From Nitrospirota bacterium (GTDB taxonomy: Bacteria; Nitrospirota; UBA9217), in NCBI GenBank assembly GCA_963840455.1, contig CAWIYV010000011.1, positions 576,001 through 640,000 on the forward strand: a stretch of DNA of 64,000 bases. The letters run 5' to 3'. Each line of letters begins with the position of its first letter. The stretch's first letter is position 1. The notes beneath the pieces were generated by a model. It saw only the letters and a program-made list of their open reading frames with translations. It was not told where the DNA came from and did no database searches. Below, in pieces: positions 1 to 64,000 of the stretch. The position numbers and the translations under genes are program-made.

Positions 1-657
1 GAACTCGGTCCCCATGGCCGTTGCGGTGACCACGGCCCTTCCCCGGCCGTAGGTGACCGTCGTTCCCGTAAAGACCATATTCCGCCGGTCGTTGACCCGC
101 GTCGCTTCAGGGAGCGCGTCCGCGGACTTGCCCGCGGGCATGGATTCTCCGGTGAGCGATGCCTCGTCGCACTTCAGAGAGTGCCCCTCCACAATGCGGC
201 CGTCAGCCGGGATCTTGTCGCCTGCCTCGAGGACCATGATGTCGCCGGGCACCAGGTCCTTCGACGGCACATCCTCCTCCCGTCCGGCCCGCAGGACCGT
301 GATCGTCGGGGAGAGCATCTTCTTGAGCGCCTCGATCGCGCGCTCGGCGCGGTACTCCTGGATGAAGCCGAGGACCGCCACGAAGACCACGATCACGGCA
401 ATGATGGCCGCGTCCATGACCTCGCCGACCAGCGCGGACAGCGCAATGGCGACCAGCAGGATGATGACCAGCACGTTCTTGAACTGACCCAGGAACAGGG
501 CAAAGGGCGAGACGCCCTCCTCCTTCCGGAGCTCGTTCGGACCGTACTGACCCAGCCGCCGGGCCGCCTCCGCCGCGGAGAGGCCCTTCCGCGCGTCTGT
601 TTTCAGCTCTGCGATGACCTGGGCTGATTCGCGTGCATGCCATGCCTGTTGTGTCAT
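1..657 (-). CDS. Cation-transporting P-type ATPase (type II), N-terminal part; continues off the window
   Basis: Not in ORF track. Manual translation from ATG at 657 (AGGAG RBS): MTQQAWHA...GLSAAEAARRLGQYGPNEL...GFIQEYRAERAIEALKKM...DEASLTGESMP...RRNMVFTGT; TGES actuator motif. Confidence 0.93.
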   Translation of the reverse strand, partial: MTQQAWHARESAQVIAELKTDARKGLSAAEAARRLGQYGPNELRKEEGVSPFALFLGQFKNVLVIILLVAIALSALVGEVMDAAIIAVIVVFVAVLGFIQEYRAERAIEALKKMLSPTITVLRAGREEDVPSKDLVPGDIMVLEAGDKIPADGRIVEGHSLKCDEASLTGESMPAGKSADALPEATRVNDRRNMVFTGTTVTYGRGRAVVTATAMGTEF

Positions 658-882
658 TCGATTCTCCTGTCGCCCAATGGTTGCTGCTGGAACAAAAAAG
701 ACCTTTACCACGGTTGTTCCTTAACGTGGTAAAGGTCTCGCATATCAGGCTCACCTGACCAGTGATGCCGGTCCCGCTATCGCGGAACGTGATGACGATC
801 ATCACTGCAGAACGCTACTCCCCTTTACAGACCAAGTGTAGCAGAGCGCGCGGGACGGTGTCAAGGCCGTCCGCGCTGCCGG

Positions 883-1191
883 TCACTTCGAGAAAACGCT
901 GAACAGCTTGTCGAGGGAGCTCTTTTCGAGATTGATGATCTGGGCCAGTTCGCCGCTGTCCAGCCAGACCCCCTCGCAGGCGGAGCACCGGTCGACCTTG
1001 ATGGACTTGTAGTCGATCTCCACCAGGTTCATGCCGCACTTGGGGCATTTCATGTGATGGAGCTCCCTGGCCTTCTGCCGCTCGGCGTCGGCGAGCTTCT
1101 TTTGCTTCTCCTGCTCGACCTTCTGTTTCTTCTCGAACATCTCCCGGGCAAAATACTCTTCTTCCTTCTCGCTCGGCTTCCTCAGGGTCAT
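883..1191 (-). CDS. Zn-ribbon (zf-TFIIB-like) small protein
   Basis: EEEYFAR coiled N-terminus, CPKCG...CSACEGVWLDSGEL motif, GGAGG RBS. Confidence 0.8.
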   Translation of the reverse strand: MTLRKPSEKEEEYFAREMFEKKQKVEQEKQKKLADAERQKARELHHMKCPKCGMNLVEIDYKSIKVDRCSACEGVWLDSGELAQIINLEKSSLDKLFSVFSK

Positions 1192-1299
1192 GACCTAGAT
1201 CCTCCTTACCGTGTGTCGTTCAAAATAGATCGCGGTGCTCCGCGTTCTCGTATCCCGTTCATCCGTGCCTCAGCGCGGTGCAAGGGTCCCGCTGTTCCG

Positions 1300-3321
1300 T
1301 TACTTCTTCTCGATCACGAACAGCAGCTGCTTCTCGCGCACCGTCTCGTTGAGCTTCACACAGACCTCGGCGATCCTGCCGTCGAAGGGCGCCAGGATGG
1401 CATTCTCCATCTTCATGGCCTCGAGGTTCGCCATTTCCTCGCCCTTGTGAACGATATCGTCCACCTTCAGGACGCCGCGCGCCGGATTGCCAATGCGCCA
1501 TACGCTCCCGTTGATCGGCGCGCCCACGTCGCCGGCGGTCTTGGCCAGCCGCACTTCGACCTTCTTGGCCCGCGGCGTCTCGACCGTGTAGACCCGCGTC
1601 TTGTTGTTCACGCGCATCACCACGTCGATGATGCCGCTATGCTCGGCGCCGATGGAGACGAGCTCGATCGAGTAAGGCTTGCCCCAGAGCTCGAAGTCGA
1701 CGCGTTCGCCCGGCTTCCGGAGCCCTTCCCGCCACACGCCCGTGGGGAGGACCAGCGGAGCCTCGCCGAACTTTTCGCGGAACTCGAAATACTCCAGCGC
1801 GTCCTTGGGGTGCATGAGCCAGAGGATGAACTCCTCATCCGTCACGTCCCGTCCGAGGTTTGCGCCAAGCTCCTGCCGCAGCCGTGCAAGGTCGTCCTCC
1901 GCTACGGACTCGAGCGGCGATAGCTCCTTCCGGTCCTTGAGCTTCGTCTGCCACTCGTCGCCGAAGGCACTCCGGTAGACCCAGTCAGCGGGCCAGCCCA
2001 CGGGCATGCGGCCGTAGTTGCCCAGCAGGAGGTTCTTGAAGTCGCCGGGCGCGTTGCGAAAGAGCGTCAGCAGTTCGTCCTGCTCCGCCGGCGTCATCGC
2101 GCCGAGGTCCTGCGCCTTCTCCTCGACGAACTTCACCATAAGATCGATGACGTGCTTCACGCCCGCGTCGCCCTTCTCCTTGGCGTACTTGTTCACGATG
2201 CCGCTGCAGGTGACCCAGGTGATCTGGGAGCCCGGCGTCACGTCGAAGTACTTCACGATGCGGTTGTACAGCGACATGAGCTTCAGGATCGCGGGCATGA
2301 GATGGAGGAACTCCGCCTTCTGCGCCTGCTCGAAGGAGCTCGGGAACGCACCGCCGGGCATCTTGTGGAGCGTGACCGTATGGTCGAAGCCCTTAAAGGG
2401 AGACTCGGCCCACTCGTAGTCAGCGATCCATTCGCGCACCTTTCGGACCGCGGCCTCGGCCTCCTGACGGTCCAGGTGGACCGGGATGCCCGACTCCTCG
2501 AAGATCGCCTGCACCGCCAGAATGGGCGAGTGGCCGTAGAACCGGACCAGTGAGTCCTCCTCGACGTCGAAGATCGCGGCGCCCGCCTTGGCCGCCGCCA
2601 GCATAGCCGGGATGGCCAGGCCGTCGGTGATATGCCGGTGGTAGTTGATAACCAGGCCGGGGTGGGCCTGCTTGATGGCGCTGATCAGGCTGCCGATGCG
2701 GGTCACGTCTCCCACGCCGGCCATGTCCTTCACGCACAGGACGATCTCGTCCGTGCCCCCGCAGAGGTCCACGATGTCCCGCACCACCTTGAGATAGTAG
2801 TCGTTCGTGGTCCAGTCCGCCGAGGTGAAGGAGATGGTCGGCTCGAACAGCCTGCCCCGCTTCATCACCACCTCGGCAACGGCGCGCATGTTCCTCACGT
2901 CGTTCAGGAAGGAGAAGCACCGCCACACGTCGATGTCCACCGCGCCCACGGCCTCTTCGATCACGTTCCGGGGATAGGGGCGATAGCCCCAGAGGTTCGT
3001 CTCGCGGATGAGGGTCTGGAGCAGCACGGTCGGCATGAGCTGCCGGAGGAGCGCAGTCTCCTCAAAGGGGCTCTCCCGGCGGTTCATGATGCCCACGTGC
3101 CACCGGGCGCCGCCGTGGCACTCGGCGCTGAACAGGCCCATGCGATCATAGTGCGGCGCCAGGGTCTTCAGGTCGTGGATGCGGTGGCGGTTCTTGAAGT
3201 CCGACTGACCCGCGTCGCGCATGCCCACCGAGGTGAGGCAGGCGCCCTTCAGGCCGCGGACGGCCTTCACGATCTCTTTCGGCGACATCCCGGGTTTGAC
3301 GAATATGTTATTTGCCATCAC
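1300..3321 (-). CDS. Pyruvate carboxylase subunit B-like carboxyltransferase with biotin carrier domain (divergent)
   Basis: RDAGQS, VKDMAG, HRH, MPGG and VTPGSQ motifs; C-terminal EAMKMEN biotinylation site. Confidence 0.85.
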   Translation of the reverse strand: MMANNIFVKPGMSPKEIVKAVRGLKGACLTSVGMRDAGQSDFKNRHRIHDLKTLAPHYDRMGLFSAECHGGARWHVGIMNRRESPFEETALLRQLMPTVLLQTLIRETNLWGYRPYPRNVIEEAVGAVDIDVWRCFSFLNDVRNMRAVAEVVMKRGRLFEPTISFTSADWTTNDYYLKVVRDIVDLCGGTDEIVLCVKDMAGVGDVTRIGSLISAIKQAHPGLVINYHRHITDGLAIPAMLAAAKAGAAIFDVEEDSLVRFYGHSPILAVQAIFEESGIPVHLDRQEAEAAVRKVREWIADYEWAESPFKGFDHTVTLHKMPGGAFPSSFEQAQKAEFLHLMPAILKLMSLYNRIVKYFDVTPGSQITWVTCSGIVNKYAKEKGDAGVKHVIDLMVKFVEEKAQDLGAMTPAEQDELLTLFRNAPGDFKNLLLGNYGRMPVGWPADWVYRSAFGDEWQTKLKDRKELSPLESVAEDDLARLRQELGANLGRDVTDEEFILWLMHPKDALEYFEFREKFGEAPLVLPTGVWREGLRKPGERVDFELWGKPYSIELVSIGAEHSGIIDVVMRVNNKTRVYTVETPRAKKVEVRLAKTAGDVGAPINGSVWRIGNPARGVLKVDDIVHKGEEMANLEAMKMENAILAPFDGRIAEVCVKLNETVREKQLLFVIEKK

Positions 3322-3389
3322 TTCCTCTTAAGATCGCTGCAATAGTTAACCACGGACGAACACGGCACAACCTCTGTCAAGACGCTGGA

Positions 3390-3487
3390 ACCGCCAGGGC
3401 GCAAAGGGTCGCGAGGAAGGCCGTACTATAAAAAAGCTAGTGTCCTGATCGATTTTGACGTCCTTGCGTCCTTCGCGCCTTCGCGGT
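3390..3487. repeat. Imperfect palindromic REP-like intergenic element
   Basis: accgccagggcgcaaagggtcgcgagga is roughly complementary to tccttgcgtccttcgcgccttcgcggt. Confidence 0.45.
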
Positions 3488-3519
3488 GAGATGCTTTTAT
3501 TTCTGTTTCCTGATTCTTG

Positions 3520-4110
3520 TCACTTGCTGCTCTTGGCAGCAGCTCCGCTTCGCTTCACCTTCAGGTCCTTGATGAGGCCGTCGGAGATCGAATAGATCCA
3601 CCCGTGGATGTAGAGCTTCCGGCCCCGCTCCCAGGCCTTCTGGACGATGGTGTTGTGCGCCAGGTTCTCCACCTGTTGCTTCACGTTCAGTTCGCACAGC
3701 TCGTTCAGCGAGATCCGCTTGTGCTTCCGCGCGGAGATCTGCACGCTCTCGAGCCAGTGTTCCAACACGCCGGTGGCGGCGTTCTTCCTGACGGCCGCGA
3801 TGCCGCCGCATCCGTAATGGCCGCACACGATGATGTGCCTGACCTTCAGGACCTCAACGGCGTACTGCAGGACGCACATCAGGTTCATGTCTGTATTGAT
3901 GACCTGATTGGAGATGTTCCGATGGACGAAGACCTCGCCCGGCAGCAGTCCCGTGATCTGGTTCGCCGGCACCCGGCTGTCGGAACAGCCGATCCACAGG
4001 TACTTGGGCCGCTGCTGCTTCCGAAGCTTGCCGAAGAACCCGGGGTTCTCGATCTCGACCTGCCGGGCCCATTCCCTGTTGTTCTCCAGCAGCTTGTTAA
4101 TGTCCTTCAT
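3520..4110 (-). CDS. can: Beta-class carbonic anhydrase
   Basis: WIGCSDSRV, GEVFVHRN and VCGHYGCGG Zn-binding motifs. Confidence 0.95.
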   Translation of the reverse strand: MKDINKLLENNREWARQVEIENPGFFGKLRKQQRPKYLWIGCSDSRVPANQITGLLPGEVFVHRNISNQVINTDMNLMCVLQYAVEVLKVRHIIVCGHYGCGGIAAVRKNAATGVLEHWLESVQISARKHKRISLNELCELNVKQQVENLAHNTIVQKAWERGRKLYIHGWIYSISDGLIKDLKVKRSGAAAKSSK

Positions 4111-4143
4111 TCCCGGACCCCTGTCTCCTGACCCCGATACTTC

Positions 4144-5607
4144 TTACATCCACTTCTGCGGCCCCAGCGCCGAGATCTCGGCGACGTAGCGCGCAATCTT
4201 GAGCACCTCGTCCTCGCTGTTGTCATCGCTGAACATGGAGATCAGTTCATCCATGTGCTCTTCGATGAACCGCGTGGAAAATTCACCGGAGATGAACGAC
4301 GGGTGGCGGATGATGCTGAGCAGCAGCGGCTGGAGCGTCTTGATGCCCTCGACGCGGAGGTTCCTGCCCAGGCAGCGGTCCATTACCCGGATGGCGTCCT
4401 TGCGGTCCGCGCCGGCCGTCATGAGCAGCATGAAGAGGGAGTCATAGTACGGCGGGATGTCCCCGCCCTCGTACACGCCCGAGGCGACCCGCACGTTGGG
4501 GCCCATGGGGGTCTGGAGCCGGGAAATCTTCCCGAAGGAGGGGCTGAAGGTCTTCGGGTCCTCGGCGTTCAGCCGGACCTCAAGGGCCCAGCGGTTCGGC
4601 CGGATGTCGGCCTGCTTGAACGGCAGCTTCTTGCCCAACGCCGTGTCGATCATGATGCCGACGATGTCGAGACCCGTGATGAGCTCGGTGATGCCGTGCT
4701 CCACCTGGAGCCGGGTGTTCACCTCGAGGAAGTAGAACTTCCGCGTCGCCGAATCGAAGATGTACTCGACCGTGCCCGCGGTGACGTACCCGATCTCGCG
4801 CATGAGCTGCGCCGCGGTAGAGCAGATATCCTCGCGCAGCTTCTCGTCGAGGCTCGGAGACGGCGCCTCCTCGATGATCTTCTGATTCCTGCGCTGGAGT
4901 GTGCATTCGCGTTCGTAGAGGTGCCGCACGTTCCCGTGGCTGTCGGCCACGATCTGGACTTCGATGTGCCGGCCCCGCTCGATGTACTTCTCCACCAGGA
5001 TCGTCTCGTCGCCGAAAGACTTCTTCGCCTCGGACCGGGCCTGGGCCAGGGCCAGGGCGATGTCCTCTGCACGGTCGACCTTGATCATGCCCTTGCCGCC
5101 GCCGCCTGCCGAGGCCTTGATAATGATGGGGAACACGACCTGCTCGTCGCGCATCCACGACCTGATCTGCGCCGGGTCGGTCACGTTGCTGACACCGGGA
5201 ATGACCGGCACGCCTGCCTTGCGCGCCAGCTGCTTCGCCTGGATCTTGTCCCCCATGAGGTGGATGACCTTGGGCGGCGGGCCGATCCACAGGAGGCCCG
5301 CGTCCATCACTTTCTTCGCAAAGGTCTCGTTCTCGGCCAGGAAGCCCCAACCCGGATGGATGGCGTCAGAGCCGCTCCGGAGCGCGGCCTCGACCATCCG
5401 ATCCATATTGAGATAGGATTCGATGGGCGGGGCCTCGCCGATGTGCACGGCCGAATCGGCCATGAACACGTGGTGGGCCAGCCGGTCGGGCGAGCTGTAC
5501 ACAGCCGTGGTGGGGATGTTCCGGTCGCGGCAGGTGTGCATGACCCGCACCGCGGGAACGCCGCGGTTCGCCACCAGCACTTTTTTGATCGTTCGCTCCA
5601 TGGACAT
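4144..5607 (-). CDS. Biotin carboxylase (pyruvate carboxylase subunit A-like)
   Basis: KKVLVANRG, HPGWGFLAEN, GGGGKGM, ERECTLQRRNQK, LEVNTRLQVEH, PYYDS; start moved to the ATG after the GAAGGAG RBS. Confidence 0.93.
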   Translation of the reverse strand: MSMERTIKKVLVANRGVPAVRVMHTCRDRNIPTTAVYSSPDRLAHHVFMADSAVHIGEAPPIESYLNMDRMVEAALRSGSDAIHPGWGFLAENETFAKKVMDAGLLWIGPPPKVIHLMGDKIQAKQLARKAGVPVIPGVSNVTDPAQIRSWMRDEQVVFPIIIKASAGGGGKGMIKVDRAEDIALALAQARSEAKKSFGDETILVEKYIERGRHIEVQIVADSHGNVRHLYERECTLQRRNQKIIEEAPSPSLDEKLREDICSTAAQLMREIGYVTAGTVEYIFDSATRKFYFLEVNTRLQVEHGITELITGLDIVGIMIDTALGKKLPFKQADIRPNRWALEVRLNAEDPKTFSPSFGKISRLQTPMGPNVRVASGVYEGGDIPPYYDSLFMLLMTAGADRKDAIRVMDRCLGRNLRVEGIKTLQPLLLSIIRHPSFISGEFSTRFIEEHMDELISMFSDDNSEDEVLKIARYVAEISALGPQKWM

Positions 5608-5642
5608 TGCTCCTTCGCTCCCGCACAAGGCGGGGCGCTCGC

Positions 5643-6095
5643 TCAGATCTTTTTTCCGATCCAGCCGAAGGCAATCAGCGAGGCGGACACCGCTGCCACG
5701 GCAATTCCGAAGTAGAGCATCCCCAGCGGGTCCTTCCATTCTACCAGGTGCTCCAGAAAGGTGACCGCCATCACCAGGATCATGACGCTCGAGAGCTTCA
5801 CCTTCAGGTCATCGAGGTTATGGACCACCAGCCATTCGGGAAGTTTGATTTCCTCAATGAACAGCTCATACAGGCCGAGCGCGAAGATGAGCAGCGCCGT
5901 GGCGATCAGGAACGAATCCATCAGCGCGATGAGCTCCACTGATGCCACCGGTGATGCGGCCGTGCTCAGCACAAGGTGTTTGATGACGAGCACGGTCTTG
6001 ACGGCACCCCAGACGGATGCCGCAAGCGCGGCGAGCAGCGAGAACACCACGCTGATCAGCACCAGGTATACGCTCTTTTCGAGCAGTTTTTTCAT
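5643..6095 (-). CDS. YqhA/UPF0114 family membrane protein
   Basis: FALGLYELFI and LDDLKVKL motifs, four hydrophobic segments. Confidence 0.85.
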   Translation of the reverse strand: MKKLLEKSVYLVLISVVFSLLAALAASVWGAVKTVLVIKHLVLSTAASPVASVELIALMDSFLIATALLIFALGLYELFIEEIKLPEWLVVHNLDDLKVKLSSVMILVMAVTFLEHLVEWKDPLGMLYFGIAVAAVSASLIAFGWIGKKI

Positions 6096-6308
6096 CAGGG
6101 AAGAGGCCTCCGGCAATGAATATTTGAATCCGGGAAAAAGTAACGATGAAAATACCATTATTCTGAGAACTTGTAAAGAGGCTGTTTCACCTTCGCCGGA
6201 GCCTCCCGCTGCAGATTCGTGATTCTTCCCCGGCCGCGCCGTGGTATAATGACGCTGTTCCGGAGCAGCCCTGGTTGCACCTTTCCTTAACAACAGGAGG
6301 ACCGGTTG

Positions 6309-6881
6309 ATGAAGCGTTTTTCCGCAGCCCTTGGCATACTCTGCGTCCTGTCTCTGCTGTCCGTCGTCGCGGCAGCGGCCGATGTGTCAAAGGACGAGAG
6401 GAACCTCGAGCGGGAGGCGAAGCGCCTGAACGACACGGCAGCGAAGCCCGACGGCGAGAAAGCCGTGGTCAAGCGGCTTGCCGTGGAGTTCAAGACGACC
6501 GAATCCCAGGTGCAAGCGCTCCGGGACCGGCAGCTCGGCTACGGCGAGGTCGCGATCGTGCTGTCGCTCGCTCAGACCCTGCCGGGGAGCGCCACGGACG
6601 CTAACGTGAAGAGGGTGCTCGCCCTGAGGCAGGGCCCGCCGATCATAGGGTGGGGGCAGGTCGCCCAGCAGCTCGGGACGAAGCTTGGCAAGACCGTGAG
6701 CCAGGTCAGGAAGGCGGCGAACAACGCGAACCGGGACATCAAGAACGACCATGCCCGCGCGGGCAAGGCCCCGAAGCAGGTGCCGGTCGAACAAAACCAG
6801 CAGGAACAAAAGAACCCGGAACCACCGCGCTCGTACCAGGGCGACGGCCGTCTCCTGCGGCAGGGCGGCAGTGCGCAGTGA
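6309..6881 (+). CDS. Secreted hypothetical protein
   Basis: Signal peptide, AGGAGG RBS, GYGEVAI and GWGQVAQQLG motifs. Confidence 0.75.
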   Translation: MKRFSAALGILCVLSLLSVVAAAADVSKDERNLEREAKRLNDTAAKPDGEKAVVKRLAVEFKTTESQVQALRDRQLGYGEVAIVLSLAQTLPGSATDANVKRVLALRQGPPIIGWGQVAQQLGTKLGKTVSQVRKAANNANRDIKNDHARAGKAPKQVPVEQNQQEQKNPEPPRSYQGDGRLLRQGGSAQ

Positions 6882-6916
6882 TCGTTCACGCTAGCTATTG
6901 ATCGTTGCTGTCCGGC

Positions 6917-7768
6917 TCACCGTCGGTCAGCAACGCCTCGGAAATGTCGGTTCACCACAGTCTCGATGTTCCTGCCGATGTTCTCCTTTGCGTTCACTAT
7001 GAAGATGCGTTCCTGAACGTGAAAGAGCTCACGTTCCAGCCGCAGGACCGGCGGTGGCTCGCTGCTCCTCTTTGCCAGCTCCTGCTCGAACATCGGCACC
7101 AGTTTATCCTTCATCCTAAGCTCCGTGTCCATCAGAAAAATCGATAACTCCGGTGCCAGGTCTTCCACGCGGTCGAGGAACGCGGCGACCTCGCTTTCCG
7201 TGACCTGCTTGGGCGGCGAGGACTTCGCTTCCACGTACAGGAGCGAACCGTCCATCTTTGCCAGCACGTCGTAATCTCCCCCCACCTTCGGACGTTTGAA
7301 CTTGACGCCCCAGAGAACTTCGGCGCCGAACTCCCGATGGAGCAGCTCTGCGATGTACCATTCCAGCGTCGGCCCGAAGCTCGTGATTCCTGACCGAGAA
7401 AGGACATACCCCGCCGCTCCCTCGGTGATCAGCCTGATTTCCCGAAGATAACCAAGGTAGGACCGGATGACCCGAGCGGTCGAATACCGCGTCACCTGTT
7501 CGAGCGTGAACCGGTCCTGGTGCTTGATGACGTCGCGGAGCAGCAACCGAAAGGAATATTTATGCAGCATGTCGAAGAAGCTGCCGAGGAACGGTTCGTC
7601 GGGCACGAGGAGATCGTCGGTCGGTTCCTTTTTAAAAACCCGGAAACCGCGGCGTTTGAGGATCGTCTCGAGAGAGGGAGTGAGGCGGTTCAGCGCCTGC
7701 CGCAGCCGCTTCACTTCTTCGCGAAGGAGCATTAACTCCACTGCATCATGGTCATCAAGTGTTGCCAT
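6917..7768 (-). CDS. Hypothetical protein with wHTH-like region and PD-(D/E)XK nuclease-like C-terminal domain
   Basis: LEWY...GGDYDVLAK...YVEAKS fits the E...D...ExK pattern. Confidence 0.6.
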   Translation of the reverse strand: MATLDDHDAVELMLLREEVKRLRQALNRLTPSLETILKRRGFRVFKKEPTDDLLVPDEPFLGSFFDMLHKYSFRLLLRDVIKHQDRFTLEQVTRYSTARVIRSYLGYLREIRLITEGAAGYVLSRSGITSFGPTLEWYIAELLHREFGAEVLWGVKFKRPKVGGDYDVLAKMDGSLLYVEAKSSPPKQVTESEVAAFLDRVEDLAPELSIFLMDTELRMKDKLVPMFEQELAKRSSEPPPVLRLERELFHVQERIFIVNAKENIGRNIETVVNRHFRGVADRR

Positions 7769-7810
7769 GGCACGGTTTGAGGCGCGTGATAAAGGGAGTT
7801 CCTGCTGTCG

Positions 7811-9277
7811 TTATGAATCCCAATCCAGCAGCCGTTTCTGGCCTTCTAGCTTCCTGATGTCCGTCACGTCCTGGCTCACTTCGAGCGTCCCCCGGTACGC
7901 CCCCTTCTCGTCGCGCACCGCGAAATACTGGATCAACAGGAACCTGCCCTTCATCTGGATCCAGAAATCAGCTTTGTCGCGCCTGCCTGCCCGGAACTCA
8001 TCCAGGATCTTCTGCACCATGCCAAAGCTCTTGGGCGGGTGGCAGTTCTGGACCTTCCGGCCGATGACGCCGGGGCTGCGCGGGAAGATGCGGTCCTTCG
8101 TCGCGGAGTAGTACCGAACCTCGTCCTTCTCGTCAACGAAGGAAATATCCACCGGCATATGCTTCAGAAGCATATTGACCTGCTCCGCGGTCATTACCCC
8201 GGTGTCGAGCATGACCTCACTTTCCTGGCCGGCGGGCCGTTCCTTCGCCTCTTCGGCGCTCATAGTCCAGTCCGCCTCCGGCCTGATCCATGCATAGCCG
8301 ATCTCCTCCTCGCCCTGCCGCACCTTGCCCCACTCCTTGTCGGTCAGGAGGTCCTTCGCCATGGGGAAGAGGATGTGCTCTTCCTTATAGATCATGTCGC
8401 GCATGCTCTTCGACAGGTATTGCAGCGTGCTCATCACATCGGGAACGAGCGCGTCCCTGACGCCGGCCTTAGCGCTCTTCACGGCCACGCGGATGTCGTC
8501 GTGGAGCGCCCACATGACCTGCGAAGGCCCGGTGATGCCATGGACCTCGAGCACCGGGAACAGCTGGTTCTCCTTCCGGAGGTAATGAAGGTCGATGGTG
8601 CTGAGCTGTTCGACGAGCTTTGCCAGCACCTCCCGCTCCTTTTCAAAGGCAGCCTTTTCCGGAGCTTCGCCGAGCCTCGCCAGGACGTGGTCCAGCCCGT
8701 GCAAGATGCCCTCAGCGGCCCGGTTCTCGAGCATATAGGTATGGAGCGGATGGCCCGGCGGGACCACCGGTGCGTCCTGCGCTGAAAGCGACTCCTTGAA
8801 CACCTCCACGTGCACATCGCAGAGCCGTTTCACCTCGCTCTCGGGCATTCCCTCTGCCATGAGCCGCTGCTCCATCTTCGCGATCTCGGACGGATCGATG
8901 TCCTTGATGAGCTCGTGGAACCGGTGCTTGAGAACGGACATCTCAACGTCTTTGTGCAGGTCCCGGATGATGTCCTTCAGCAGCTCCTGGCGGGCATCGG
9001 CGTCCATGAGCGGGGCGCTCCCGGCCGTCGCGGACCCGATCGCCACGTCCGTGCCGGTCCGCTTCCTGATCTCCGCCGCGATATCCGCCAGCAGCGCGGT
9101 CAGTTCGATGTTGCCGATGGATGCTGCCTGCGCAACCGTCGCCACCTTTCCCACGGTCTTCCGCATGACCGCGTTTTCCAGCAGCTTGAACTTGGGCGAG
9201 CGGGCGATCAGGAATTCCATCAGGAAGGGGTATTCCTTCAGCAGGTCGTCGATCTTCGTGTTGGCATTCAGCTCCAT
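7811..9277 (-). CDS. DUF1858-DUF438-hemerythrin-PAS domain protein
   Basis: LCDVHV, GHPLHTYMLEN, HYLRKENQLFP, MIYKEEHILFP; PAS region IGRKVQNCHPPKS. Confidence 0.9.
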   Translation of the reverse strand: MELNANTKIDDLLKEYPFLMEFLIARSPKFKLLENAVMRKTVGKVATVAQAASIGNIELTALLADIAAEIRKRTGTDVAIGSATAGSAPLMDADARQELLKDIIRDLHKDVEMSVLKHRFHELIKDIDPSEIAKMEQRLMAEGMPESEVKRLCDVHVEVFKESLSAQDAPVVPPGHPLHTYMLENRAAEGILHGLDHVLARLGEAPEKAAFEKEREVLAKLVEQLSTIDLHYLRKENQLFPVLEVHGITGPSQVMWALHDDIRVAVKSAKAGVRDALVPDVMSTLQYLSKSMRDMIYKEEHILFPMAKDLLTDKEWGKVRQGEEEIGYAWIRPEADWTMSAEEAKERPAGQESEVMLDTGVMTAEQVNMLLKHMPVDISFVDEKDEVRYYSATKDRIFPRSPGVIGRKVQNCHPPKSFGMVQKILDEFRAGRRDKADFWIQMKGRFLLIQYFAVRDEKGAYRGTLEVSQDVTDIRKLEGQKRLLDWDS

Positions 9278-9406
9278 GGTGCCTCCTCATTGTTTTCTTC
9301 AATGGTAGCATAAAAAAACCGTCGGGTCATCCAGGGCTTCATGATATGCCAGGGCAGTTCGCAGAGCTATGATGCAGATCAGGAGGAACGAGAAAACGGC
9401 AGGCGG

Positions 9407-9997
9407 CTACTTCCCGCTCCTGCCTTCGATGAGGAGATAGGTGTCCTGCTTGACAAAGCGTGTTCCGGTCGAACCGCGCGCCGTTGACCTTCTCCACGAG
9501 GGGCGCGAAGAAGTCCTGCCGTTTGCGGTGCGACCGGTCCTTCGAATAGACCATCTCGAGGAGGCAGAACCGGCCGCCGGGCTTCATCACCCGGCTGATC
9601 TGGCTGAGCGCCTGGTCCTGGAACTCGAAGGGCAGCGCGCAGCAGAGGAAGCAGGCCACGACCCAATCGAACTGGTCCGGAGGGATCGAGGATATGGTGC
9701 AGACATCGTCCTGAACGAACAGGACCGGACAGGACGCTCCGTCCGCTCACGCCGGGCATGCTGGAGCATGGCAGGGCTGAAGTTGAGGGCGGTCAGGTGT
9801 GTCACTCCCGGAGGGTAGTAGCGCAAATTCCGTCCGGTGCCCGCCCCCACCTCGAGTACGTTTACCGATACGCCGGACAGGAGCTGGGGCCGCCATTTGC
9901 GGTACTGCATCTCCCAAGGAAGATCAAGGATGTCGTAGAACCAGGCGGTAATATTGTACCGCTTCAGGTTCTCGAGGTTCGTTGGATGGAGGTCCAT
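9407..9997 (-). pseudogene. Frameshifted class I SAM-dependent methyltransferase
   Basis: VLEVGAGTGRNL and RVMKPGGRFCLLE lie in different frames; C-terminal QDTYLLIEG in a further frame. Confidence 0.75.
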
Positions 9998-10044
9998 TTC
10001 AGTAACGACTCAGTAACGCCGTTCTTGCGGAATAGGAAGCCCTA

Positions 10045-10548
10045 TCATGTGCAGCTGCCGGGGTCCTTGTGGCAGGCATCTTTCTTGTTCCGTTCTCCGA
10101 GCCGTGTCTCCCGCCGGGTCTTTCCCTCCCGATGGCGACGCCGCTCTTCGTCGCTCTCGAGGATCAGCGGCGGGACCTCGACGGGGTGTCCCTTCTTATC
10201 GATGGCCACGTAGGTCAAATAGGCAGATGCTGCATGGCTCACCGCGCCGGTCATGAGGTTCTCGGCCTCAACGCGCACGCCGATCTCCATGGATGTCTTG
10301 CCCACATAGTTGAGGCAGGCCTTGAAAAAGAGCAGGTCGCCGACGAAGATAGGAAGGTGGAAATCCATCCGGTCGATGGAAGCGGTGACCACGTTGCAGC
10401 GCGAGTGCCGCGCAGCGACCACGCCGGCGGCCTCGTCGATGATCTTGACCACGACGCCGCCGTGCACGTTGCCCGCAGGATTGGCGTCCTGAGGGATCAT
10501 CATCTGGGCGGTGATAACGCTGCTGTCCTTGACTCGTTTGCCTTCCAT
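10045..10548 (-). CDS. Acyl-CoA thioesterase (hotdog fold, YciA-like)
   Basis: DANPAGNVHGG, VTASID and TSMEIGVRV motifs. Confidence 0.92.
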   Translation of the reverse strand: MEGKRVKDSSVITAQMMIPQDANPAGNVHGGVVVKIIDEAAGVVAARHSRCNVVTASIDRMDFHLPIFVGDLLFFKACLNYVGKTSMEIGVRVEAENLMTGAVSHAASAYLTYVAIDKKGHPVEVPPLILESDEERRRHREGKTRRETRLGERNKKDACHKDPGSCT

Positions 10549-10880
10549 AAAGAATACCTCCGGTACGTTATCTGACGTATAGTACCACAAACACGGCCAA
10601 AAAGAACGATTTGAGAAAACAGTAAGGAAGAACAGCCGATAGGGCGGAAGGATCGCCGGCGTGGCATCGAGGATATCTCTGCAGCAGCCGGTCTCCTTTT
10701 GCGACGACAGAAGAGGGCGTTCCGTCGGAATTGCCGCTGGCGCGGGAGAAGAGTTAAAACAGTAGCAACATCAAAGGACATGCATAGGTAATCTGCATGA
10801 TGATATTTTACGTCGTATAGGAAAAGAGGAAATTCGTAACTGTGTGATGACATCATGATTGATGTGCACTAGTCACGAAT

Positions 10881-11105
10881 TGTGTTTACAGCTGAAGACT
10901 CCTAAGAGTTGAGGTGTCATGGCCTTCCGGTTAAGATAGTTTTGCGAAAACACATCTTAACCTTAGGAGGAAGGACCATGACTCAACAGCAGTATATCAT
11001 AGGACGAAAGCTCAACATTCTGGAATTAGGCACCACCTCGGCAATATTCGTGAAGCCTGTTAACGATTAGGTGTCAGCCGACAACACTATTACGACATCA
11101 TGCAG
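10881..11105 (+). mobile_element. IS481-family left-end remnant with a decayed transposase start
   Basis: TGT-type end near 10881, GGAGG RBS, ATG at 10978; MTQQQYIIGRKLNILELG then, after a frameshift, GNIREAC*RLGVSRQHYYDI (HTH-like). Confidence 0.65.
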
Positions 11106-11149
11106 ATTCCCCTGTCCATTCAACAGCGTTAGTTTGCACCTTGCGGTGG

Positions 11150-12064
11150 CTAATAGCTGAATCTGACACCTACGCTGAAGATATTATCGTTACTGCTCGT
11201 GCCCGGGACGTTCGAATCACTCATCTGATGATCATATTGAGCATCTATAAACCATCGTTTGGCAAACTCCTGCGCAACACCCGCGGAAATGGTATTCGAC
11301 GTAACCTGGAAACCTGCAGGCTCATCATAATCGCGCACGAGGTGGTTGTACCCGAGAAGAAGCGTTGTTTTTGGCAGAACTAGGTAACCTCCCCAGATCC
11401 CGATGAAGTTTCCCGTGTAGGTGAAGAACGCCGAATCTGCATTGTTCTTTTCATAGTAATAGCTTTCCTTCAGCCAGAGTAACGGCGTGAACTGCTCCTT
11501 GAAGGTCACTATCGGGCCGAACGCTGAGCTGTCTCGCAGTGAATCCGTGTATCGTTTGATGGCGCCATTGATCGCGAGTCTGACCGTGACGATATCGCCC
11601 AGATTCTTATCAATACCGGCGGTCAAGCCTCCGATGGTGTTATCGAATTCGTTAAAGCTGTTGTAAGAAGTGTGCTGTGCGCTGCCAATCAGGAACAGGT
11701 ATGTCCCGGAGGCTATGTCGGTCGAACCGCCGATGTCCGCGAAATAATTGATCGAGAAATCGCTCTTCGATTGCACTCCCGTATCTTGCGGGATACTGCC
11801 TCCCATGCCGCCCATACCCCCCGGGCCCATTACAGCGCCCATCATCCCGGGACCGGTTGCAGGCATTCCCGCCGTGCCGCCGCGCTTGTCTGATAAGAGA
11901 CCTACAACATTGTCTTCATAGGTACCTCTAATTGCCACGTCATAGAATATTCCGGCCTGCGCGACTGAAGCAATAGTGAGATACAGGAACAGAACAATGC
12001 AGCCGGTGATCGCCGCATTTACCGCCCGATGAGATCGCATGTGCATTTCCTCTCCTACGCTCAC
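11150..12064 (-). CDS. Outer-membrane beta-barrel protein with a Met/Gly-rich N-terminal loop
   Basis: Signal peptide, amphipathic strands, C-terminal GVRFSY; GMMGAVMGPGGMGGMGG insert. Confidence 0.75.
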   Translation of the reverse strand: MSVGEEMHMRSHRAVNAAITGCIVLFLYLTIASVAQAGIFYDVAIRGTYEDNVVGLLSDKRGGTAGMPATGPGMMGAVMGPGGMGGMGGSIPQDTGVQSKSDFSINYFADIGGSTDIASGTYLFLIGSAQHTSYNSFNEFDNTIGGLTAGIDKNLGDIVTVRLAINGAIKRYTDSLRDSSAFGPIVTFKEQFTPLLWLKESYYYEKNNADSAFFTYTGNFIGIWGGYLVLPKTTLLLGYNHLVRDYDEPAGFQVTSNTISAGVAQEFAKRWFIDAQYDHQMSDSNVPGTSSNDNIFSVGVRFSY

Positions 12065-12138
12065 GCCAGTATACTTTTGTTGTGTATATCAGAAATAATA
12101 AAAATCGACTTGTTATAAGTATAACAGGGCAAAATATT

Positions 12139-12168
12139 AAAAAAGGCAGCCGCATGGTGCGACTGCCA
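12139..12168 (-). terminator. Intrinsic terminator after the 12218-12910 gene
   Basis: ggcagtcgca...tgcggctgcc hairpin followed by a T run on the minus strand. Confidence 0.55.
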
Positions 12169-12217
12169 TATGAGGTTGGTTTGCTTATGGTCATGTAAAC
12201 AGCGGATCTTCGTTACG

Positions 12218-12910
12218 TTACCGTTTTGGCCCGCCCATGCCAGGCCCCATGCCGGAACCATGATCCATTCCCATACCGCCGTGGTCCATTCCCGGCCCGG
12301 TGCCCATGTGATCACGGTCGTGCGACATATCCCGGTCATGCTGCCTGGTCCTGTCTCTGTCCATGGCCCGCGTCGCGTTGTCCGCGGCCTTGTCGGGAGG
12401 AGTTCCGGACTTTAAGTCCCCGGCATAAGCAGTCGTGGCGGCCGTTATACTGGCGGCTCCGGCCCCTTGATTGATCCCATTGGACATTACCTGCGAGGTC
12501 CTGTCGGCCGGGGCGCCTGCTGCCACAGTCTTGCCGAAAGTGTTCGTCATCTGCACCGTTTCCCGCGCAGTGTACCTATGCTGTATCGCCTCCCCTGCCA
12601 CCGAGGCTGCATCTTTCCTCGCAGCGGGTCCCGCTGCCTCTATGGACCTCGCGACCTCGGCCAGGTCCTTGCCTTTCATGCCCTGGTTGATGGATGCTTC
12701 GACCACGCGGTAGGCATGATCAACAGGCACACCCTTGTCCACCAGGCTCTGCAGCGTCTTCACTGCCTGGGAGTGGTCCTGGGCATTCAACTTCTTTTCC
12801 GTAGCCTGCCTGTCAATGTTGGTCTTTGCTTCATCCACGGTAAGAGCGAATGCCGTCATACCGAACAGCAGAATGCTCCCTGTCACAATTATCGTCAGTA
12901 GCTTTTTCAT
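12218..12910 (-). CDS. Secreted helical protein with His/Met/Gly-rich C-terminal tail
   Basis: Signal peptide; tail HDRDMSHDRDHMGTGPGMDHGGMGMDHGSGMGPGMGG. Confidence 0.8.
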   Translation of the reverse strand: MKKLLTIIVTGSILLFGMTAFALTVDEAKTNIDRQATEKKLNAQDHSQAVKTLQSLVDKGVPVDHAYRVVEASINQGMKGKDLAEVARSIEAAGPAARKDAASVAGEAIQHRYTARETVQMTNTFGKTVAAGAPADRTSQVMSNGINQGAGAASITAATTAYAGDLKSGTPPDKAADNATRAMDRDRTRQHDRDMSHDRDHMGTGPGMDHGGMGMDHGSGMGPGMGGPKR

Positions 12911-12957
12911 GTTGGCACCTCCTCGATTATCTAGCTTGATTTAAGGACTGCTCCTGC

Positions 12958-13875
12958 TTACTTCCGCCCGCCCATGCCTGACATGCCTCCCATGCCGCCG
13001 GAGGCAGGCTCGTGCATCGTCCCTCCTCCGGACCTGTCCTGCATCTGCATGTCACGCATCCCTTCGCCCCGCTCCATGCGGGAGTTCATGCCGGAAACAA
13101 CATCGTTCATGGGGCGATCCTTCCTGAGCTCGTTGACCATGTAGCGCTCCATGGCCTCCAGGTCTCCTTCGGAATAGCCCTTGTCCACTGCCGTATGGAC
13201 CATTTTCGCGGCCTGTCCGGCAGTCATGCCGCTCCCAGCAAAGGTGGTCATCGTATCCACCGCCCGGCTGAACAACCCGAGCGATCCTTTGCGATCCCTT
13301 ACTTTCTCTCCGGTCTTCATGATAGCATCCTGCGGGATCGACTTTTCCATCGCTCTCGCCGCGGTCTCGATCGCATCATCGTACGCTTTTGCATGGGGTG
13401 CCTTTACGCCCCCGCTCTCCACCCTGTTCACGAGCGGTTTGGCAGCGGCAAGGTACCCGGAAAGCCGTTGCGTAACGCCTGATATCTTCTCCGCAGGTAC
13501 GCCCTTGGCAAGCCCCTGCTCGGTCCGGTCAAGGATGAGCCTGACCGGCAAGCCCTGTCCTTTTGCCCTCGTTGCAGTTTCGAGGAAACCCTCAACATGG
13601 CGGCTCTCTACGCCCTGATCCAAGCCGCGGGTGATAATGATGGAGACATCCTCGGCCGGAATGCCCGCAGCCACCGCCTGACCGGCCTTGGTCAGTATGC
13701 CGGCCTTGGCTTCCTTCGAGAGCGAGGACCTTTCTACAGCGATCCTTGCCTGTTCAAGATGCTTCGATCCCGCCTCTTCCGCCCTGGCGGGCGGCGCCGC
13801 CGTCAGGAGCGCTGCTGCGGCCAGCAGCAGGACAATCAGAATGTTAAAAATGCCCTCTGTCATGTTCCTTTTCAT
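12958..13875 (-). CDS. Secreted helical-repeat protein with Met/Gly-rich tail
   Basis: Signal peptide; repeated (K/Q/A)G(V/I/L)P helical units; tail GGMGGMSGMGGRK; overlaps the anti-sigma stop codon. Confidence 0.8.
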   Translation of the reverse strand: MKRNMTEGIFNILIVLLLAAAALLTAAPPARAEEAGSKHLEQARIAVERSSLSKEAKAGILTKAGQAVAAGIPAEDVSIIITRGLDQGVESRHVEGFLETATRAKGQGLPVRLILDRTEQGLAKGVPAEKISGVTQRLSGYLAAAKPLVNRVESGGVKAPHAKAYDDAIETAARAMEKSIPQDAIMKTGEKVRDRKGSLGLFSRAVDTMTTFAGSGMTAGQAAKMVHTAVDKGYSEGDLEAMERYMVNELRKDRPMNDVVSGMNSRMERGEGMRDMQMQDRSGGGTMHEPASGGMGGMSGMGGRK

Positions 13876-14531
13876 GTCTTGACCCTCATCACAGCATTTT
13901 TGTTTCCGAAGCCGTCATCGCGGTAGGTCTCCGCGTTCGGGTCGGTCACCCATGCCTTTCCATCCACAATGAACATGTAACTGTACTCCCCGGGCTTCAG
14001 AGGTATGCTGACCGTCCAAACCCCGTTTTCCTGCTTCGTGAGCATATGTGCATCAGCCTTCCACTTATTGAACGTGCCCGCAACCGCCACTCGATGAGCT
14101 TCCGGCGCGTGCAGGTTCATGGTCACCGTCACGACTTGTTCCTGCCGGGGAACGGCTGCGGTCTCAACAGGCGCGTTCCGGGTGCGAACGACCTGGGTGA
14201 AGACCAGGGCGAAGAGCACCGCAGCCGCAAATGCCGTGGCCATGTTCCACCTGAGCACCCGTCCCTTGAGCAGGAAATCCCGTATCCGGTTCGTGATCGT
14301 CGCTTTTCGTGCGGGCAGCCGCCGCATGACCTCTGCGGTAAAGAAGGGAGGGGCCTGCATCCTCTCGCTCGTCTCGATCGTACGGAGCGCTCCCGTAATA
14401 CCGTCGAGCTCTTCCTTAAACGCAGGATCCGACTGAACTCGGTCCAAAAGCACCTTCTTTTCGTCAGGGCCGAGGTCCCCGTCCAGCATCCGGTGAATAA
14501 GTTCCCTATCGATTTCTTGTCTATCCGTCAT
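13872..14531 (-). CDS. Membrane-anchored anti-sigma factor with C-terminal CBM48/AMPK-beta-like domain
   Basis: N-terminal LDGDL anti-sigma-like domain, one TM helix, then VAVAGTFNKW...GEYSYMFIVDGKAWVTDP...DGFGNKN; ATGA overlap with the sigma gene. Confidence 0.85.
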   Translation of the reverse strand: MTDRQEIDRELIHRMLDGDLGPDEKKVLLDRVQSDPAFKEELDGITGALRTIETSERMQAPPFFTAEVMRRLPARKATITNRIRDFLLKGRVLRWNMATAFAAAVLFALVFTQVVRTRNAPVETAAVPRQEQVVTVTMNLHAPEAHRVAVAGTFNKWKADAHMLTKQENGVWTVSIPLKPGEYSYMFIVDGKAWVTDPNAETYRDDGFGNKNAVMRVKT

Positions 14532-15088
14532 AAGCCAACCCCCATGCCTTCCAGGAGCTTTCTGAGCATCTCTCTTCCCCTGTGTGCACGTACTTTGAGA
14601 GCGCTGACCGAGACACCCAATGCGTCGGAGATCTCCTGATAATCAAGCCCCTCAATATGCTTCAGGACGATCACCTCGCGGTAGTCAGGGGGCAGCCCGT
14701 TCAGTGCGTGCTGGACCGCGTCCCCGGTCTGGCGGCAGGAAGCAATCTTCTCCGGCGAGGGGTCCGGCCCTGCGGTATAGTCGCAGATCTCATCTACCGG
14801 CACGGTCTCCTTGCCTGCTCTGAAATGATCGCGGCACTTGTTCACCACGATCCGGTACAGCCAGGAGGAAAACCGGGAATTGAACTTAAAATCCCCGAGT
14901 GCATTATAGGCTGAAATAAAGCCTTCCTGCGCCATATCCTTGGCCGCATCAGAATCACCGAGCATCCGAAAGGCGATATTGTATGCCATGTCCTTGTACC
15001 TGTCCACCAGCACTGCATATTGGTCGGAGTCGCCGGCGAGGCACTTTCTGATAACGGCATATTCTTCTTCAACGCTATCTGCGCTCAT
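14528..15088 (-). CDS. ECF RNA polymerase sigma factor
   Basis: AAKDMAQEGF, FSSWLYRIVVN, EGLDYQEIS, ALKVRAHRGR. Confidence 0.95.
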   Translation of the reverse strand: MSADSVEEEYAVIRKCLAGDSDQYAVLVDRYKDMAYNIAFRMLGDSDAAKDMAQEGFISAYNALGDFKFNSRFSSWLYRIVVNKCRDHFRAGKETVPVDEICDYTAGPDPSPEKIASCRQTGDAVQHALNGLPPDYREVIVLKHIEGLDYQEISDALGVSVSALKVRAHRGREMLRKLLEGMGVGL

Positions 15089-15100
15089 GTTGTACCTATT

Positions 15101-15128
15101 AGACGATGATTGACTCGAAAAGGTTACA
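15101..15128 (-). promoter_or_regulatory. Candidate ECF promoter, copy 1 (autoregulatory)
   Basis: TGTAACCTTTT-N12-CGTCT immediately upstream of the sigma gene. Confidence 0.75.
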
Positions 15129-15493
15129 GCCCGGGATTCTCTTCCGGTACAATAAGAACGGAATTCTTCCCGCCGAACCCGTCGTCAATTTCCGGGACAG
15201 AAGGGTCTGGCTGCCACTTTTTCCCGTCTACGATGAACAGATATTCGTACCGCCCTTCAGGGAGGGGGATGATAATGTTCCAGACACCCTTATTATCGGC
15301 TCCGGACAACCTGTTCTTATGAGTGTCCCAGGCATTGAAAGCTGCCGGCAATCGCGACACTGCTTGCCTCTGGCGCATAAAAGGTGAAAGAGACGCCCTC
15401 TTTCGTCAGCTCCGGGCCCAGGTGCTTCGGTCCGCAGGCTGATATGAGCGAGCAAAAGAACAGGATCGATATCATGGACAGGCGCGGTTTCAT
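15124..15493 (-). pseudogene. CBM48-domain lipoprotein split by a +1 frameshift
   Basis: Lipobox LISAC; FYAPEASSVAIAGSF / NAWD...GRYEYLFIVDGKKWQPDP; one extra T at 15338-15340. Confidence 0.8.
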
Positions 15494-15595
15494 GGTTATT
15501 GTAGATTTCACTATATGTTTATGATACCGCTCGTTTCACAAGGTTTGCAAGGTAAACATTGATTTACATGGCCTGGACAGGGAAAACAGGACGGC

Positions 15596-15630
15596 AAAAA
15601 AGCGGCAGCCGGACCTTTATCCGGCTGCCC
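15596..15630 (-). terminator. Intrinsic terminator after the Met-rich lipoprotein
   Basis: ggcagccgga...tccggctgcc stem with a T run on the minus strand. Confidence 0.7.
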
Positions 15631-15660
15631 TAAGTTTACAGCAGTTTAAGTAAGGATGCT

Positions 15661-17403
15661 TTAGATCGCCCCGTTGGTGGTGCTCAACTGGTTGATGAGC
15701 GTTTGCATGTTGGTCGTGGTAAGGGTTGATCTGTTCATGGCAGAACCCAGGAACGAAGTCATTGCACTCGCCAATCCGCTGGTCCCTGCCGTGGACTGCA
15801 TCATGGTACCGCCGCCACCCATCATGCCACCACCCATACCACCCATGGTTATCTGGGTGCTTCCCATCTGACCGTTCATGATGCCGTCCGAAGCATCGTT
15901 CATCATGGACAAGATCAGGGCTGCGGGGTCCGTCATGCTGATGGTCTGTGCATACTGAGACATGGCGGCAATGGCAACGCCGTAGTTCTTCATGTCCACA
16001 GTAGCAGTACCGCCGGATCCTAGTACTGCCGCATTCATCGGGACGGTTTCAAGTATGTTGGACACCATGAAGTAGTTGCCAACCGCCGTGTTTGCTGCCG
16101 TAATATTGGCATCAGTCATACCGCCTGCCATTGCCTGGGCACGGGCCTGCGCCATAGACGTAAGAGGAGTCATCTGAATGCCCGTGATCGTGGCTCCGCT
16201 TGAGATGGTTGGAATGACTGCGGTCATCACATCGCCGGCCGACATGGTCATGGTTGTGCCGGTTGCCAGGTTGTTATACGACCCCCCGCTCATCTTGAGC
16301 ATGACCGGCCCGGAATAGGCGCCGAGGGACAGGCTGAAGCTGCCCATGCTGTTCGTGGTCCCGCTAGCCAATTGAGCGCCCAGAGAGCCGCCACTCACTG
16401 CGTATGCCATGACCGTGGCGTTGCCCATCGTTCCGTTGAAGACCGATCCGCCGACCATCCCGCTCATCGGCGTTCCTCCGCCACTCGGAATGCTGCCGGT
16501 CGCCGAAGTAGTCAACTTGTTCATGAGCGCCGTCATGTCTCCAGCAGTTACGCCTGACTTATTCAGGGTGGAGGTCATGAACGTCGCCATTTCCGTGGCG
16601 AGCCCGCTCGTCCCCGCAGTTGTCGTCATCATGGAGCTGCCGGCCATCATTCCGCCCATCATGACCGGGGTACCTCCCATCAAGCCGTTCATAACGCCGT
16701 CCGACGCGTCATTCATCATGGCCGTGACCATGTTGGAGGAAGAGGTCATTCCCATGTCCTTCGCGGATTGCGACATTGCCGCGATGGCCATGCCGTAGTT
16801 TTTCATGTCCTGGGTCGCGGTGCCGCTTGATCCGGACACAAGCGGGCTCATGGGTGGCGTATGCAGGATATCGTTCACGATGAAGTAATTTCCTATTGCG
16901 GTGTTTGCTGCCGTGATATTTACATCCATCATGCCGCCCGCCATATTATTTGCCATTGCCTGGGCCATGGAGGTCAGAGGGGTTACTTGAATTCCGGTAA
17001 CCGTCGAGCCGGTAGATAGCGTTGTCATAACAGCGGTCATCACATCACCGGGAGCCATGGATACGGTAACGCCGGTCGCCTCATCCACGTATGTTCCACC
17101 GCCCATCTGAAGCATAATGGAGCCTGCATAGTCGCCAACTAATATATTGAAATTTCCCTGACTGTCCGTTGCTCCACTGGCGAGTTGCATGCCCATGGTC
17201 CCATTGGTGATGGCATATGCCGTTACTGTCCCTCCGCTAATCGGTCCCTTGACCGCCGTACCACTGATCATTCCGTTAGCGCCTGTTGTTCCTCCAGGAG
17301 TCGTCGCACTGCTCCCTCCTCCGCCACAACCATAAAGAAGCGACATTGACCCGATTAAGAGAGTGAGAGTTAACATTACCTTGAGTTTCTTGTGCTTTTG
17401 CAT
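15661..17403 (-). CDS. Met/Gly/Thr-rich lipoprotein made of two tandem repeats of about 260 aa
   Basis: Lipobox LYGC plus Gly linker; duplicated TPLTSMAQA, NITAANTA.GNYF, DMKNYG.AIAAMSQ, MMNDASDG.MNG, TAGTSGLA. Confidence 0.85.
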   Translation of the reverse strand: MQKHKKLKVMLTLTLLIGSMSLLYGCGGGGSSATTPGGTTGANGMISGTAVKGPISGGTVTAYAITNGTMGMQLASGATDSQGNFNILVGDYAGSIMLQMGGGTYVDEATGVTVSMAPGDVMTAVMTTLSTGSTVTGIQVTPLTSMAQAMANNMAGGMMDVNITAANTAIGNYFIVNDILHTPPMSPLVSGSSGTATQDMKNYGMAIAAMSQSAKDMGMTSSSNMVTAMMNDASDGVMNGLMGGTPVMMGGMMAGSSMMTTTAGTSGLATEMATFMTSTLNKSGVTAGDMTALMNKLTTSATGSIPSGGGTPMSGMVGGSVFNGTMGNATVMAYAVSGGSLGAQLASGTTNSMGSFSLSLGAYSGPVMLKMSGGSYNNLATGTTMTMSAGDVMTAVIPTISSGATITGIQMTPLTSMAQARAQAMAGGMTDANITAANTAVGNYFMVSNILETVPMNAAVLGSGGTATVDMKNYGVAIAAMSQYAQTISMTDPAALILSMMNDASDGIMNGQMGSTQITMGGMGGGMMGGGGTMMQSTAGTSGLASAMTSFLGSAMNRSTLTTTNMQTLINQLSTTNGAI

Positions 17404-17450
17404 TTGTTACATCCCCCTAAATTAAACTAATTTTACTGCCATTGTGATTT

Positions 17451-17477
17451 AGACGAGGTAACGACTAAAAGGTTACA
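17451..17477 (-). promoter_or_regulatory. Candidate ECF promoter, copy 2
   Basis: TGTAACCTTTT-N11-CGTCT upstream of the Met-rich lipoprotein. Confidence 0.75.
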
Positions 17478-17980
17478 AATAACTTCACGACGAGTTATTC
17501 CTTAAATATCGTCTCATCTATCTTTGAATACTGCAAAACAGGATAATTGTCGATTTCAAGCAGCGGATAGTTGAAAAAAGAGCCCACTCGACGCATGCCA
17601 GATTATTGGGATTTCCTTCGGGAAGAACAACGGCTTGACGTGATGGTATTAGGTCTACGTAAGGCTAGTTCTCTGAAGAAACTACACTCCAGTGACCAAA
17701 AATCAAATGTTGAAGGATGAGGCTCTTTCTTATCTCTTTGCCGCTTGCCTCCTCCCAGGCTAAACATCTGCGCCCTGCCGACTGTTTCGATGTTATGCAA
17801 CTCTGTATGTTCCGACTCTGCGCAAACGAAGTCAATAATAAAAGCGAAATGCATGGATAAATAGATTGCGACTGTTGCACATTTAAACGATGTTGTACTC
17901 GCAGTCATATATAATCGCCGCTTCCTGCCGCTATTATCGCAACTTCAAATCAGCGCAAGACAAATCCATACATGTTTACC

Positions 17981-18007
17981 TGTAACCTTTTATGATTTGT
18001 TTCGTCT
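17981..18007 (+). promoter_or_regulatory. Candidate ECF promoter, copy 3
   Basis: TGTAACCTTTT-N11-CGTCT upstream of the divergent 18105 gene. Confidence 0.75.
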
Positions 18008-18104
18008 CATATGGCATCAACCCGGAAGAAGAATATTTTATCGGAGCTCCAAAGAAAGAATAATATTTTTTATTCTAACGTGTTTACTGCGAGGGAGTCG
18101 CATT

Positions 18105-18605
18105 ATGAAAATGAAGAGGTTATTGATTGCATATTTTCTGAGCGGTGTGTTTGCTGTTTTTGGACTGTTCTCTCCGGTTGCTGGCAATGCGGGGATAAAT
18201 GTAGACATTAATGTTCCCCTGCCCGACATCGCCATAGCCGGACCGCCAGCCATGGTGGTTGTCCCCGGCGCCTATGTGTACTTTGCCCCTGATGTTGAAG
18301 CTGACCTTTTTTTCTATCACGGATACTGGTACCGGCCCCATCAGGGAGGATGGTATTATTCGCTCGGATACAACGGGCCCTGGGGCCGCATAACGATCGG
18401 GAATGTGCCGCCGCCGCTGGTCAGTCTGCGGCCCGGCTATCGGAATGTACCTCCAGCCTATGAGCGCATGCCCTACCCTGTGGTACAGAGGTACTGGAGA
18501 CAATGGGAAGAGGAACGGTACTGGGATTCCTATCAGAGAAGTGATGAGCATCCAGCGCCCCATCGGGGTCATGGTATGGGTATGGGCAGGGGAATGGGAA
18601 TGTAG
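18105..18605 (+). CDS. Secreted Pro/Tyr/Trp-rich protein with His/Met tail
   Basis: Signal peptide, FFYHGYWYRPHQGGWY, tail HRGHGMGMGRGMGM. Confidence 0.75.
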   Translation: MKMKRLLIAYFLSGVFAVFGLFSPVAGNAGINVDINVPLPDIAIAGPPAMVVVPGAYVYFAPDVEADLFFYHGYWYRPHQGGWYYSLGYNGPWGRITIGNVPPPLVSLRPGYRNVPPAYERMPYPVVQRYWRQWEEERYWDSYQRSDEHPAPHRGHGMGMGRGMGM

Positions 18606-18760
18606 AGGCGTGGGGACTGATGGTCTAATTAGTATCGTATCGACGATGCGGATTTCGTCAAGTATACTTGCTGGTCTGCACTGCCAATTTTGCGGCGGAG
18701 CAAAGAATTCATGATGTAATATGCCCTTGAGCGAGCGGAAAAACGTGGTGTGACAAAATA

Positions 18761-18780
18761 AGAGCTAATTCCTGATTGGA
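18761..18780. repeat. Partial copy of the att-associated hairpin
   Basis: agagctaattcctgattgga is identical to 42720-42739. Confidence 0.7.
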
Positions 18781-18909
18781 ATTTTCAGAGAAAGCCACGG
18801 GATCGGCCAGTCCCGGGATGATCCTAATCGCCGATTCCGGGCCTTCTTAAAAGATGCAACTTTCCTATTGCATCTATCCCGTGCGCGGGGGTAAAATTTA
18901 TAAGAGGTT

Positions 18910-19731
18910 TTGCTCATGGCCTTGACGGCATTCCTTCCACCTTCGAACCCTCATCAGCCGCAAGCCTCTATACGGAACATTCGCATGCACATGTCCGACC
19001 TCTTATCGACAGATCTTCCCGCGACCGACGCCGCGCCGCAGCCGATGTTCTGCGCGGCCATTGCCGGGTTCATCCGTTGCGCCTTCCGGCGCCCTGTCGC
19101 GGGACGGGTCCTCGCCGTCGCCGCGCTCATGGCCGCTGCGCATGCCCCTGGAACAGCCCGGGCAACGGAGCTGGCGTCCCTAAACTTTACGGTCGTTCAT
19201 CCGGCACAGCGTTGGTCCTCGGCGCCGCTCGTCCGGGAGACCTACGACACGTACAATGTCCACGGCACCAGCATTCCCGAGCTGTGCGCCTGCCTAAGCC
19301 GTAACGGCGTCCGGATGAATAACGGCGACATTTACGATGCCCTGACCAGCTGGGATGTGAAGTGGGAGTACGACTACGATCGCTCCCCTGGCGGATGCTC
19401 GGTGGATGACTTCCGCGCAGTCGTGGACGTGACCATCCGCTACCCCCGCTGGGTTTCGAACGATGACGCCCCTGCTCCGCTGGCAAATGCCTGGGACGCC
19501 TTTCTGCACAGCCTCATCCAGCATGAACAGGTCCACCGCGATATCGCTGTGGCAGCCGCCGACGGGCTGATCCGCGCCGCTACCGCGATCCCGCCTGCGG
19601 CCACCTGCGCTGACTTGGACCGGGCCGTGGAAGCCCTTGGCCGATCATTCATGAAGCAGCTCACGCTGGACCAGCATGCCTATGATGCTGAAACCAGCCA
19701 TGGCGCCATGCAGGGCGCCGTCCTTCCCTAG
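18910..19731 (+). CDS. DUF922-like secreted Zn-dependent peptidase (start probably further downstream)
   Basis: DALTSW, YPRW, HEQVH (HExxH), YDAETSHG. Confidence 0.75.
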   Translation: MLMALTAFLPPSNPHQPQASIRNIRMHMSDLLSTDLPATDAAPQPMFCAAIAGFIRCAFRRPVAGRVLAVAALMAAAHAPGTARATELASLNFTVVHPAQRWSSAPLVRETYDTYNVHGTSIPELCACLSRNGVRMNNGDIYDALTSWDVKWEYDYDRSPGGCSVDDFRAVVDVTIRYPRWVSNDDAPAPLANAWDAFLHSLIQHEQVHRDIAVAAADGLIRAATAIPPAATCADLDRAVEALGRSFMKQLTLDQHAYDAETSHGAMQGAVLP

Positions 19732-19876
19732 CACCCTTCAGCGCCTTACATCCACACCGATAGTTGTCACCATGAGCAAACAGAAAGAGCAGGCTGCTGT
19801 TTCGCCTGCTCTTCAAGCTGTGGTAACTTGCATGTTTTTCCGTCCTTCCCGGACGGTCATGGTGCACTGTGGTCCG

Positions 19877-20107
19877 CTACGGCAGACCAGAGCCAGGGCC
19901 GAAGAAGGACTCCCAGATGCGGGTGTGCTCATCGACCTCCTTTACCGCTCCTTTGCCTTCCGCTGCCAAGCCAAACGCTGCGACCTCCTTCTCATGGACG
20001 AGGTTCTCCTCATACATCGCAACGCCTACATCGACCGGCTTCTCCTCAGAGATGATCGTCGCCTTAATCGGCGTCGGTATCATCACTCTGCTTCTCCGGT
20101 CCCCCAC
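19877..20107 (-). CDS. Small hypothetical protein
   Basis: ORF with protein-like composition; no motif recognised. Confidence 0.35.
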   Translation of the reverse strand: MGDRRSRVMIPTPIKATIISEEKPVDVGVAMYEENLVHEKEVAAFGLAAEGKGAVKEVDEHTRIWESFFGPGSGLP

Positions 20108-20117
20108 GAACTATGCG

Positions 20118-20153
20118 AAAAAAAAGGCAGGCATCCCGTTGGATGCCGGCCTG
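20118..20153 (-). terminator. Intrinsic terminator
   Basis: ggcatcc...ggatgcc stem and T run downstream of the 20205 gene. Confidence 0.6.
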
Positions 20154-20204
20154 CGTTCTGGAATTGGCGGAGCTCCTGGATTCAGGGTCCGGGAAGGAGG
20201 TTGG

Positions 20205-21098
20205 TCAGAAAGCATAACTGAGCGTACCAACGTACCTCAGCGTGTCGTTAAAGCCTGCCTCATCGCGGTGGTAGAATTGCACACCAACACTGATGTTCGC
20301 ATGCTCCGTCACATATCGCAAGCCCGGCATAAGCCCTGTGGAATTCATTGCATTGACCGTGGGGATATTTTTCTTGACCACGGTCGTATACTCAAACATC
20401 GCCTGCAGTTTGCGGCTTTCCGTGAGCGGGAAGAGCAGTCCGGCGTTCACGACCCCATACTTTTCTGAATAACTCTTGCCATCTGTCCATGGAATCTTGT
20501 CCTTGTAACAGACCTGTCCTTCAAAATAGACGCCGATAAAGTAATCCCCGGGCATCTCCTTCTCGGCAGTGCCGATTACCATGAACCGCAGGCCCATATC
20601 CTCCACGTCGTTGTATCCCTTCGCGGCATCCCCGGTCGGGAACGTATACGCGATCCCGAGCGCTATGGCGGGCAAGGGGTCATTCTCGGACGAGATCCGC
20701 CACTTGACCAGGACATCGGTGTCACCGAAGCCGGTCTCCCGGGTCGTCGAACTGCCGAAGTTGGTCCCGATCGCCTGTGCGCGTATGCCGATCTCGATGC
20801 GATCCGTGATGCCCGCAGTGATCGTGGCGAAACCCTGTGCAATGCTGAAATTCGGATCGCTGCTGTTCTCGGCAATGGAGGCAAGACCCACGACGATGCG
20901 CCCCTTGGGCTGCGTATAGGCCGAGTTGGTAAAGATCAGCCCCGTGAGGCCCTGGATATTGGCCGGTCGGTTGATCACTGTGGAGGCATCGTCTTTCGGC
21001 ACTTCTCCGGAATCAAGGTAGCTGGACCCGGCCGCCGACTGACCGATCATGGTCAGCAGAATGATAACCCCGCCCACGATAGCACTCCGCATCGTCAT
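20205..21098 (-). CDS. Outer-membrane beta-barrel (YjbH / phenol-MetA-pathway-like transporter)
   Basis: Signal peptide, QGLTGLIFTNSAYT, GFGDT, FPTGD, C-terminal LSYAF. Confidence 0.7.
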   Translation of the reverse strand: MTMRSAIVGGVIILLTMIGQSAAGSSYLDSGEVPKDDASTVINRPANIQGLTGLIFTNSAYTQPKGRIVVGLASIAENSSDPNFSIAQGFATITAGITDRIEIGIRAQAIGTNFGSSTTRETGFGDTDVLVKWRISSENDPLPAIALGIAYTFPTGDAAKGYNDVEDMGLRFMVIGTAEKEMPGDYFIGVYFEGQVCYKDKIPWTDGKSYSEKYGVVNAGLLFPLTESRKLQAMFEYTTVVKKNIPTVNAMNSTGLMPGLRYVTEHANISVGVQFYHRDEAGFNDTLRYVGTLSYAF

Positions 21099-21593
21099 GT
21101 GATCCCACCTTCCTGCGGGCCGTCCTAGTGATGATCCCGCGTTCAGAAGTTCTCGCTCCGGCCGCTGTTCCGGCGGTCGGGCGGACAGAATAGGTCGGCG
21201 GTATCTGCCGCCAGTCACCGCGAGTGTACTAAAGACGCGATAAAGAGTCAATAAAAATGAAACAGCCGGGTCGGCAGGCCTCCGGACAGGATGGCAGCCG
21301 CTCTCCGGCATGTCACTCGGGGAGCAAGCACTTCAGGGGGCGGTCGGCAGAGTCCGTCTCCTTCGTTGCCTTTCCATTACACCGCTGCTCAAAACGCACT
21401 GGGTATCAGTGCCAGAGGCCAAGGGTCTGGAAGACGGACGTTAACGTATGGCATGGCGTCTCCGGAAAGGGCGAGGATGTGGACAGGAAAGTACATTAAG
21501 GGAACCGTCATGGTGTTGACAATATTACTGTTTGCAGAAAGGAGCAAGCGTGTTTTCCCATTTTCTGCTTCTGCGACATCCCGGTACCTGTGC

Positions 21594-21770
21594 AAAAAAA
21601 GCCGTCATCTCGTTAATGTCGGCCTGGTGAAACAAACTAGTGGAGGCGGCGTACTTTTAATAGTTTGTCCAATTCTTCAATATTAAATATTACGCGAGTA
21701 TTTTTTCGAGATATTATGACATACTCAAGATAGATACCCCCAAAAATGCTGGATGCTATTGGACAAAGCT
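21594..21770 (-). mobile_element. att-like junction A (degenerate tmRNA-3'-end core and conserved arm)
   Basis: tagtggaggcggcg at 21638-21651, then gtttgtccaa, gcgagtattttttcgaga and tagatacccc...aaatgctggatgct, shared with the 42819 copy. Confidence 0.75.
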
Positions 21771-21800
21771 GGCCGAACTGTACTGCGTCTGCCGGAAGAT

Positions 21801-22070
21801 CTATTTCGGGACTTTCTCCAGGTCAGCGGCAATCGCATCGGGGTCATACTCGCAAGGGCCAGATAAGTACCCTCTCTCCTTGCAGTATCGGACCATCTTA
21901 TCAATCACATCCTTGAAGTCCTCTTTCAAGGTCATAAGTTCGCCTGTTCCTTCGCAGCCTTTCTTACGATTCTTTGCGAGAATATAGACCTGTGCGAACT
22001 CCCTGGCTTCGTCCACCAACGCTGCAAGGCGACCGTCCGATTTTGATGCTGCTAAGATATCACTTATCAT
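21801..22070 (-). CDS. Small hypothetical protein
   Basis: AGGAG RBS, follows the FmdE gene in the same orientation, three Cys. Confidence 0.6.
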   Translation of the reverse strand: MISDILAASKSDGRLAALVDEAREFAQVYILAKNRKKGCEGTGELMTLKEDFKDVIDKMVRYCKERGYLSGPCEYDPDAIAADLEKVPK

Positions 22071-22089
22071 AGAATAAGCTCTCCTTCTA

Positions 22090-22833
22090 TCACTTCACTG
22101 GCGTATTCTTGTAATCGTTGTCCTTCCTTTTGCCCAGGTCCTTGCACGATGGCTCTGGCCATTTATAGTCCTTCATTTCGTCGATGATAAAAGATTCCTT
22201 GAGCGGTTTGTTGACCATGCGTTTCGCATAGGCCCACTGGAGTTCCTGAAATAGGTCAATGTCTTTCGGCTCGAATTCGCCGGACTCGATCTTCTTCATC
22301 TGCGTTTTGACCTCTTTAGGATAGACCGCTGGATTGAGCTTCACATGCACGGTCCTGCCTGTTGAAACCTGCTGTACGAGGAACTCGCTTTCGGTCAGAG
22401 AGTTATCGATCACATGGGAATTGAACCGCGCCCGGCTGCCGGTGAGATACGCAGCCACGTCCCCGCCGCAGGCTGAGTTGTTCGAGACGATCCTGAGGTC
22501 TGTGCGGTCAACAACCTTGTCCGGGAAGAGAAGATCAAAGGCAACTCGAAGCGAGGCCGCGCTTTCTACGAGCCCGCCGCAGAAATGACCGTGGAACTTG
22601 ATCAGGTCTTTGATCGTGATGGTCTTGGTCTGCCTGGCATATCTGCCGTACTTGTTCTCCGCGTCCCGGACCTCAAAGAACGGAGCATATGGCGCGGCAC
22701 CAAGCCATTCGGGGAAATACCATTCCCCGGCGACATCCGGTCCAGGAGAACCTGTTTTAGGCATGGGTTCCAGCGCTAATGCCAGCGACGCAAGCAGGAG
22801 GAAAGGCAAAACCGATAGTATTATGGTTTTCAC
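22090..22833 (-). CDS. Secreted FmdE-family protein
   Basis: GTG start after GGAGG, signal peptide, KFHGHFCGGL and SACGGD motifs. Confidence 0.8.
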   Translation of the reverse strand: MKTIILSVLPFLLLASLALALEPMPKTGSPGPDVAGEWYFPEWLGAAPYAPFFEVRDAENKYGRYARQTKTITIKDLIKFHGHFCGGLVESAASLRVAFDLLFPDKVVDRTDLRIVSNNSACGGDVAAYLTGSRARFNSHVIDNSLTESEFLVQQVSTGRTVHVKLNPAVYPKEVKTQMKKIESGEFEPKDIDLFQELQWAYAKRMVNKPLKESFIIDEMKDYKWPEPSCKDLGKRKDNDYKNTPVK

Positions 22834-22923
22834 AATCTGTCCTCCGTAAAAAGTCGGCCCCAACTCAGAACTGGGCACCCGTACCCATTTCTATTTTCCC
22901 TTTTCGGTTTTTTCTCGTCGTAG

Positions 22924-24231
22924 TTAAAAATAGTACCTAGCCCTCATCTCTATGCGATAGTCGTATGGCTTCTCGCCGAATTCGCTCAGCGGGTCTCCGG
23001 CCAGAATAGTCCCCTTGAGACGAAGTTCAAGGTTCGTGATGCCCGTGTAGGCGATCTCCGGTGAGAGCTGGTAGCTTCGGTCTTCGGCGTTCACGATCGC
23101 TGTCAACGCGGGCGTCCAATAGAGTATGTCGAAGGGGTCTTTCTGGCTCACACGCAAATAGAGATACTGCTGCCCGGTGTTCGGTCTGCCGTAGTTCTTG
23201 TCGGTCACTGCAGTCGCCTTCTGAAGAAGCGCGTCGTTTCCCGTTGAAACATAGGAATCATACGCATTGTGCACGAAGGTATAGTAATCCCGGGTCTCCT
23301 GTTCGGTGAAGCCGGTCCCGTTCCGATAGTATTCGACGATATAGGTCGTGTCCTTTTCCGTGAGATACCGGAGCCCGAGGAGCCAGCTCGTAGCGTCATA
23401 CACGGTCTGATGCGTTGTCCCGTCAACGGTGATGAAGCTCCGCGTGAAGTCGTTGATGCGGGCGACTTCTCCGTGGACTTCAAGGTTCGTCGTGATGTTC
23501 CGGGAGAAGTCCATACCCATGCGCGACGTTTTGCTCGCGCCCGTGAGGAACAGGAAGTCGATGTCCGTGTCGTAAAGCAGGAGATAGACCCTACCTGCAG
23601 TGTTCAGGTGGCTCGCTGTTCCAAAATCGTCGTTCACGTGCTCCGAGACCGGTATGAGCACGGGTGTGATGGAAAGCGTCTTGAGCGGCCCGTTGAAGCT
23701 CTTGATGTAATCCGCAGAGGCGACGACGAACCCTTCGAGGTTCAGGTCCGGCTCGTCCGGGTTCTTCGGCCTGTCCACGAATGCCACGGGGTTCCAAGCA
23801 TAGCCTTTGCCCCATTTAAGGGTCTTCTTGCCCGCGTCGATCGTGAGCGATGGCGCAGGCTTAACGGAAAGGAAGGCTTCGAACACGGTCGTCGTGGATG
23901 TCGCTCCGAGATAGGAATCCTGATAAGCGGTGTTTGTTCTCGCGAAGAACTTTGTCATGCCCATTTCAAGACCGCCTTCGAGCTGAAGAGCGGCGTTGTA
24001 TTCCGGCAGGGTATTTCCTTCGTCTCGGTTATAGAACCGGAGCTGATACAGGGCAGCGTCCCGGTCGAGTCCGTACAGGATCGGTCTGAGTTCCGCGTAG
24101 CCGCCGAGATAGTACGGTTTTTTTTCTACTTCCGAGGGGTCAAAGGAGTATTCTTCCGCGTAAAGGACGCCGGCTTGCAGAACCGTCCCGAGAACAATAA
24201 GCAGTATGGTATGCTTTCGAATGAATTTCAT
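22924..24231 (-). CDS. Outer-membrane beta-barrel protein associated with a LolCDE-like ABC system
   Basis: Signal peptide, AGKKTLKWGKGYAWNP, C-terminal RARYYF. Confidence 0.75.
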   Translation of the reverse strand: MKFIRKHTILLIVLGTVLQAGVLYAEEYSFDPSEVEKKPYYLGGYAELRPILYGLDRDAALYQLRFYNRDEGNTLPEYNAALQLEGGLEMGMTKFFARTNTAYQDSYLGATSTTTVFEAFLSVKPAPSLTIDAGKKTLKWGKGYAWNPVAFVDRPKNPDEPDLNLEGFVVASADYIKSFNGPLKTLSITPVLIPVSEHVNDDFGTASHLNTAGRVYLLLYDTDIDFLFLTGASKTSRMGMDFSRNITTNLEVHGEVARINDFTRSFITVDGTTHQTVYDATSWLLGLRYLTEKDTTYIVEYYRNGTGFTEQETRDYYTFVHNAYDSYVSTGNDALLQKATAVTDKNYGRPNTGQQYLYLRVSQKDPFDILYWTPALTAIVNAEDRSYQLSPEIAYTGITNLELRLKGTILAGDPLSEFGEKPYDYRIEMRARYYF

Positions 24232-24272
24232 GTAGGCATGATCTATATTCGGCGTATGATCCGCTTTTCGTC

Positions 24273-24998
24273 CTACCGCAGCGATTCGATATTCGGCATG
24301 AAGGTCAATGTGAATACTTCGTCCTTGAAGTTTCGCGCCTTGATCTTTGCCAATATCATTATCGATTTGTAGTTCTTATAGAGCGGGCTGTCGGTCTCGA
24401 TGACCGCAGGCCTCACTATGCCGCCAAAGTCCCTCACGTCCTTGAAGTAAAGCGTCTTGATCAGCATACCCGCTTCCGTCAGGCATTCGATCTTCGTCGG
24501 GAGTTTTCTTTCCTTCTCGGCCCAGAGTCTTATTCGGTCATAGGCTACGGTCTTTGTCTTTGCCTTGAGATGAAGAAGGTATTCGTTCCCCTGCTCCTCC
24601 ACCTTCTCGACAGTATACTCTGCCGTGTAGTCGAGCTGCAGGATGTCGGCGTTATTGAACACACCGCCCACTACGGACTGGAGGCTCGTGATCCGGATGG
24701 GCTTGCCCACGTTCGGGATATAAAACCACATATTGTCCCCGACCCGCAGGGTGCTCCGGCCCTTTTCGCTGGCAGGCGCGATAAAGAGCGACGCGACCTT
24801 GTCCACGCCCTTCTTGACAGTGAAAAGAGTGAATTCCTTCTTCCGCCCATCAGGCTCGATGTTGATGAGCTTTCGGTAGGATTCGTAGGACTCGGGATTC
24901 AGGTTCCTGTCCACTTGCCTGAGAAGCTCCGTACCATCAACGGCGTAGGCAGGAACGGAGAACAGCGTTGTTACGATGACAATCAGTATTTTCAACAT
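24273..24998 (-). CDS. Outer-membrane lipoprotein-sorting (LolA-like) protein
   Basis: Signal peptide; FIAPASEKG...LRVGDNMWFYIP...GGVFNNADI. Confidence 0.85.
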   Translation of the reverse strand: MLKILIVIVTTLFSVPAYAVDGTELLRQVDRNLNPESYESYRKLINIEPDGRKKEFTLFTVKKGVDKVASLFIAPASEKGRSTLRVGDNMWFYIPNVGKPIRITSLQSVVGGVFNNADILQLDYTAEYTVEKVEEQGNEYLLHLKAKTKTVAYDRIRLWAEKERKLPTKIECLTEAGMLIKTLYFKDVRDFGGIVRPAVIETDSPLYKNYKSIMILAKIKARNFKDEVFTLTFMPNIESLR

Positions 24999-25008
24999 GG
25001 CATTTCTC

Positions 25009-26247
25009 CTATACATGCCTTAATGCCTCGATGGGCTCCATCCGTGACGCCTTGAATGCCGGCTGGAGGCTGGCGATCACCGAAACGATTATTACCGTCA
25101 GCGATATAATGAAAATATCGGCCGGCTTTATGGTTGCCTGCAGGACCAGACCCTGTTGCATTCCGAAATTAAAGGTAATCCTGGACATGTTGATGATGGA
25201 GACTAACGCTATTCCGACAATATTGCCGATGATTGCGCCCACAATGCCGAGACAGAACCCCTCGATCACAAACATGCTAAGGATCTTTCCCGGCAGTGTC
25301 CCGATAGCTGCGATCGTGCCGATCTCCCGTATCCGCTCGTAGACGGCCATGATCATGACGTTCATGATGCTGATCAGGACAATGGCGATGAGCATAAGTT
25401 TGATAAAGAACGTCATCACGTCGATCATGCGCGCGATGTTGTAGAATGGCGAGAGCTGCTCCCAGGTATGAACCTCAAAGATCGGCTTGCCCTCTTTGTT
25501 CAACTCCTGCGCGAGCAGCGCCACGAGCGTTGATGTGAAGCCGTGAAGCCCATCGAACTTTTTCAGCCGGATGGCGAATTCGCTCACCTCCGGCTCTTCC
25601 ATGCGCAGAACCTCCACGGCATCGTCGAAGTGGATGTAGCCGTCCCGGCCGCCGGGGCCCGTCACGCTCTGGAGGATGCCGCCGACCTTGAACTGCTTGC
25701 CGTTCACGGAGCCGTCCTTGTTCGTGGCCACGATGACCACCACATCTCCGACCTTCACCTTCATGCCCTTGGCAAGAAGTTCGGGAATAAGGATCTCTCC
25801 GCGTTTGATCTCCTTTGCACCGTCAATGATCCGCGAGGTCAGCAGCGGTGTGGTAGCGAACTCTTTTTCGGGGATGACGCCGTTCAGCCGGATGTTAGTT
25901 GTCTCCGCGAAGTTGCTGAACATGCCGCCGAACTTGATGCGTGGCGACCAGGCAGCGATCTCGGGACGGTCATTCAGGACCGCCTCAACCCGTTTTACGG
26001 CGCCTGCCTTCATGTTCAGGTTCAGCGGCAGGTTGTCGATGGATGCGACGTAGCCCTTGCGGTGTACCTGCAGATGGCCGAGCATGGAGTCGGTGATCTG
26101 GCCGATCATCATGTTCTTGAAGGAACCCGACACGGACATGAACACGAGCACAAAGACCACGCCGATGGTGATGAGCGAGGCGGTGAGCAACGTCCTTCTT
26201 TTGTACCGCAGAAGGTTCCTGACGGCTATTTTGAAGAGATTACCCAT
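25009..26247 (-). CDS. ABC transporter permease, FtsX/LolE/MacB type
   Basis: AVRNLLRYKRRT, ERIREIGTIAAIG, PAFKASRMEPIEALR. Confidence 0.93.
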   Translation of the reverse strand: MGNLFKIAVRNLLRYKRRTLLTASLITIGVVFVLVFMSVSGSFKNMMIGQITDSMLGHLQVHRKGYVASIDNLPLNLNMKAGAVKRVEAVLNDRPEIAAWSPRIKFGGMFSNFAETTNIRLNGVIPEKEFATTPLLTSRIIDGAKEIKRGEILIPELLAKGMKVKVGDVVVIVATNKDGSVNGKQFKVGGILQSVTGPGGRDGYIHFDDAVEVLRMEEPEVSEFAIRLKKFDGLHGFTSTLVALLAQELNKEGKPIFEVHTWEQLSPFYNIARMIDVMTFFIKLMLIAIVLISIMNVMIMAVYERIREIGTIAAIGTLPGKILSMFVIEGFCLGIVGAIIGNIVGIALVSIINMSRITFNFGMQQGLVLQATIKPADIFIISLTVIIVSVIASLQPAFKASRMEPIEALRHV

Positions 26248-26944
26248 TATTCTTCCCTCCCTGTACCCGCTTGTCCTTCAGCTCGCCGTCTTCAAGTGAG
26301 TAGATGATCTCTGCCTCTCCCACGATCTTTTGGTCATGGGTCGAGAAGATGAACGTCGTCCTGAACTCGTCCCGCATCTTTTTCATCAGATCGATGACCA
26401 TATACGCTGTTTTATGGTCCAGGTTGGCCGTGGGCTCGTCTGCAAGCACGAGTTTCGGGTTCGTAACCAGCGCCCGTGCCACGGCCACCCGCTGTTTCTG
26501 ACCGCCCGATATCTGGTCCGGGTATTTATCCTTCTGTTCGCTCATACCTACGGCAGCTAAAAGGGCCGCGACCCTCTTTTTCCGTTCCTCCATCGGTGTG
26601 TTCTGGACCATCAGGAGCGGGTACTCAATGTTCTCATACACTGTAAGCACCGGGATGAGATTGAAGTCCTGAAATATGAAGCCGATGTTGTTTCCCCGAA
26701 ATGCCGCGCTCTTCTTTCGGTCAAGGGCCGCGGTGTCAGTATCAGCGACGGTGAGCTTACCGCCTGTGGGCCTGTCGAGACAGCCGATCAAGTTCAGAAG
26801 CGTGGTTTTTCCGCTTCCCGACGGACCCACGAAGGAGACGAAGGAAGCGGGCTCGATCTCGAAGTTGATCTCCTTGAGCGCCGCGATGCTTACCTCGCCC
26901 GTCTGATAATCTTTCCGAATGTTTTGCGCCGTTATAAGCCCCAT
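26240..26944 (-). CDS. ABC transporter ATP-binding protein, LolD-like
   Basis: GPSGSGKT, ISGGQKQRVAVARAL, LADEPTANLD, H-loop. Confidence 0.95.
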   Translation of the reverse strand: MGLITAQNIRKDYQTGEVSIAALKEINFEIEPASFVSFVGPSGSGKTTLLNLIGCLDRPTGGKLTVADTDTAALDRKKSAAFRGNNIGFIFQDFNLIPVLTVYENIEYPLLMVQNTPMEERKKRVAALLAAVGMSEQKDKYPDQISGGQKQRVAVARALVTNPKLVLADEPTANLDHKTAYMVIDLMKKMRDEFRTTFIFSTHDQKIVGEAEIIYSLEDGELKDKRVQGGKNNG

Positions 26945-27007
26945 GTTGTTTCTCCTTGTTTAGACAACAGCCCCGCCCCGGCTCAGAACGGGGCCGCTAT
27001 CACTATT

Positions 27008-27463
27008 TTATTTTCTCCAGCCTGCCCATGCGGGAATTCCGTTGCTATCCCTTAGAACGAGTGTGCTGTCGCCCTTCTTTACTTCGGCGGCAATTATAGC
27101 GGGCTTACCTATGAACGTCACTCGCGAACCCTTCACCTCGATCTTATCGCCTTTTTCGATCTTGGTATCGAGCCGCTCAATGTACCATTCCGGACCGAGG
27201 TGTACCGAGACCGTTTCCTTGTCCGTTTTGAGCATGACGTGGACGCCGGAGTTCATGCCCTTCATCGGCGTCACCTTGTCCACCGCCTCGACCGAGCCTG
27301 ACAGGGTCTCCACCGTCGCTGGGTTGTACATTCTGTTATATTGCGATCCCATGCCCCAGCCGCCGCTCCCGCGCCAGCCCTTCCAGGGGCCTGCGAAGAC
27401 GGTTGAGACCGTGAACAGCAATGATACCGCAACTATTACGCTTATAATATTTGTTCTTTTCAT
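27008..27463 (-). CDS. Secreted OB-fold protein (MamS/MamX-like domain)
   Basis: Signal peptide; YNPATVETLSG...VHLGPEWY...GDKIEVKGSRV...LRDSNGIPAW. Confidence 0.7.
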   Translation of the reverse strand: MKRTNIISVIVAVSLLFTVSTVFAGPWKGWRGSGGWGMGSQYNRMYNPATVETLSGSVEAVDKVTPMKGMNSGVHVMLKTDKETVSVHLGPEWYIERLDTKIEKGDKIEVKGSRVTFIGKPAIIAAEVKKGDSTLVLRDSNGIPAWAGWRK

Positions 27464-27675
27464 TGTTCCCTCCTTTGGGCCGGTTTTTAGTGTGATGTTC
27501 GATCTTTTAATCATGTCAACTTCCTCGTGCGAAACCGAGTCAGCTCAAGCACCGCTGCTTCGGGGTCACTTCCATCCATTGAATTGATCTCCGCCTGTGC
27601 AGTGTCGGAAATATCACCTGCTATTTTGACACGCGCAGGTTTGTTTAGTTACTTTTCCCGTGCCGAGGCCGTTTT

Positions 27676-27870
27676 TCAGCATCCTAACGTTATCTTTTGA
27701 ACAAACGTGTGCGGTAGAGCAGCGAGAGCGAAGGCGTCGGTCAGCACATGCCCGTCGTCGCTCAGCAGGGATAAGCTGTGGCTCATGATCCCGCCGACTA
27801 CTTCCGCGACAAAAATGAATATCGTTACCAGTAGGCTGAGGATAAGTCTTCTCTGCGATTTATCGTCCAT
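27676..27870 (-). pseudogene. Truncated CDF (CzcD-like) transporter
   Basis: EVVGGIMSHSLSLLSDDGHVLTD matches CDF TM1-2, then similarity ends. Confidence 0.75.
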
Positions 27871-27918
27871 GGTTTCCTTTCACGTTTGGGTGCAAAATTT
27901 GCCGTTCCGTGGTTAAAT

Positions 27919-28671
27919 TCACAAAAGCCCCCACGCCATCTTCGCTGCAATGGCATAAAGTACTACTCCTATGATCTTCTTTACCTGATTCGCGTCGAGT
28001 TTTTTGTGCATGAGCCATGATCCCAGAATCGCTCCCGCGATCGAGCCGACCGCGGCGAATGTCAGCAGGTTCCAATTTACCGCTCCTGTGGCAGCATGGC
28101 CGAAAAAGCCCGAAAGTGACGAGAAGACGACGATAAAGGCCGTGGTGGCCGAAGCCTTCTTGGGATCAATGCCGAGCCAGATGAGAGCTGGAACGATGAA
28201 GTTCCCGCCGCCCACTCCCAAAAGACCGCCGAGATAGCCGGCGCCTATGCCAAGGCCGATGCCGGTCTTGAGTTCCTTCCCGCCACCCCCCTGAACTTCG
28301 GCTTTTTTCTTCGGCTTATAAAACAACATCATCGACGCCGCAAAGACCAGAAAGAGCACGAATAGCACAATGAGCACATTCTTCGGAAAGTACCGCGTTG
28401 AATACGCGCCCAGGGGAGAAAAGAACACGGCAAGAACAATGATCGGAATGGCCGTCCTGAACAGGACCAGGCTATAGCGGATATAGTTGGCCGACGCGAA
28501 GGTCATACTGATGGCGTTTAAGAGCAGGCCAATGGCCATGGCCTCTGTAAGGGGTACGCCGAGCCAGTAGAACGTCGGGATGACGATGAATGCCGAGCCT
28601 ACACCCGCGATAGTCAGGACCGTGGTAAAGACGAATACGATGCCAGCAGCGGCAATATTGATGACAGGCAC
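27919..28671 (-). CDS. TauE/SafE (TSUP) family exporter
   Basis: AGVGSAFIVIP, GLLGVGGGNFIVP, KKASATT; about eight TM segments. Confidence 0.9.
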   Translation of the reverse strand: MPVINIAAAGIVFVFTTVLTIAGVGSAFIVIPTFYWLGVPLTEAMAIGLLLNAISMTFASANYIRYSLVLFRTAIPIIVLAVFFSPLGAYSTRYFPKNVLIVLFVLFLVFAASMMLFYKPKKKAEVQGGGGKELKTGIGLGIGAGYLGGLLGVGGGNFIVPALIWLGIDPKKASATTAFIVVFSSLSGFFGHAATGAVNWNLLTFAAVGSIAGAILGSWLMHKKLDANQVKKIIGVVLYAIAAKMAWGLL

Positions 28672-28788
28672 AATATGCCTCCTTTCAGGGAACAACGCTT
28701 CCGGCAAAACAGCCCCCGTCCCCTCCCCCGTTTCAGGAGGAGAGAACAGGGATTGTCAGTATGGACCGGATTGCGTCTGTGTCCGCCG

Positions 28789-29394
28789 CTATTTCTCGTA
28801 TCCTGAGCAGGGAATGCAGACGATCTTGCCTGACTTGACGCGGGTATTCCTCTCCACGACCATCTCGCCGCACTGGGAGCAGGCCATGGTCTCGAAGGTA
28901 TGGGGCACGTCCTTCCAGGGATGGTTCTTGATCTCGCCTACGTTGTACAGCATCTCGGCCGGTGCGGTGGTCACACCCTCGAACAACGGGGCCACGACCT
29001 CGGGCGGCACCTGCGAGGCCGGGATGCCGGAGCTGCGCATCTCCATGAACTTGGAACCCTTGTTCTTGGCCATCACTTCGGCCTTGGGCACCACGCGCAC
29101 GGAGCGGCTTGTCTTCTTGTCGATCAGTGTCAGACCCCATTTGCCGTAGCCGGTCCGGGTGATGTTTCCCTTGCCGTAGGTGCAGCCTGTGGCAACCTGC
29201 ACGCCGTCTGCGAAACAGGTTGCACAGTGATTTTCATCCAGCTCTACGATCGCCATAAGCTGGCCGTCCGGCGCTTTCGATACGCCGAGCTTCTCCATTG
29301 CGGTGAGTCCTGCCCGAAGCCCCATGGGCATGGCCGGGCACTTGTGGCCATGGAACTTAAGGCCCATTTCCAACAGTTCTTTGAAATCCTGCAT
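28789..29394 (-). CDS. Cytoplasmic FmdE-family protein with C-terminal C4 Zn finger
   Basis: FHGHKCPAMPMG, CFADGVQVATGCTYGKGN, CSQCGE...CIPC. Confidence 0.9.
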   Translation of the reverse strand: MQDFKELLEMGLKFHGHKCPAMPMGLRAGLTAMEKLGVSKAPDGQLMAIVELDENHCATCFADGVQVATGCTYGKGNITRTGYGKWGLTLIDKKTSRSVRVVPKAEVMAKNKGSKFMEMRSSGIPASQVPPEVVAPLFEGVTTAPAEMLYNVGEIKNHPWKDVPHTFETMACSQCGEMVVERNTRVKSGKIVCIPCSGYEK

Positions 29395-29428
29395 GATAGT
29401 CCTCCGTTAGTTAGTGTGTGACTGACAT

Positions 29429-29506
29429 GGTTCTCCCCTCTTGAACGCGGACATACACCCGGAGGTTACCAGCCGTTCCACCAGCATTGGCAAATGACGG
29501 AGAACC
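29429..29506 (-). promoter_or_regulatory. Candidate structured leader RNA upstream of the fmdE-tauE genes
   Basis: Perfect 8-bp closing stem ggttctcc/ggagaacc enclosing two hairpins. Confidence 0.35.
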
Positions 29507-29555
29507 TTTTTTTTGCCCTGATCTTCATAGTATGTTCAAAATCTCCTGTACGTCT

Positions 29556-30596
29556 CTACCTCTGTATAAGTCCGAACAGATACCCGCCAAAGACCGTGAA
29601 TACAATGATCAGACTTACATACGTAACCGTTCTTTTTGTCCCCATGATCTTGCTGACAACCAGGATGCTCGGAAGCGACAGCACGGGGTCCGCGAGAAGA
29701 TAGGCCATGAGCGGACCTTTGCCCATGCCGAGATCGAGAAATACCCTCGCCATCGGCACCTCTACCAGCGTCGGGAAATAGACCAGCACGCCGAAGAGAA
29801 CGGGTATGAGCAGGGCGGTCAGGGAATTTGACCCCACGTAGGTCGTAACGAACTCCTGGGGCAATAAGACCTTGACCATGCCTGAAACGAAGACGCCGCC
29901 AAGAAGAAGCGGGGCGATCGTTTTCGCAAAACCCCACGTTTCTCTCATCCAGCCTGCAATCTCTTCTTTGATAAAGAGCTTTTTCGCTATCAAGGCGCTC
30001 GCGCCGATCAGAATGAGCACGGTCACATACTTGATCCAGGGAACGCTTACCCGTGTCCCGACCAGCAGTATCCCGAGAAGGACGCTGAACAGATAGACCA
30101 ACCGTTTAATATCGTGGCTTTCCGAGCTTCTGACAAACGTATCGGCTGCTAGCGCTTCTTCCTGTTCGTGAAACATCTTGCTGATGATCATTCCGATCGA
30201 CACGGCGAACAGGATGGATAGGAATATCCGTGCCCCTGCCACGTCCCAGCCGATGAGACTGCCGGTATACAGTATGGCTACGATGTTCGTTGCCGGCGCG
30301 GTATAGAGGAACGCGATGGCCGGACCGATTCCGGCGCCGCCTTTCTTTATTCCGGCAAAGAGCGGAAGGACCGTACAAGAGCAGACGGCCAGCAAGAGAC
30401 CCGAAGCAACCGATAGCGGGTATGCAATATGCTTTGGAGAGTCTTTCCCGAGGTACGGCAGGAGCAGGTCCTTGGGAATCAGCGCCGCCATTGCACCTGC
30501 GATGAAGAACGCCGGGACGAGACAGAACAGTGTATGCGCAAGCACATAATCGTACACAGCCGCGAAGCCTGAGGATACTATCGCATAGATGTCCAT
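29556..30596 (-). CDS. ArsP-family (DUF318) permease
   Basis: LAVCSCTVLPLF, AFLYTAPATN, LLADPVLSLPS. Confidence 0.88.
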   Translation of the reverse strand: MDIYAIVSSGFAAVYDYVLAHTLFCLVPAFFIAGAMAALIPKDLLLPYLGKDSPKHIAYPLSVASGLLLAVCSCTVLPLFAGIKKGGAGIGPAIAFLYTAPATNIVAILYTGSLIGWDVAGARIFLSILFAVSIGMIISKMFHEQEEALAADTFVRSSESHDIKRLVYLFSVLLGILLVGTRVSVPWIKYVTVLILIGASALIAKKLFIKEEIAGWMRETWGFAKTIAPLLLGGVFVSGMVKVLLPQEFVTTYVGSNSLTALLIPVLFGVLVYFPTLVEVPMARVFLDLGMGKGPLMAYLLADPVLSLPSILVVSKIMGTKRTVTYVSLIIVFTVFGGYLFGLIQR

Positions 30597-30597
30597 A

Positions 30598-30831
30598 CTA
30601 CCCCCTCAGCAACAAAGCGATCTCCTCAACGCTGGGGATCTTTCCGCTTGCCACGGTCTTGCCGTCTATAAGCAATGCCGGTGTCATGAATATGCCCCGT
30701 TCGATGATTTTCCCCATATCATAGACATGTTCCACAGTGGCATTTGCGCCGGTCAGAGCAACCGCTTCCTTTGCCCGCTTTTCGAGTTCCGCACACTTGC
30801 CGCATCCCGATCCGCATACTTCGATCTTCAT
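30598..30831 (-). CDS. Small redox-active disulfide protein (Thioredoxin_3 family)
   Basis: GSGCGKC, MTPALLIDG. Confidence 0.9.
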   Translation of the reverse strand: MKIEVCGSGCGKCAELEKRAKEAVALTGANATVEHVYDMGKIIERGIFMTPALLIDGKTVASGKIPSVEEIALLLRG

Positions 30832-30864
30832 GGCGCACCTCCCTATCGTGCTGCCGTTACACTA

Positions 30865-31782
30865 TTAACGCGCGCTCCTGCAGGCCTGTTCTTTCCCGCG
30901 CTTGCAAACCAGCACCGAGCAGTCGGCATGACTAAGGATGTTCCGGGCCACACTCCCGAGCATGCCGCTGACGCCGCGCATCCCCCGACTGCCGAGAGCA
31001 ATAATATCCGCGCGTGTTTCCTGCGCCGCCTGAAGTATCTGTTCCGACGGGTCGCCGTTTTTGATCAGCACAGCTACGTTCCGAAACTTCTCCTGCAACC
31101 GAGTTCGGGCCTGCGCCAGGACTTTTTCCGCATGTTCCGTCTCTGCCAGCCTCATACCAGCCACGATCTTCTTCATCCGGTCGTCCATTCCCGGGCAGAA
31201 CCGGTCGGGAATATCCATATACGCAGAAAGCGAGACGTACACAGCCGTAACGTTCGTGTCAGGTTGAAAGGGGATCAGGGAAAGTGCTTTTTCTGTTTCC
31301 TCAGCGCAGGCCGAGCCGTCTGTAGCAAAGAGCACTTTGAGCGGTCCGCCCTGTTTCCCCTGGGGCGGTTTGACGACCAGAATGGATTGCGCGGACTTGA
31401 TTGCCACGGCCCTCGTCACGCTCCCGAGAAGAAACGAACCGATCGCCTTCATTCCCCGGTTGCCCATAACGATGAGATCTGAATCGGACTGTTTGCCTAC
31501 GGCAACAATGGCATCGGCGGGATGGCCCGTGGTCACTGCGGTGGATACTTTCGCCCGGAGGTCTTTCAACAATCCGGCTGTCTCATCAATGATCATGGGC
31601 GCGAGCTCTTCACCGAGCTGCATCAGATCCCTTATGTAAGACCCGCCGCTGTGAGGAAATGGAACTCCGGGTATGACGTGCAACACGGTAATCTCATCGG
31701 TCTCTGATAAATTGAAACGCGCCAGAAACCGAGCTGCGCCATCAGAATATTTTGAGCCATCTGCGGCAAGCAGTATTTTCAT
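30865..31782 (-). CDS. Tandem-domain universal stress protein
   Basis: Two DGS...G(N/S)RG...LGSV Usp motifs. Confidence 0.92.
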   Translation of the reverse strand: MKILLAADGSKYSDGAARFLARFNLSETDEITVLHVIPGVPFPHSGGSYIRDLMQLGEELAPMIIDETAGLLKDLRAKVSTAVTTGHPADAIVAVGKQSDSDLIVMGNRGMKAIGSFLLGSVTRAVAIKSAQSILVVKPPQGKQGGPLKVLFATDGSACAEETEKALSLIPFQPDTNVTAVYVSLSAYMDIPDRFCPGMDDRMKKIVAGMRLAETEHAEKVLAQARTRLQEKFRNVAVLIKNGDPSEQILQAAQETRADIIALGSRGMRGVSGMLGSVARNILSHADCSVLVCKRGKEQACRSAR

Positions 31783-31845
31783 CGCACGCCTCCTTGTGTT
31801 ACTGCCCCTGTCAGCTCCATGGCCGCTTATCAGCGACCTGACTTC

Positions 31846-32643
31846 TCACGGCTTCTTTGCTTCGATCGTTGCCGAAACAACATAGTCCTCGATATTCCTG
31901 CCAGGTGCCCAGGTCCGGATGAATTCCCTGCTTTCGTCCTTCGGCTTTATACGGATATCACGGAAACCGGAGTTTTGGAGCATAGCCTCAACATCGCTGA
32001 TGAGCGACGCCCCGGCTATGCATCCGGCATGAAGAGCAAGGTCGTTTTTTACTTCTTCCGGAAGCTCAGCTGTGGCTACGACATCGGATACGGCAAGACG
32101 CCCGCCGGATTTGAGTACCCGGAAAGCGTCGTCGAACACCTTATGTTTTTCCGGAGAAAGGTTGATCACGCAATTCGATAAGATCACATCAATGCTCTTG
32201 TCGGCCACCGGAAGGTGTTCAATCTCGCCGAGTCTGAACTCAACATTCTTGTAACCCGCTTTCATGGCGTTCTCTCTGGCTTTCGATACCATTTCGGGAG
32301 TCATGTCCACGCCGATGACCTTGCCTGTTTCGCCGACGGCTCGAGCAGCAAGAAAGCAATCGAATCCGCCACCGCTCCCAAGATCAAGCACTGTCTCCCC
32401 CCTTTGGAGGGAGGCAATTGCCTGCGGATTTCCGCACCCCAAGCCCATATTGGCCCCATCCGGAACTGCAGATACATCTTCATTTGAATAACCAAGCCGA
32501 ACCGAAACCTCACCAGCTGCAGATGTGCTATCTGGGGAACAACACGAGGAAGTGGAGCAGCAACCGGAGTTTCCAGACTGTGCCACTTTGCCATAATTGA
32601 ACCGTACGGCCTGTCGTATTTTGTCTTTTTTTACTGCGTCCAT
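31846..32643 (-). CDS. arsM: Arsenite S-adenosylmethionine methyltransferase
   Basis: N-terminal CC pairs, GLGCGNP, LDLGSGGGFD, SNCVINL, GCIAGA; start moved to MDAVKK. Confidence 0.93.
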   Translation of the reverse strand: MDAVKKDKIRQAVRFNYGKVAQSGNSGCCSTSSCCSPDSTSAAGEVSVRLGYSNEDVSAVPDGANMGLGCGNPQAIASLQRGETVLDLGSGGGFDCFLAARAVGETGKVIGVDMTPEMVSKARENAMKAGYKNVEFRLGEIEHLPVADKSIDVILSNCVINLSPEKHKVFDDAFRVLKSGGRLAVSDVVATAELPEEVKNDLALHAGCIAGASLISDVEAMLQNSGFRDIRIKPKDESREFIRTWAPGRNIEDYVVSATIEAKKP

Positions 32644-32654
32644 TCTCTGCCCTC

Positions 32655-33344
32655 CTACCAGTTTGTCACGCCAAGATACAGCCCCACGACCACGAGCAAT
32701 GTGCCGCTGAACCGCTTCGAATAGAGGGAAAAGTTCTTGATGCCTTTTGAGCTGACGATGTTCTCCGTGAGGCCGATGGAAAGACCGGCAACAAAGATCA
32801 GAGCGCAGTGACCGACAGCGTAGGCGAACAGAAGCGATCCGCCGTACAGGATATCGCCCTGGGTCGAGACATAGGCCAGGATCACCGCCAGCACCGGCGT
32901 AGCACAGGGGGACGAAACAGTGCCGGTCAGAAGGCCGAGAATGAACGCGCCCCAGAGACCCCGGGACTTCACCTGACGCGTTTTCTGAAATGGAAGCGGG
33001 ATTTCGATCAGGCCCATGAGCTGGAGCCCCATGATAACGGCGATCAGGGCGAGGCCGACATAGAGCCACCGCCCGGCAAAGGAAAGGAAGGAGCCCATAG
33101 CAGACGCCGCAGCTCCCAGGACCGTGAAGGTAATGGACAAACCGAGGATGAAGACGAGCGAATAGGAGGCTGCTTTCTTCTTGTTCCCTTCCGAATATCC
33201 GCCCACGTACCCGATGATCAGCGGAATAGCCGCGAGCACGCAGGGACTTGCGGCGGAGATCAAGCCGCCGACAAACACGGCCAGAAACGCCAGGCTGTGA
33301 TTATTCTGGATGATCGTCTGTATATTTTCCAACAAGTACTGCAT
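32655..33344 (-). CDS. ccdA: CcdA / DsbD transmembrane-domain protein
   Basis: SPCVLAAIP and SPCATPVL motifs. Confidence 0.9.
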   Translation of the reverse strand: MQYLLENIQTIIQNNHSLAFLAVFVGGLISAASPCVLAAIPLIIGYVGGYSEGNKKKAASYSLVFILGLSITFTVLGAAASAMGSFLSFAGRWLYVGLALIAVIMGLQLMGLIEIPLPFQKTRQVKSRGLWGAFILGLLTGTVSSPCATPVLAVILAYVSTQGDILYGGSLLFAYAVGHCALIFVAGLSIGLTENIVSSKGIKNFSLYSKRFSGTLLVVVGLYLGVTNW

Positions 33345-33368
33345 CGAAATCTCTCTACGCGGTCCGCG

Positions 33369-33587
33369 CTACCCGTTTTTCAGCCCTGCCTTTGCCTTGT
33401 CCACGACCCGGCGGACATCAACCAGGCATCACCTGCCGAGCGGGTGGTTCGTGCCGCAGTTGCACCCTCCGCCCTTCTTCTCCGCAAGTATTCGCTCCAT
33501 GATCAGGGAGCGGTTCTTATTTTCGAGCACATCCCGCGTTATGTCCTCTTCCGAATACCCAAAGCAGTAGCAAATTTGGTTTTCCAT
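33369..33587 (-). CDS. 72-aa CopZ-N-terminal-like 2Fe-2S/metal-binding protein, probable selenoprotein (codon 53 is UGA)
   Basis: Not in ORF track. MENQICYCFGY...GGCNCGTNHPLGR-U-CLVDVRRVVDKAKAGLKNG; SECIS-like hairpin directly after the UGA. Confidence 0.8.
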
Positions 33588-33592
33588 GGCAA

Positions 33593-33994
33593 TTATATCC
33601 CCGTCTTTTTCAGCATGGCCGCGATTTCCTCATAAGGATAGAATCCAATGTGCCGGTGAAACTCTTTGCCGCTCTTGTCCAGAAAGACCTGCACCGGGAT
33701 CATGTACACACCGTATCTGCGAGCCGTCTGCTGGTCCTTCTTAACATCAATGAAGATTACGTCAAGCTTTCCCTTGTAGGTGTCGGACAGCTTTGCCATC
33801 ACCGGTTTCATCTGTTCACAGGGAATACAGCCCACAGAACCGAGTTCCAGCATCACGATCCTTCCTTCGGCCTTCGCCTTGTTCAGTGAATCATCGAGAC
33901 CGCCTGCATTGCTGCACGACGTGGAAAGCGTCAGGACCAGAACCGCCAGAATCATTATCCTCAACCTTGTCTTGCGTCCTCTTTTAACTTTCAT
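33593..33994 (-). CDS. Exported thioredoxin-family protein
   Basis: Signal peptide / lipobox, GCIPC, IPVQVF...HIGF. Confidence 0.88.
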   Translation of the reverse strand: MKVKRGRKTRLRIMILAVLVLTLSTSCSNAGGLDDSLNKAKAEGRIVMLELGSVGCIPCEQMKPVMAKLSDTYKGKLDVIFIDVKKDQQTARRYGVYMIPVQVFLDKSGKEFHRHIGFYPYEEIAAMLKKTGI

Positions 33995-34009
33995 TTCCGA
34001 TCCATTTCT

Positions 34010-34084
34010 TTATTTCACCCGCTCGACGATGGCTGTCAATCCCCTGCATTTCGGGCACCCGGAACCGAGGATCTCGATCTTCAT
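34010..34084 (-). pseudogene. Truncated small thioredoxin-like gene
   Basis: MKIEILGSGCPKCRGLTAIVERVK* (24 aa), paralog of the 30598 and 35715 genes. Confidence 0.65.
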
Positions 34085-34209
34085 CAAGCCATGGCCTTTC
34101 TGAGCGTTTTTGATATCCCCGCGGTCCTCACCTGGCCGTTCCTGCAGATCGCCGGGCCGCAAAGCCCGGACGAGCAGCACATGGCTGGATCATAAATTTC
34201 GATTTTCAT
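34084..34209 (-). pseudogene. arsD: Internally deleted arsenic metallochaperone
   Basis: MKIEIYDPAMCCSSGLCGP, the ArsD N-terminal Cys motif, in a 41-aa remnant. Confidence 0.75.
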
Positions 34210-34231
34210 AAATGCTTTTTTTCCTTTCATG

Positions 34232-35311
34232 TTAAAGAGATGCTGAACCTTTTACCCGGCAATACTCAACAGAAAAGTATCTTTTCTGAAAATACCGAGC
34301 GACATTGACCAGACCGATCAATACCGGCACCTCCACCAGCGGACCGATGACGGCGGCGAAAGCTGCACCCGAATTGATCCCGAACACGGCAACTGCGACG
34401 GCTATAGCAAGTTCAAAATTATTGCTCGCAGCGGTAAAGGAGAGCGTCGCGGTTTTCGGATAGTCAGCGCCGATCTTCTTCCCGAGATAGAACGACACCA
34501 GGAACATGACCACGAAGTAGATCAAGAGCGGCACAGCAATGCGTAGCACATCAAGGGGTAGTTTGACGATATAGTTGCCCTTGAGCGAGAACATGACGAT
34601 GATGGTGAACAGGAGCGAGATAAGCGTTATCGGGCTGATCTTCGGGATGAAGACGGTCTCATACCATTGGCGGTCTTTCAGCTTGATAAGCGTAAAGCGG
34701 GTCAGTATCCCGGCGATGAACGGAATGCCAAGATAGATGAAGACGCTCTCCGCGATCTGGCCGATCGTTATATTGACCACAACGCCCTTAAGCCCGAACC
34801 AGCCTGGAAGGACAGTGATAAAGATATAAGCATACACGGAAAAGAAAAGGACCTGAAAAATAGAATTGAATGCAACTAGACCGGCTGCATACTCGGTGTC
34901 TCCGCAGGCAAGGTCGTTCCAGACGATCACCATGGCAATGCAGCGGGCAAGGCCAATCATGATTAGGCCGACCATGTATTCGGGATACGACCGGAGGAAG
35001 ATGATAGCAAGAGCGAACATCAGAATCGGACCGATTACCCAGTTCTGCACCAGAGAGAGGCCCAGTATCTTCTTGTTCCGGAAGACCTCACCAAGTTCTT
35101 CATACTTGACCTTAGCCAGCGGCGGGTACATCATGAGGATAAGGCCGATCGCTATAGGGATATTGGTCGTGCCGACCTGAAAGCTGTTGATAAAGGCTTC
35201 CGTGCCCTGGATGAAGTACCCGAGACCCACCCCGAGGGCCATAGCCGCGAAAATCCAGAGTGTAAGAAAGCGGTCTACAAAAGAAAGCTTTTTCTCCGAA
35301 GTTTCACCCAT
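34232..35311 (-). CDS. acr3: Acr3 arsenite efflux transporter
   Basis: [48 protein letters not shown]. Confidence 0.96.
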
Positions 35312-35330
35312 TGTTTTCTCCCCCTTTTCT

Positions 35331-35705
35331 TCAACCGCAGCAGCGGACCTTGCTCTTCAGCGACACGACCTTTCCGCCTTGTTCTTTCCTGTTAAGAAAA
35401 GAATCAAGACGCTTCCTGTCGCCTGACATCGTACCGCCCTGCATCCGCTCACAAGCGGAGAGGATCAGCATCCTCCGGAACAGGTCTTTTTCGTTCAGGC
35501 TGTAATGGATCCATTTCCCCTGTTTGCGGTCCTTGATGAGCCCCGCTTCCTTGAGCGCACTGAGATGAAAAGACACCTTCGGCTGCACCATGTCCAGCGC
35601 GGCCGTGATGTCGCACACGCACAGTTCGCCCTGCTCCAGCAGCTTTACGACCCGGAGTCTGGTTTCGTCGGAAAGCGCCTTGAATATCGTCACGAGTTCG
35701 TTCAT
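35331..35705 (-). CDS. arsR: ArsR/SmtB transcriptional repressor
   Basis: [22 protein letters not shown]-terminal CC. Confidence 0.93.
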
Positions 35706-35714
35706 GTCCACCCC

Positions 35715-35957
35715 CTACGCTTCACCTTTGATCAGTTCCTTCACCTTCTCCAGGCTTGGGAGCGGCTTTCCCGAATGCTTGATCTTGCCGTTCACGATAA
35801 GCCCCGGTGTGGATAGAATGCCGTGCATAGCGATCTGGCCAATGTCGGTGATCTTCTCTATTTTTGCCTCGATACCAAGTTCTTTCACAGCTGTTTTCGC
35901 CAGTTCCTCCATCTTGAAGCAATTTGAACAGCCTGGACCAAGTACCTTGATTTCCAT
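35715..35957 (-). CDS. Small redox-active disulfide protein (Thioredoxin_3 family)
   Basis: GPGCSNC, STPGLIVNG. Confidence 0.9.
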   Translation of the reverse strand: MEIKVLGPGCSNCFKMEELAKTAVKELGIEAKIEKITDIGQIAMHGILSTPGLIVNGKIKHSGKPLPSLEKVKELIKGEA

Positions 35958-35971
35958 TGTTCTCCCTCCTC

Positions 35972-36323
35972 TTAAACCCTCTTGAACTTTAATTGTAGTG
36001 CTGGTATTCGCGAAACTGTATGCGGAGGCTGCAGCTTGAATTCATGGGCAGCTGCAACGAGTCCGGCCCTGACGATCAAATCAGCGGGAATCGCTTCATG
36101 GGTCTCGTCGGCATATACAACGGTTCTGCATTTCGCTTCGCCGCACGTTTCACAGCATTTGCTCTGACCGGTTTTCGCGCCAAGCCATTCTTCCATGAGC
36201 TTTCCAGCGATCAGGATCTTGTTGGACGGCCTTTTCAACTTCCTGCTCCGTAGTACCGCACCGAGGACAGGTCTGTTTCTGCTCATCAAGCAGCCGTTGC
36301 CATTCAACAACAAGCGTCTTCAT
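35972..36323 (-). pseudogene. DUF2703-like Cys-rich protein with internal deletion/frameshift
   Basis: MKTLVVEWQRL...TCPRCGTT is in one frame; SNKILIAG...CCETCGEAKCRTV...HEAIPADLI is in another. Confidence 0.65.
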
Positions 36324-36336
36324 CCCTGCTTGCCTC

Positions 36337-37293
36337 CTACAGAATTGCGTTAAACAGGTAGCCTACCCCGACGATCGTGACGGTCATGATCCCCACGAAC
36401 ACGGCAAGGAGCTTGATCTTTAACACTTTCCGAAGAATGATCATTTCAGGAAGCGATAGAGCCGTTACAGCCATCATGAACGCAAGCACGGTCCCCATAC
36501 TCATCCCCTTCTCCATAAGAGCATAGACGATGGGAATGACTCCGGCTGCATTGGAGTAGAGCGGGACGCCGATCATGACCGCAAGCGGCACAGCAAAAGG
36601 ATTACCGTTGCCTGCATATTTCACGAGGAAATCATCTGGCGCATACCCATGGATAAACCCACCGATGCCTATCGCGATGATGACATAGAGCCACACCTTT
36701 TGGAGGATCTCGGCGGTGTTCATCCGGGCATAAACAAGGCGGTCCTTAAAAGACTGCTTGACCGAGTTGATGGCCATGCCCATTGACTGTATTTTATAGA
36801 CGTATTCCTCGACCCAACTTTCGAGTTTAAGCCTACCGATAATATACCCTGCTACAATGGCCACCGACAGCCCGGCGCTCATGTAGATCACTGCGACCTT
36901 CCAGCCGAACAGGCCCCAGAGAAGCACAACGGCGACCTCGTTCACCATGGGAGATGAGATCAGGAAGGAGAATGTAACTCCGAGCGGTACTCCGGCCTCG
37001 ACGAAGCCGATAAAGAGTGGCACTGCAGAGCACGAGCAGAACGGAGTAACAATTCCCAGGAGCGCAGCGAGAATATTGCCTATAAATTCTCGTTTATGGG
37101 ACAGGATTCGCTTGGTACGTTCAGGCGAGAAGTAGGACCGGATGACGGATACGGCGAAAATAATGACGGAAAGCAGCAGAAATATCTTTATAGTGTCATA
37201 AATGAAGAATTCCAGGGCTCCCGACAACCGTGCGCCCCGCGACATCCCAAAGAGGTCATACACTAGATAATCAGCCAAGACCTTTAGCATCAC
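36337..37293 (-). CDS. ArsP-family permease
   Basis: TPFCSCSAVPLFIG, FLISSPMVNE, GVPLYSNAAG, LSLPE. Confidence 0.9.
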   Translation of the reverse strand: MMLKVLADYLVYDLFGMSRGARLSGALEFFIYDTIKIFLLLSVIIFAVSVIRSYFSPERTKRILSHKREFIGNILAALLGIVTPFCSCSAVPLFIGFVEAGVPLGVTFSFLISSPMVNEVAVVLLWGLFGWKVAVIYMSAGLSVAIVAGYIIGRLKLESWVEEYVYKIQSMGMAINSVKQSFKDRLVYARMNTAEILQKVWLYVIIAIGIGGFIHGYAPDDFLVKYAGNGNPFAVPLAVMIGVPLYSNAAGVIPIVYALMEKGMSMGTVLAFMMAVTALSLPEMIILRKVLKIKLLAVFVGIMTVTIVGVGYLFNAIL

Positions 37294-37300
37294 TTCACCT

Positions 37301-37322
37301 CATATAAAATATTTTTTATATG
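37301..37322. promoter_or_regulatory. Inverted repeat, likely ArsR operator
   Basis: CATATAAAA-tatt-TTTTATATG immediately upstream of the first ars-cluster gene. Confidence 0.6.
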
Positions 37323-37399
37323 TTAGCGAAGCGGTGCGGTTTTGTCAAGTTCTTATTTGTCGGACCGTCTGAAGTTGGGGTGATAATTGCACTATGAGC

Positions 37400-37815
37400 T
37401 ATTGTGGTCTACGTGCAGACTACAGGAAGATGATCGCGCTGTAATTATCGATTCGCATTCCACACTAAAGCCAAGAGCGATGATGTTGTGGCCATGGCAC
37501 TGGCCCATCTCATCCTTGGGACAAGGACCGCGCGGCGGCCCCTCCCCTCCGGTCCAAAATAGCAGCCTTTCTTCAGCCAGCCGAAGTCGCCACCGGGGGT
37601 CAAGTTGAGGGGAGGGACGCCAATAGGCATCTGTGAATCCGGGGTCAAGACATGGTAGGTTCTCTGGACCGGCTCGTTATGGCAGATCAGGCAGGTCGAG
37701 CGAGTATCAGAATCCTGCAGAAGGTTAGCGGCCTTTGCGCCGTGAATCTGGTGGCGCCCATACAATCGCCCACACCGCCGCTATGGAACGCGAAGCTGGT
37801 GGCGTTGGGGCCGAA
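37400..37815 (-). pseudogene. OmcS/OmcT-like multiheme cytochrome c relic
   Basis: SFAFHSGGVGDCMG / HQIHG, CLICH, YHVLT...PLNLTPGGDFGWLKK, HGHNIIA spread over several frames. Confidence 0.75.
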
Positions 37816-37918
37816 AATTACAGTAGTTGCAACGACGCTGGCTTGTCGAGAATCTCTGGTTCGAGATCGAGTTGAACACCAACACCATCAGGAATTGCCA
37901 GGGTATTTCGCTTTGATC

Positions 37919-38644
37919 TTAGGAAGAGGTTCTGTAAAGTCCTTCCTTCAGAAGGTTAAACTCGTAGAATCCTCTGATGCGACCAAGAATCTCGAGAGTG
38001 TGTTCGGGATAATTGGATATGCGTCTTTTGTCTCTGGCATATGTGTCTCCCATGAAGTACATTCTCAGGGCATACTTGATGTCCTGAGGGGACTTCTTGA
38101 TGTAGCGTTGCAGATAAAAGATGCTGGCTTTGATGTTTGGTTCGATTTCGTAAACGTCTTCAAGTGTTCTCCAGATGCCGGCCTCTATCAGCTCGTTCGT
38201 ATTGACCTTATAGTTGATACCACAGAGTCCGCCGGCAAGGCCATTATCTGCATCGGGCTCAAAGTTGCTTTCCTTCCGCATAATTGCATAAAGCAGGAAG
38301 CGAATCTCCAGGTCTTTGGTTAGGCGGACGATCTGCCTGATATTGACTGGGTCAACCCGAGGATTGTGAAGCCGAGCGTAGGCAAGAAGAATCTTGAATT
38401 CGATATCTTCTTTCCGCATGCTAATCATCTTCTCTGGAGTGTATGCAGCCGGCTGTGTCAGCTTCACACTATCAGGAACTACTGCTTGAGCTGACCTAGA
38501 TGAGGTGATTGCAACCCCGATGAAGATACCAATGGCGATTAGGGTGGTGATGATACCAAGGAAAAATGAGACTTTCTTGATGTGCTTCAGGAGGTTTTCG
38601 GTTTCTATTGTGTAACGTCTGAGGGTAATCATTTTGACTCCCAA
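37919..38644 (-). CDS. Membrane-anchored lytic transglycosylase (SLT domain)
   Basis: TM helix; AIMRKESNF, GLCGIN, NIKASIFYL, ALRMY. Confidence 0.75.
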   Translation of the reverse strand: MGVKMITLRRYTIETENLLKHIKKVSFFLGIITTLIAIGIFIGVAITSSRSAQAVVPDSVKLTQPAAYTPEKMISMRKEDIEFKILLAYARLHNPRVDPVNIRQIVRLTKDLEIRFLLYAIMRKESNFEPDADNGLAGGLCGINYKVNTNELIEAGIWRTLEDVYEIEPNIKASIFYLQRYIKKSPQDIKYALRMYFMGDTYARDKRRISNYPEHTLEILGRIRGFYEFNLLKEGLYRTSS

Positions 38645-39332
38645 TACCTTTTTGTCTACTGACGAAAATAGCCCTAATGTTAAAGTCTGACTCGGCTTTG
38701 TTCTTAGGGCTCGCGGGTATGTGGTGGTACCTTAGTACTAAATATAATTTAGTTAACAAGCTTCTTTTCCTGTTCATCCCAGATGAACACGTAAAGTAGG
38801 CTTGGGTTTTGGTACTCTGTCGGGGTATGGTCTCCTTGTCCAATCTCAACCAGCGCGACTTCTTCGCTGAGGCTCGGGTCATCCATAGGGTGTTGATCTT
38901 GGTCACCCCGATAAACCAAATTAATTGTTTTTACAGTACTCCAAAAGTAGTAAAACTTAAGTTAGATAATTGCAATTTTATCGCCAGTGTTGTAATTATC
39001 ATCATTTCAACTATTTAGTACAATGTGCTGGTTAGAGGGGGATAGAAGGGATGGGTTAATTGCCGACACGGAGGGGTGGAATTACCATATTGACGTTATC
39101 TCGAAAGAGAATTTTCAGTTTCCAGGAGGTTAAATTTCAACGAGTACAGTAAAAATAGTTTTGTTTGATGCTATATTAAAAAGTGGAAATATCTGGGTAA
39201 CAAACCTGCCATTATTAATTCACACTAAATCTGCCTAAGACGCTATCATGCTTGTTTTAGGCAACCCCGAAGGCAGTCCAAGCAAAAAGTCCAATTCCCA
39301 ACCTGGTACAATAATCGGGGGGCGGGTCAACA

Positions 39333-39360
39333 GAAAGGGCCGGATCTCTCCGGCCCTTTT
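39333..39360 (-). terminator. Intrinsic terminator after the Kelch protein
   Basis: aaagggccgga-tctc-tccggcccttt hairpin. Confidence 0.7.
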
Positions 39361-39377
39361 GTCAAACGAACTAGGCT

Positions 39378-42300
39378 CTACCAGTAAATTTCGGCGGTTG
39401 TGGTTGGTGCAGAGGTGGAAAATCCGCCCACAAGCAGCAGCTTGCCATTCGATAGCAGCGTGGCGGTATGTGCTGCGCGTGCAGTGGCAAGGCTCGGCGC
39501 CGCTGACCAAGTGCCTTCCGCCGGATCATAGAGTTCAGCGAGAACACTGCCGACACCGCTGATATTACCGCCGGCTACCAGTACCTTGCCATTGGGCAAC
39601 AACGTGGCAGTATGCTGATTTCGCACGCTGGCGAGACTCCCTGTCGCTGACCATGTGCCAGATGCCGGATCATAAAGCTCGGCACTGCTGCCGCCGAAAC
39701 CGCTCGCAACAAGCACATTGCCATCAGGCAGAAGCGTGGCAGTGTGATCATAGGTCGGAGCTATAAGACTGCCCGTTGGCGACCATGTGTTGGTGGCTGG
39801 ATCATACAGTTCAGCAGTGCCAAGATGGCCGCCAATCGTATCTCGTCCTGCCGCTATCAGCACTTTTCCGCTGGCGAGCAGCGTTGCAGTATGGCCTAAA
39901 CGCGCATTAGCAAGGCTCGGCGCTGCAGTCCAGATTCCCGTTACCGGATCGTAGAGCTCTGCGCTGGCAAGCGCTGCCGCACCATCCCATCCACCTGCCA
40001 CCAGTATCTTGCCGTTAGGCAGCAGCGTGGCAGTATGACCATTGCGCGCCGTAGCGAGACCGCCTGTCGCAGACCATGTACCAGCGACGGGATCATACAA
40101 CTCGACACTGTCAATCGCTGCAATGCCGCTCCAACCTCCTGCAACCAGAACTTTGCCGTTCGACATCACCGTAGAGCTCTGATATTCACGGGGAGTGGCC
40201 AGATTGCCCGTCGTTGACCAGAGCCCGGTCGACACGTCGTACAGCTCGGCAATGGCAAGAGCAATCACCCCGTTCGACCCACCCGTTACCAGCACTTTGC
40301 CGTTCTGCAGCAGAGAAGCGGCGTGGGAATAGCGCGCATCTGCGAGACTGGAGGTCGCCGACCATCTGCCGGCATCCGGATCATACAACTCGGCACTGGC
40401 CAGAACCGGCGGACCGTAGCCACCCACTAGCAATACTCTACCATTGGGTAGCAGCGTGCCTGTATGGGTGTGGCGAGCGGTAAAGAGATTCTGCGCTGCA
40501 GTCCAGGTGTTGGCGGCTGGATCATACAGCTCGACGTTATCCTTCGAGACGGGACCATTCAATCCTCCCGTCGTCAGCACCTTGCCATTAGGCAAGAGTG
40601 TCGCCGTCATGTTGTAGCGTGCAGTGATGAGACTCGCTGCATAGGCCCAGGTATTGGTGGAGGGATCGTACAATTCGACGCTGGCCGTACCGCTGCCGCC
40701 AGTATGCCCACCCATCACCATCACTTTGCCATTGGGCAACAGCTTTTCGGCGTGGTACATTCGCCCTGAATTGAGACTCGCTGCCGCAGTCCAATTTCCC
40801 GTCGCCGGATCGTAGAGCTCTGCAGTGCCAAGCGTTGACGAACCATCATATCCGCCCGTCACCAGTATCTTGCCGCTGGGCAGCAAGGTGGCTGCGTGAT
40901 AGTAGCGCGCAGTAATGAGGCCCGTTGCAGAGGACCAGGTATTGGTGTCTGGATCGTACAGGTCGGCATTGGCAAAGGCTGTCGCACCATTCGTTCCACC
41001 CACCACCAAGACTTTACCGTTGGGCAACCGGAGACCGGTTGCCAGGTAGCGCGCCGCAGAGAGAGAGCCTGCCGAAGACCAGGTGTTGCTGGCAGGATCG
41101 TACAACTCGGCGCTGGCCAGAAAAGTCGCACCCACACCATACCCCCCTGCGACCAGCACTTTGCCATTTTGCAGCAACGTAGCGGTATGCGTCGAGCGCG
41201 CAGTAGTGAGACTCGCTGCTGCGGTCCAGGTATTGGTAGCTGGATCGTATATTTCGACACTGGCCAAAGCACTGCCAGAAAGCCCCCCAACCACCAGCAC
41301 CTTGCCATTGAGCATCAGCGTGGCAGTCTGAGAGTAGCGCGCCGCAGCAAGGCTGGCCGCGTTAAGGATCCCACCACGCGGCAGCGGTCCGCAGATCACT
41401 TTGAGAGCTGCAACGTTCTCATTATGCACGGTACTCGCACCGTAGGTCTGGGTACATGTCTGGTTCGCCGGCGAAGAAACAATGGAAAGGTCATAGGCAG
41501 CGCCGTTATTCAACTTTGCCGGGAAGGTGAACGGTCCATCGGCGAATAGAGTGATGGTGTCCGCGCCATTGTTGGCCAGCGTGATGCTGTTACCGGCCGC
41601 CAAACCGGTCAACGTGCCGCCGATACCGGCTGTGACGGTCAGCGTCGCGGTATTAGATGTTCTTCCGCTCAACGATGCCGAAATAGAGCTTGTGCCTAGG
41701 GTCAGACCTGTGGCGATGCCGCTGGCATTGACCGTGGCCACAAGGGAATTGCTGGAGTTCCAGGTGACCGATCCGGAAATGTCACCGAAGGTGCCGTCTG
41801 AATAGGATCCGGTGGCGGTGAACGTGGTCGTTGTGCCTTTTGCGATTGACGCAGAGGCAGGCGTTATAGCGATGCTGTTCAAGGCAGCTGCAGTGACAGT
41901 GATGTTGACTGCAGGCGAAGTAACGCTGTTCATTGAAGCCGTGATGGTGGCCGTTCCCACGACTATACCCGAAACGACGCCCGTGGCACTCCCGACACTG
42001 GCGGTGGCAGGATCTATCGAGGTCCACATGACCGCAGTGGTGATGTCAGCCGTGGTCCCATTCGAGTAGATTCCGGTGGCCGTAAGGCTGCCTGTCATCC
42101 CTTTGGCGATCGTAGCGGAGCCAGGTGTAACAGCGATGTTGGTCAGGGTTACCGGAACAGGGATCCGGTCGCAAATGTAATTGCTGGAAGTTACCTCTGT
42201 GGAATCCAGAACCGTGTCCCCACTGGTATCCAGGCCCACGCTGATCTTTACGCCGCCGTTTGAACAGTTCGTTCCCACAGATTCGGTCGTAACCGATACC

Positions 42301-42590
42301 AGTGCCGATAGACCGGCATTGCCGTTAGCTCCATTGCAAACATATTGCGTACTGGTGACCTCCGAAGGGTCAAGGACGCCATTGGCATTGACATCGATTC
42401 CCGCGTCCACCGAGATGCCACCGTTCGGGCAGATGCTGACCGGCGCTGTATATCTGAGCGCTGTGACCACTGAATTCTTACCCGTGGGTGTGTTCGCGCT
42501 CCCTCCGCTTCCTCCGCCGCATCCTGCAAGCGCCAGGAGTGATATCAAACCCAATACTTGTAAATTGATTTTGGTAGTGTTTAGTAGCAT
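39378..42590 (-). CDS. Surface lipoprotein with Cys-paired N-terminal repeats, two Big_2 domains and 14 Kelch repeats
   Basis: Lipobox LAGC; two C.NGG...GxD...LD..EV...Y.C units; two AT...YS(N/D)GT Ig-like domains; 14 HTATLLxNGKVLVxGG-type repeats. Confidence 0.9.
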   Translation of the reverse strand: MLLNTTKINLQVLGLISLLALAGCGGGSGGSANTPTGKNSVVTALRYTAPVSICPNGGISVDAGIDVNANGVLDPSEVTSTQYVCNGANGNAGLSALVSVTTESVGTNCSNGGVKISVGLDTSGDTVLDSTEVTSSNYICDRIPVPVTLTNIAVTPGSATIAKGMTGSLTATGIYSNGTTADITTAVMWTSIDPATASVGSATGVVSGIVVGTATITASMNSVTSPAVNITVTAAALNSIAITPASASIAKGTTTTFTATGSYSDGTFGDISGSVTWNSSNSLVATVNASGIATGLTLGTSSISASLSGRTSNTATLTVTAGIGGTLTGLAAGNSITLANNGADTITLFADGPFTFPAKLNNGAAYDLSIVSSPANQTCTQTYGASTVHNENVAALKVICGPLPRGGILNAASLAAARYSQTATLMLNGKVLVVGGLSGSALASVEIYDPATNTWTAAASLTTARSTHTATLLQNGKVLVAGGYGVGATFLASAELYDPASNTWSSAGSLSAARYLATGLRLPNGKVLVVGGTNGATAFANADLYDPDTNTWSSATGLITARYYHAATLLPSGKILVTGGYDGSSTLGTAELYDPATGNWTAAASLNSGRMYHAEKLLPNGKVMVMGGHTGGSGTASVELYDPSTNTWAYAASLITARYNMTATLLPNGKVLTTGGLNGPVSKDNVELYDPAANTWTAAQNLFTARHTHTGTLLPNGRVLLVGGYGPPVLASAELYDPDAGRWSATSSLADARYSHAASLLQNGKVLVTGGSNGVIALAIAELYDVSTGLWSTTGNLATPREYQSSTVMSNGKVLVAGGWSGIAAIDSVELYDPVAGTWSATGGLATARNGHTATLLPNGKILVAGGWDGAAALASAELYDPVTGIWTAAPSLANARLGHTATLLASGKVLIAAGRDTIGGHLGTAELYDPATNTWSPTGSLIAPTYDHTATLLPDGNVLVASGFGGSSAELYDPASGTWSATGSLASVRNQHTATLLPNGKVLVAGGNISGVGSVLAELYDPAEGTWSAAPSLATARAAHTATLLSNGKLLLVGGFSTSAPTTTAEIYW

Positions 42591-42713
42591 GACCTCCTGC
42601 CTCCTTAACATTTTAAAGTAGAGAGTGATTTCATTTGTGGAGAAGCCTATGCCAAATTAAACATATTGTCAATAAAAAAATTGGTCAATACTAAATATAT
42701 TTGTTTTCTTTGG

Positions 42714-42970
42714 AAAAAAAGAGCTAATTCCTGATTGGAGTTAGCTCTAGATCGTGCAAGTCTTTGGCCGATGGTGCACTCCAAGGACCAATAAAACACT
42801 GAAAATCAGTGCCTTAAATGGTGGAGGCGGCGGGAATTCTATCGTTCGTCCAACCCATCGATATTCGGCGAGTATTTTTTCGAGAAATTGCGACATACCC
42901 CAAATAGATACCCCTGAAATGCTGGATGCTGTAAGTCTGCATTGGATGATATAAGACAGCATTGGACAAT
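42714..42970 (-). mobile_element. att-like junction B
   Basis: Hairpin 42720-42748; core tggtggaggcggcgggaatt at 42819-42838 (reverse complement AATTCCCGCCGCCTCCACCA); cataccccaaatagatacccc repeat. Confidence 0.85.
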
Positions 42971-43029
42971 GTAGTCATACTATGCATTTTGCACTACAGG
43001 TTTTAAGGGGCAGGTCAAGCTTCAGTCGT

Positions 43030-44937
43030 TCACTGCGGCGTGATATCGCTCTGCTTGATGCCTGCATCTGACTTGGCTTGATCCATCAGTGCGGCGCAGT
43101 TGCTGTCCGTTTTATCGCCAAAATCGAGCAGGGGTATCAGCCCGGCCACGCCCACGGTCGCTGCGGCCAGACCCACCGCGAAGCCGCCGCGCACTGCCAC
43201 CTTGTTCGTGTCAGGTTTAGCCTTCGGCTTTATGAGCGTGCCAGTGACAAGGATCGGGCCTCGCAGCGATACCAGGCTGAACCCCTTCGACTGCGATACC
43301 AGTCTCAGGTGCAGCGATTCATCGGCAAAGTTCACGTTGCCATCGCCGGTAATATTTACCTTGGGCGTATCCAGCACCAGGTCCTGGACTTTGAAATCCC
43401 CTTCGACGGCCTTGAAGTTCGCCACCATGCATCGTATCGGGACGTTTTTGTCGCCGCGCAGCAGCACCAGGAACGAGTTGGCGATGTCGACGTTGGCTTT
43501 TCTGAGCAGCAGCTCGCTTATGGTGCCGCCGTCTATGATCAGCGCCGCCTCGCCGTTCGCCGATCCCATCATTTGCGAAATCGAGTCTCCCTTGGCGTCG
43601 AGCTTTGCGCGCCCGCCAATGACTCCCGGGTTGGAGGCAGTCGGTTTCGAGGTCGGGAGCAATTGGTCGAGGTGCAGTCCTTTCGCCGTGATGTCGGCAT
43701 GGGTGATGATGTGTGGCCCGCGCCCGTCCATCGTGATCTCCGTGACCAGCTTGCCGCCGGCGGTTTCGAAGTTCAGCGGCGCAAGTTTGAGCGTGCCGTC
43801 CTTTATGATGAGATGTGCATCCATCTTTTCGATCGGCAGCCTCGTGGTAATGATCTTATCGCCCTTGAAAAGGACATCGGCATCGGCAGCGCGGATCTTT
43901 TCGAGGCTGAAGGGCATGGTCGGCAGCACCTTGTTGCGCGGTCCGCTGACGAGGTCTGCGCCTATGAAGCCGCTCAAGTCGTTCATTTCCAGGCGGCGTG
44001 ATTCCAGGTCGGCGGTGATCAGTTGGGGGATCTTGCTGCGGTCCACCGACAGATCTCCGGTCAAATCACTCTTTCCCACTAACCCCTCAAAGCGCTTGAA
44101 TGTCCAGATGTTGCCGGTATGGGTCAGGTACCCTGTCAGCCTGTAGGGAGGCGTCGGCGGAAAAGGCACACCGATGATCGGATACAGCTGGGCAAGATCG
44201 ATACCTTCGAGAATGATATTTACCTTTTCGTTTTTCAAGTGCAGGGGGTCGAGCAGCGTTCCGTTGATGCTGGCCCTGGTCCTACCCAGCATCAAAATCG
44301 CCTTGATCGGGTAGGGCCGGTCGGCGCGGCGCAGCGCAAGCAGCGCTCCGCCGCTCATATAGAGCTTGGCGTCCATTCCCCTGAACCTGCCTTTTCCCTT
44401 CACTTCGACCATGGTATCCGGCCCGCCCTCGGCAACGGCTAAGGTATTTATCACGAATGACAGGTTCGTATTGTTCGTTGGATTGCGATACGTGAGGGTT
44501 CCATTATCGATGGAAAGCGAACCTATGTGGGGGAATTGCCATTGCTTGCCTGCCTTGTTGAAAACCCAGTTCGGCGTGCTGTCCTTGTTTACTTCGAGCG
44601 CCAGATAAAAATCGGACAAGGATATTTCAGGAATTGACAAACGGCCAATGAGGAGCTTCGGTATGCTGATAGTGAGATCAACGCGCTTGATCTTCGCCAT
44701 GGGCGGATTGTTACCCCATTCTGCGTTGCCCATCACGATGTCGTTGGCGATGATGCGCGGCCACAGCGAAAGATGCACATCCAGATCACCCTTGATCTCA
44801 AAGCTTCTGCCCGTCGAACGTGTCACCTGGCGCGCTACATACGGACGAGCCAGATTCCAGTCGAATGCACTTACGGCCACGACCAGCAGCAACAGGCCTG
44901 CGCCTACTCCGACAAGCCACTTTCTCCTTCGGGTCAT
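43030..44937 (-). CDS. AsmA-family protein (YhjG-like)
   Basis: N-terminal TM then FDWNLARP, NW motif, TPPYRL, VGKSDLTG, VPIRCMV, SLRGPI. Confidence 0.9.
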   Translation of the reverse strand: MTRRRKWLVGVGAGLLLLVVAVSAFDWNLARPYVARQVTRSTGRSFEIKGDLDVHLSLWPRIIANDIVMGNAEWGNNPPMAKIKRVDLTISIPKLLIGRLSIPEISLSDFYLALEVNKDSTPNWVFNKAGKQWQFPHIGSLSIDNGTLTYRNPTNNTNLSFVINTLAVAEGGPDTMVEVKGKGRFRGMDAKLYMSGGALLALRRADRPYPIKAILMLGRTRASINGTLLDPLHLKNEKVNIILEGIDLAQLYPIIGVPFPPTPPYRLTGYLTHTGNIWTFKRFEGLVGKSDLTGDLSVDRSKIPQLITADLESRRLEMNDLSGFIGADLVSGPRNKVLPTMPFSLEKIRAADADVLFKGDKIITTRLPIEKMDAHLIIKDGTLKLAPLNFETAGGKLVTEITMDGRGPHIITHADITAKGLHLDQLLPTSKPTASNPGVIGGRAKLDAKGDSISQMMGSANGEAALIIDGGTISELLLRKANVDIANSFLVLLRGDKNVPIRCMVANFKAVEGDFKVQDLVLDTPKVNITGDGNVNFADESLHLRLVSQSKGFSLVSLRGPILVTGTLIKPKAKPDTNKVAVRGGFAVGLAAATVGVAGLIPLLDFGDKTDSNCAALMDQAKSDAGIKQSDITPQ

Positions 44938-45078
44938 GATCGTTCTAGCTCCTTGTATCTTGTGTTTCCGGGCAGACAGGTAGCACGACCAGGTTTCAGA
45001 TTGTCGTCTTACCAAGCAAGAGGCTCTGTGTGTTTATAATTATAACACGTGGTGTCAGGAAAAAGAAAAGCCCCTCGC

Positions 45079-45105
45079 TGTCATTTCGAGCGCAGCGAAA
45101 AATCC
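45079..45105. repeat. Single GTCAT-type REP-like palindrome unit
   Basis: tgtcatttcgagcgcagcgaaaaatcc; only one copy seen in the window. Confidence 0.35.
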
Positions 45106-45235
45106 CGCAATGGGGACAATATCCCGATTACATGATGCTGTGTGTAACCTGGATTTTATGATGTAGTTTCTGAACAGCAGCTTCTTTCTGCAGCTCACGA
45201 CAGTTTCATTTTATTGAAATTGCTAGCTCTATATC

Positions 45236-45530
45236 TATTGTCCAATCGCCTAAATTACAATACCCCGAAAAATACCCCAACTTGTGAGCGCTAGAAAACA
45301 AAAAAAGAGCTAATTCCTTTAAGGAGTTAGCTCTGGTTCCAGCCTGTGTTCAGTGGAGACTTTCGAAAAAATCAAAATATCACTGAATATCAAATAGATA
45401 TGGTGGAGGCGGCGGGAATTCTAAAGTTTGTCCAACCTTCGATATTCCACGATATTTATTTCTAGAAATTACGACATGCCCCAAAGAGATACCCCTTTAA
45501 TGCTCGATGTCACGAGACATTGTCGGACTA
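45236..45530 (-). mobile_element. att-like junction C
   Basis: taccccgaaaaatacccc (about 45261-45278); hairpin 45306-45334; identical 20-bp core at 45401-45420; catgccccaaagagatacccc. Confidence 0.85.
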
Positions 45531-45570
45531 ATTCGGTCTGGAACCCGACTTCAGTCTCCGGTCTCAGGCA

Positions 45571-46953
45571 CTAGCCTCCGGGCAGGAAATCGATCGGGTA
45601 CAGAATGGTCGTCTTGGGTACATTCTCCTTTGGCCCAAAGTTGAACTTCTTGACGCGCTCAACAACCTGGGCCACCAGCTCCGGAGAGGCCAGATCGGAG
45701 GACTGCATCGTGCATGCAGAGACTTCGCCGCCCGGTTCAATGGTGATCCGAAGCAGGATCTTACCGCGCAGGGTCGGGTTTTTTCTGAGTTCGGTATTAT
45801 ACATCCGGTAGAGCGATGCCTTGTACTTATCGAAGACGATCTGGATCTCTTCGTCCGTCCTTGCCGGTCCGGGCCCGGAACTGAGAGGTCTTGAACCATC
45901 ACCCAGGCCCGCCATACTGCTTTCTACCCGCGTAAACCCTACCCCGCCAATGCGATTGCCGTTGCCGTTACCGATGTTGCGGCTGACTCCTGAATTGCTG
46001 ATGCCGCCGCTGCCGCCTGTGCCACTCGCTCCGGGTATTGCGACAAGCGACCGGCTGGCACGGGCCTGACCTGCTGCGGCAGACTGGTTATTGATTTTGG
46101 CTTCAGCGCCGAGCTTTGCAGCGGGAGTTTCCTCGATCAGGTCCTTAAAGGAGTCCCGGAAAGCAAGTACCCCCGTGGTCTCCGCCCGTTTACGCGCTAC
46201 CTGCTTTTCAGCCGGGGCGGGTTGCTCTTCCTTCGGCTTTTCAGACGCTTTTTCCCGGGTCTTGTCGGCCTTCTTCTCTTCTTTGGTACGATCAGGCACC
46301 TGCTCAGGAATGGGCGGTTCCTTCCTGAGCATCGAGACAAGGCGCTCCGGGACAACGGCCACTACCGGGCGTGTGAGCGGAGGAAGCTTCCACAGGCCAA
46401 TGACCGTGCCAAAAACAATATAGAACAGGAAGGCGAAAAGAAGCAACCGGCGAAAACGTTTTTCGCTCTCGGATTCTTTCCTCCATGGCATTGTCATTGA
46501 ACGATTGGGGGCTTCCACAAATTCACGTTCTATGATGTACTCTTCCTCGCGGCGCTCTTCACGGGCGTACGCATCGCGTACTTCTTCCGAGAGAATGTCA
46601 AGTTCGTTGAGGCACTGTCTTATCTGCCCCTCGAGAACCGTCCGTTTTTCCAGAATGCCTTTAATATCGCCGTCAAAAAGGGCGATCCGGTTCTTGATCC
46701 GTTCAAGGTGCTTGGCGCTTGGGGTATTTGCGATCCCGTCCCAAAAGAGTTCGCCTGCATTAAGCTCCCCCAGTTTGCCGAGCGCGTTTAGAACGTCCCG
46801 CAACGCATCGAACCGCTGCATGTCGTCCGAGAACGCCTCGATCTCCTTCTCTACAGATCGAAGTTCGCTTTGCAGTGCATCGTGCTGTCGCTGGATCTGC
46901 TCGATATTGGTGCTCAGATGAGCCAATTCTTCTGATAAAATGGATGTGTTCAC
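45571..46953 (-). CDS. GltG/AgmX-like TonB-type energy transducer
   Basis: N-terminal coiled coil, one TM helix, Pro/Lys/Glu and Gly linker, C-terminal RTDEEIQIVFD...NPTLRGKI...YPIDFLP. Confidence 0.8.
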   Translation of the reverse strand: MNTSILSEELAHLSTNIEQIQRQHDALQSELRSVEKEIEAFSDDMQRFDALRDVLNALGKLGELNAGELFWDGIANTPSAKHLERIKNRIALFDGDIKGILEKRTVLEGQIRQCLNELDILSEEVRDAYAREERREEEYIIEREFVEAPNRSMTMPWRKESESEKRFRRLLLFAFLFYIVFGTVIGLWKLPPLTRPVVAVVPERLVSMLRKEPPIPEQVPDRTKEEKKADKTREKASEKPKEEQPAPAEKQVARKRAETTGVLAFRDSFKDLIEETPAAKLGAEAKINNQSAAAGQARASRSLVAIPGASGTGGSGGISNSGVSRNIGNGNGNRIGGVGFTRVESSMAGLGDGSRPLSSGPGPARTDEEIQIVFDKYKASLYRMYNTELRKNPTLRGKILLRITIEPGGEVSACTMQSSDLASPELVAQVVERVKKFNFGPKENVPKTTILYPIDFLPGG

Positions 46954-46966
46954 GATAACTCCGCTA

Positions 46967-47461
46967 TTACTCCGCCTTCTGGACGACAGCGAGTGATATC
47001 CTTCCATATCCAGAGGCCGTGCACGTTGACATTATTTTTTTAAGCACCTTAAACGGGATCGTTTTGTCGGCGAGGAGAGTGATTTCCTTGCTTTCAGCGA
47101 CCACGTTGGTGCCCATACCGACCATATCGCTTTCAAGCTGCTTCAGCCGATCTCGTATTTCACGAACTAATCCGATGCTGTCATCCAAAAGGCTCGGGGT
47201 GTTGACCACGGGTTCGTTCTGGATCATGACTGTTTCCGGGCTTACCACGATCGCGATCGTTTCCCTCGGTCTGGCCTCTACCGTGGACACGGGCAGTGCG
47301 ATCTGCGCATCCGGCAGAGTGCTGTTGAATGAGTGGAAAAGCAGGAAAAACACCAGAACGCAAAGGACATCCATCATCGGGATCAGGTTTATACCAAGAC
47401 CTTTGATCGCGCCTTTCTTGTTGTTCCGCTCCATCCGCCTCATGCGTCTGCTGTGTATCAT
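46967..47461 (-). CDS. ExbD/TolR-family protein (AglS-like)
   Basis: INLIPMMDVLCVLVFFLL, ADKTIPF, ISLAV. Confidence 0.9.
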   Translation of the reverse strand: MIHSRRMRRMERNNKKGAIKGLGINLIPMMDVLCVLVFFLLFHSFNSTLPDAQIALPVSTVEARPRETIAIVVSPETVMIQNEPVVNTPSLLDDSIGLVREIRDRLKQLESDMVGMGTNVVAESKEITLLADKTIPFKVLKKIMSTCTASGYGRISLAVVQKAE

Positions 47462-47973
47462 GGCGCATCTCCTATGGCTATCTTTGAAAAGAGGGCGATC
47501 TTCTTCACTTCATCGCTTCCTTCCGACCGGACATCTGCGCTCCGCACCGCATCCATGACCTCGATAAGATGGTCGTACTTGATATCCGGCTCCATCAAAA
47601 CCGTCGCGTCGTCCTTTTCCGGATACTGGTTCTTGATACGCGCGAGGACCTTTGACAGAAGCTCAAGGTCATAGCTATCGCCTTTTTTGGGGATCGAGGC
47701 TTCCACTGATGAGCCATTGGCGACCTGCAGCCCTGCCCTGCGGACTATCACCTCGATGGCGAAATTGGGCTTGCTGGCCAAAGCCCCGCCGCCTGCGGTC
47801 GGAACGGAGAGTTCCTGGACCGTAATGCTCATAAAGACGGCGGTGATGAGCAGGAAAACCACGAGAACGGTAAGGATATCCATCATTGGCGTCAAATTAA
47901 GGAGGTGCATGATATCCGTATCGAAATCAGATGGTTCTTCTCCTCCCCTTCTTTTATGAAATCGCTTGATCAT
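47458..47973 (-). CDS. ExbD/TolR-family protein (AglQ-like)
   Basis: LNLTPMMDILTVLVVFLL, YDHLIEVMDAVR. Confidence 0.9.
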   Translation of the reverse strand: MIKRFHKRRGGEEPSDFDTDIMHLLNLTPMMDILTVLVVFLLITAVFMSITVQELSVPTAGGGALASKPNFAIEVIVRRAGLQVANGSSVEASIPKKGDSYDLELLSKVLARIKNQYPEKDDATVLMEPDIKYDHLIEVMDAVRSADVRSEGSDEVKKIALFSKIAIGDAP

Positions 47974-48649
47974 GATTGGCTCCTGTAAGTTGCGTACCAG
48001 GCAGGACCGGAGGTCTGTCGGCCTGTCTCTTCGCAAAGTTGGAAATGGTATTTAACGCCTTTACCGACGCCATTTCCAGACTGTTCACGATCTTGCCCGT
48101 ATTTGTCGTCAGGCGGGCATGGAACAAAAGAAGCGGGATCGCCGCCATCAAACCAAATGCAGTGCAGTTCATGGCCTCTGAAATGCTGGCCGCGAGCAGG
48201 GCGGCCTTCGAAGCGGGGCTCGCGGTCGCTACTGCGGCGAAGGCGCTGATAAGGCCCATAATGGTGCCCAGTAGTCCAAACAGGGTAGCGATATTCGAGA
48301 GCAGCGCCAGATACGGAGTGCGCTTTTCCAATTGAGGGACTATTTCCATGAGGCTCTCTTCCATGGCGATCTCGATGTCTTCCCGACGTTTCACCGCTCC
48401 CTGGCGGGCCAGTCCCATCCCCATCATTTGAGCCATGCTGGATTTGCCCTTGTTGGCCATGTCCCGGGCCTGGTCGAACTCACCCTTTTCGAGTACCGGA
48501 TGCAACTGGTCCCACGCCTTGTCGTTCTCTGTCTGGACCCGGCTCAAGTGAGTCCATCGTTCGATCGCGATGGCCAGGCCGACCAACAACACGAGCAAAA
48601 TAGGGAACATGAAGAACCCACCACTCTGAAAAAACCGTACGATAAACAT
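47954..48649 (-). CDS. MotA/TolQ/ExbB proton channel (AglR-like)
   Basis: GGFFMFPI, ATLFGLLGTIMGLISAF, ISEAMNCTAFGL. Confidence 0.93.
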   Translation of the reverse strand: MFIVRFFQSGGFFMFPILLVLLVGLAIAIERWTHLSRVQTENDKAWDQLHPVLEKGEFDQARDMANKGKSSMAQMMGMGLARQGAVKRREDIEIAMEESLMEIVPQLEKRTPYLALLSNIATLFGLLGTIMGLISAFAAVATASPASKAALLAASISEAMNCTAFGLMAAIPLLLFHARLTTNTGKIVNSLEMASVKALNTISNFAKRQADRPPVLPGTQLTGANHDQAIS

Positions 48650-48687
48650 TTTGCTTCCTCCTTGTTTTCGCTAACGCGATAATGTTG

Positions 48688-49017
48688 CTATTTCTTGCTG
48701 CTGACCTCGTAAAAATCCAGCTGCCGCTTGAACACGTCACGATCAACCGGCGTTGCGCTTTCATCCAGCTTCATTCCCATGCTTGTCGCCGCGCCTATTT
48801 CCGAGCTCTTCCACGGCACGATATACAGGGACTTCGGGGCTTCATCGTTACCGACGATGGATATGCCTGAAAGCTCCTTTGCGTCAGATGCCTTCGCATC
48901 CTGCTTGGACTCTGTCGTCTTTGGCGCATTTTGGGCCGCCGGTCTCTTTTCAGAAGCCATGGCCATGCCACTCATCGTAAGAAGCAGTCCGACAATAAGC
49001 AATCCTTTCAGATGCAT
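48688..49017 (-). CDS. Small secreted protein, GltF-like
   Basis: Signal peptide, ISIVGNDEAPKSLYIVPWK; lies between the TPR gene and the motA-like gene. Confidence 0.6.
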   Translation of the reverse strand: MHLKGLLIVGLLLTMSGMAMASEKRPAAQNAPKTTESKQDAKASDAKELSGISIVGNDEAPKSLYIVPWKSSEIGAATSMGMKLDESATPVDRDVFKRQLDFYEVSSKK

Positions 49018-49036
49018 GTTCCCTCCTTTCTTTAAA

Positions 49037-49729
49037 CTAATGTCCGGCCCTCATACGAAGTTCGGCTATCCAGGTATTGACCTGTGGGTCAGAGGGCATT
49101 CCCTCGCTGTAGACCTCAAACTGTTTGAGCGCACATACCGGATCGTTGAGATAAAGATCACAAAGTATCCCGAGATTCTTATGGACAGGCAGATACTCCG
49201 GGAAGCGTGCGATCTCCTTCTCATAAACCTCTCGCGCCTCCTTGAATCGTCCAGCCTTCCTGAGAAGCAACCCATATTCATTGCTGGCTACCGGGTGAGC
49301 GTCAAATAATCCCAAAGCGGTTTTTAGGTTCTGCTCGGCCTGCTCAGGTTTGTTCATCCGCATATAGGCAACCGCAATGTTAATATATGGCGCAGTGACG
49401 CCCGGTTGCCGCTCGATAACTTTTGTCAGAAGTTCTATGGCCTTGTCATTTTTCCCGTCCTTCATCAGTGAAACGGCGCGCTCGAATTCCCCCTTGGATT
49501 CGCTGTCCATTTTAGGGTTTTCCCTGATGACGAACCCCTGCTGGCCATTCTCAAGCTGTGCCACGGATGGCCCCTGGTCTATAACGGCTGCGTTAGGGGT
49601 CGGAGTCTCTGATATCTTTGCCTTGGCCGCGCATCCTGTAAATACAAAGACTAGGGTCATCATGGATAACCAAACGGCCATCCTTTTAGGTCCTGACAGC
49701 AATATCAATTCTCTATTATTGCCCTGCAT
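49037..49729 (-). CDS. TPR lipoprotein (GltE-like)
   Basis: Lipobox FTGC, TPR repeats, NLGILCDLYL. Confidence 0.8.
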   Translation of the reverse strand: MQGNNRELILLSGPKRMAVWLSMMTLVFVFTGCAAKAKISETPTPNAAVIDQGPSVAQLENGQQGFVIRENPKMDSESKGEFERAVSLMKDGKNDKAIELLTKVIERQPGVTAPYINIAVAYMRMNKPEQAEQNLKTALGLFDAHPVASNEYGLLLRKAGRFKEAREVYEKEIARFPEYLPVHKNLGILCDLYLNDPVCALKQFEVYSEGMPSDPQVNTWIAELRMRAGH

Positions 49730-49759
49730 GGCACAGATCCTTTCCTGGTCACAGGACCA

Positions 49760-52700
49760 TTATTCTGACGCTGTCTCAGATGGGGAACTCTTGACGCCGA
49801 TCTCGCCCGATGTCTTAACCAGATTATGAGGCTTCACATTCTGTCCCGGGTCCGCCTTCTTTCCCTCTTGCTGAACATCAGCCGGATCCATATCAGGTTC
49901 CTGTTTCACAGCCTTCACCGGTTCCTTTGGCACTTCTACTTTTTCGTCCTTCATTGGACTATCAGCCTTCTGCACGGCTGGTTCATGACGCTCTATGGCG
50001 TACAGGTAATGGTCCGCTGAACCTATGACGGGGCTATCCTCTTCCGGTTTATTGTATCGGGCGGGAAGAAGCGCTGCCAGTTTATGCAGGCTCTTATCGA
50101 CCCACTCGTTATATACCCCGCGGGAGACGAGCTCGAGATTGCTCTTATGCATGGAAATGGCCTTCTCCTCGAAGGGATATGCCTGTTCCTCAAGGGCAAG
50201 TTCGTACTCTTCAAGCTCGAGTGCGGTCAAGTCTTTAGGACGTTCCGACTCCTTCAGGCCCAGGCTAAAGTCGGAATAGATCTCGGCAAGATAGAAGGTC
50301 GCAGCGGCAGTGACCTCGCCGACCTCATAATCGAGGAGTTTGCTGAACTGCTGGGTCACAACCTTCATCAAGCTCTTTTTCTTGTCAAGGTTCGCCTTGA
50401 ATGGCTCAACCAGCTTGATCCCGGTAAACTGGCCGAAGGTCTCCTCGGCCAGGACCAGGGCGCCTTTCCCTGCAAGATAGCGGGTACGAGGAGTCCGTTC
50501 CGCCCCCGCTCCGGCATCGATGACGATGATCTGTTTTATCTCGGCTAAATAGTTCTCCCGGTCGTTCTTCTTTAAGGATTCTGCTATCTTGTTTCGGGTT
50601 TCGAGGTTTGCTTCCACCGGATGCGGGAAATGTTCAACATAGCGCCGATAGACAAGAAGTGATTTGGCCTGGTCTCCCGCCTTCTCATGAAGTTCTGCCG
50701 CGGTCAAAAGCGCTTCCCGCCTCACCTCGTCATCTTGCGACTCCGTTTCCATGCGTTCATATTCTCCGGCTGCAAGCGTAAATTTACCGTCCTCGCGGTA
50801 AACATAGGCGATCTTCTTGGTCACCTCAGGCAGGAGCGCATGTCCGGGGAACAGGGTCCGGAATCCGGCGAGTGCCGCGGCCGCTGCCTGCCAGTCCTTA
50901 AGCTGGATAAGTGCTGCTGACGCATCATACTCCGCATTGACCCTGATCTTGGACACAGGGGCAAGGCGTCCCACCCGCAGGAAATGCTCGGAAGCTGCCT
51001 TGTAGTCTGCCTTTGCATTCGCGTCTTCGCCCTGCTTGTAGATCGCCGCAGCAAGGTTGTCGGTCAAGGCTTCACGGCCTTTGTCTCCATCAGGGAAGAG
51101 CGTGAGTGCCTTTGCGTAGGCGGTTTCCGCTTCATTGTACCGATGGAGCTCGTAGGTCCCGTGGCCTGCCACGATCCACGCTCCGCGAACGACATCAGTA
51201 CCGGCACCGGGGAATCTATCTATGAGCTTCCGCGCGGCGGCCACTGACTGCTCGTAATCCTTCATATTGTAAAGGTCATCTGCGGCTGCCCCAAGAACGA
51301 TTGCCGTCTTTTCATGCTCCGGATAGGTGTCGGCAAACTTGAGAGAGCTCGCTACGACCACTCGCTTTACGCTATCCTTCTCCTCGGGAGGAACACTGTC
51401 CATATGTTTACGATAGGCGTAAACTGCGGCGTAACCGGCTTCTTTGGACTTTTCATGGCGCGGGTATTCATAGGCTGTCCTTGCGTATTCAATAGCCGCA
51501 AGGTCAAAGTTTTGATTTTCCAGGTACAGGTCGGCGAGCAGGTAATTCATGCCCGGAGACTCGGTATCCTTCGGGAAGGACGTGAGGAATTCCTGGTACC
51601 AGTTACGCGCTTCCTCGAAGTTTGCCTTTTTCTCCTTTACCTCTTTCGGGTCCTGGTAAAGCGAGTGATAATGCTTGGACAGGTCGGTAATATTCGTTTT
51701 GAGCCATGCCAGGACCTCTGGACGGGCACTTGGCTCGAAATGCTTCCAGTATTCGGACTTAAGCCCGTAATTATGAGCAAACTGCTTTTTCGCGTCAATG
51801 ACCAGGCTGGGAAACGCCCCGGCAGTATCTATCTCGATCACGCGCATGGCGAATTGCGGCGCTACCTTGTGGACCGGGTTGCTGTTAACGAAAGCATTGT
51901 AGACCGTCGCAGCATCGGCGTAACGCTGTTTATCGAAGTAGAATTCTCCAAGGTTGCTGTAGATCCCATCCTCGTAACTGCGCTTGCCGTGGCTTTCAAA
52001 GTACGCGGCCGGTGACGTGTCTCCATGCAGGCTGGAAAAACACAGGCTGATGGCGCGGAAGGTGTCATCGATGCGCTTTTTCTCCTGCTCATCCTTGGTC
52101 TGGTAAAAATCGTAGCCCACCGACACCTTGTGATCGAGAAGCGTAATGTACCTGTCCAGGGCTTCATCGTAAAGTTCCTGCTTATAGAATGTCCAGCCGA
52201 GCTTGTAGAGGGCCAGCTGGTAAAAGGGTGACTGCACGCCCATCTTGACGATACTTCCGTAAGCATCTTCGGCATCAAGGTAATGCCTGCGGGTGTATAG
52301 ATATTCGGCACGCCTGAACTGCACCTCATCAATGTAGCGGGACTTGGGGTATTCCTTAACCAGACGGTCCATGACCTTCATGGCCGGGTCAACCTGACCC
52401 AGTTCCTCGTACGCGCGGGACATCTGATAGAGCACCTGGTCGTTCCTGTCATATGAGGGGTAATCCTTGATAAGCTTTTCGTAAAGCGCGATCGCCTCGC
52501 GGGCGCTTGCCCGCTCAAGATCCTCAGAATTTGCGGCACCGGTAAGGGTTGCCGAGCTCAAGACTGCACGTTTTTCAAAATCCGCATCGGACTCTGGCGG
52601 TGCCGGGGCCTCCGCCGATGTATGGCCCGGCGATTTCGCGATAGCCGGCGAGACTTTCGTGACTACGGAATGTTTCGGGGCAGACATTGCCGATGCCTTT

Positions 52701-52975
52701 CCGGCAGGTTCCGGTCCATTCGCAAGGATGCCGTATTCCTTTGCGATCTTAAGGTCTGCCAGACGGCGGATGGCTTCCGGCTTCAGGGCGGAGTCCGGCG
52801 CTTCCTCCAAAAATTGCTGATAGGCCTGCATTGCTTTATCGAGGCCGCCGGAGATCTCCTCTTCCTTGATCTCGATTTGCTGGCCCCGCAGCTTGGCGAT
52901 CGTATCCCTGCTTCCCGTTGTTTGACAGGCGGCCAGCATTAAAGATACGGCTAATATGAGTCTGACGACGTTCAT
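49760..52975 (-). CDS. Large TPR lipoprotein (GltD-like)
   Basis: Lipobox LAAC, many TPRs, C-terminal LEEQAYPFEEKAI. Confidence 0.8.
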   Translation of the reverse strand: MNVVRLILAVSLMLAACQTTGSRDTIAKLRGQQIEIKEEEISGGLDKAMQAYQQFLEEAPDSALKPEAIRRLADLKIAKEYGILANGPEPAGKASAMSAPKHSVVTKVSPAIAKSPGHTSAEAPAPPESDADFEKRAVLSSATLTGAANSEDLERASAREAIALYEKLIKDYPSYDRNDQVLYQMSRAYEELGQVDPAMKVMDRLVKEYPKSRYIDEVQFRRAEYLYTRRHYLDAEDAYGSIVKMGVQSPFYQLALYKLGWTFYKQELYDEALDRYITLLDHKVSVGYDFYQTKDEQEKKRIDDTFRAISLCFSSLHGDTSPAAYFESHGKRSYEDGIYSNLGEFYFDKQRYADAATVYNAFVNSNPVHKVAPQFAMRVIEIDTAGAFPSLVIDAKKQFAHNYGLKSEYWKHFEPSARPEVLAWLKTNITDLSKHYHSLYQDPKEVKEKKANFEEARNWYQEFLTSFPKDTESPGMNYLLADLYLENQNFDLAAIEYARTAYEYPRHEKSKEAGYAAVYAYRKHMDSVPPEEKDSVKRVVVASSLKFADTYPEHEKTAIVLGAAADDLYNMKDYEQSVAAARKLIDRFPGAGTDVVRGAWIVAGHGTYELHRYNEAETAYAKALTLFPDGDKGREALTDNLAAAIYKQGEDANAKADYKAASEHFLRVGRLAPVSKIRVNAEYDASAALIQLKDWQAAAAALAGFRTLFPGHALLPEVTKKIAYVYREDGKFTLAAGEYERMETESQDDEVRREALLTAAELHEKAGDQAKSLLVYRRYVEHFPHPVEANLETRNKIAESLKKNDRENYLAEIKQIIVIDAGAGAERTPRTRYLAGKGALVLAEETFGQFTGIKLVEPFKANLDKKKSLMKVVTQQFSKLLDYEVGEVTAAATFYLAEIYSDFSLGLKESERPKDLTALELEEYELALEEQAYPFEEKAISMHKSNLELVSRGVYNEWVDKSLHKLAALLPARYNKPEEDSPVIGSADHYLYAIERHEPAVQKADSPMKDEKVEVPKEPVKAVKQEPDMDPADVQQEGKKADPGQNVKPHNLVKTSGEIGVKSSPSETASE

Positions 52976-54861
52976 TTGCTCACCTGTTCATGGGTCGCTG
53001 CCCTTGTGGCACGTTCATAGCTGTCCGCCATGGAGAAGCGCGCCTTGGTCTGGTACTCGGTAAGCCTTGTACGACGGCTTCCGAGCTCATTTACAGCCAT
53101 GGTCTCAAGCATTTCTCCCTGACGCAGCATAAGTTCCCCTACTTTTTCGCGGGAGGCCGTGATGCGGCTCCGCATGGTGCGTATCCTCTCGTCGTAGCCT
53201 TCATAGCTTTGCGTGGCGGCCTGCCGGGTACGGACAAAGGATGCGTACTCCTTCTTTAACCGGTCAATTTCATTGTTCAGGTCAAGGAGATGCTTATGGG
53301 CTTCCGTGAACCTGCGGTCATATTCCGTATAGATATTGAAGCGCAGTAACCCCCGTAAGCGGTTGATGCGGGCAGCGATATCTTTAGGCACGGCCTTGCC
53401 GCCTGCTTTGAGCTTTCGTTCCATAAGCGCTATCTTTTCACCTATGATGCGTTCATCCACGGTCTGCAGATACTCGGGATGCGGAGCTGTCAGCATGGCT
53501 TTGAGCCGACGCTCGATCCGGTCGCGCTGCTCCAGACGCAGGCGCATTTTTGAGTCGAGCCGCCGGAATTCCTTGTCGATCTCGGGTAAAAGTGGCTGGT
53601 AATATGCTTTACGCTTCCCGATGATATCGTTGAAGGCGACCAGGTCATCCGACCAGACATCCAATTTTTTACGAAGCTCTTCAAGGTCGAGATAATTCTT
53701 CAGTGATTCCTGAAAATCATGGGATGCCATGAGGTCAAGCAGGTAGAAGGTCTCCGGCGTTTCCGGCAGTTCGCGGAGCCTCACGACCCAGTTAGGATCC
53801 TGCTTGATCTCTTCCCGTACTAATGCCGCTAGGAACTTGCCTTCGCGGATGCTCGTTATGGAAGCTCCGAGCTTGTCGATCTCCCTGCCGAACGATTCCA
53901 ATGCTTTTCCATATAAAACCGCCGCCTTGCTGTAGACGCCGAGCTTGCCGTACGCATACGGGACGGCAAGCATGGCTTCCTCAACCGCAGGGTCCGAAAC
54001 CCTGCCCTCGGAAAGTATTGTCCAGGGGACCAAGGCGTCCATGAACCGTTCGAGGGAGGCATCGGCCCATCCGGAACTGAGGAGCGCCCGGTTGGAGAAG
54101 GGACCGGTGAGCCGTACCCTGTCCAGGACATACTTGGCAGCAGTGAATTTTTTTTCTGAAAGGAACTTTTCACCTAAGACAAGGTTGGATTTGTCCTTGA
54201 TCGCCAGCGTGACATTGTCGTCGTTCTTGATCTGGCCGGCACCGCCGAGCGAGCTTCGGCCCTCGATCTCCTTCCCGTCCCTGATAAGGGCGATTCCGAG
54301 ATTGTAGGTGCTGAAGCCTAAAAAGCCCGGAGCGTCCTGGATGTCCGTAAAGATGCGGGCTGACTCGGCAAAACGGCCGTTGGCCATGAGGATCTCTGCC
54401 TTGAGGAAAGCCAGATCATTCCGCATCTTCTCGGGAACGGCGCCCTTGATGCGGTCAACAGCCTCCTGAGCCTCCTTGGGCTGTCCTTTTTGGAAATAGA
54501 TGCGCGCGAGGCGGAAGATAGCCTCGTTACGGACAGGCTCGGGGACGTTCCCTTCGATGACCGACTTGATGGCGCGTCCGGCGCGCTGATGCATCCGGTA
54601 GTAAAGCTCGAAATCGCCCACATCGAACTTCGCCTCATTGATATGGTAATGAAGCGTATCCTTTTCGGGCTCATCCACATGGTAGTGCAGTGCGATCTCC
54701 GTATCGAGTTTTGAAACCGCATCGAACCATTCCCCTTGATATGCATGATAAAGGGCCTCTCCGAAATAGAGGTCCTTCCGGTCACGGGGTGCGGCCGTTC
54801 CTGCCTGCGCCGAAGTCGCAAGAAACATATAAATTATGAATAAAATGATCAGCCTTTTCAT
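52972..54861 (-). CDS. Secreted TPR/coiled-coil protein (GltC-like)
   Basis: Signal peptide, DLYFGEALY, GPFSNRALL, ALVPW. Confidence 0.7.
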   Translation of the reverse strand: MKRLIILFIIYMFLATSAQAGTAAPRDRKDLYFGEALYHAYQGEWFDAVSKLDTEIALHYHVDEPEKDTLHYHINEAKFDVGDFELYYRMHQRAGRAIKSVIEGNVPEPVRNEAIFRLARIYFQKGQPKEAQEAVDRIKGAVPEKMRNDLAFLKAEILMANGRFAESARIFTDIQDAPGFLGFSTYNLGIALIRDGKEIEGRSSLGGAGQIKNDDNVTLAIKDKSNLVLGEKFLSEKKFTAAKYVLDRVRLTGPFSNRALLSSGWADASLERFMDALVPWTILSEGRVSDPAVEEAMLAVPYAYGKLGVYSKAAVLYGKALESFGREIDKLGASITSIREGKFLAALVREEIKQDPNWVVRLRELPETPETFYLLDLMASHDFQESLKNYLDLEELRKKLDVWSDDLVAFNDIIGKRKAYYQPLLPEIDKEFRRLDSKMRLRLEQRDRIERRLKAMLTAPHPEYLQTVDERIIGEKIALMERKLKAGGKAVPKDIAARINRLRGLLRFNIYTEYDRRFTEAHKHLLDLNNEIDRLKKEYASFVRTRQAATQSYEGYDERIRTMRSRITASREKVGELMLRQGEMLETMAVNELGSRRTRLTEYQTKARFSMADSYERATRAATHEQVSK

Positions 54862-54864
54862 AGT

Positions 54865-55380
54865 CTACCTGTCTTTAAAGGTAAGGCTTTCAGAAGCTAA
54901 AGATACTTCCACGATCTTCGGAGCCACATCTTTGCTCACCATGAAATGCTCTGATCTCTGGAAATCCGAGCCGCTGCTGGTCTTGCCCGAAACCTGGACA
55001 TGAAGGTCATGGTCGCCGGTACGGACATTGCCGGTATAGATCTTCTGTACCCCGCCCTTCCGAAGGGCTTCCAGCTCCTTCAAGGTGTACAGATGATGGG
55101 TAACCGGTTTACCGTCCATCTGAATATCAACTGAGTCGAGACGGAAGGTTTCGCCGGTCTTTAGCGATACAAATACCGAGACCTCCGTATTTGACGGATA
55201 GAGGAGCTTCTCTTCGAGCTTCGCCAGTTCAGCAGAAATGGAGAGGGCATCGCCCTTTATCTCCTGGACCTGCTCGTCAAGGCCCTTGACCTGTTCCTTG
55301 GAGATCTGCTGCCCATAAGAGGCGCTCCCCATGAGCAGCACGGTGATCCCGAAAAAAAGCGCTTTCTGCCAGTAACTCAT
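54865..55380 (-). CDS. Secreted hypothetical protein of the Glt-like cluster
   Basis: Signal peptide, coiled coil, LEEKLLYP, ALRKGGVQKIY. Confidence 0.7.
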   Translation of the reverse strand: MSYWQKALFFGITVLLMGSASYGQQISKEQVKGLDEQVQEIKGDALSISAELAKLEEKLLYPSNTEVSVFVSLKTGETFRLDSVDIQMDGKPVTHHLYTLKELEALRKGGVQKIYTGNVRTGDHDLHVQVSGKTSSGSDFQRSEHFMVSKDVAPKIVEVSLASESLTFKDR

Positions 55381-55424
55381 TTTGTCCTCCTAATGTCTCA
55401 TTAACAATAAACGGTGTTTCAGCC

Positions 55425-58400
55425 CTATATTTGCCCGATCAGGTTGATGAACAGGCCCTGGGTCTTGTAATCCAGCTGGGTCAGATCGTCCGAGAATTTA
55501 CTTAAGTTATAGCCGATCCCCATCTTGAGGAAATTGCCGAGGCGACGATATATTCCCACCAGCACCCCGCTCATCTTATCCTGTGCATCAGGCAGCTCAA
55601 GAACGCGGCCTTCTACCATGGCATCCCACTGGTGTACGAACTGCCAGTCCACGCGAAGAACAAAAAGCTCCGCCCGGCTATCGTAGAACTTCTGCGTTAC
55701 ACGGTCCTCGCTCACTTGCCCCAGACGGTAGGCGTATTTGCCGCCGATAGCCCACTGTTTCGTCAGGTCATACATCACATCCAGGGACAAGATGTGGCTC
55801 TTCTGGATGAAATCCGCCGCGGTATTGGTGACCGTGCCGGCAGATGTATTGGTGACCGTGTCGGTGACCTGTCCCACGGTCGGAAGATTATAGAAGTAGG
55901 TATACTTGAACAAAGTATTCAAGCGGTCGTTCATCACAGGCCGGTAGCCGTAGCCCAGCACCGCTTCCGTGTATTTGCCGTCATAGAAGCCGCCCAAAGA
56001 GCTCTTGCTGTCGGCGTAGTTAAGTTTCCCGAGGAGACGAGATGAAGGGTCTAGCTGGTACTTGAATGCGGTCTTAATGAGCCAGCTGTTCATGTCCGAT
56101 GTGCCCGTGGTCATGTCGGGATTTATGGTTTCCGTCCTGTCTATGCGGTACTCGAACGCGGCTGTCCAGGTAAGGCGGAGGTTGCTGTAGCCTGCCCGTA
56201 CTCCCGCCGCCTTGCGGTCAAGATGTGCCGCGGTGATGGGGTCACGGAGAGTTCCGAAATCCACATTTGCGCCGAAATTCCAGTGGTCAAAGGGCGCTAT
56301 GTCAACGCCTGCGGCATGGGTAAGCCCCGTCGGCACATTCCCGTGCGTGTACTTTTCTTCAGCGTACACGCTCGTTGTATCCGAGTAACGGGTCTTGAAC
56401 CCGGTGACCATATTGCCTTTGTTCGACCGGATGCCGTTGTCCGGGATCTCGTTGTCGTAAACATAGTTCATGTACATGCTGGTCCGGTCAGAATAGAGAT
56501 ATTCCGTGCCGGCCTTGCCCGCTCCACCGAGGTCGCCGGATGAAACTTCCCCGTTCACCTTGAATCGGTCGGTGACGCGGTACTCACCGCCCGTTCCCAA
56601 GCGGCTGTTGTCCTCGCGGTTCCCGGTCTTCTTGACCGTATCCTGAACAAAGCCGTAGGCTCTCCATCTTTCCTTGGAATCGTATGTCGCCCGAATAGCC
56701 GCATCCGTCCGGTCACCCTCTACCTGGGTCGGCGGGACGACCGGCGAATGGTCACTACGGCCGTCCTGCCGTACGCCGGGGCTTATGGTCCAATGCCCGG
56801 TGAGACGGTAATGAAGGTCGACTTCGGACGAATTGGTGGTAAGCCCCTGCTGCCTTTCTGTTTTGTCCACCTTGGCCGCCACATCGAGCCTGTCCGTCAC
56901 CGGCGCCCTCAGGGTACCGCCGTACTGCAATGTGTCCGTAGCCGTTTCAAGGCCGGGAGCCGAATAGCCGGCGCCAATGCTTTGTGTGTATAAGGTCATC
57001 TGGCCGTCAGCCCCATTGATGATGTCCCTGAAACCGATGCTGGTGTCGACCCGGTACGCGCCGGCAGAAACAGGAGTGGAAGAGCCGAAGCTCTGGCATG
57101 TCGGGTTGGCCGTGGTGCCGGTAAAGCTTGAGCAGGTTTGGCTAAAAGTAAAACCTCCATTATTGGATGTAAGGGAAGTGAGGCCAGGCCCTTTGCTTCT
57201 CCCCGTCTCCACCTTCACCCATGATAGGTCGCTTTTCCGGAGGGTCAGATCGGCGGCACTTAACCCGCTCGGGTCCTCCGAATCTCCGTCCTTGGTTGAC
57301 GTTATGCCCAGCTTTACATAGTCGTTCAGCCACACATGGGTGCGTCCGCCCAGGCTCATGCTGTTGGTGTCTCCTGCAGAGGGCTCGTATTCATAGCGGA
57401 CGACCAGGTAGACGGGGTTTCCAAGAGCAGCTTCGCTCATCACTATAAGGTTGTCGTTAGCCGTCGGCGACAGAGGCGCTGTCAGCAAAACGCGGCCCTG
57501 GAGGTAATCAACGGTGTAATCGAGGTTCTGCGTCAGGTTCTTGACCGCGAGGACCAGACCTGAATCCTTGTCGCGCACCTCGATACGCATGCGGTCGGAA
57601 CCTGTAAGGATGTTCTGATGACGCAGATAATAGAGAGACCCGCCGGTCCCCAAAAATTCGTCGCGTGTCCCGACCGTGCCGGGCTGTGCGGCAAACCCGT
57701 CCATCATGAACCGCTTCTCGCCGAAGCCCGTCACTCCCGGTGTCTGGTAATGGGCATTCGCGCCATACAATCCCCGGTCTACCTGTGCCAGGTCGTTTTC
57801 GTTGTAGCCGATCTTGAAATTGCCCCACAAGCCGTAATTATCGTCCTTCTTCATCTTTAAATAGAACTTGCCCAGGGTCGGCGCCCCATCTTCCACGGTG
57901 CTGTCGTCACCGTAGGTAGGATAGAAATACTGGGGGTTGATGTTCCGGAACAATGCGTCGGGCGTATTGTTCAAGTTCCTGAAGATGTCCTTTACCGGCC
58001 CTTCGAGCGAGTCAGCGCTTGAGATCAGCTCCCAGCCATTGCCGAACTTGCCCTTGGTATAGTAGGCCAGACGGCCGTCCGCGCTTAGTTCATTATTAAA
58101 GTGCGTACTGTCTTTGGTCACGATATCCGCCGGGCCGGTAGTTCTATCCCGCGCAATAGTGAGGTCGGCGATGCCGACGTAGAACCAGTCGTTCTTTTTG
58201 AGATCGAGATCGCGCAGGAACAGGTCGCCGTTGCCGGATCTATCGAGTATCGCCACTTCGACGGTGTGCAGGCCTGACGGCAGTATCTCTTCGGCAACGA
58301 ACTTGCCTTCATCCCCGATGGGAACGGAACGCCCGGCAACGAAAACAGAATGTCCCGCCGGGACCTCGCTACCGTAAACCTTTATCGTCCCACCCTTCTT

Positions 58401-60572
58401 CGGGATATTTTCCGCCACGAGATGGTTTTCGCCGTAACCGACCAGTAATTCCTGCCCTGCGTCTTTCTCCATAATATCCGCAGCCTGCTGGTCAACGATC
58501 CAGATAGGAAGCGGCTTTGTTTCGTCGAAACGCTCAGCAGGATCGTAGACGCGGAGCACGTATTTAAGTTCAAGTCCGGGCGCCTTGTATTCCGGGAAGG
58601 CTGGCTGCCACTCTGCGAGGCCATCTTTACCCCCCTCGATCACCGCAATGGGTTTGCCGTTTACCGACCCCTCTTTGTCAAAGATCCTGATCTCCCATCT
58701 TTTGATGAAGCCGGCGTAGTTCGTGTAGGTGCGGAACCGCATCAGGTTCTCACGATATTCCGTCTTTGGGTCGTCCTGGTAACGAATGGACAGGGGCCAG
58801 GCCGTAGCGGCGAGCCGGGGTTTCAGTTCAAGGTTGTCGAATTTGAACTCTATGTTTGCCTTGTTGAGCAATACGTCGGTACACCGTTCGATATCGGCGA
58901 TGCTCTTCCCCGGATCGTCGACCGGCTTCCCGTCCACCGTGATGCGCATGAGGTTAAGCGCAAGGGGGTCTTTTGGAGCGGCCTCACGCGTCAAGCGCGT
59001 GATATCCATCCTCTCGGTGTCGTCAAGGGACATTTGCTCGTCATATACGACCTGTACTTCTACCCGCGCCGTATCGGACCCTACGAAGCCGGTATTCACC
59101 ACGTCATCCGATTGAACAAACCCATGCCCCTCGAATTCCGCCTGCGGTTCTTTAAGACGAAGTTCTCCTTTAACGGTATCCATGGCCCGGCGGGCCCGCG
59201 CGGTCGAAAGGCCGACATCGTCCTGATACACGACCGCGGTGCGGCGCTCGAGACGTTCATTATTGGTATAACCGATGAAGCGCAGACGCACATTCGTTTT
59301 GTCTTTGATCTCGTCCATGCTGCTCCGCAAGCGTTCCAGATCTTCTGCCGTAATGACGGGCTTGCCATCTGCAATACGTATCGGCTTGATGCCGCCTGAT
59401 GGAGAATCATACACGCGGGTCACGGTTTCGGAACCGGCCGCTTCCGGGCAGAGCTGCGGTTCATCCGACTGTTCCTGCAGGGCGTCGTCATACCAAAATT
59501 CAACCTCTATACGTCTATTGAGCGCCCTGCCCTTTTCGCTGTCGTTCGATGCGATAGGGCTGGCCGCTCCCTTGCCTTCAACGTCGATCGCCGACGCTGG
59601 GATCTTAAGAGCATCCTGAACGGCCAGCGCCGCCCGGCGAGCCCGCGCTTTCGACAGACCCACCGCGTCTCCATAAATGCGCCCGGACCTGCCTGATAAC
59701 GGCAGGTTATCGGTATAACCGATGAACTTGACAACAACATGCTCTTTATTGCCCAGGTTTATAAGCGCCTGCCGTACCTTCGAAACGAACTCACCTGATA
59801 TGGCCGTCGTTTCTTCGTCGAAGCGAAGCGGTTCTACGAGATTTTTGATGCGGGCGCGCTTTGATTGCCCTTTCTTATACCGTACTTTGCAAACCGTCTC
59901 AACGCGGCACACCTTTATGCGGTTCATCTCGGAAGCGACCACCACTTCCTTGTCCACGAGCTTATCGGTGATCTCGTCGTACCAGACCTCAACTTCGACA
60001 CGCCGGTTTTGCGCTTTGCCTTGTTCGGTTATATTGCTGGCTATCGGCTTGGATTCTCCTAGGCCATCGTACGTGATGGACTCGGCCGGTAGATGGAGCG
60101 CCCTCTGGAAATATTCGGCGGTGACTCCCGCCCGCTCCCGGGACAGTGTTAGGTTGTCGCCGTACTTCTGCTTTACTTCTCCGAATAGCTGTGCATTGTC
60201 CGTATGCCCCACAAAGTGCAATCGGACGTTGTCCTTTCCTTTCATGCCGTCCAGCACGTTACGAAGCCTCTCTACGTAGCCGTTAGGTATATCCGCCTCG
60301 CCGGACGCAAAGTGGATCGGAGGGACGACGTTCTGAAGCTTGACGGTCTTGACCGCCTTTTCCATGACCTTCTTCATTTCGATCTTGTCGCCCTGTTTGC
60401 CGTCCTCATCCTTGCCCTGCCCCCATAAGGTGCGCGGCAGATCGGTGCCTTCTTGTTTCTCCACAGCCTGACCAAGAGCGGCTGGCGTAGAAACAGAGGC
60501 TGTTTCAGCGCGCGCTTGCGCTCCAGAGAGAACAAGGCACGAGATGATGATAATATGAATACGTTTAAGCAT
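55425..60572 (-). CDS. Giant protein with three OmpA-C-like domains and a C-terminal beta-barrel
   Basis: Signal peptide; three G(H/Y)T(D/N)N...LS..RA...R(V/I)EV motifs; long amphipathic beta region to the C-terminus. Confidence 0.85.
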   Translation of the reverse strand: MLKRIHIIIISCLVLSGAQARAETASVSTPAALGQAVEKQEGTDLPRTLWGQGKDEDGKQGDKIEMKKVMEKAVKTVKLQNVVPPIHFASGEADIPNGYVERLRNVLDGMKGKDNVRLHFVGHTDNAQLFGEVKQKYGDNLTLSRERAGVTAEYFQRALHLPAESITYDGLGESKPIASNITEQGKAQNRRVEVEVWYDEITDKLVDKEVVVASEMNRIKVCRVETVCKVRYKKGQSKRARIKNLVEPLRFDEETTAISGEFVSKVRQALINLGNKEHVVVKFIGYTDNLPLSGRSGRIYGDAVGLSKARARRAALAVQDALKIPASAIDVEGKGAASPIASNDSEKGRALNRRIEVEFWYDDALQEQSDEPQLCPEAAGSETVTRVYDSPSGGIKPIRIADGKPVITAEDLERLRSSMDEIKDKTNVRLRFIGYTNNERLERRTAVVYQDDVGLSTARARRAMDTVKGELRLKEPQAEFEGHGFVQSDDVVNTGFVGSDTARVEVQVVYDEQMSLDDTERMDITRLTREAAPKDPLALNLMRITVDGKPVDDPGKSIADIERCTDVLLNKANIEFKFDNLELKPRLAATAWPLSIRYQDDPKTEYRENLMRFRTYTNYAGFIKRWEIRIFDKEGSVNGKPIAVIEGGKDGLAEWQPAFPEYKAPGLELKYVLRVYDPAERFDETKPLPIWIVDQQAADIMEKDAGQELLVGYGENHLVAENIPKKGGTIKVYGSEVPAGHSVFVAGRSVPIGDEGKFVAEEILPSGLHTVEVAILDRSGNGDLFLRDLDLKKNDWFYVGIADLTIARDRTTGPADIVTKDSTHFNNELSADGRLAYYTKGKFGNGWELISSADSLEGPVKDIFRNLNNTPDALFRNINPQYFYPTYGDDSTVEDGAPTLGKFYLKMKKDDNYGLWGNFKIGYNENDLAQVDRGLYGANAHYQTPGVTGFGEKRFMMDGFAAQPGTVGTRDEFLGTGGSLYYLRHQNILTGSDRMRIEVRDKDSGLVLAVKNLTQNLDYTVDYLQGRVLLTAPLSPTANDNLIVMSEAALGNPVYLVVRYEYEPSAGDTNSMSLGGRTHVWLNDYVKLGITSTKDGDSEDPSGLSAADLTLRKSDLSWVKVETGRSKGPGLTSLTSNNGGFTFSQTCSSFTGTTANPTCQSFGSSTPVSAGAYRVDTSIGFRDIINGADGQMTLYTQSIGAGYSAPGLETATDTLQYGGTLRAPVTDRLDVAAKVDKTERQQGLTTNSSEVDLHYRLTGHWTISPGVRQDGRSDHSPVVPPTQVEGDRTDAAIRATYDSKERWRAYGFVQDTVKKTGNREDNSRLGTGGEYRVTDRFKVNGEVSSGDLGGAGKAGTEYLYSDRTSMYMNYVYDNEIPDNGIRSNKGNMVTGFKTRYSDTTSVYAEEKYTHGNVPTGLTHAAGVDIAPFDHWNFGANVDFGTLRDPITAAHLDRKAAGVRAGYSNLRLTWTAAFEYRIDRTETINPDMTTGTSDMNSWLIKTAFKYQLDPSSRLLGKLNYADSKSSLGGFYDGKYTEAVLGYGYRPVMNDRLNTLFKYTYFYNLPTVGQVTDTVTNTSAGTVTNTAADFIQKSHILSLDVMYDLTKQWAIGGKYAYRLGQVSEDRVTQKFYDSRAELFVLRVDWQFVHQWDAMVEGRVLELPDAQDKMSGVLVGIYRRLGNFLKMGIGYNLSKFSDDLTQLDYKTQGLFINLIGQI

Positions 60573-60622
60573 TATTTATTTAAAAGCGTCATGGCGGTCT
60601 TATTATCGGCGCCAGGCTCTAT

Positions 60623-63600
60623 CTATCTTTTTTCGGGAGGCGCGCCCTTCCGCCAATAGACCTCTGTCTCGACCATGAGTTGATAGAGCCCTTGCCCCCA
60701 CCTTCTAGCAATTTCGCGTTTCACCGCCTCAGTACGAGCTTTTGCAACTGCCGGGTCTTCCACGTCACCCAGATACGAGATGCGGAGGATAGAGGGGGCT
60801 TTACGCATTTCGGCGAGAAGCATCTCTATCCTTGGCTTCCACTGCTCGCGCATCTCGGTCGTTCCCGGCTCGAACGCACCGTCGGCAATGTCGAGACGGA
60901 CGACACGGTGCAGTGCCGCGCCAAAGTTGAATTTAATTGCTTTACCGCGGGTCACGCGCCTGACAAGCGGGTTATCGGTGGTGACGCGGTACCCCGTAGG
61001 CAGCGTCCGGTCATCGAGCTTCAGGATGAAGTTGCTGCCCCGGTCCTCATTGGGTATGGCGGCGCAGGTAATATGGTAACGGCCGTACTTGTCGGTCGTA
61101 GCTATAAGGCCGCGCGCGGAGACGATCCTGACCCCACCAAGGCCCTTCTCGCCTTGGTCGGGGTAGCCGTTGGCGTTCTCGTCGTCGAACACTTTGCCAA
61201 TGATGTCCGTGCAGTCCAGCGTGGGGTCGGGTACGACCCTGACCGTCGCCGTTGCCACGCCGGACACGGCTTCACCGGTAGTACCGTTCATCACCTGCGC
61301 GCTATTAACATAGTTCCCTTCCCGTACGCCTGCGCCGGCAATAAGCAAGAGCCTGATAACGTGTTGGTCTGTGCCTGCGAGCGAAACGTTGACAAAGCGA
61401 AGGTCGCGCGTCGTCATCGTCGGTTCAAGCGGTTTGCCGTCGTAACGCGCGGAGCCGCTGACGTATTTGAAGCCCGGCGGGAAGGTATCGACGATGGTCG
61501 CGTTCGGGAACGGCGCGCCCAATGTATTCTTGACCGTGATCGTGTACGGCACCATTCCGCCTTTTGTCACGTTGGGGAGCAATGCCGTCTTCGTGATAGA
61601 GAATGCGGCGTTAAGCGGCGGGTCTGCCGGAACATGGTTATTGAATAGTTCCACGCTCCCCGGGCCTGCGTTACTGAGCGTAAAATGGAGATAATATTTT
61701 GTCCCTGCCGAACCCGCGGCGACACTCGTTGCCGGCGCGAACTCGGATGGCTGCGCTTCGCAATAGGTCAAGGTTGCCGGGATGGCATCATCGACCGTGC
61801 CGGGACAACCCGGCACCGAGAACGACGCGGTAGCACCGGTTGTTGTGGGCGGAATGAGCTGGGACGGCATGGGGCCGTATCCGGAAGCCGGCGGTGTCAC
61901 CTGGATAAGGTAGTCGGCGCCCGACGGGCAGGACGGGTCGCTGAAGTTCATGTCGAACTTGTAATAGCCCGTTGCCATGGTCACCTGGTTCTGCTGCGCG
62001 GGGTCATCGAAACAGGCGGAAGGAAGCACGCCATTCGTCGATGCGCGAAGCATGGTAACGGTGGCGCCCGCGATGGGAGTACGGAGGACGGAGTTATAGA
62101 CCACGCCGTTCGGGTCGATAGGCAGGTCAAGGTTCTGGAGATTGCTGCCTGACGCTGCCGTGATGCCGGTGATGCGCTGGAGACCATTGGTGAACGCCGA
62201 GGATGCGAGCCCCAAAAGCGCTGTTGTCGCAGTGGCCCCGGGCGCACGGAACCGGACCTCATACTGGTCGGCAGGCGTCGTCGTGGGCGCCAAGCCGTTT
62301 ATTCTGTACGTTCCGTAGCTATCGGTTACCACGTAACCTAAAAGAGTGCCGCTCCGGTAAATCTGGACCGTCCACCCGGAAAGCGTCCTTTCACCGCTAT
62401 CGGCCGTATTGTTGAAATTTGCGTCATGCCAGAGGCGGCCGTTCATTGCGGCGCTTCCAGGCGTACCGCCTATGTCAACTGATGCGGAGGCAGAGGCGGA
62501 TTGAGCAGGCGTGTTCCATGTGACCTGCGCGGTATTGGTAACCGTTGTCCCGATAACACCCGATGCGATATCTGCGCGGAACCTGAGCACGGCCGTCCCG
62601 TTCGAAGGCAGATTCCCATAGACCGCTGCGTAATTGGCCGTAATGACCGCTCCGGCGACATAGACCCCGGCGCTCGATCCATTGAGCAATGCCGAACCAA
62701 CCACGTAGGAAAGCTGGGCAGGCAGAGTATCGGTTATAACCACGTTGGTCGCGGGCACCGCGCCGATATTGGTCACTTGCACCACATATTCGAGCTCTGA
62801 GCCGATATTGGCCGTCCCGCCGCCAACAACGGCGACCTGCTTGGTTATCGTTACCTGCTGGCCGTTACCAACGACGACAAGGGTCGGCTGGTAACCGTTT
62901 GATGGGTTGCCGTCCGAATCGGTCAAAAGCGTTGGCAGTTCTGTGTTGATTACACTGCCCTGGTTGCTGATTATGGTGCCAGAAGGAACGCCTGCGTTCA
63001 CCCGGACGCTGAACATGACAGTCGCTGCTGCTCCGGGAGACAATATGCCGGCCCCGGTTCCCGGAAGCGGCGGCGTCCTGTCAGAAGAACTGACCGGGAG
63101 ACCGCCAATAAGAGGAGAGCCGCCACTATCGGATACGGCGATGCCGTTAAGGATCACAGAGTTAGCGACATACGTCGTATTCAGAGGCACCAAGTCCGTC
63201 AAAACGACGTTCGTTGCCGGCGTAGCCCCGGAATTGCTGACCGTTATGGTGTAGCGGAGCACATCGCCTGGATCAACGATCCCCGGAGTTCCATTGTCGA
63301 CGGCGATTGCGACTGATTTCTGCGCGTACAGAAGCGGCATGTTGCCGACCACCCTGCAGGTAGGATCACCTGCCGCAGGGGTGGCCGGGTTGTCGGTAGG
63401 CTGTTCAGGGAAGGGACCGCTGCCCGCTCCGGAGCCGGAGACAAAGCCCTGGTTGCAAATGGCCGACCCATTTATAAGGCCGGGGCTTACGACGGCATCT
63501 AACGTGACAGTTCCCACATTGCTCGTCGCAGAGGTAGCGTCGGCGCGCATGGCGCCGGCCGCCGCGTTCTCGGGTGCATGCACGAGCATGCCGTTTTGGA

Positions 63601-64000
63601 CCGGCGACACGCCGGGTGCGGGGTCGCTTACAGCCGTCCCGTTAAGTTTGGTGCTGTTTGCAACGTATGTTGTATTTGCCGGTATCTGGTCCCGAAGAGA
63701 CACTCCCATCGCGTTCTCGGTGCCGATGTTCTTGACCGTGATCGTGTAACGGACGGTATCCCCCGCCATCAAGACGGCCGGGTCGCCCGTCATGTCCTGC
63801 GCCGTTTTCTGGATGCGAAACGCCGGTGCGGAGGAGATCACGGTTCGTGTCGGGTCTTCATCACCCTGTATCGCGGGATTGTCGGCACCGTTGACGTTGG
63901 GATCGTCGCTGTCACTGAAAAGGATGCCGGATACCGTAAGTTGAGCCTGGTCTAAAACGACCGTACCGTTAGTGATCACGGGAACCAGCCTCGCGTCGAA
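60623..64000 (-). CDS. Large DUF11-repeat / SdrD-B-like surface protein, 5' end outside the window
   Basis: Frame is open to the window edge; four YTITVxN / YVVQVTN repeats, GKVFDDENANG, degenerate OmpA-like C-terminus. Confidence 0.88.
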   Translation of the reverse strand, partial: FDARLVPVITNGTVVLDQAQLTVSGILFSDSDDPNVNGADNPAIQGDEDPTRTVISSAPAFRIQKTAQDMTGDPAVLMAGDTVRYTITVKNIGTENAMGVSLRDQIPANTTYVANSTKLNGTAVSDPAPGVSPVQNGMLVHAPENAAAGAMRADATSATSNVGTVTLDAVVSPGLINGSAICNQGFVSGSGAGSGPFPEQPTDNPATPAAGDPTCRVVGNMPLLYAQKSVAIAVDNGTPGIVDPGDVLRYTITVSNSGATPATNVVLTDLVPLNTTYVANSVILNGIAVSDSGGSPLIGGLPVSSSDRTPPLPGTGAGILSPGAAATVMFSVRVNAGVPSGTIISNQGSVINTELPTLLTDSDGNPSNGYQPTLVVVGNGQQVTITKQVAVVGGGTANIGSELEYVVQVTNIGAVPATNVVITDTLPAQLSYVVGSALLNGSSAGVYVAGAVITANYAAVYGNLPSNGTAVLRFRADIASGVIGTTVTNTAQVTWNTPAQSASASASVDIGGTPGSAAMNGRLWHDANFNNTADSGERTLSGWTVQIYRSGTLLGYVVTDSYGTYRINGLAPTTTPADQYEVRFRAPGATATTALLGLASSAFTNGLQRITGITAASGSNLQNLDLPIDPNGVVYNSVLRTPIAGATVTMLRASTNGVLPSACFDDPAQQNQVTMATGYYKFDMNFSDPSCPSGADYLIQVTPPASGYGPMPSQLIPPTTTGATASFSVPGCPGTVDDAIPATLTYCEAQPSEFAPATSVAAGSAGTKYYLHFTLSNAGPGSVELFNNHVPADPPLNAAFSITKTALLPNVTKGGMVPYTITVKNTLGAPFPNATIVDTFPPGFKYVSGSARYDGKPLEPTMTTRDLRFVNVSLAGTDQHVIRLLLIAGAGVREGNYVNSAQVMNGTTGEAVSGVATATVRVVPDPTLDCTDIIGKVFDDENANGYPDQGEKGLGGVRIVSARGLIATTDKYGRYHITCAAIPNEDRGSNFILKLDDRTLPTGYRVTTDNPLVRRVTRGKAIKFNFGAALHRVVRLDIADGAFEPGTTEMREQWKPRIEMLLAEMRKAPSILRISYLGDVEDPAVAKARTEAVKREIARRWGQGLYQLMVETEVYWRKGAPPEKR

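Follow-up and report, generated by a model that had tools for sequence, protein, structure and literature searches.

Among the closest known systems are the ssrA-specific genomic islands of Dehalococcoides (McMurdie et al. 2011, PMC3146451), which, in the part of that account drawn upon here, lie in tandem within ~100 kb downstream of a single ssrA, vary in content between strains and each have as borders 20-bp direct repeats of the 3' end of ssrA. Sixteen islands carry a six-gene integration module that includes the large serine recombinase DsiB; others have no integration module, and it is these that the authors propose to be cis-mobilisable elements joined by accretion. The CIMEs of Streptococcus, covered with their accretion with ICEs and IMEs in a review (PMC5704250, citing Pavlovic 2004 and Bellanger 2011), are flanked by attL and attR, have no integration or transfer genes and, through one site-specific integration after another, line up in tandem at the 3' end of a target gene; the relevant portion of the review defines them as decayed ICEs/IMEs beside a functional mobilising ICE/IME. 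The tycheposons and tRNA/tmRNA-adjacent islands of Prochlorococcus are, as far as the cited sections of the preprint extend (bioRxiv 10.1101/2020.12.28.424599), cargo elements that enter tRNA and tmRNA genes, the newer pushing the older inward, with partial tRNA repeats, degenerate remnants and small primase/helicase replication modules beside environmentally valuable cargo. A tyrosine integrase is present in 910 of 937 of them and a serine recombinase in the rest.

Here we describe an uncultured Nitrospirota bacterium (G000) in which ~11 unrelated stress, metal and envelope gene blocks are stacked behind the tmRNA gene, ssrA, each bordered by a copy of the final 20 bases of ssrA and by conserved docking sequences. 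The array resembles all three systems in its layout. It differs from the Dehalococcoides islands, as described, in its host phylum, in that none of the 11 modules has a recombinase, and in the long junction arms with phased repeats, which are typical of tyrosine integrases. Unlike the CIMEs of the review, it shows neither a decay remnant nor a neighbouring ICE/IME, is far longer (11 units) and is found in the same state across a whole bacterial family. Unlike the tycheposons of the preprint, the recurrent AEP-primase/helicase element of these bacteria has replication and toxin-antitoxin genes and no integrase.

CALINs are integron cassette arrays without an integrase. Like integrons and CALINs, the array is a one-directional cargo stack split by recombination sites, contains toxin-antitoxin pairs and can exist without a nearby integrase. 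Unlike integrons, it has no intI, attI or attC hairpin sites, its repeat derives from ssrA, and its units are multi-gene modules of 2.6–27 kb with their own regulators. The integron-like platform proposed in a first-pass annotation of this DNA may therefore be kept as a functional analogy only.

Extent of the array and anatomy of its junctions

The window analysed is a stretch of 64,000 nt of contig C11 (924 kb), part of a metagenome-assembled genome of 14 contigs and 4.03 Mb. Joins at ~330-bp repeats in this assembly could in principle be chimeric. The repeat array is genuine and bigger than first described: it had been placed at 18761–45530, and its real limits are window position 10866 on the left and ssrA, at window-scale 127275, on the right. 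The variable array thus spans ~116 kb and 11 modules, since in a congener (G021) the conserved flank ending at 10866 lies just 8 kb from ssrA. Homology to this congener (G021:C63) and to G018:C103 ends at window 10608–10865. The GC content of the modules is 0.50–0.58, that of the flanks 0.60–0.61.

Infernal (200 bits) places the only ssrA of the genome 63 kb to the right of the window on the minus strand (C11:703275-703624), the strand and direction that had been predicted; the tag peptide that it encodes is ANNELAYAA (ARAGORN). Its final 20 nt are the core of the junctions, AATTCCCGCCGCCTCCACCA, as the first-pass annotation had recognised from the resemblance to a tmRNA 3' end. Exact minus-strand copies of the core stand at 42819-42838 and 45401-45420 (0 such matches expected from shuffles). 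In tmRNA it takes in the final 4 nt of the T-loop and then runs through the T-stem's 3' half, the acceptor strand and the discriminator, up to and including the CCA. Identity between ssrA and the core ends inside the T-loop; 23 nt are common to ssrA and two junctions, and in every copy the identity block stops sharply at 20–23 nt. With up to three mismatches allowed, the core turned up at eight internal sites as well as in ssrA and on contig C5. The copies at 42819, 45401 and 72601 are perfect, that at 84773 has two mismatches and that at 80349 three. The age gradient proposed from leftward decay therefore agrees with the two leftmost boundaries, which are the most decayed, but not with 80349 and 84773, which are worse than three cores further left. 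Behind the genuine ssrA, too, come the P' arm and hairpin seen at the internal junctions. A separate 80-nt fragment of ssrA lies at window-scale 115054-115130.

All four occurrences of the intergenic element reported initially (at ~21.6, 42.8 and 45.4 kb, with a fragment at 18761) were recovered, including the two identical cores and the degenerate third, which retains 12 contiguous bases. The fragment, 18761-18780, is identical to 42720-42739 (the hairpin's 5' half, its loop and the first bases of its 3' half), and the hairpin-side profile gives a weak match at 18753-18783. The element is longer than the 200–250 bp first estimated, measuring ~330 bp by its profile arms: a hairpin side of 165–190 bp, the 20-bp core and another side of 130–150 bp. 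Profile searches of the 4.03 Mb retrieved 11 full-length P arms (E ≤1e-23) and 8 P' arms (E ≤4e-29), all in the same orientation and, outside the array, only on C5 and at C11:302730. Nine of the 11 full-length copies are in the array, one is on a strain-variant contig of the array edge and one stands alone, so the element is not scattered in the manner of a MITE.

The hairpins noticed in two copies (agagctaattcc-N5-ggagttagctct, at 42720-42748 and 45306-45334) fold on the minus strand with -13.9 and -14.4 kcal/mol and are followed by a U run; none of 200 shuffles folded equally well. GTCCAA and paired TACCCC sit across the core from the hairpin, as had been observed. The arm-type character ascribed to these repeats is borne out by their strand bias, with 19 TACCCC on the plus and 2 on the minus strand around 12 boundaries (-260 to +200), and by fixed offsets of +77/+90 and -140/-130; the genome-wide density of TACCCC is 0.24 per kb, both strands combined. 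In 44 aligned P arms the AATAGTTTGTCCAA block adjoining the core is nearly invariant. Arm types reassort across the core: the right arm of J90400 matches its counterparts in J115408 and J121332 with an identity of 0.80–0.84, its left arm with just 0.65–0.66, and a junction in G018 combines an M1-type left side with a J84773-type P arm. The attL arm of the array in G000 has lost its TACCCC repeats.

Table 1. Boundaries, junction parts and modules of the array in window coordinates.
Feature	Position	Strand	Description
Array left boundary	10860..10870		End of conserved chromosomal flank (4HBT thioesterase / hemerythrin-PAS block)
M0	10866..18760		ECF sigma factor, CBM48-domain protein, unannotated envelope proteins (Pfam)
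Junction remnant	18761..18780	-	Half terminator hairpin, core gone
M1	18781..21639		DUF922 protein and outer-membrane-barrel-like protein (Pfam)
Decayed junction	21640..21792	-	12 contiguous core bases (21640-21651), then P arm; nhmmer E 9e-33
M2	21793..42659		Pfam; GC 0.533
P' arm of J42819	42660..42818	-	Terminator hairpin 42720-42748; nhmmer E 2e-33
Core	42819..42838	-	Exact copy of ssrA final 20 nt
P arm of M3	42839..42971	-	GTCCAA, GATATT, TACCCC at 42896 and 42909; nhmmer E 8e-40
M3	42972..45235		Lone AsmA-family gene 43030-45015, minus strand; Pfam AsmA E 1.7e-48
P' arm of J45401	45236..45400	-	TACCCC 45261 and 45273; hairpin 45306-45334; nhmmer E 6.5e-51
Core	45401..45420	-	Exact copy of ssrA final 20 nt
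P arm of M4	45421..45550	-	nhmmer E 1.6e-38
M4	45551..64000, onward to window-scale 72600		Pfam; next junction C11:648601

Cargo, relatives and the search for a recombinase

M2 encodes transporters (an ABC/MacB/LolA-like exporter, TauE, two ArsP permeases and an SBF/ACR3-like transporter) together with FmdE, a SAM methyltransferase, thioredoxins, Usp, SLT and a 1077-aa Kelch-repeat protein. In M4 we found ExbB/ExbD, TPR proteins, a 1715-aa OmpA-domain protein, a 3077-aa DUF11 surface protein and AraC-type response regulators. M0, the left junction of which is lost in C11, has a GC content of 0.536 (flank, 0.611).

The junction was matched in 29 of 64 genomes of the family. At the ssrA loci of relatives the P' arm follows ssrA in all 13 cases, six of which also have a P arm at a distance of 1.7–9.6 kb. 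Module content differs among congeners and inside the sampled population, and module order is likewise not fixed. Between flank and M1, G018 has no M0; a copy of M1, 89% identical, directly adjoins the flank, and M2–M6 are also missing. Contig C5, a strain variant, departs from C11 at 10866 into a hairpin, a core with one mismatch and a P arm. In the variant L091, M6 is joined to the middle of M8 with breakpoints outside the cores, so ordinary deletion also shapes the array. The commonest ssrA-proximal module in relatives, and by this position the most recent, is a ~4-kb AEP-primase/helicase and toxin-antitoxin element, intact in several genera and without a recombinase.

Integrase, transposase, phage or conjugation families matched neither any of 94 ORFs nor any of 10 ORFs of the array, and PHROGs matched none of its 38 unannotated ORFs. 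PF00589 gave seven six-frame matches in the genome, of which the two intact ones are XerC and XerD; C11 has no match in six frames, not even a remnant at E 0.01. Serine recombinases (PF00239, PF07508) had no matches in the genome, and no large serine recombinase was found in the genus. The tyrosine integrase expected close to ssrA is not there, and in 15 relatives the 10 kb around ssrA and the junctions are likewise free of PF00589 (nearest match, 14 kb), a weak observation for the many relatives with short contigs. Neither tyrosine nor serine recombinases were found among 147 ORFs of 42 metagenome loci, and assembled contigs of public runs showed no circular or excised form; the joints in the latter contigs (39525 to 42849, three runs) fall away from cores. 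A helper plasmid or phage of G000 may simply be unbinned.

The first-pass interpretation is thus partly supported. Its unrelated, integrase-free modules stand. An integrase linked to these att arms turned up neither in this genome nor in the examined parts of the 64 genomes of the family, the 42 metagenome loci or viral contigs (0 matches), and the enzyme acting in trans is therefore hypothetical.

Origin of the array

What the data show, namely how the junctions are built, which gene is the target, that recombinase genes are absent and that relatives vary, would be accounted for, with somewhat better than even probability, by site-specific accretion of integrase-less modules at the ssrA T-loop through a tyrosine integrase supplied in trans. 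From these observations we infer that each module was formerly a circle with an attP-like site (P, 20-nt core, P') that a site-specific recombinase would cross with the ssrA T-loop. The enzyme is most likely a lambda-type tyrosine integrase, the arm-binding domain of which would read the phased GTCCAA/TACCCC on both arms. The entering P' arm would rebuild the final 20 nt of ssrA and bring a new terminator hairpin, displacing the old 3' end and all DNA behind it away from the gene. Repeated rounds could have separated ssrA from its ancestral downstream flank (window 10866) by a stack of ~11 modules, 116 kb in all. Internal junctions would then be hybrids of the newer module's P arm, a core and the older module's P' arm, and modules carrying only cargo must receive the enzyme in trans, with a helper element or a different locus as its source.

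We judge it rather unlikely that the modules all began as complete islands (IMEs, ICEs or prophages), each having an integrase of its own beside the att site. Cycles of integration, decay and new integration are the origin published for such tandems in the cited part of the review (PMC5704250); deletions ignoring the junctions occur here (L091), cores and arms show decay, and the 80-nt ssrA fragment shows that scars of other integration events are present. However, integrase remnants are missing from the whole contig, from the metagenome loci and from near the arrays of 15 relatives, the most recent module type is intact yet recombinase-less, and loss of the integrase from all of dozens of elements with both full arms kept is improbable.

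Natural transformation with RecA-mediated homologous recombination between the ~330-bp junction repeats, acting as portable homology, would explain why searches found no recombinase; junctions are 65–92% identical over 125-nt arms, and G000 has dprA. We nevertheless consider this route improbable. The first insertion beside ssrA requires a break exactly at the T-loop, and the sharp end of identity in every copy is a signature of site-specific exchange. Arms 65–85% identical over ~150 bp are a poor RecA substrate, the phased, strand-specific TACCCC/GTCCAA are conserved on both arms across genera with no coding role, and the point at which left and right arms reassort is exactly the core.

We give equally little credence to a host-encoded or unconventional enzyme (XerC/XerD, a family-wide 477-aa tyrosine recombinase or a protein of unknown class) running the array integron-style. 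Recombinases in cis are absent family-wide, the 477-aa protein (SAM_4 and Phage_integrase, with a 160-aa N-terminal extension) is encoded in 35 of 64 genomes, and the single broken copy in G000 (C7:124556-126313) would fit a frozen array. Against this, the junction has no likeness to C7:451052, the best dif candidate, a lead only, as it was picked with motifs that we take to be those of dif. No junction-like DNA lies beside six copies of the 477-aa gene or its G000 remnant, and the gene shows no association with arrays (6 of 14 genomes with P arms vs 28 of 49 others): G031, 100% complete in two contigs, has P arms without it. It is also multi-copy and often at contig ends, resembling a mobile element itself.

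That the repeat should be some regulatory or terminator element of a dispersed, REP- or MITE-like kind, resembling the ssrA end by chance, is very hard to credit, the strong intrinsic terminator and the position between convergent or co-oriented operons notwithstanding, because it is contradicted by confinement of the repeat to one locus beginning at ssrA with all copies in one orientation, by 20 nt identical to ssrA, by an interval of 8 kb in a congener vs 116 kb here and by module GC shifted relative to the flanks.

Site-specific accretion at ssrA is thus the reading we favour. In G000 the array is probably frozen now, as only XerC/XerD are present and the attL arm is without TACCCC. It belongs with the known tandem tRNA/tmRNA island arrays, such as the Dehalococcoides ssrA islands, and with cis-mobilisable elements.

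Composite junctions derived from the 3′ end of ssrA

The Nitrospirota genome studied here (G000) is metagenome-assembled and comes from an uncultured bacterium; it measures 4.03 Mb in 14 contigs, and marker genes put its completeness at 100% and its contamination at 0.83%. The window corresponds to C11:576001-640000. It contains a single tmRNA gene (ssrA), which was located by Infernal (200 bits) and ARAGORN (tag ANNELAYAA) on the minus strand at C11:703275-703624. On the scale of the window, continued rightward along contig C11, this is 127275-127624, 63 kb beyond the right edge and on the side and strand predicted for ssrA by the first-pass annotation, which had been made from the sequence alone. 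Within the window, the recurrent core on which that prediction was based has exact minus-strand copies at 42819-42838 and 45401-45420 (chance expectation 0). It corresponds to the final 20 nt of ssrA and spans the terminal 4 nt of the T-loop, 5 nt forming the 3′ half of the T-stem, the acceptor strand (7 nt), the discriminator and CCA. There are eight internal core sites on C11, six identical to the ssrA 3′ end and two with 2–3 mismatches (see table), and the intact tmRNA gene closes the array at its right end. Rfam and ARAGORN searches across the window revealed no RNA gene, and the possibility that the junctions are themselves RNA genes of a known family was rejected on this basis.

A second, longer ssrA-derived fragment of ∼80 nt, matching tmRNA nucleotides 278–336 at 85%, lies in ssrA orientation ∼280 nt off a core, at C11:691054-691130 (115054-115130 on the window scale), and is also found at the loci L053:6282-6349 and L067:4035-4102. 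It suggests that the common type of P′ arm is itself a mini-element without cargo, whose insertion at another sublocation once duplicated a longer part of ssrA.

Each junction consists of a P′ arm on the left, a core, and a P arm on the right. A profile search detected 11 full-length P arms of 130–150 bp in the genome: nine in the array, including the decayed copy at 21640, one on contig C5 and a lone one at C11:302730. Of the eight P′ arms (165–190 bp), seven belong to junctions and one immediately follows the real ssrA. All arm copies share the same orientation. MITE-like scatter, which the first-pass annotation considered fatal to its own reading, is not observed; with 9 of the 11 full-length copies concentrated in one array and in one orientation, the element does not fit a dispersed repeat of the MITE or REP type. 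The lone P arm (C11:302727-302899, equivalent to L050:9728-9900; nhmmer E-value 4e-33) is situated 273 kb to the left of the window, next to a core with four mismatches and without a P′ arm. Its neighbours are small unannotated ORFs, a NosL gene and a Metallophos/response-regulator pair, and it represents either a translocated junction or an insertion at a secondary site.

The hairpin of the P′ arm is an intrinsic terminator in the direction of ssrA. Fold energies are −13.9, −14.4 and −17.3 kcal/mol, with a U run after every hairpin, and none of 200 shuffled sequences folded equally well; this hairpin also follows the real ssrA. A simple terminator scan did not flag these structures, which were detected by direct folding. 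In an alignment of 44 P arms, the order from the core outward is a nearly invariant AATAGTTTGTCCAA block, GATATT and two TACCCC repeats 13 bp apart; the arm further carries GCTGGATG and TTGGACTAATTCGG. A second unit, GTCCAA followed by two TACCCC repeats, occurs in the P′ arm beyond the hairpin. Between −260 and +200 of the boundaries, TACCCC is found 19 times on the plus strand and twice on the minus strand, at fixed offsets, compared with a genome-wide density of 0.24 per kb. Phased and oriented repeats on either side of a short identity block constitute the attP layout of lambda-type tyrosine integrases, and the T-loop belongs to the sublocations at which integration into tRNA and tmRNA genes is known to occur. 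An origin of the P arm from a diverged tmRNA body was rejected, the alignment score exceeding that of shuffled sequences in none of seven arms.

The P-arm segment from approximately +30 to +75 of the core (e.g., window 42860-42895) is variable and displays a GATATT..GATATT or palindromic pattern. In several copies a change of GATAT to GAAAT is accompanied by one of ATATT to ATTTC, and the segment may bind a dimer or form a small hairpin. At two metagenome loci, IS30-like transposase genes (HTH_38 and rve; L070:309-1301 and L079:1267-2259) have inserted into the hairpin-side arm of a junction or next to it; insertion sequences may favour the palindromic terminator as a target.

Extent, cargo and variability of the array

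In the congener G021, the block matching window positions 4682-10608 is only ∼8 kb from ssrA, versus 116 kb in G000. The intervening 8 kb encode a histidine kinase, a pseudouridine synthase, a methyltransferase and an FAD protein, and contain no junction repeats. The same flank, with its 4HBT thioesterase gene, is separated from the outermost P arm by no more than a few kb in G041, G005, G006 and two metagenome loci, and the homology of relative G018 stops at window position 10865. Contig C5 (L013; 7677 bp) is 98–99.8% identical to window 5595-10865 and departs from C11 at 10866, continuing into an AraC-gene fragment, hairpin, core and P arm; its extra 2.1 kb (C5:4333-6472) contain an outer-membrane-barrel-like gene. 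C5 is a strain variant, and the sampled population is heterogeneous at the array edge. The position of the flank in relatives and the divergence of C5 together define a variable array extending from 10866 to 127275 (116 kb). It comprises 11 intervals and, with 116 kb out of 4.03 Mb, accounts for 2.9% of the genome; the GC content of the modules is 0.50–0.58, versus 0.60–0.61 in both flanks and 0.579 genome-wide.

Features of the ssrA array and of the related element. Core positions are on the window scale and were obtained by fuzzy search of the whole genome G000.
Feature	Location	Size	Content or state
Module M0		7.9 kb	ECF sigma factor, CBM48 protein, others
Module M1		2.9 kb	DUF922
Module M2		21.2 kb	ABC/MacB/LolA exporter, ArsP x2, methyltransferase, SBF/ACR3-like transporter, thioredoxins, Kelch protein
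Module M3		2.6 kb	AsmA
Module M4		27.2 kb	ExbBD, TPR, giant OmpA and DUF11 proteins, AraC regulators
Module M5		7.7 kb	RND/HlyD/OEP efflux system
Module M6		4.4 kb	porin, MOT1 transporter
Module M7		5.6 kb	KatG, Fur, PIN + AF2212-like toxin-antitoxin pair
Module M8		25.0 kb	AcrAB-type pump, proteases, glucodextranase, MFS, VirJ, MprF, MsrAB
Module M9		5.9 kb	two-component system, cytochrome b561
Module M10		5.9 kb	di-haem cytochrome c, P-type ATPase, Usp
Core	42819, 45401, 72601		exact
Core	80349		3 mismatches
Core	84773		2 mismatches
Core	90400, 115408, 121332		exact
Core	ssrA itself
Core	7.7-kb contig C5		1 mismatch
AEP-TOTE element (relatives)	L024:10057-13276 (G020); L071:10189-13654; L017, L019, L020	~4 kb

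The Pfam scan of the cargo included 94 ORFs of at least 70 aa from M1–M10 and 10 ORFs from M0 and its neighbourhood. The accessory traits gathered in the array relate to metal, oxidant and envelope stress. They comprise arsenic-type transporters with a methyltransferase, KatG together with Fur, MsrAB, two efflux systems of the RND type, MprF, a P-type ATPase, a porin accompanied by a molybdate transporter, an ECF sigma regulon and giant surface proteins. The arsenic-type cluster of M2 occupies window 27922-37293 and includes two ArsP permeases, a SAM methyltransferase with an N-terminal extension, an SBF/ACR3-like transporter, thioredoxin-fold proteins, DUF2703, Usp, TauE and FmdE. The Kelch-repeat gene of the same module (window 39378-42611, minus strand, 1077 aa) contains 14 tandem 144-bp units at 39424-41351.

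A module order fixed across relatives, which would have spoken against the first-pass reading, was not found: the content differs in G018, G021 and C5, and the flanks are conserved. G018, the DNA of which is ∼90% identical, is devoid of M0 and M2–M6 and displays the order flank, 0.8 kb, M1-like block, junction, 4.2 kb of other DNA and the KatG gene of M7. Its junction is a hybrid, with a left side of M1 type and a P arm of the type found at J84773, the junction whose core is at 84773; within G000, too, arm types assort independently across the core. At locus L091, M6 runs directly into the middle of M8. One breakpoint follows the hairpin and the other is internal to M8, both outside the cores; alignment identified this as an ordinary deletion, and a junction-precise loss of M7 was rejected. 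Contigs assembled from public sequencing runs join 39525 to 42849 (three runs) and 39623 to 42738 (one run), removing the Kelch gene without precision at the core. Given the former join in the contigs of three runs, there appear to be relatives that lack most of the Kelch gene together with the adjacent core. Neither a joint of 42838 with 45420 nor a circle junction was among the joints listed for these assembled contigs, in which rare forms are invisible. Joins at repeats could be chimeric, against which stands the recurrence of several module-junction adjacencies in independent contigs.

Search for a recombinase in the genome and in relatives

None of the 104 module ORFs matched integrase, resolvase, transposase, relaxase or phage families in Pfam, and none of the 38 unannotated array ORFs matched PHROGs. 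Contrary to the expectation of the first-pass annotation that a tyrosine integrase would be found near ssrA, a six-frame search of the whole genome yielded no PF00589 match on C11. The genome contains seven such matches, of which the two intact ones are XerC (349 bits to TIGR02224, in a dprA-topA-xerC-hslU context) and XerD (388 bits to TIGR02225). The six-frame search gave no match to the serine recombinase families PF00239 and PF07508 in G000, and PF07508 had no match in all five other genomes of the genus or on any junction-bearing contig; large serine recombinases are absent from the genus. Pseudogene remnants of an integrase, relaxase or coupling protein in the array, or an adjacent ICE or IME, were not detected in G000 either. 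As G000 was assembled from a metagenome, binning may have missed a helper plasmid or phage.

A 477-aa tyrosine recombinase family with SAM_4 and Phage_integrase domains and a 160-aa N-terminal extension is represented in G000 by a copy at C7:124556-126313 that is broken into at least two frames. The family is found in 35 of the 64 family genomes, often in multiple copies and often at contig ends, a pattern suggestive of an unclassified mobile element. As a candidate for the missing enzyme it is unsupported: there is no att-like DNA beside the gene and no co-occurrence with the arrays.

Matches to the junction are present in 29 of the 64 family genomes (G000 counted), and the class is represented by that single family in the genome collection used. 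Twenty loci were fetched from relatives. Of these, 13 contain ssrA, in all cases with a P′ arm directly behind it, and in six of the 13 a P arm follows at 1.7–9.6 kb from ssrA; G032 has at least two modules. Of 459 family-wide PF00589 matches, 150 were listed. In PF00589 scans of 15 relatives, no match was within 10 kb of ssrA or a junction, a weak result for many of them because the contigs are short. The nearest were at 14 kb (G007), 61 kb (G020), 107 kb (G014) and 208 kb (G047); the G020 integrase, downstream of ssrA, was rejected as there is no core copy nearby. A pattern scan of genome contigs returned 13 stretches, of which the only true match is the Nitrospirota MAG G032 (listed twice), the remaining 11 looking like chance matches. 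The equivalent scan of metagenomes returned 44 stretches with 42 locus identifiers, several containing three or four junctions, and the scan of viral contigs returned none. At the 42 metagenome loci, no tyrosine or serine recombinase was found by Pfam among 147 ORFs of at least 120 aa; the transposases at these loci are two IS30-like and one IS4/5, inside or beside junctions.

The commonest ssrA-proximal module in relatives is a ∼4-kb element bounded by full junctions and arranged as P arm, an 800-aa AEP-primase/helicase (Pfam AEP-TOTE), a small ORF, a toxin-antitoxin pair (PIN/AF2212-like or Gp49/HTH_37) and P′ arm. Members of the AEP-TOTE family are present in 20 of the 64 genomes, G000 not among them, and in at least seven they are in or beside an ssrA array, with two tandem copies in G032. 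M7 ends on the right with a toxin-antitoxin pair and P′ arm (89505-90400 on the window scale) that are ∼84% identical to the end of this element. No copy examined encodes a recombinase, and nothing relevant was found in the literature on TOTE. Locus L067, considered as a cassette swap, shows only an AEP-TOTE module between two full junctions, and the swap was rejected.

Relation to known systems and proposed origin

The array is a variation on the already known tandem tRNA/tmRNA islands. Its units are bounded by repeats of the target-gene 3′ end, the intact target stands at one end, and the content of the intervals varies among close relatives between conserved flanks; an integrase belonging to the units beside the att site was found in none of the 104 ORFs. 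What is new, and distinguishes it from described systems, is that no recombinase is encoded by any unit or supplied by the genome, that this recombinase-less state is family-wide, and that the composite arms are long and conserved. Among titles and abstracts on Nitrospir*, tmRNA and genomic islands, no paper on such arrays was found.

The closest described system is that of the tandem ssrA islands of Dehalococcoides, which are located no more than 100 kb downstream of ssrA and have a 20-bp repeat at their borders, 16 of them with a serine-recombinase module and the others proposed to be mobilisable in cis (PMC3146451). An island of this type would have an integration module with the serine recombinases DsiB/DsiA at its ssrA-proximal edge; G000 gave 0 matches to PF00239 and PF07508. 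The modules also resemble CIMEs, defined as ICEs or IMEs that have decayed yet retain attL and attR (PMC5704250), in being flanked by attL and attR and free of integration and transfer genes; however, CIMEs originate by ICE/IME decay and have a functional neighbour in cis, and G000 has neither remnants nor an adjacent ICE or IME. Tycheposons stack at tRNA and tmRNA genes and encode integrases (bioRxiv 10.1101/2020.12.28.424599). Of what would make up a tycheposon-like element, the tmRNA target, the cargo and, in relatives, a replication-type AEP-primase/helicase gene were observed, and an integrase in no copy examined. The comparison with integrons made in the first-pass annotation is an analogy: integrons have intI beside attI and attC hairpin sites, whereas G000 lacks an integron integrase and its junctions are ssrA-derived with arms of 130–190 bp. 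Finally, a Xer-dependent integrative element (IMEX) was rejected, as the target is ssrA and not dif, and with the dif motifs used, a weak test, no junction contains a dif-like sequence; what we take to be the best dif-like site of the genome, a lead only, is on another contig (G000:C7:451052-451079).

The anatomy of the array fits repeated site-specific integration at the T-loop of ssrA. Each incoming module would restore the last 20 nt of ssrA and the terminator, and older modules would be displaced outward by newer ones. As none of the modules, here or elsewhere, encodes a recombinase, we infer that the enzyme is supplied in trans. The G000 array is probably static at present, since the attL arm has lost its TACCCC repeats and no intact candidate enzyme is present in the genome. 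By analogy with integrons, one might go further and envisage a Nitrospirota gene-capture platform at ssrA, the cassettes of which would never encode their own recombinase and would all be served by one enzyme encoded elsewhere through a composite att site of ∼330 bp, as by IntI in the integron. That enzyme would be the integrase of a rare helper or an unrecognised host recombinase, and the element with AEP-primase/helicase and toxin-antitoxin genes would be a self-replicating 'empty vehicle'. We consider this extended scenario rather improbable.

Island finders that require an integrase miss such arrays entirely. If the modules truly depend on one recombinase acting in trans, they would constitute a second kind of shared cassette platform besides integrons, and the 330-bp site and the 20-nt ssrA target would provide a testable pair for enzyme discovery. 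The array marks where these uncultured bacteria of wetlands and sediments exchange adaptive genes.
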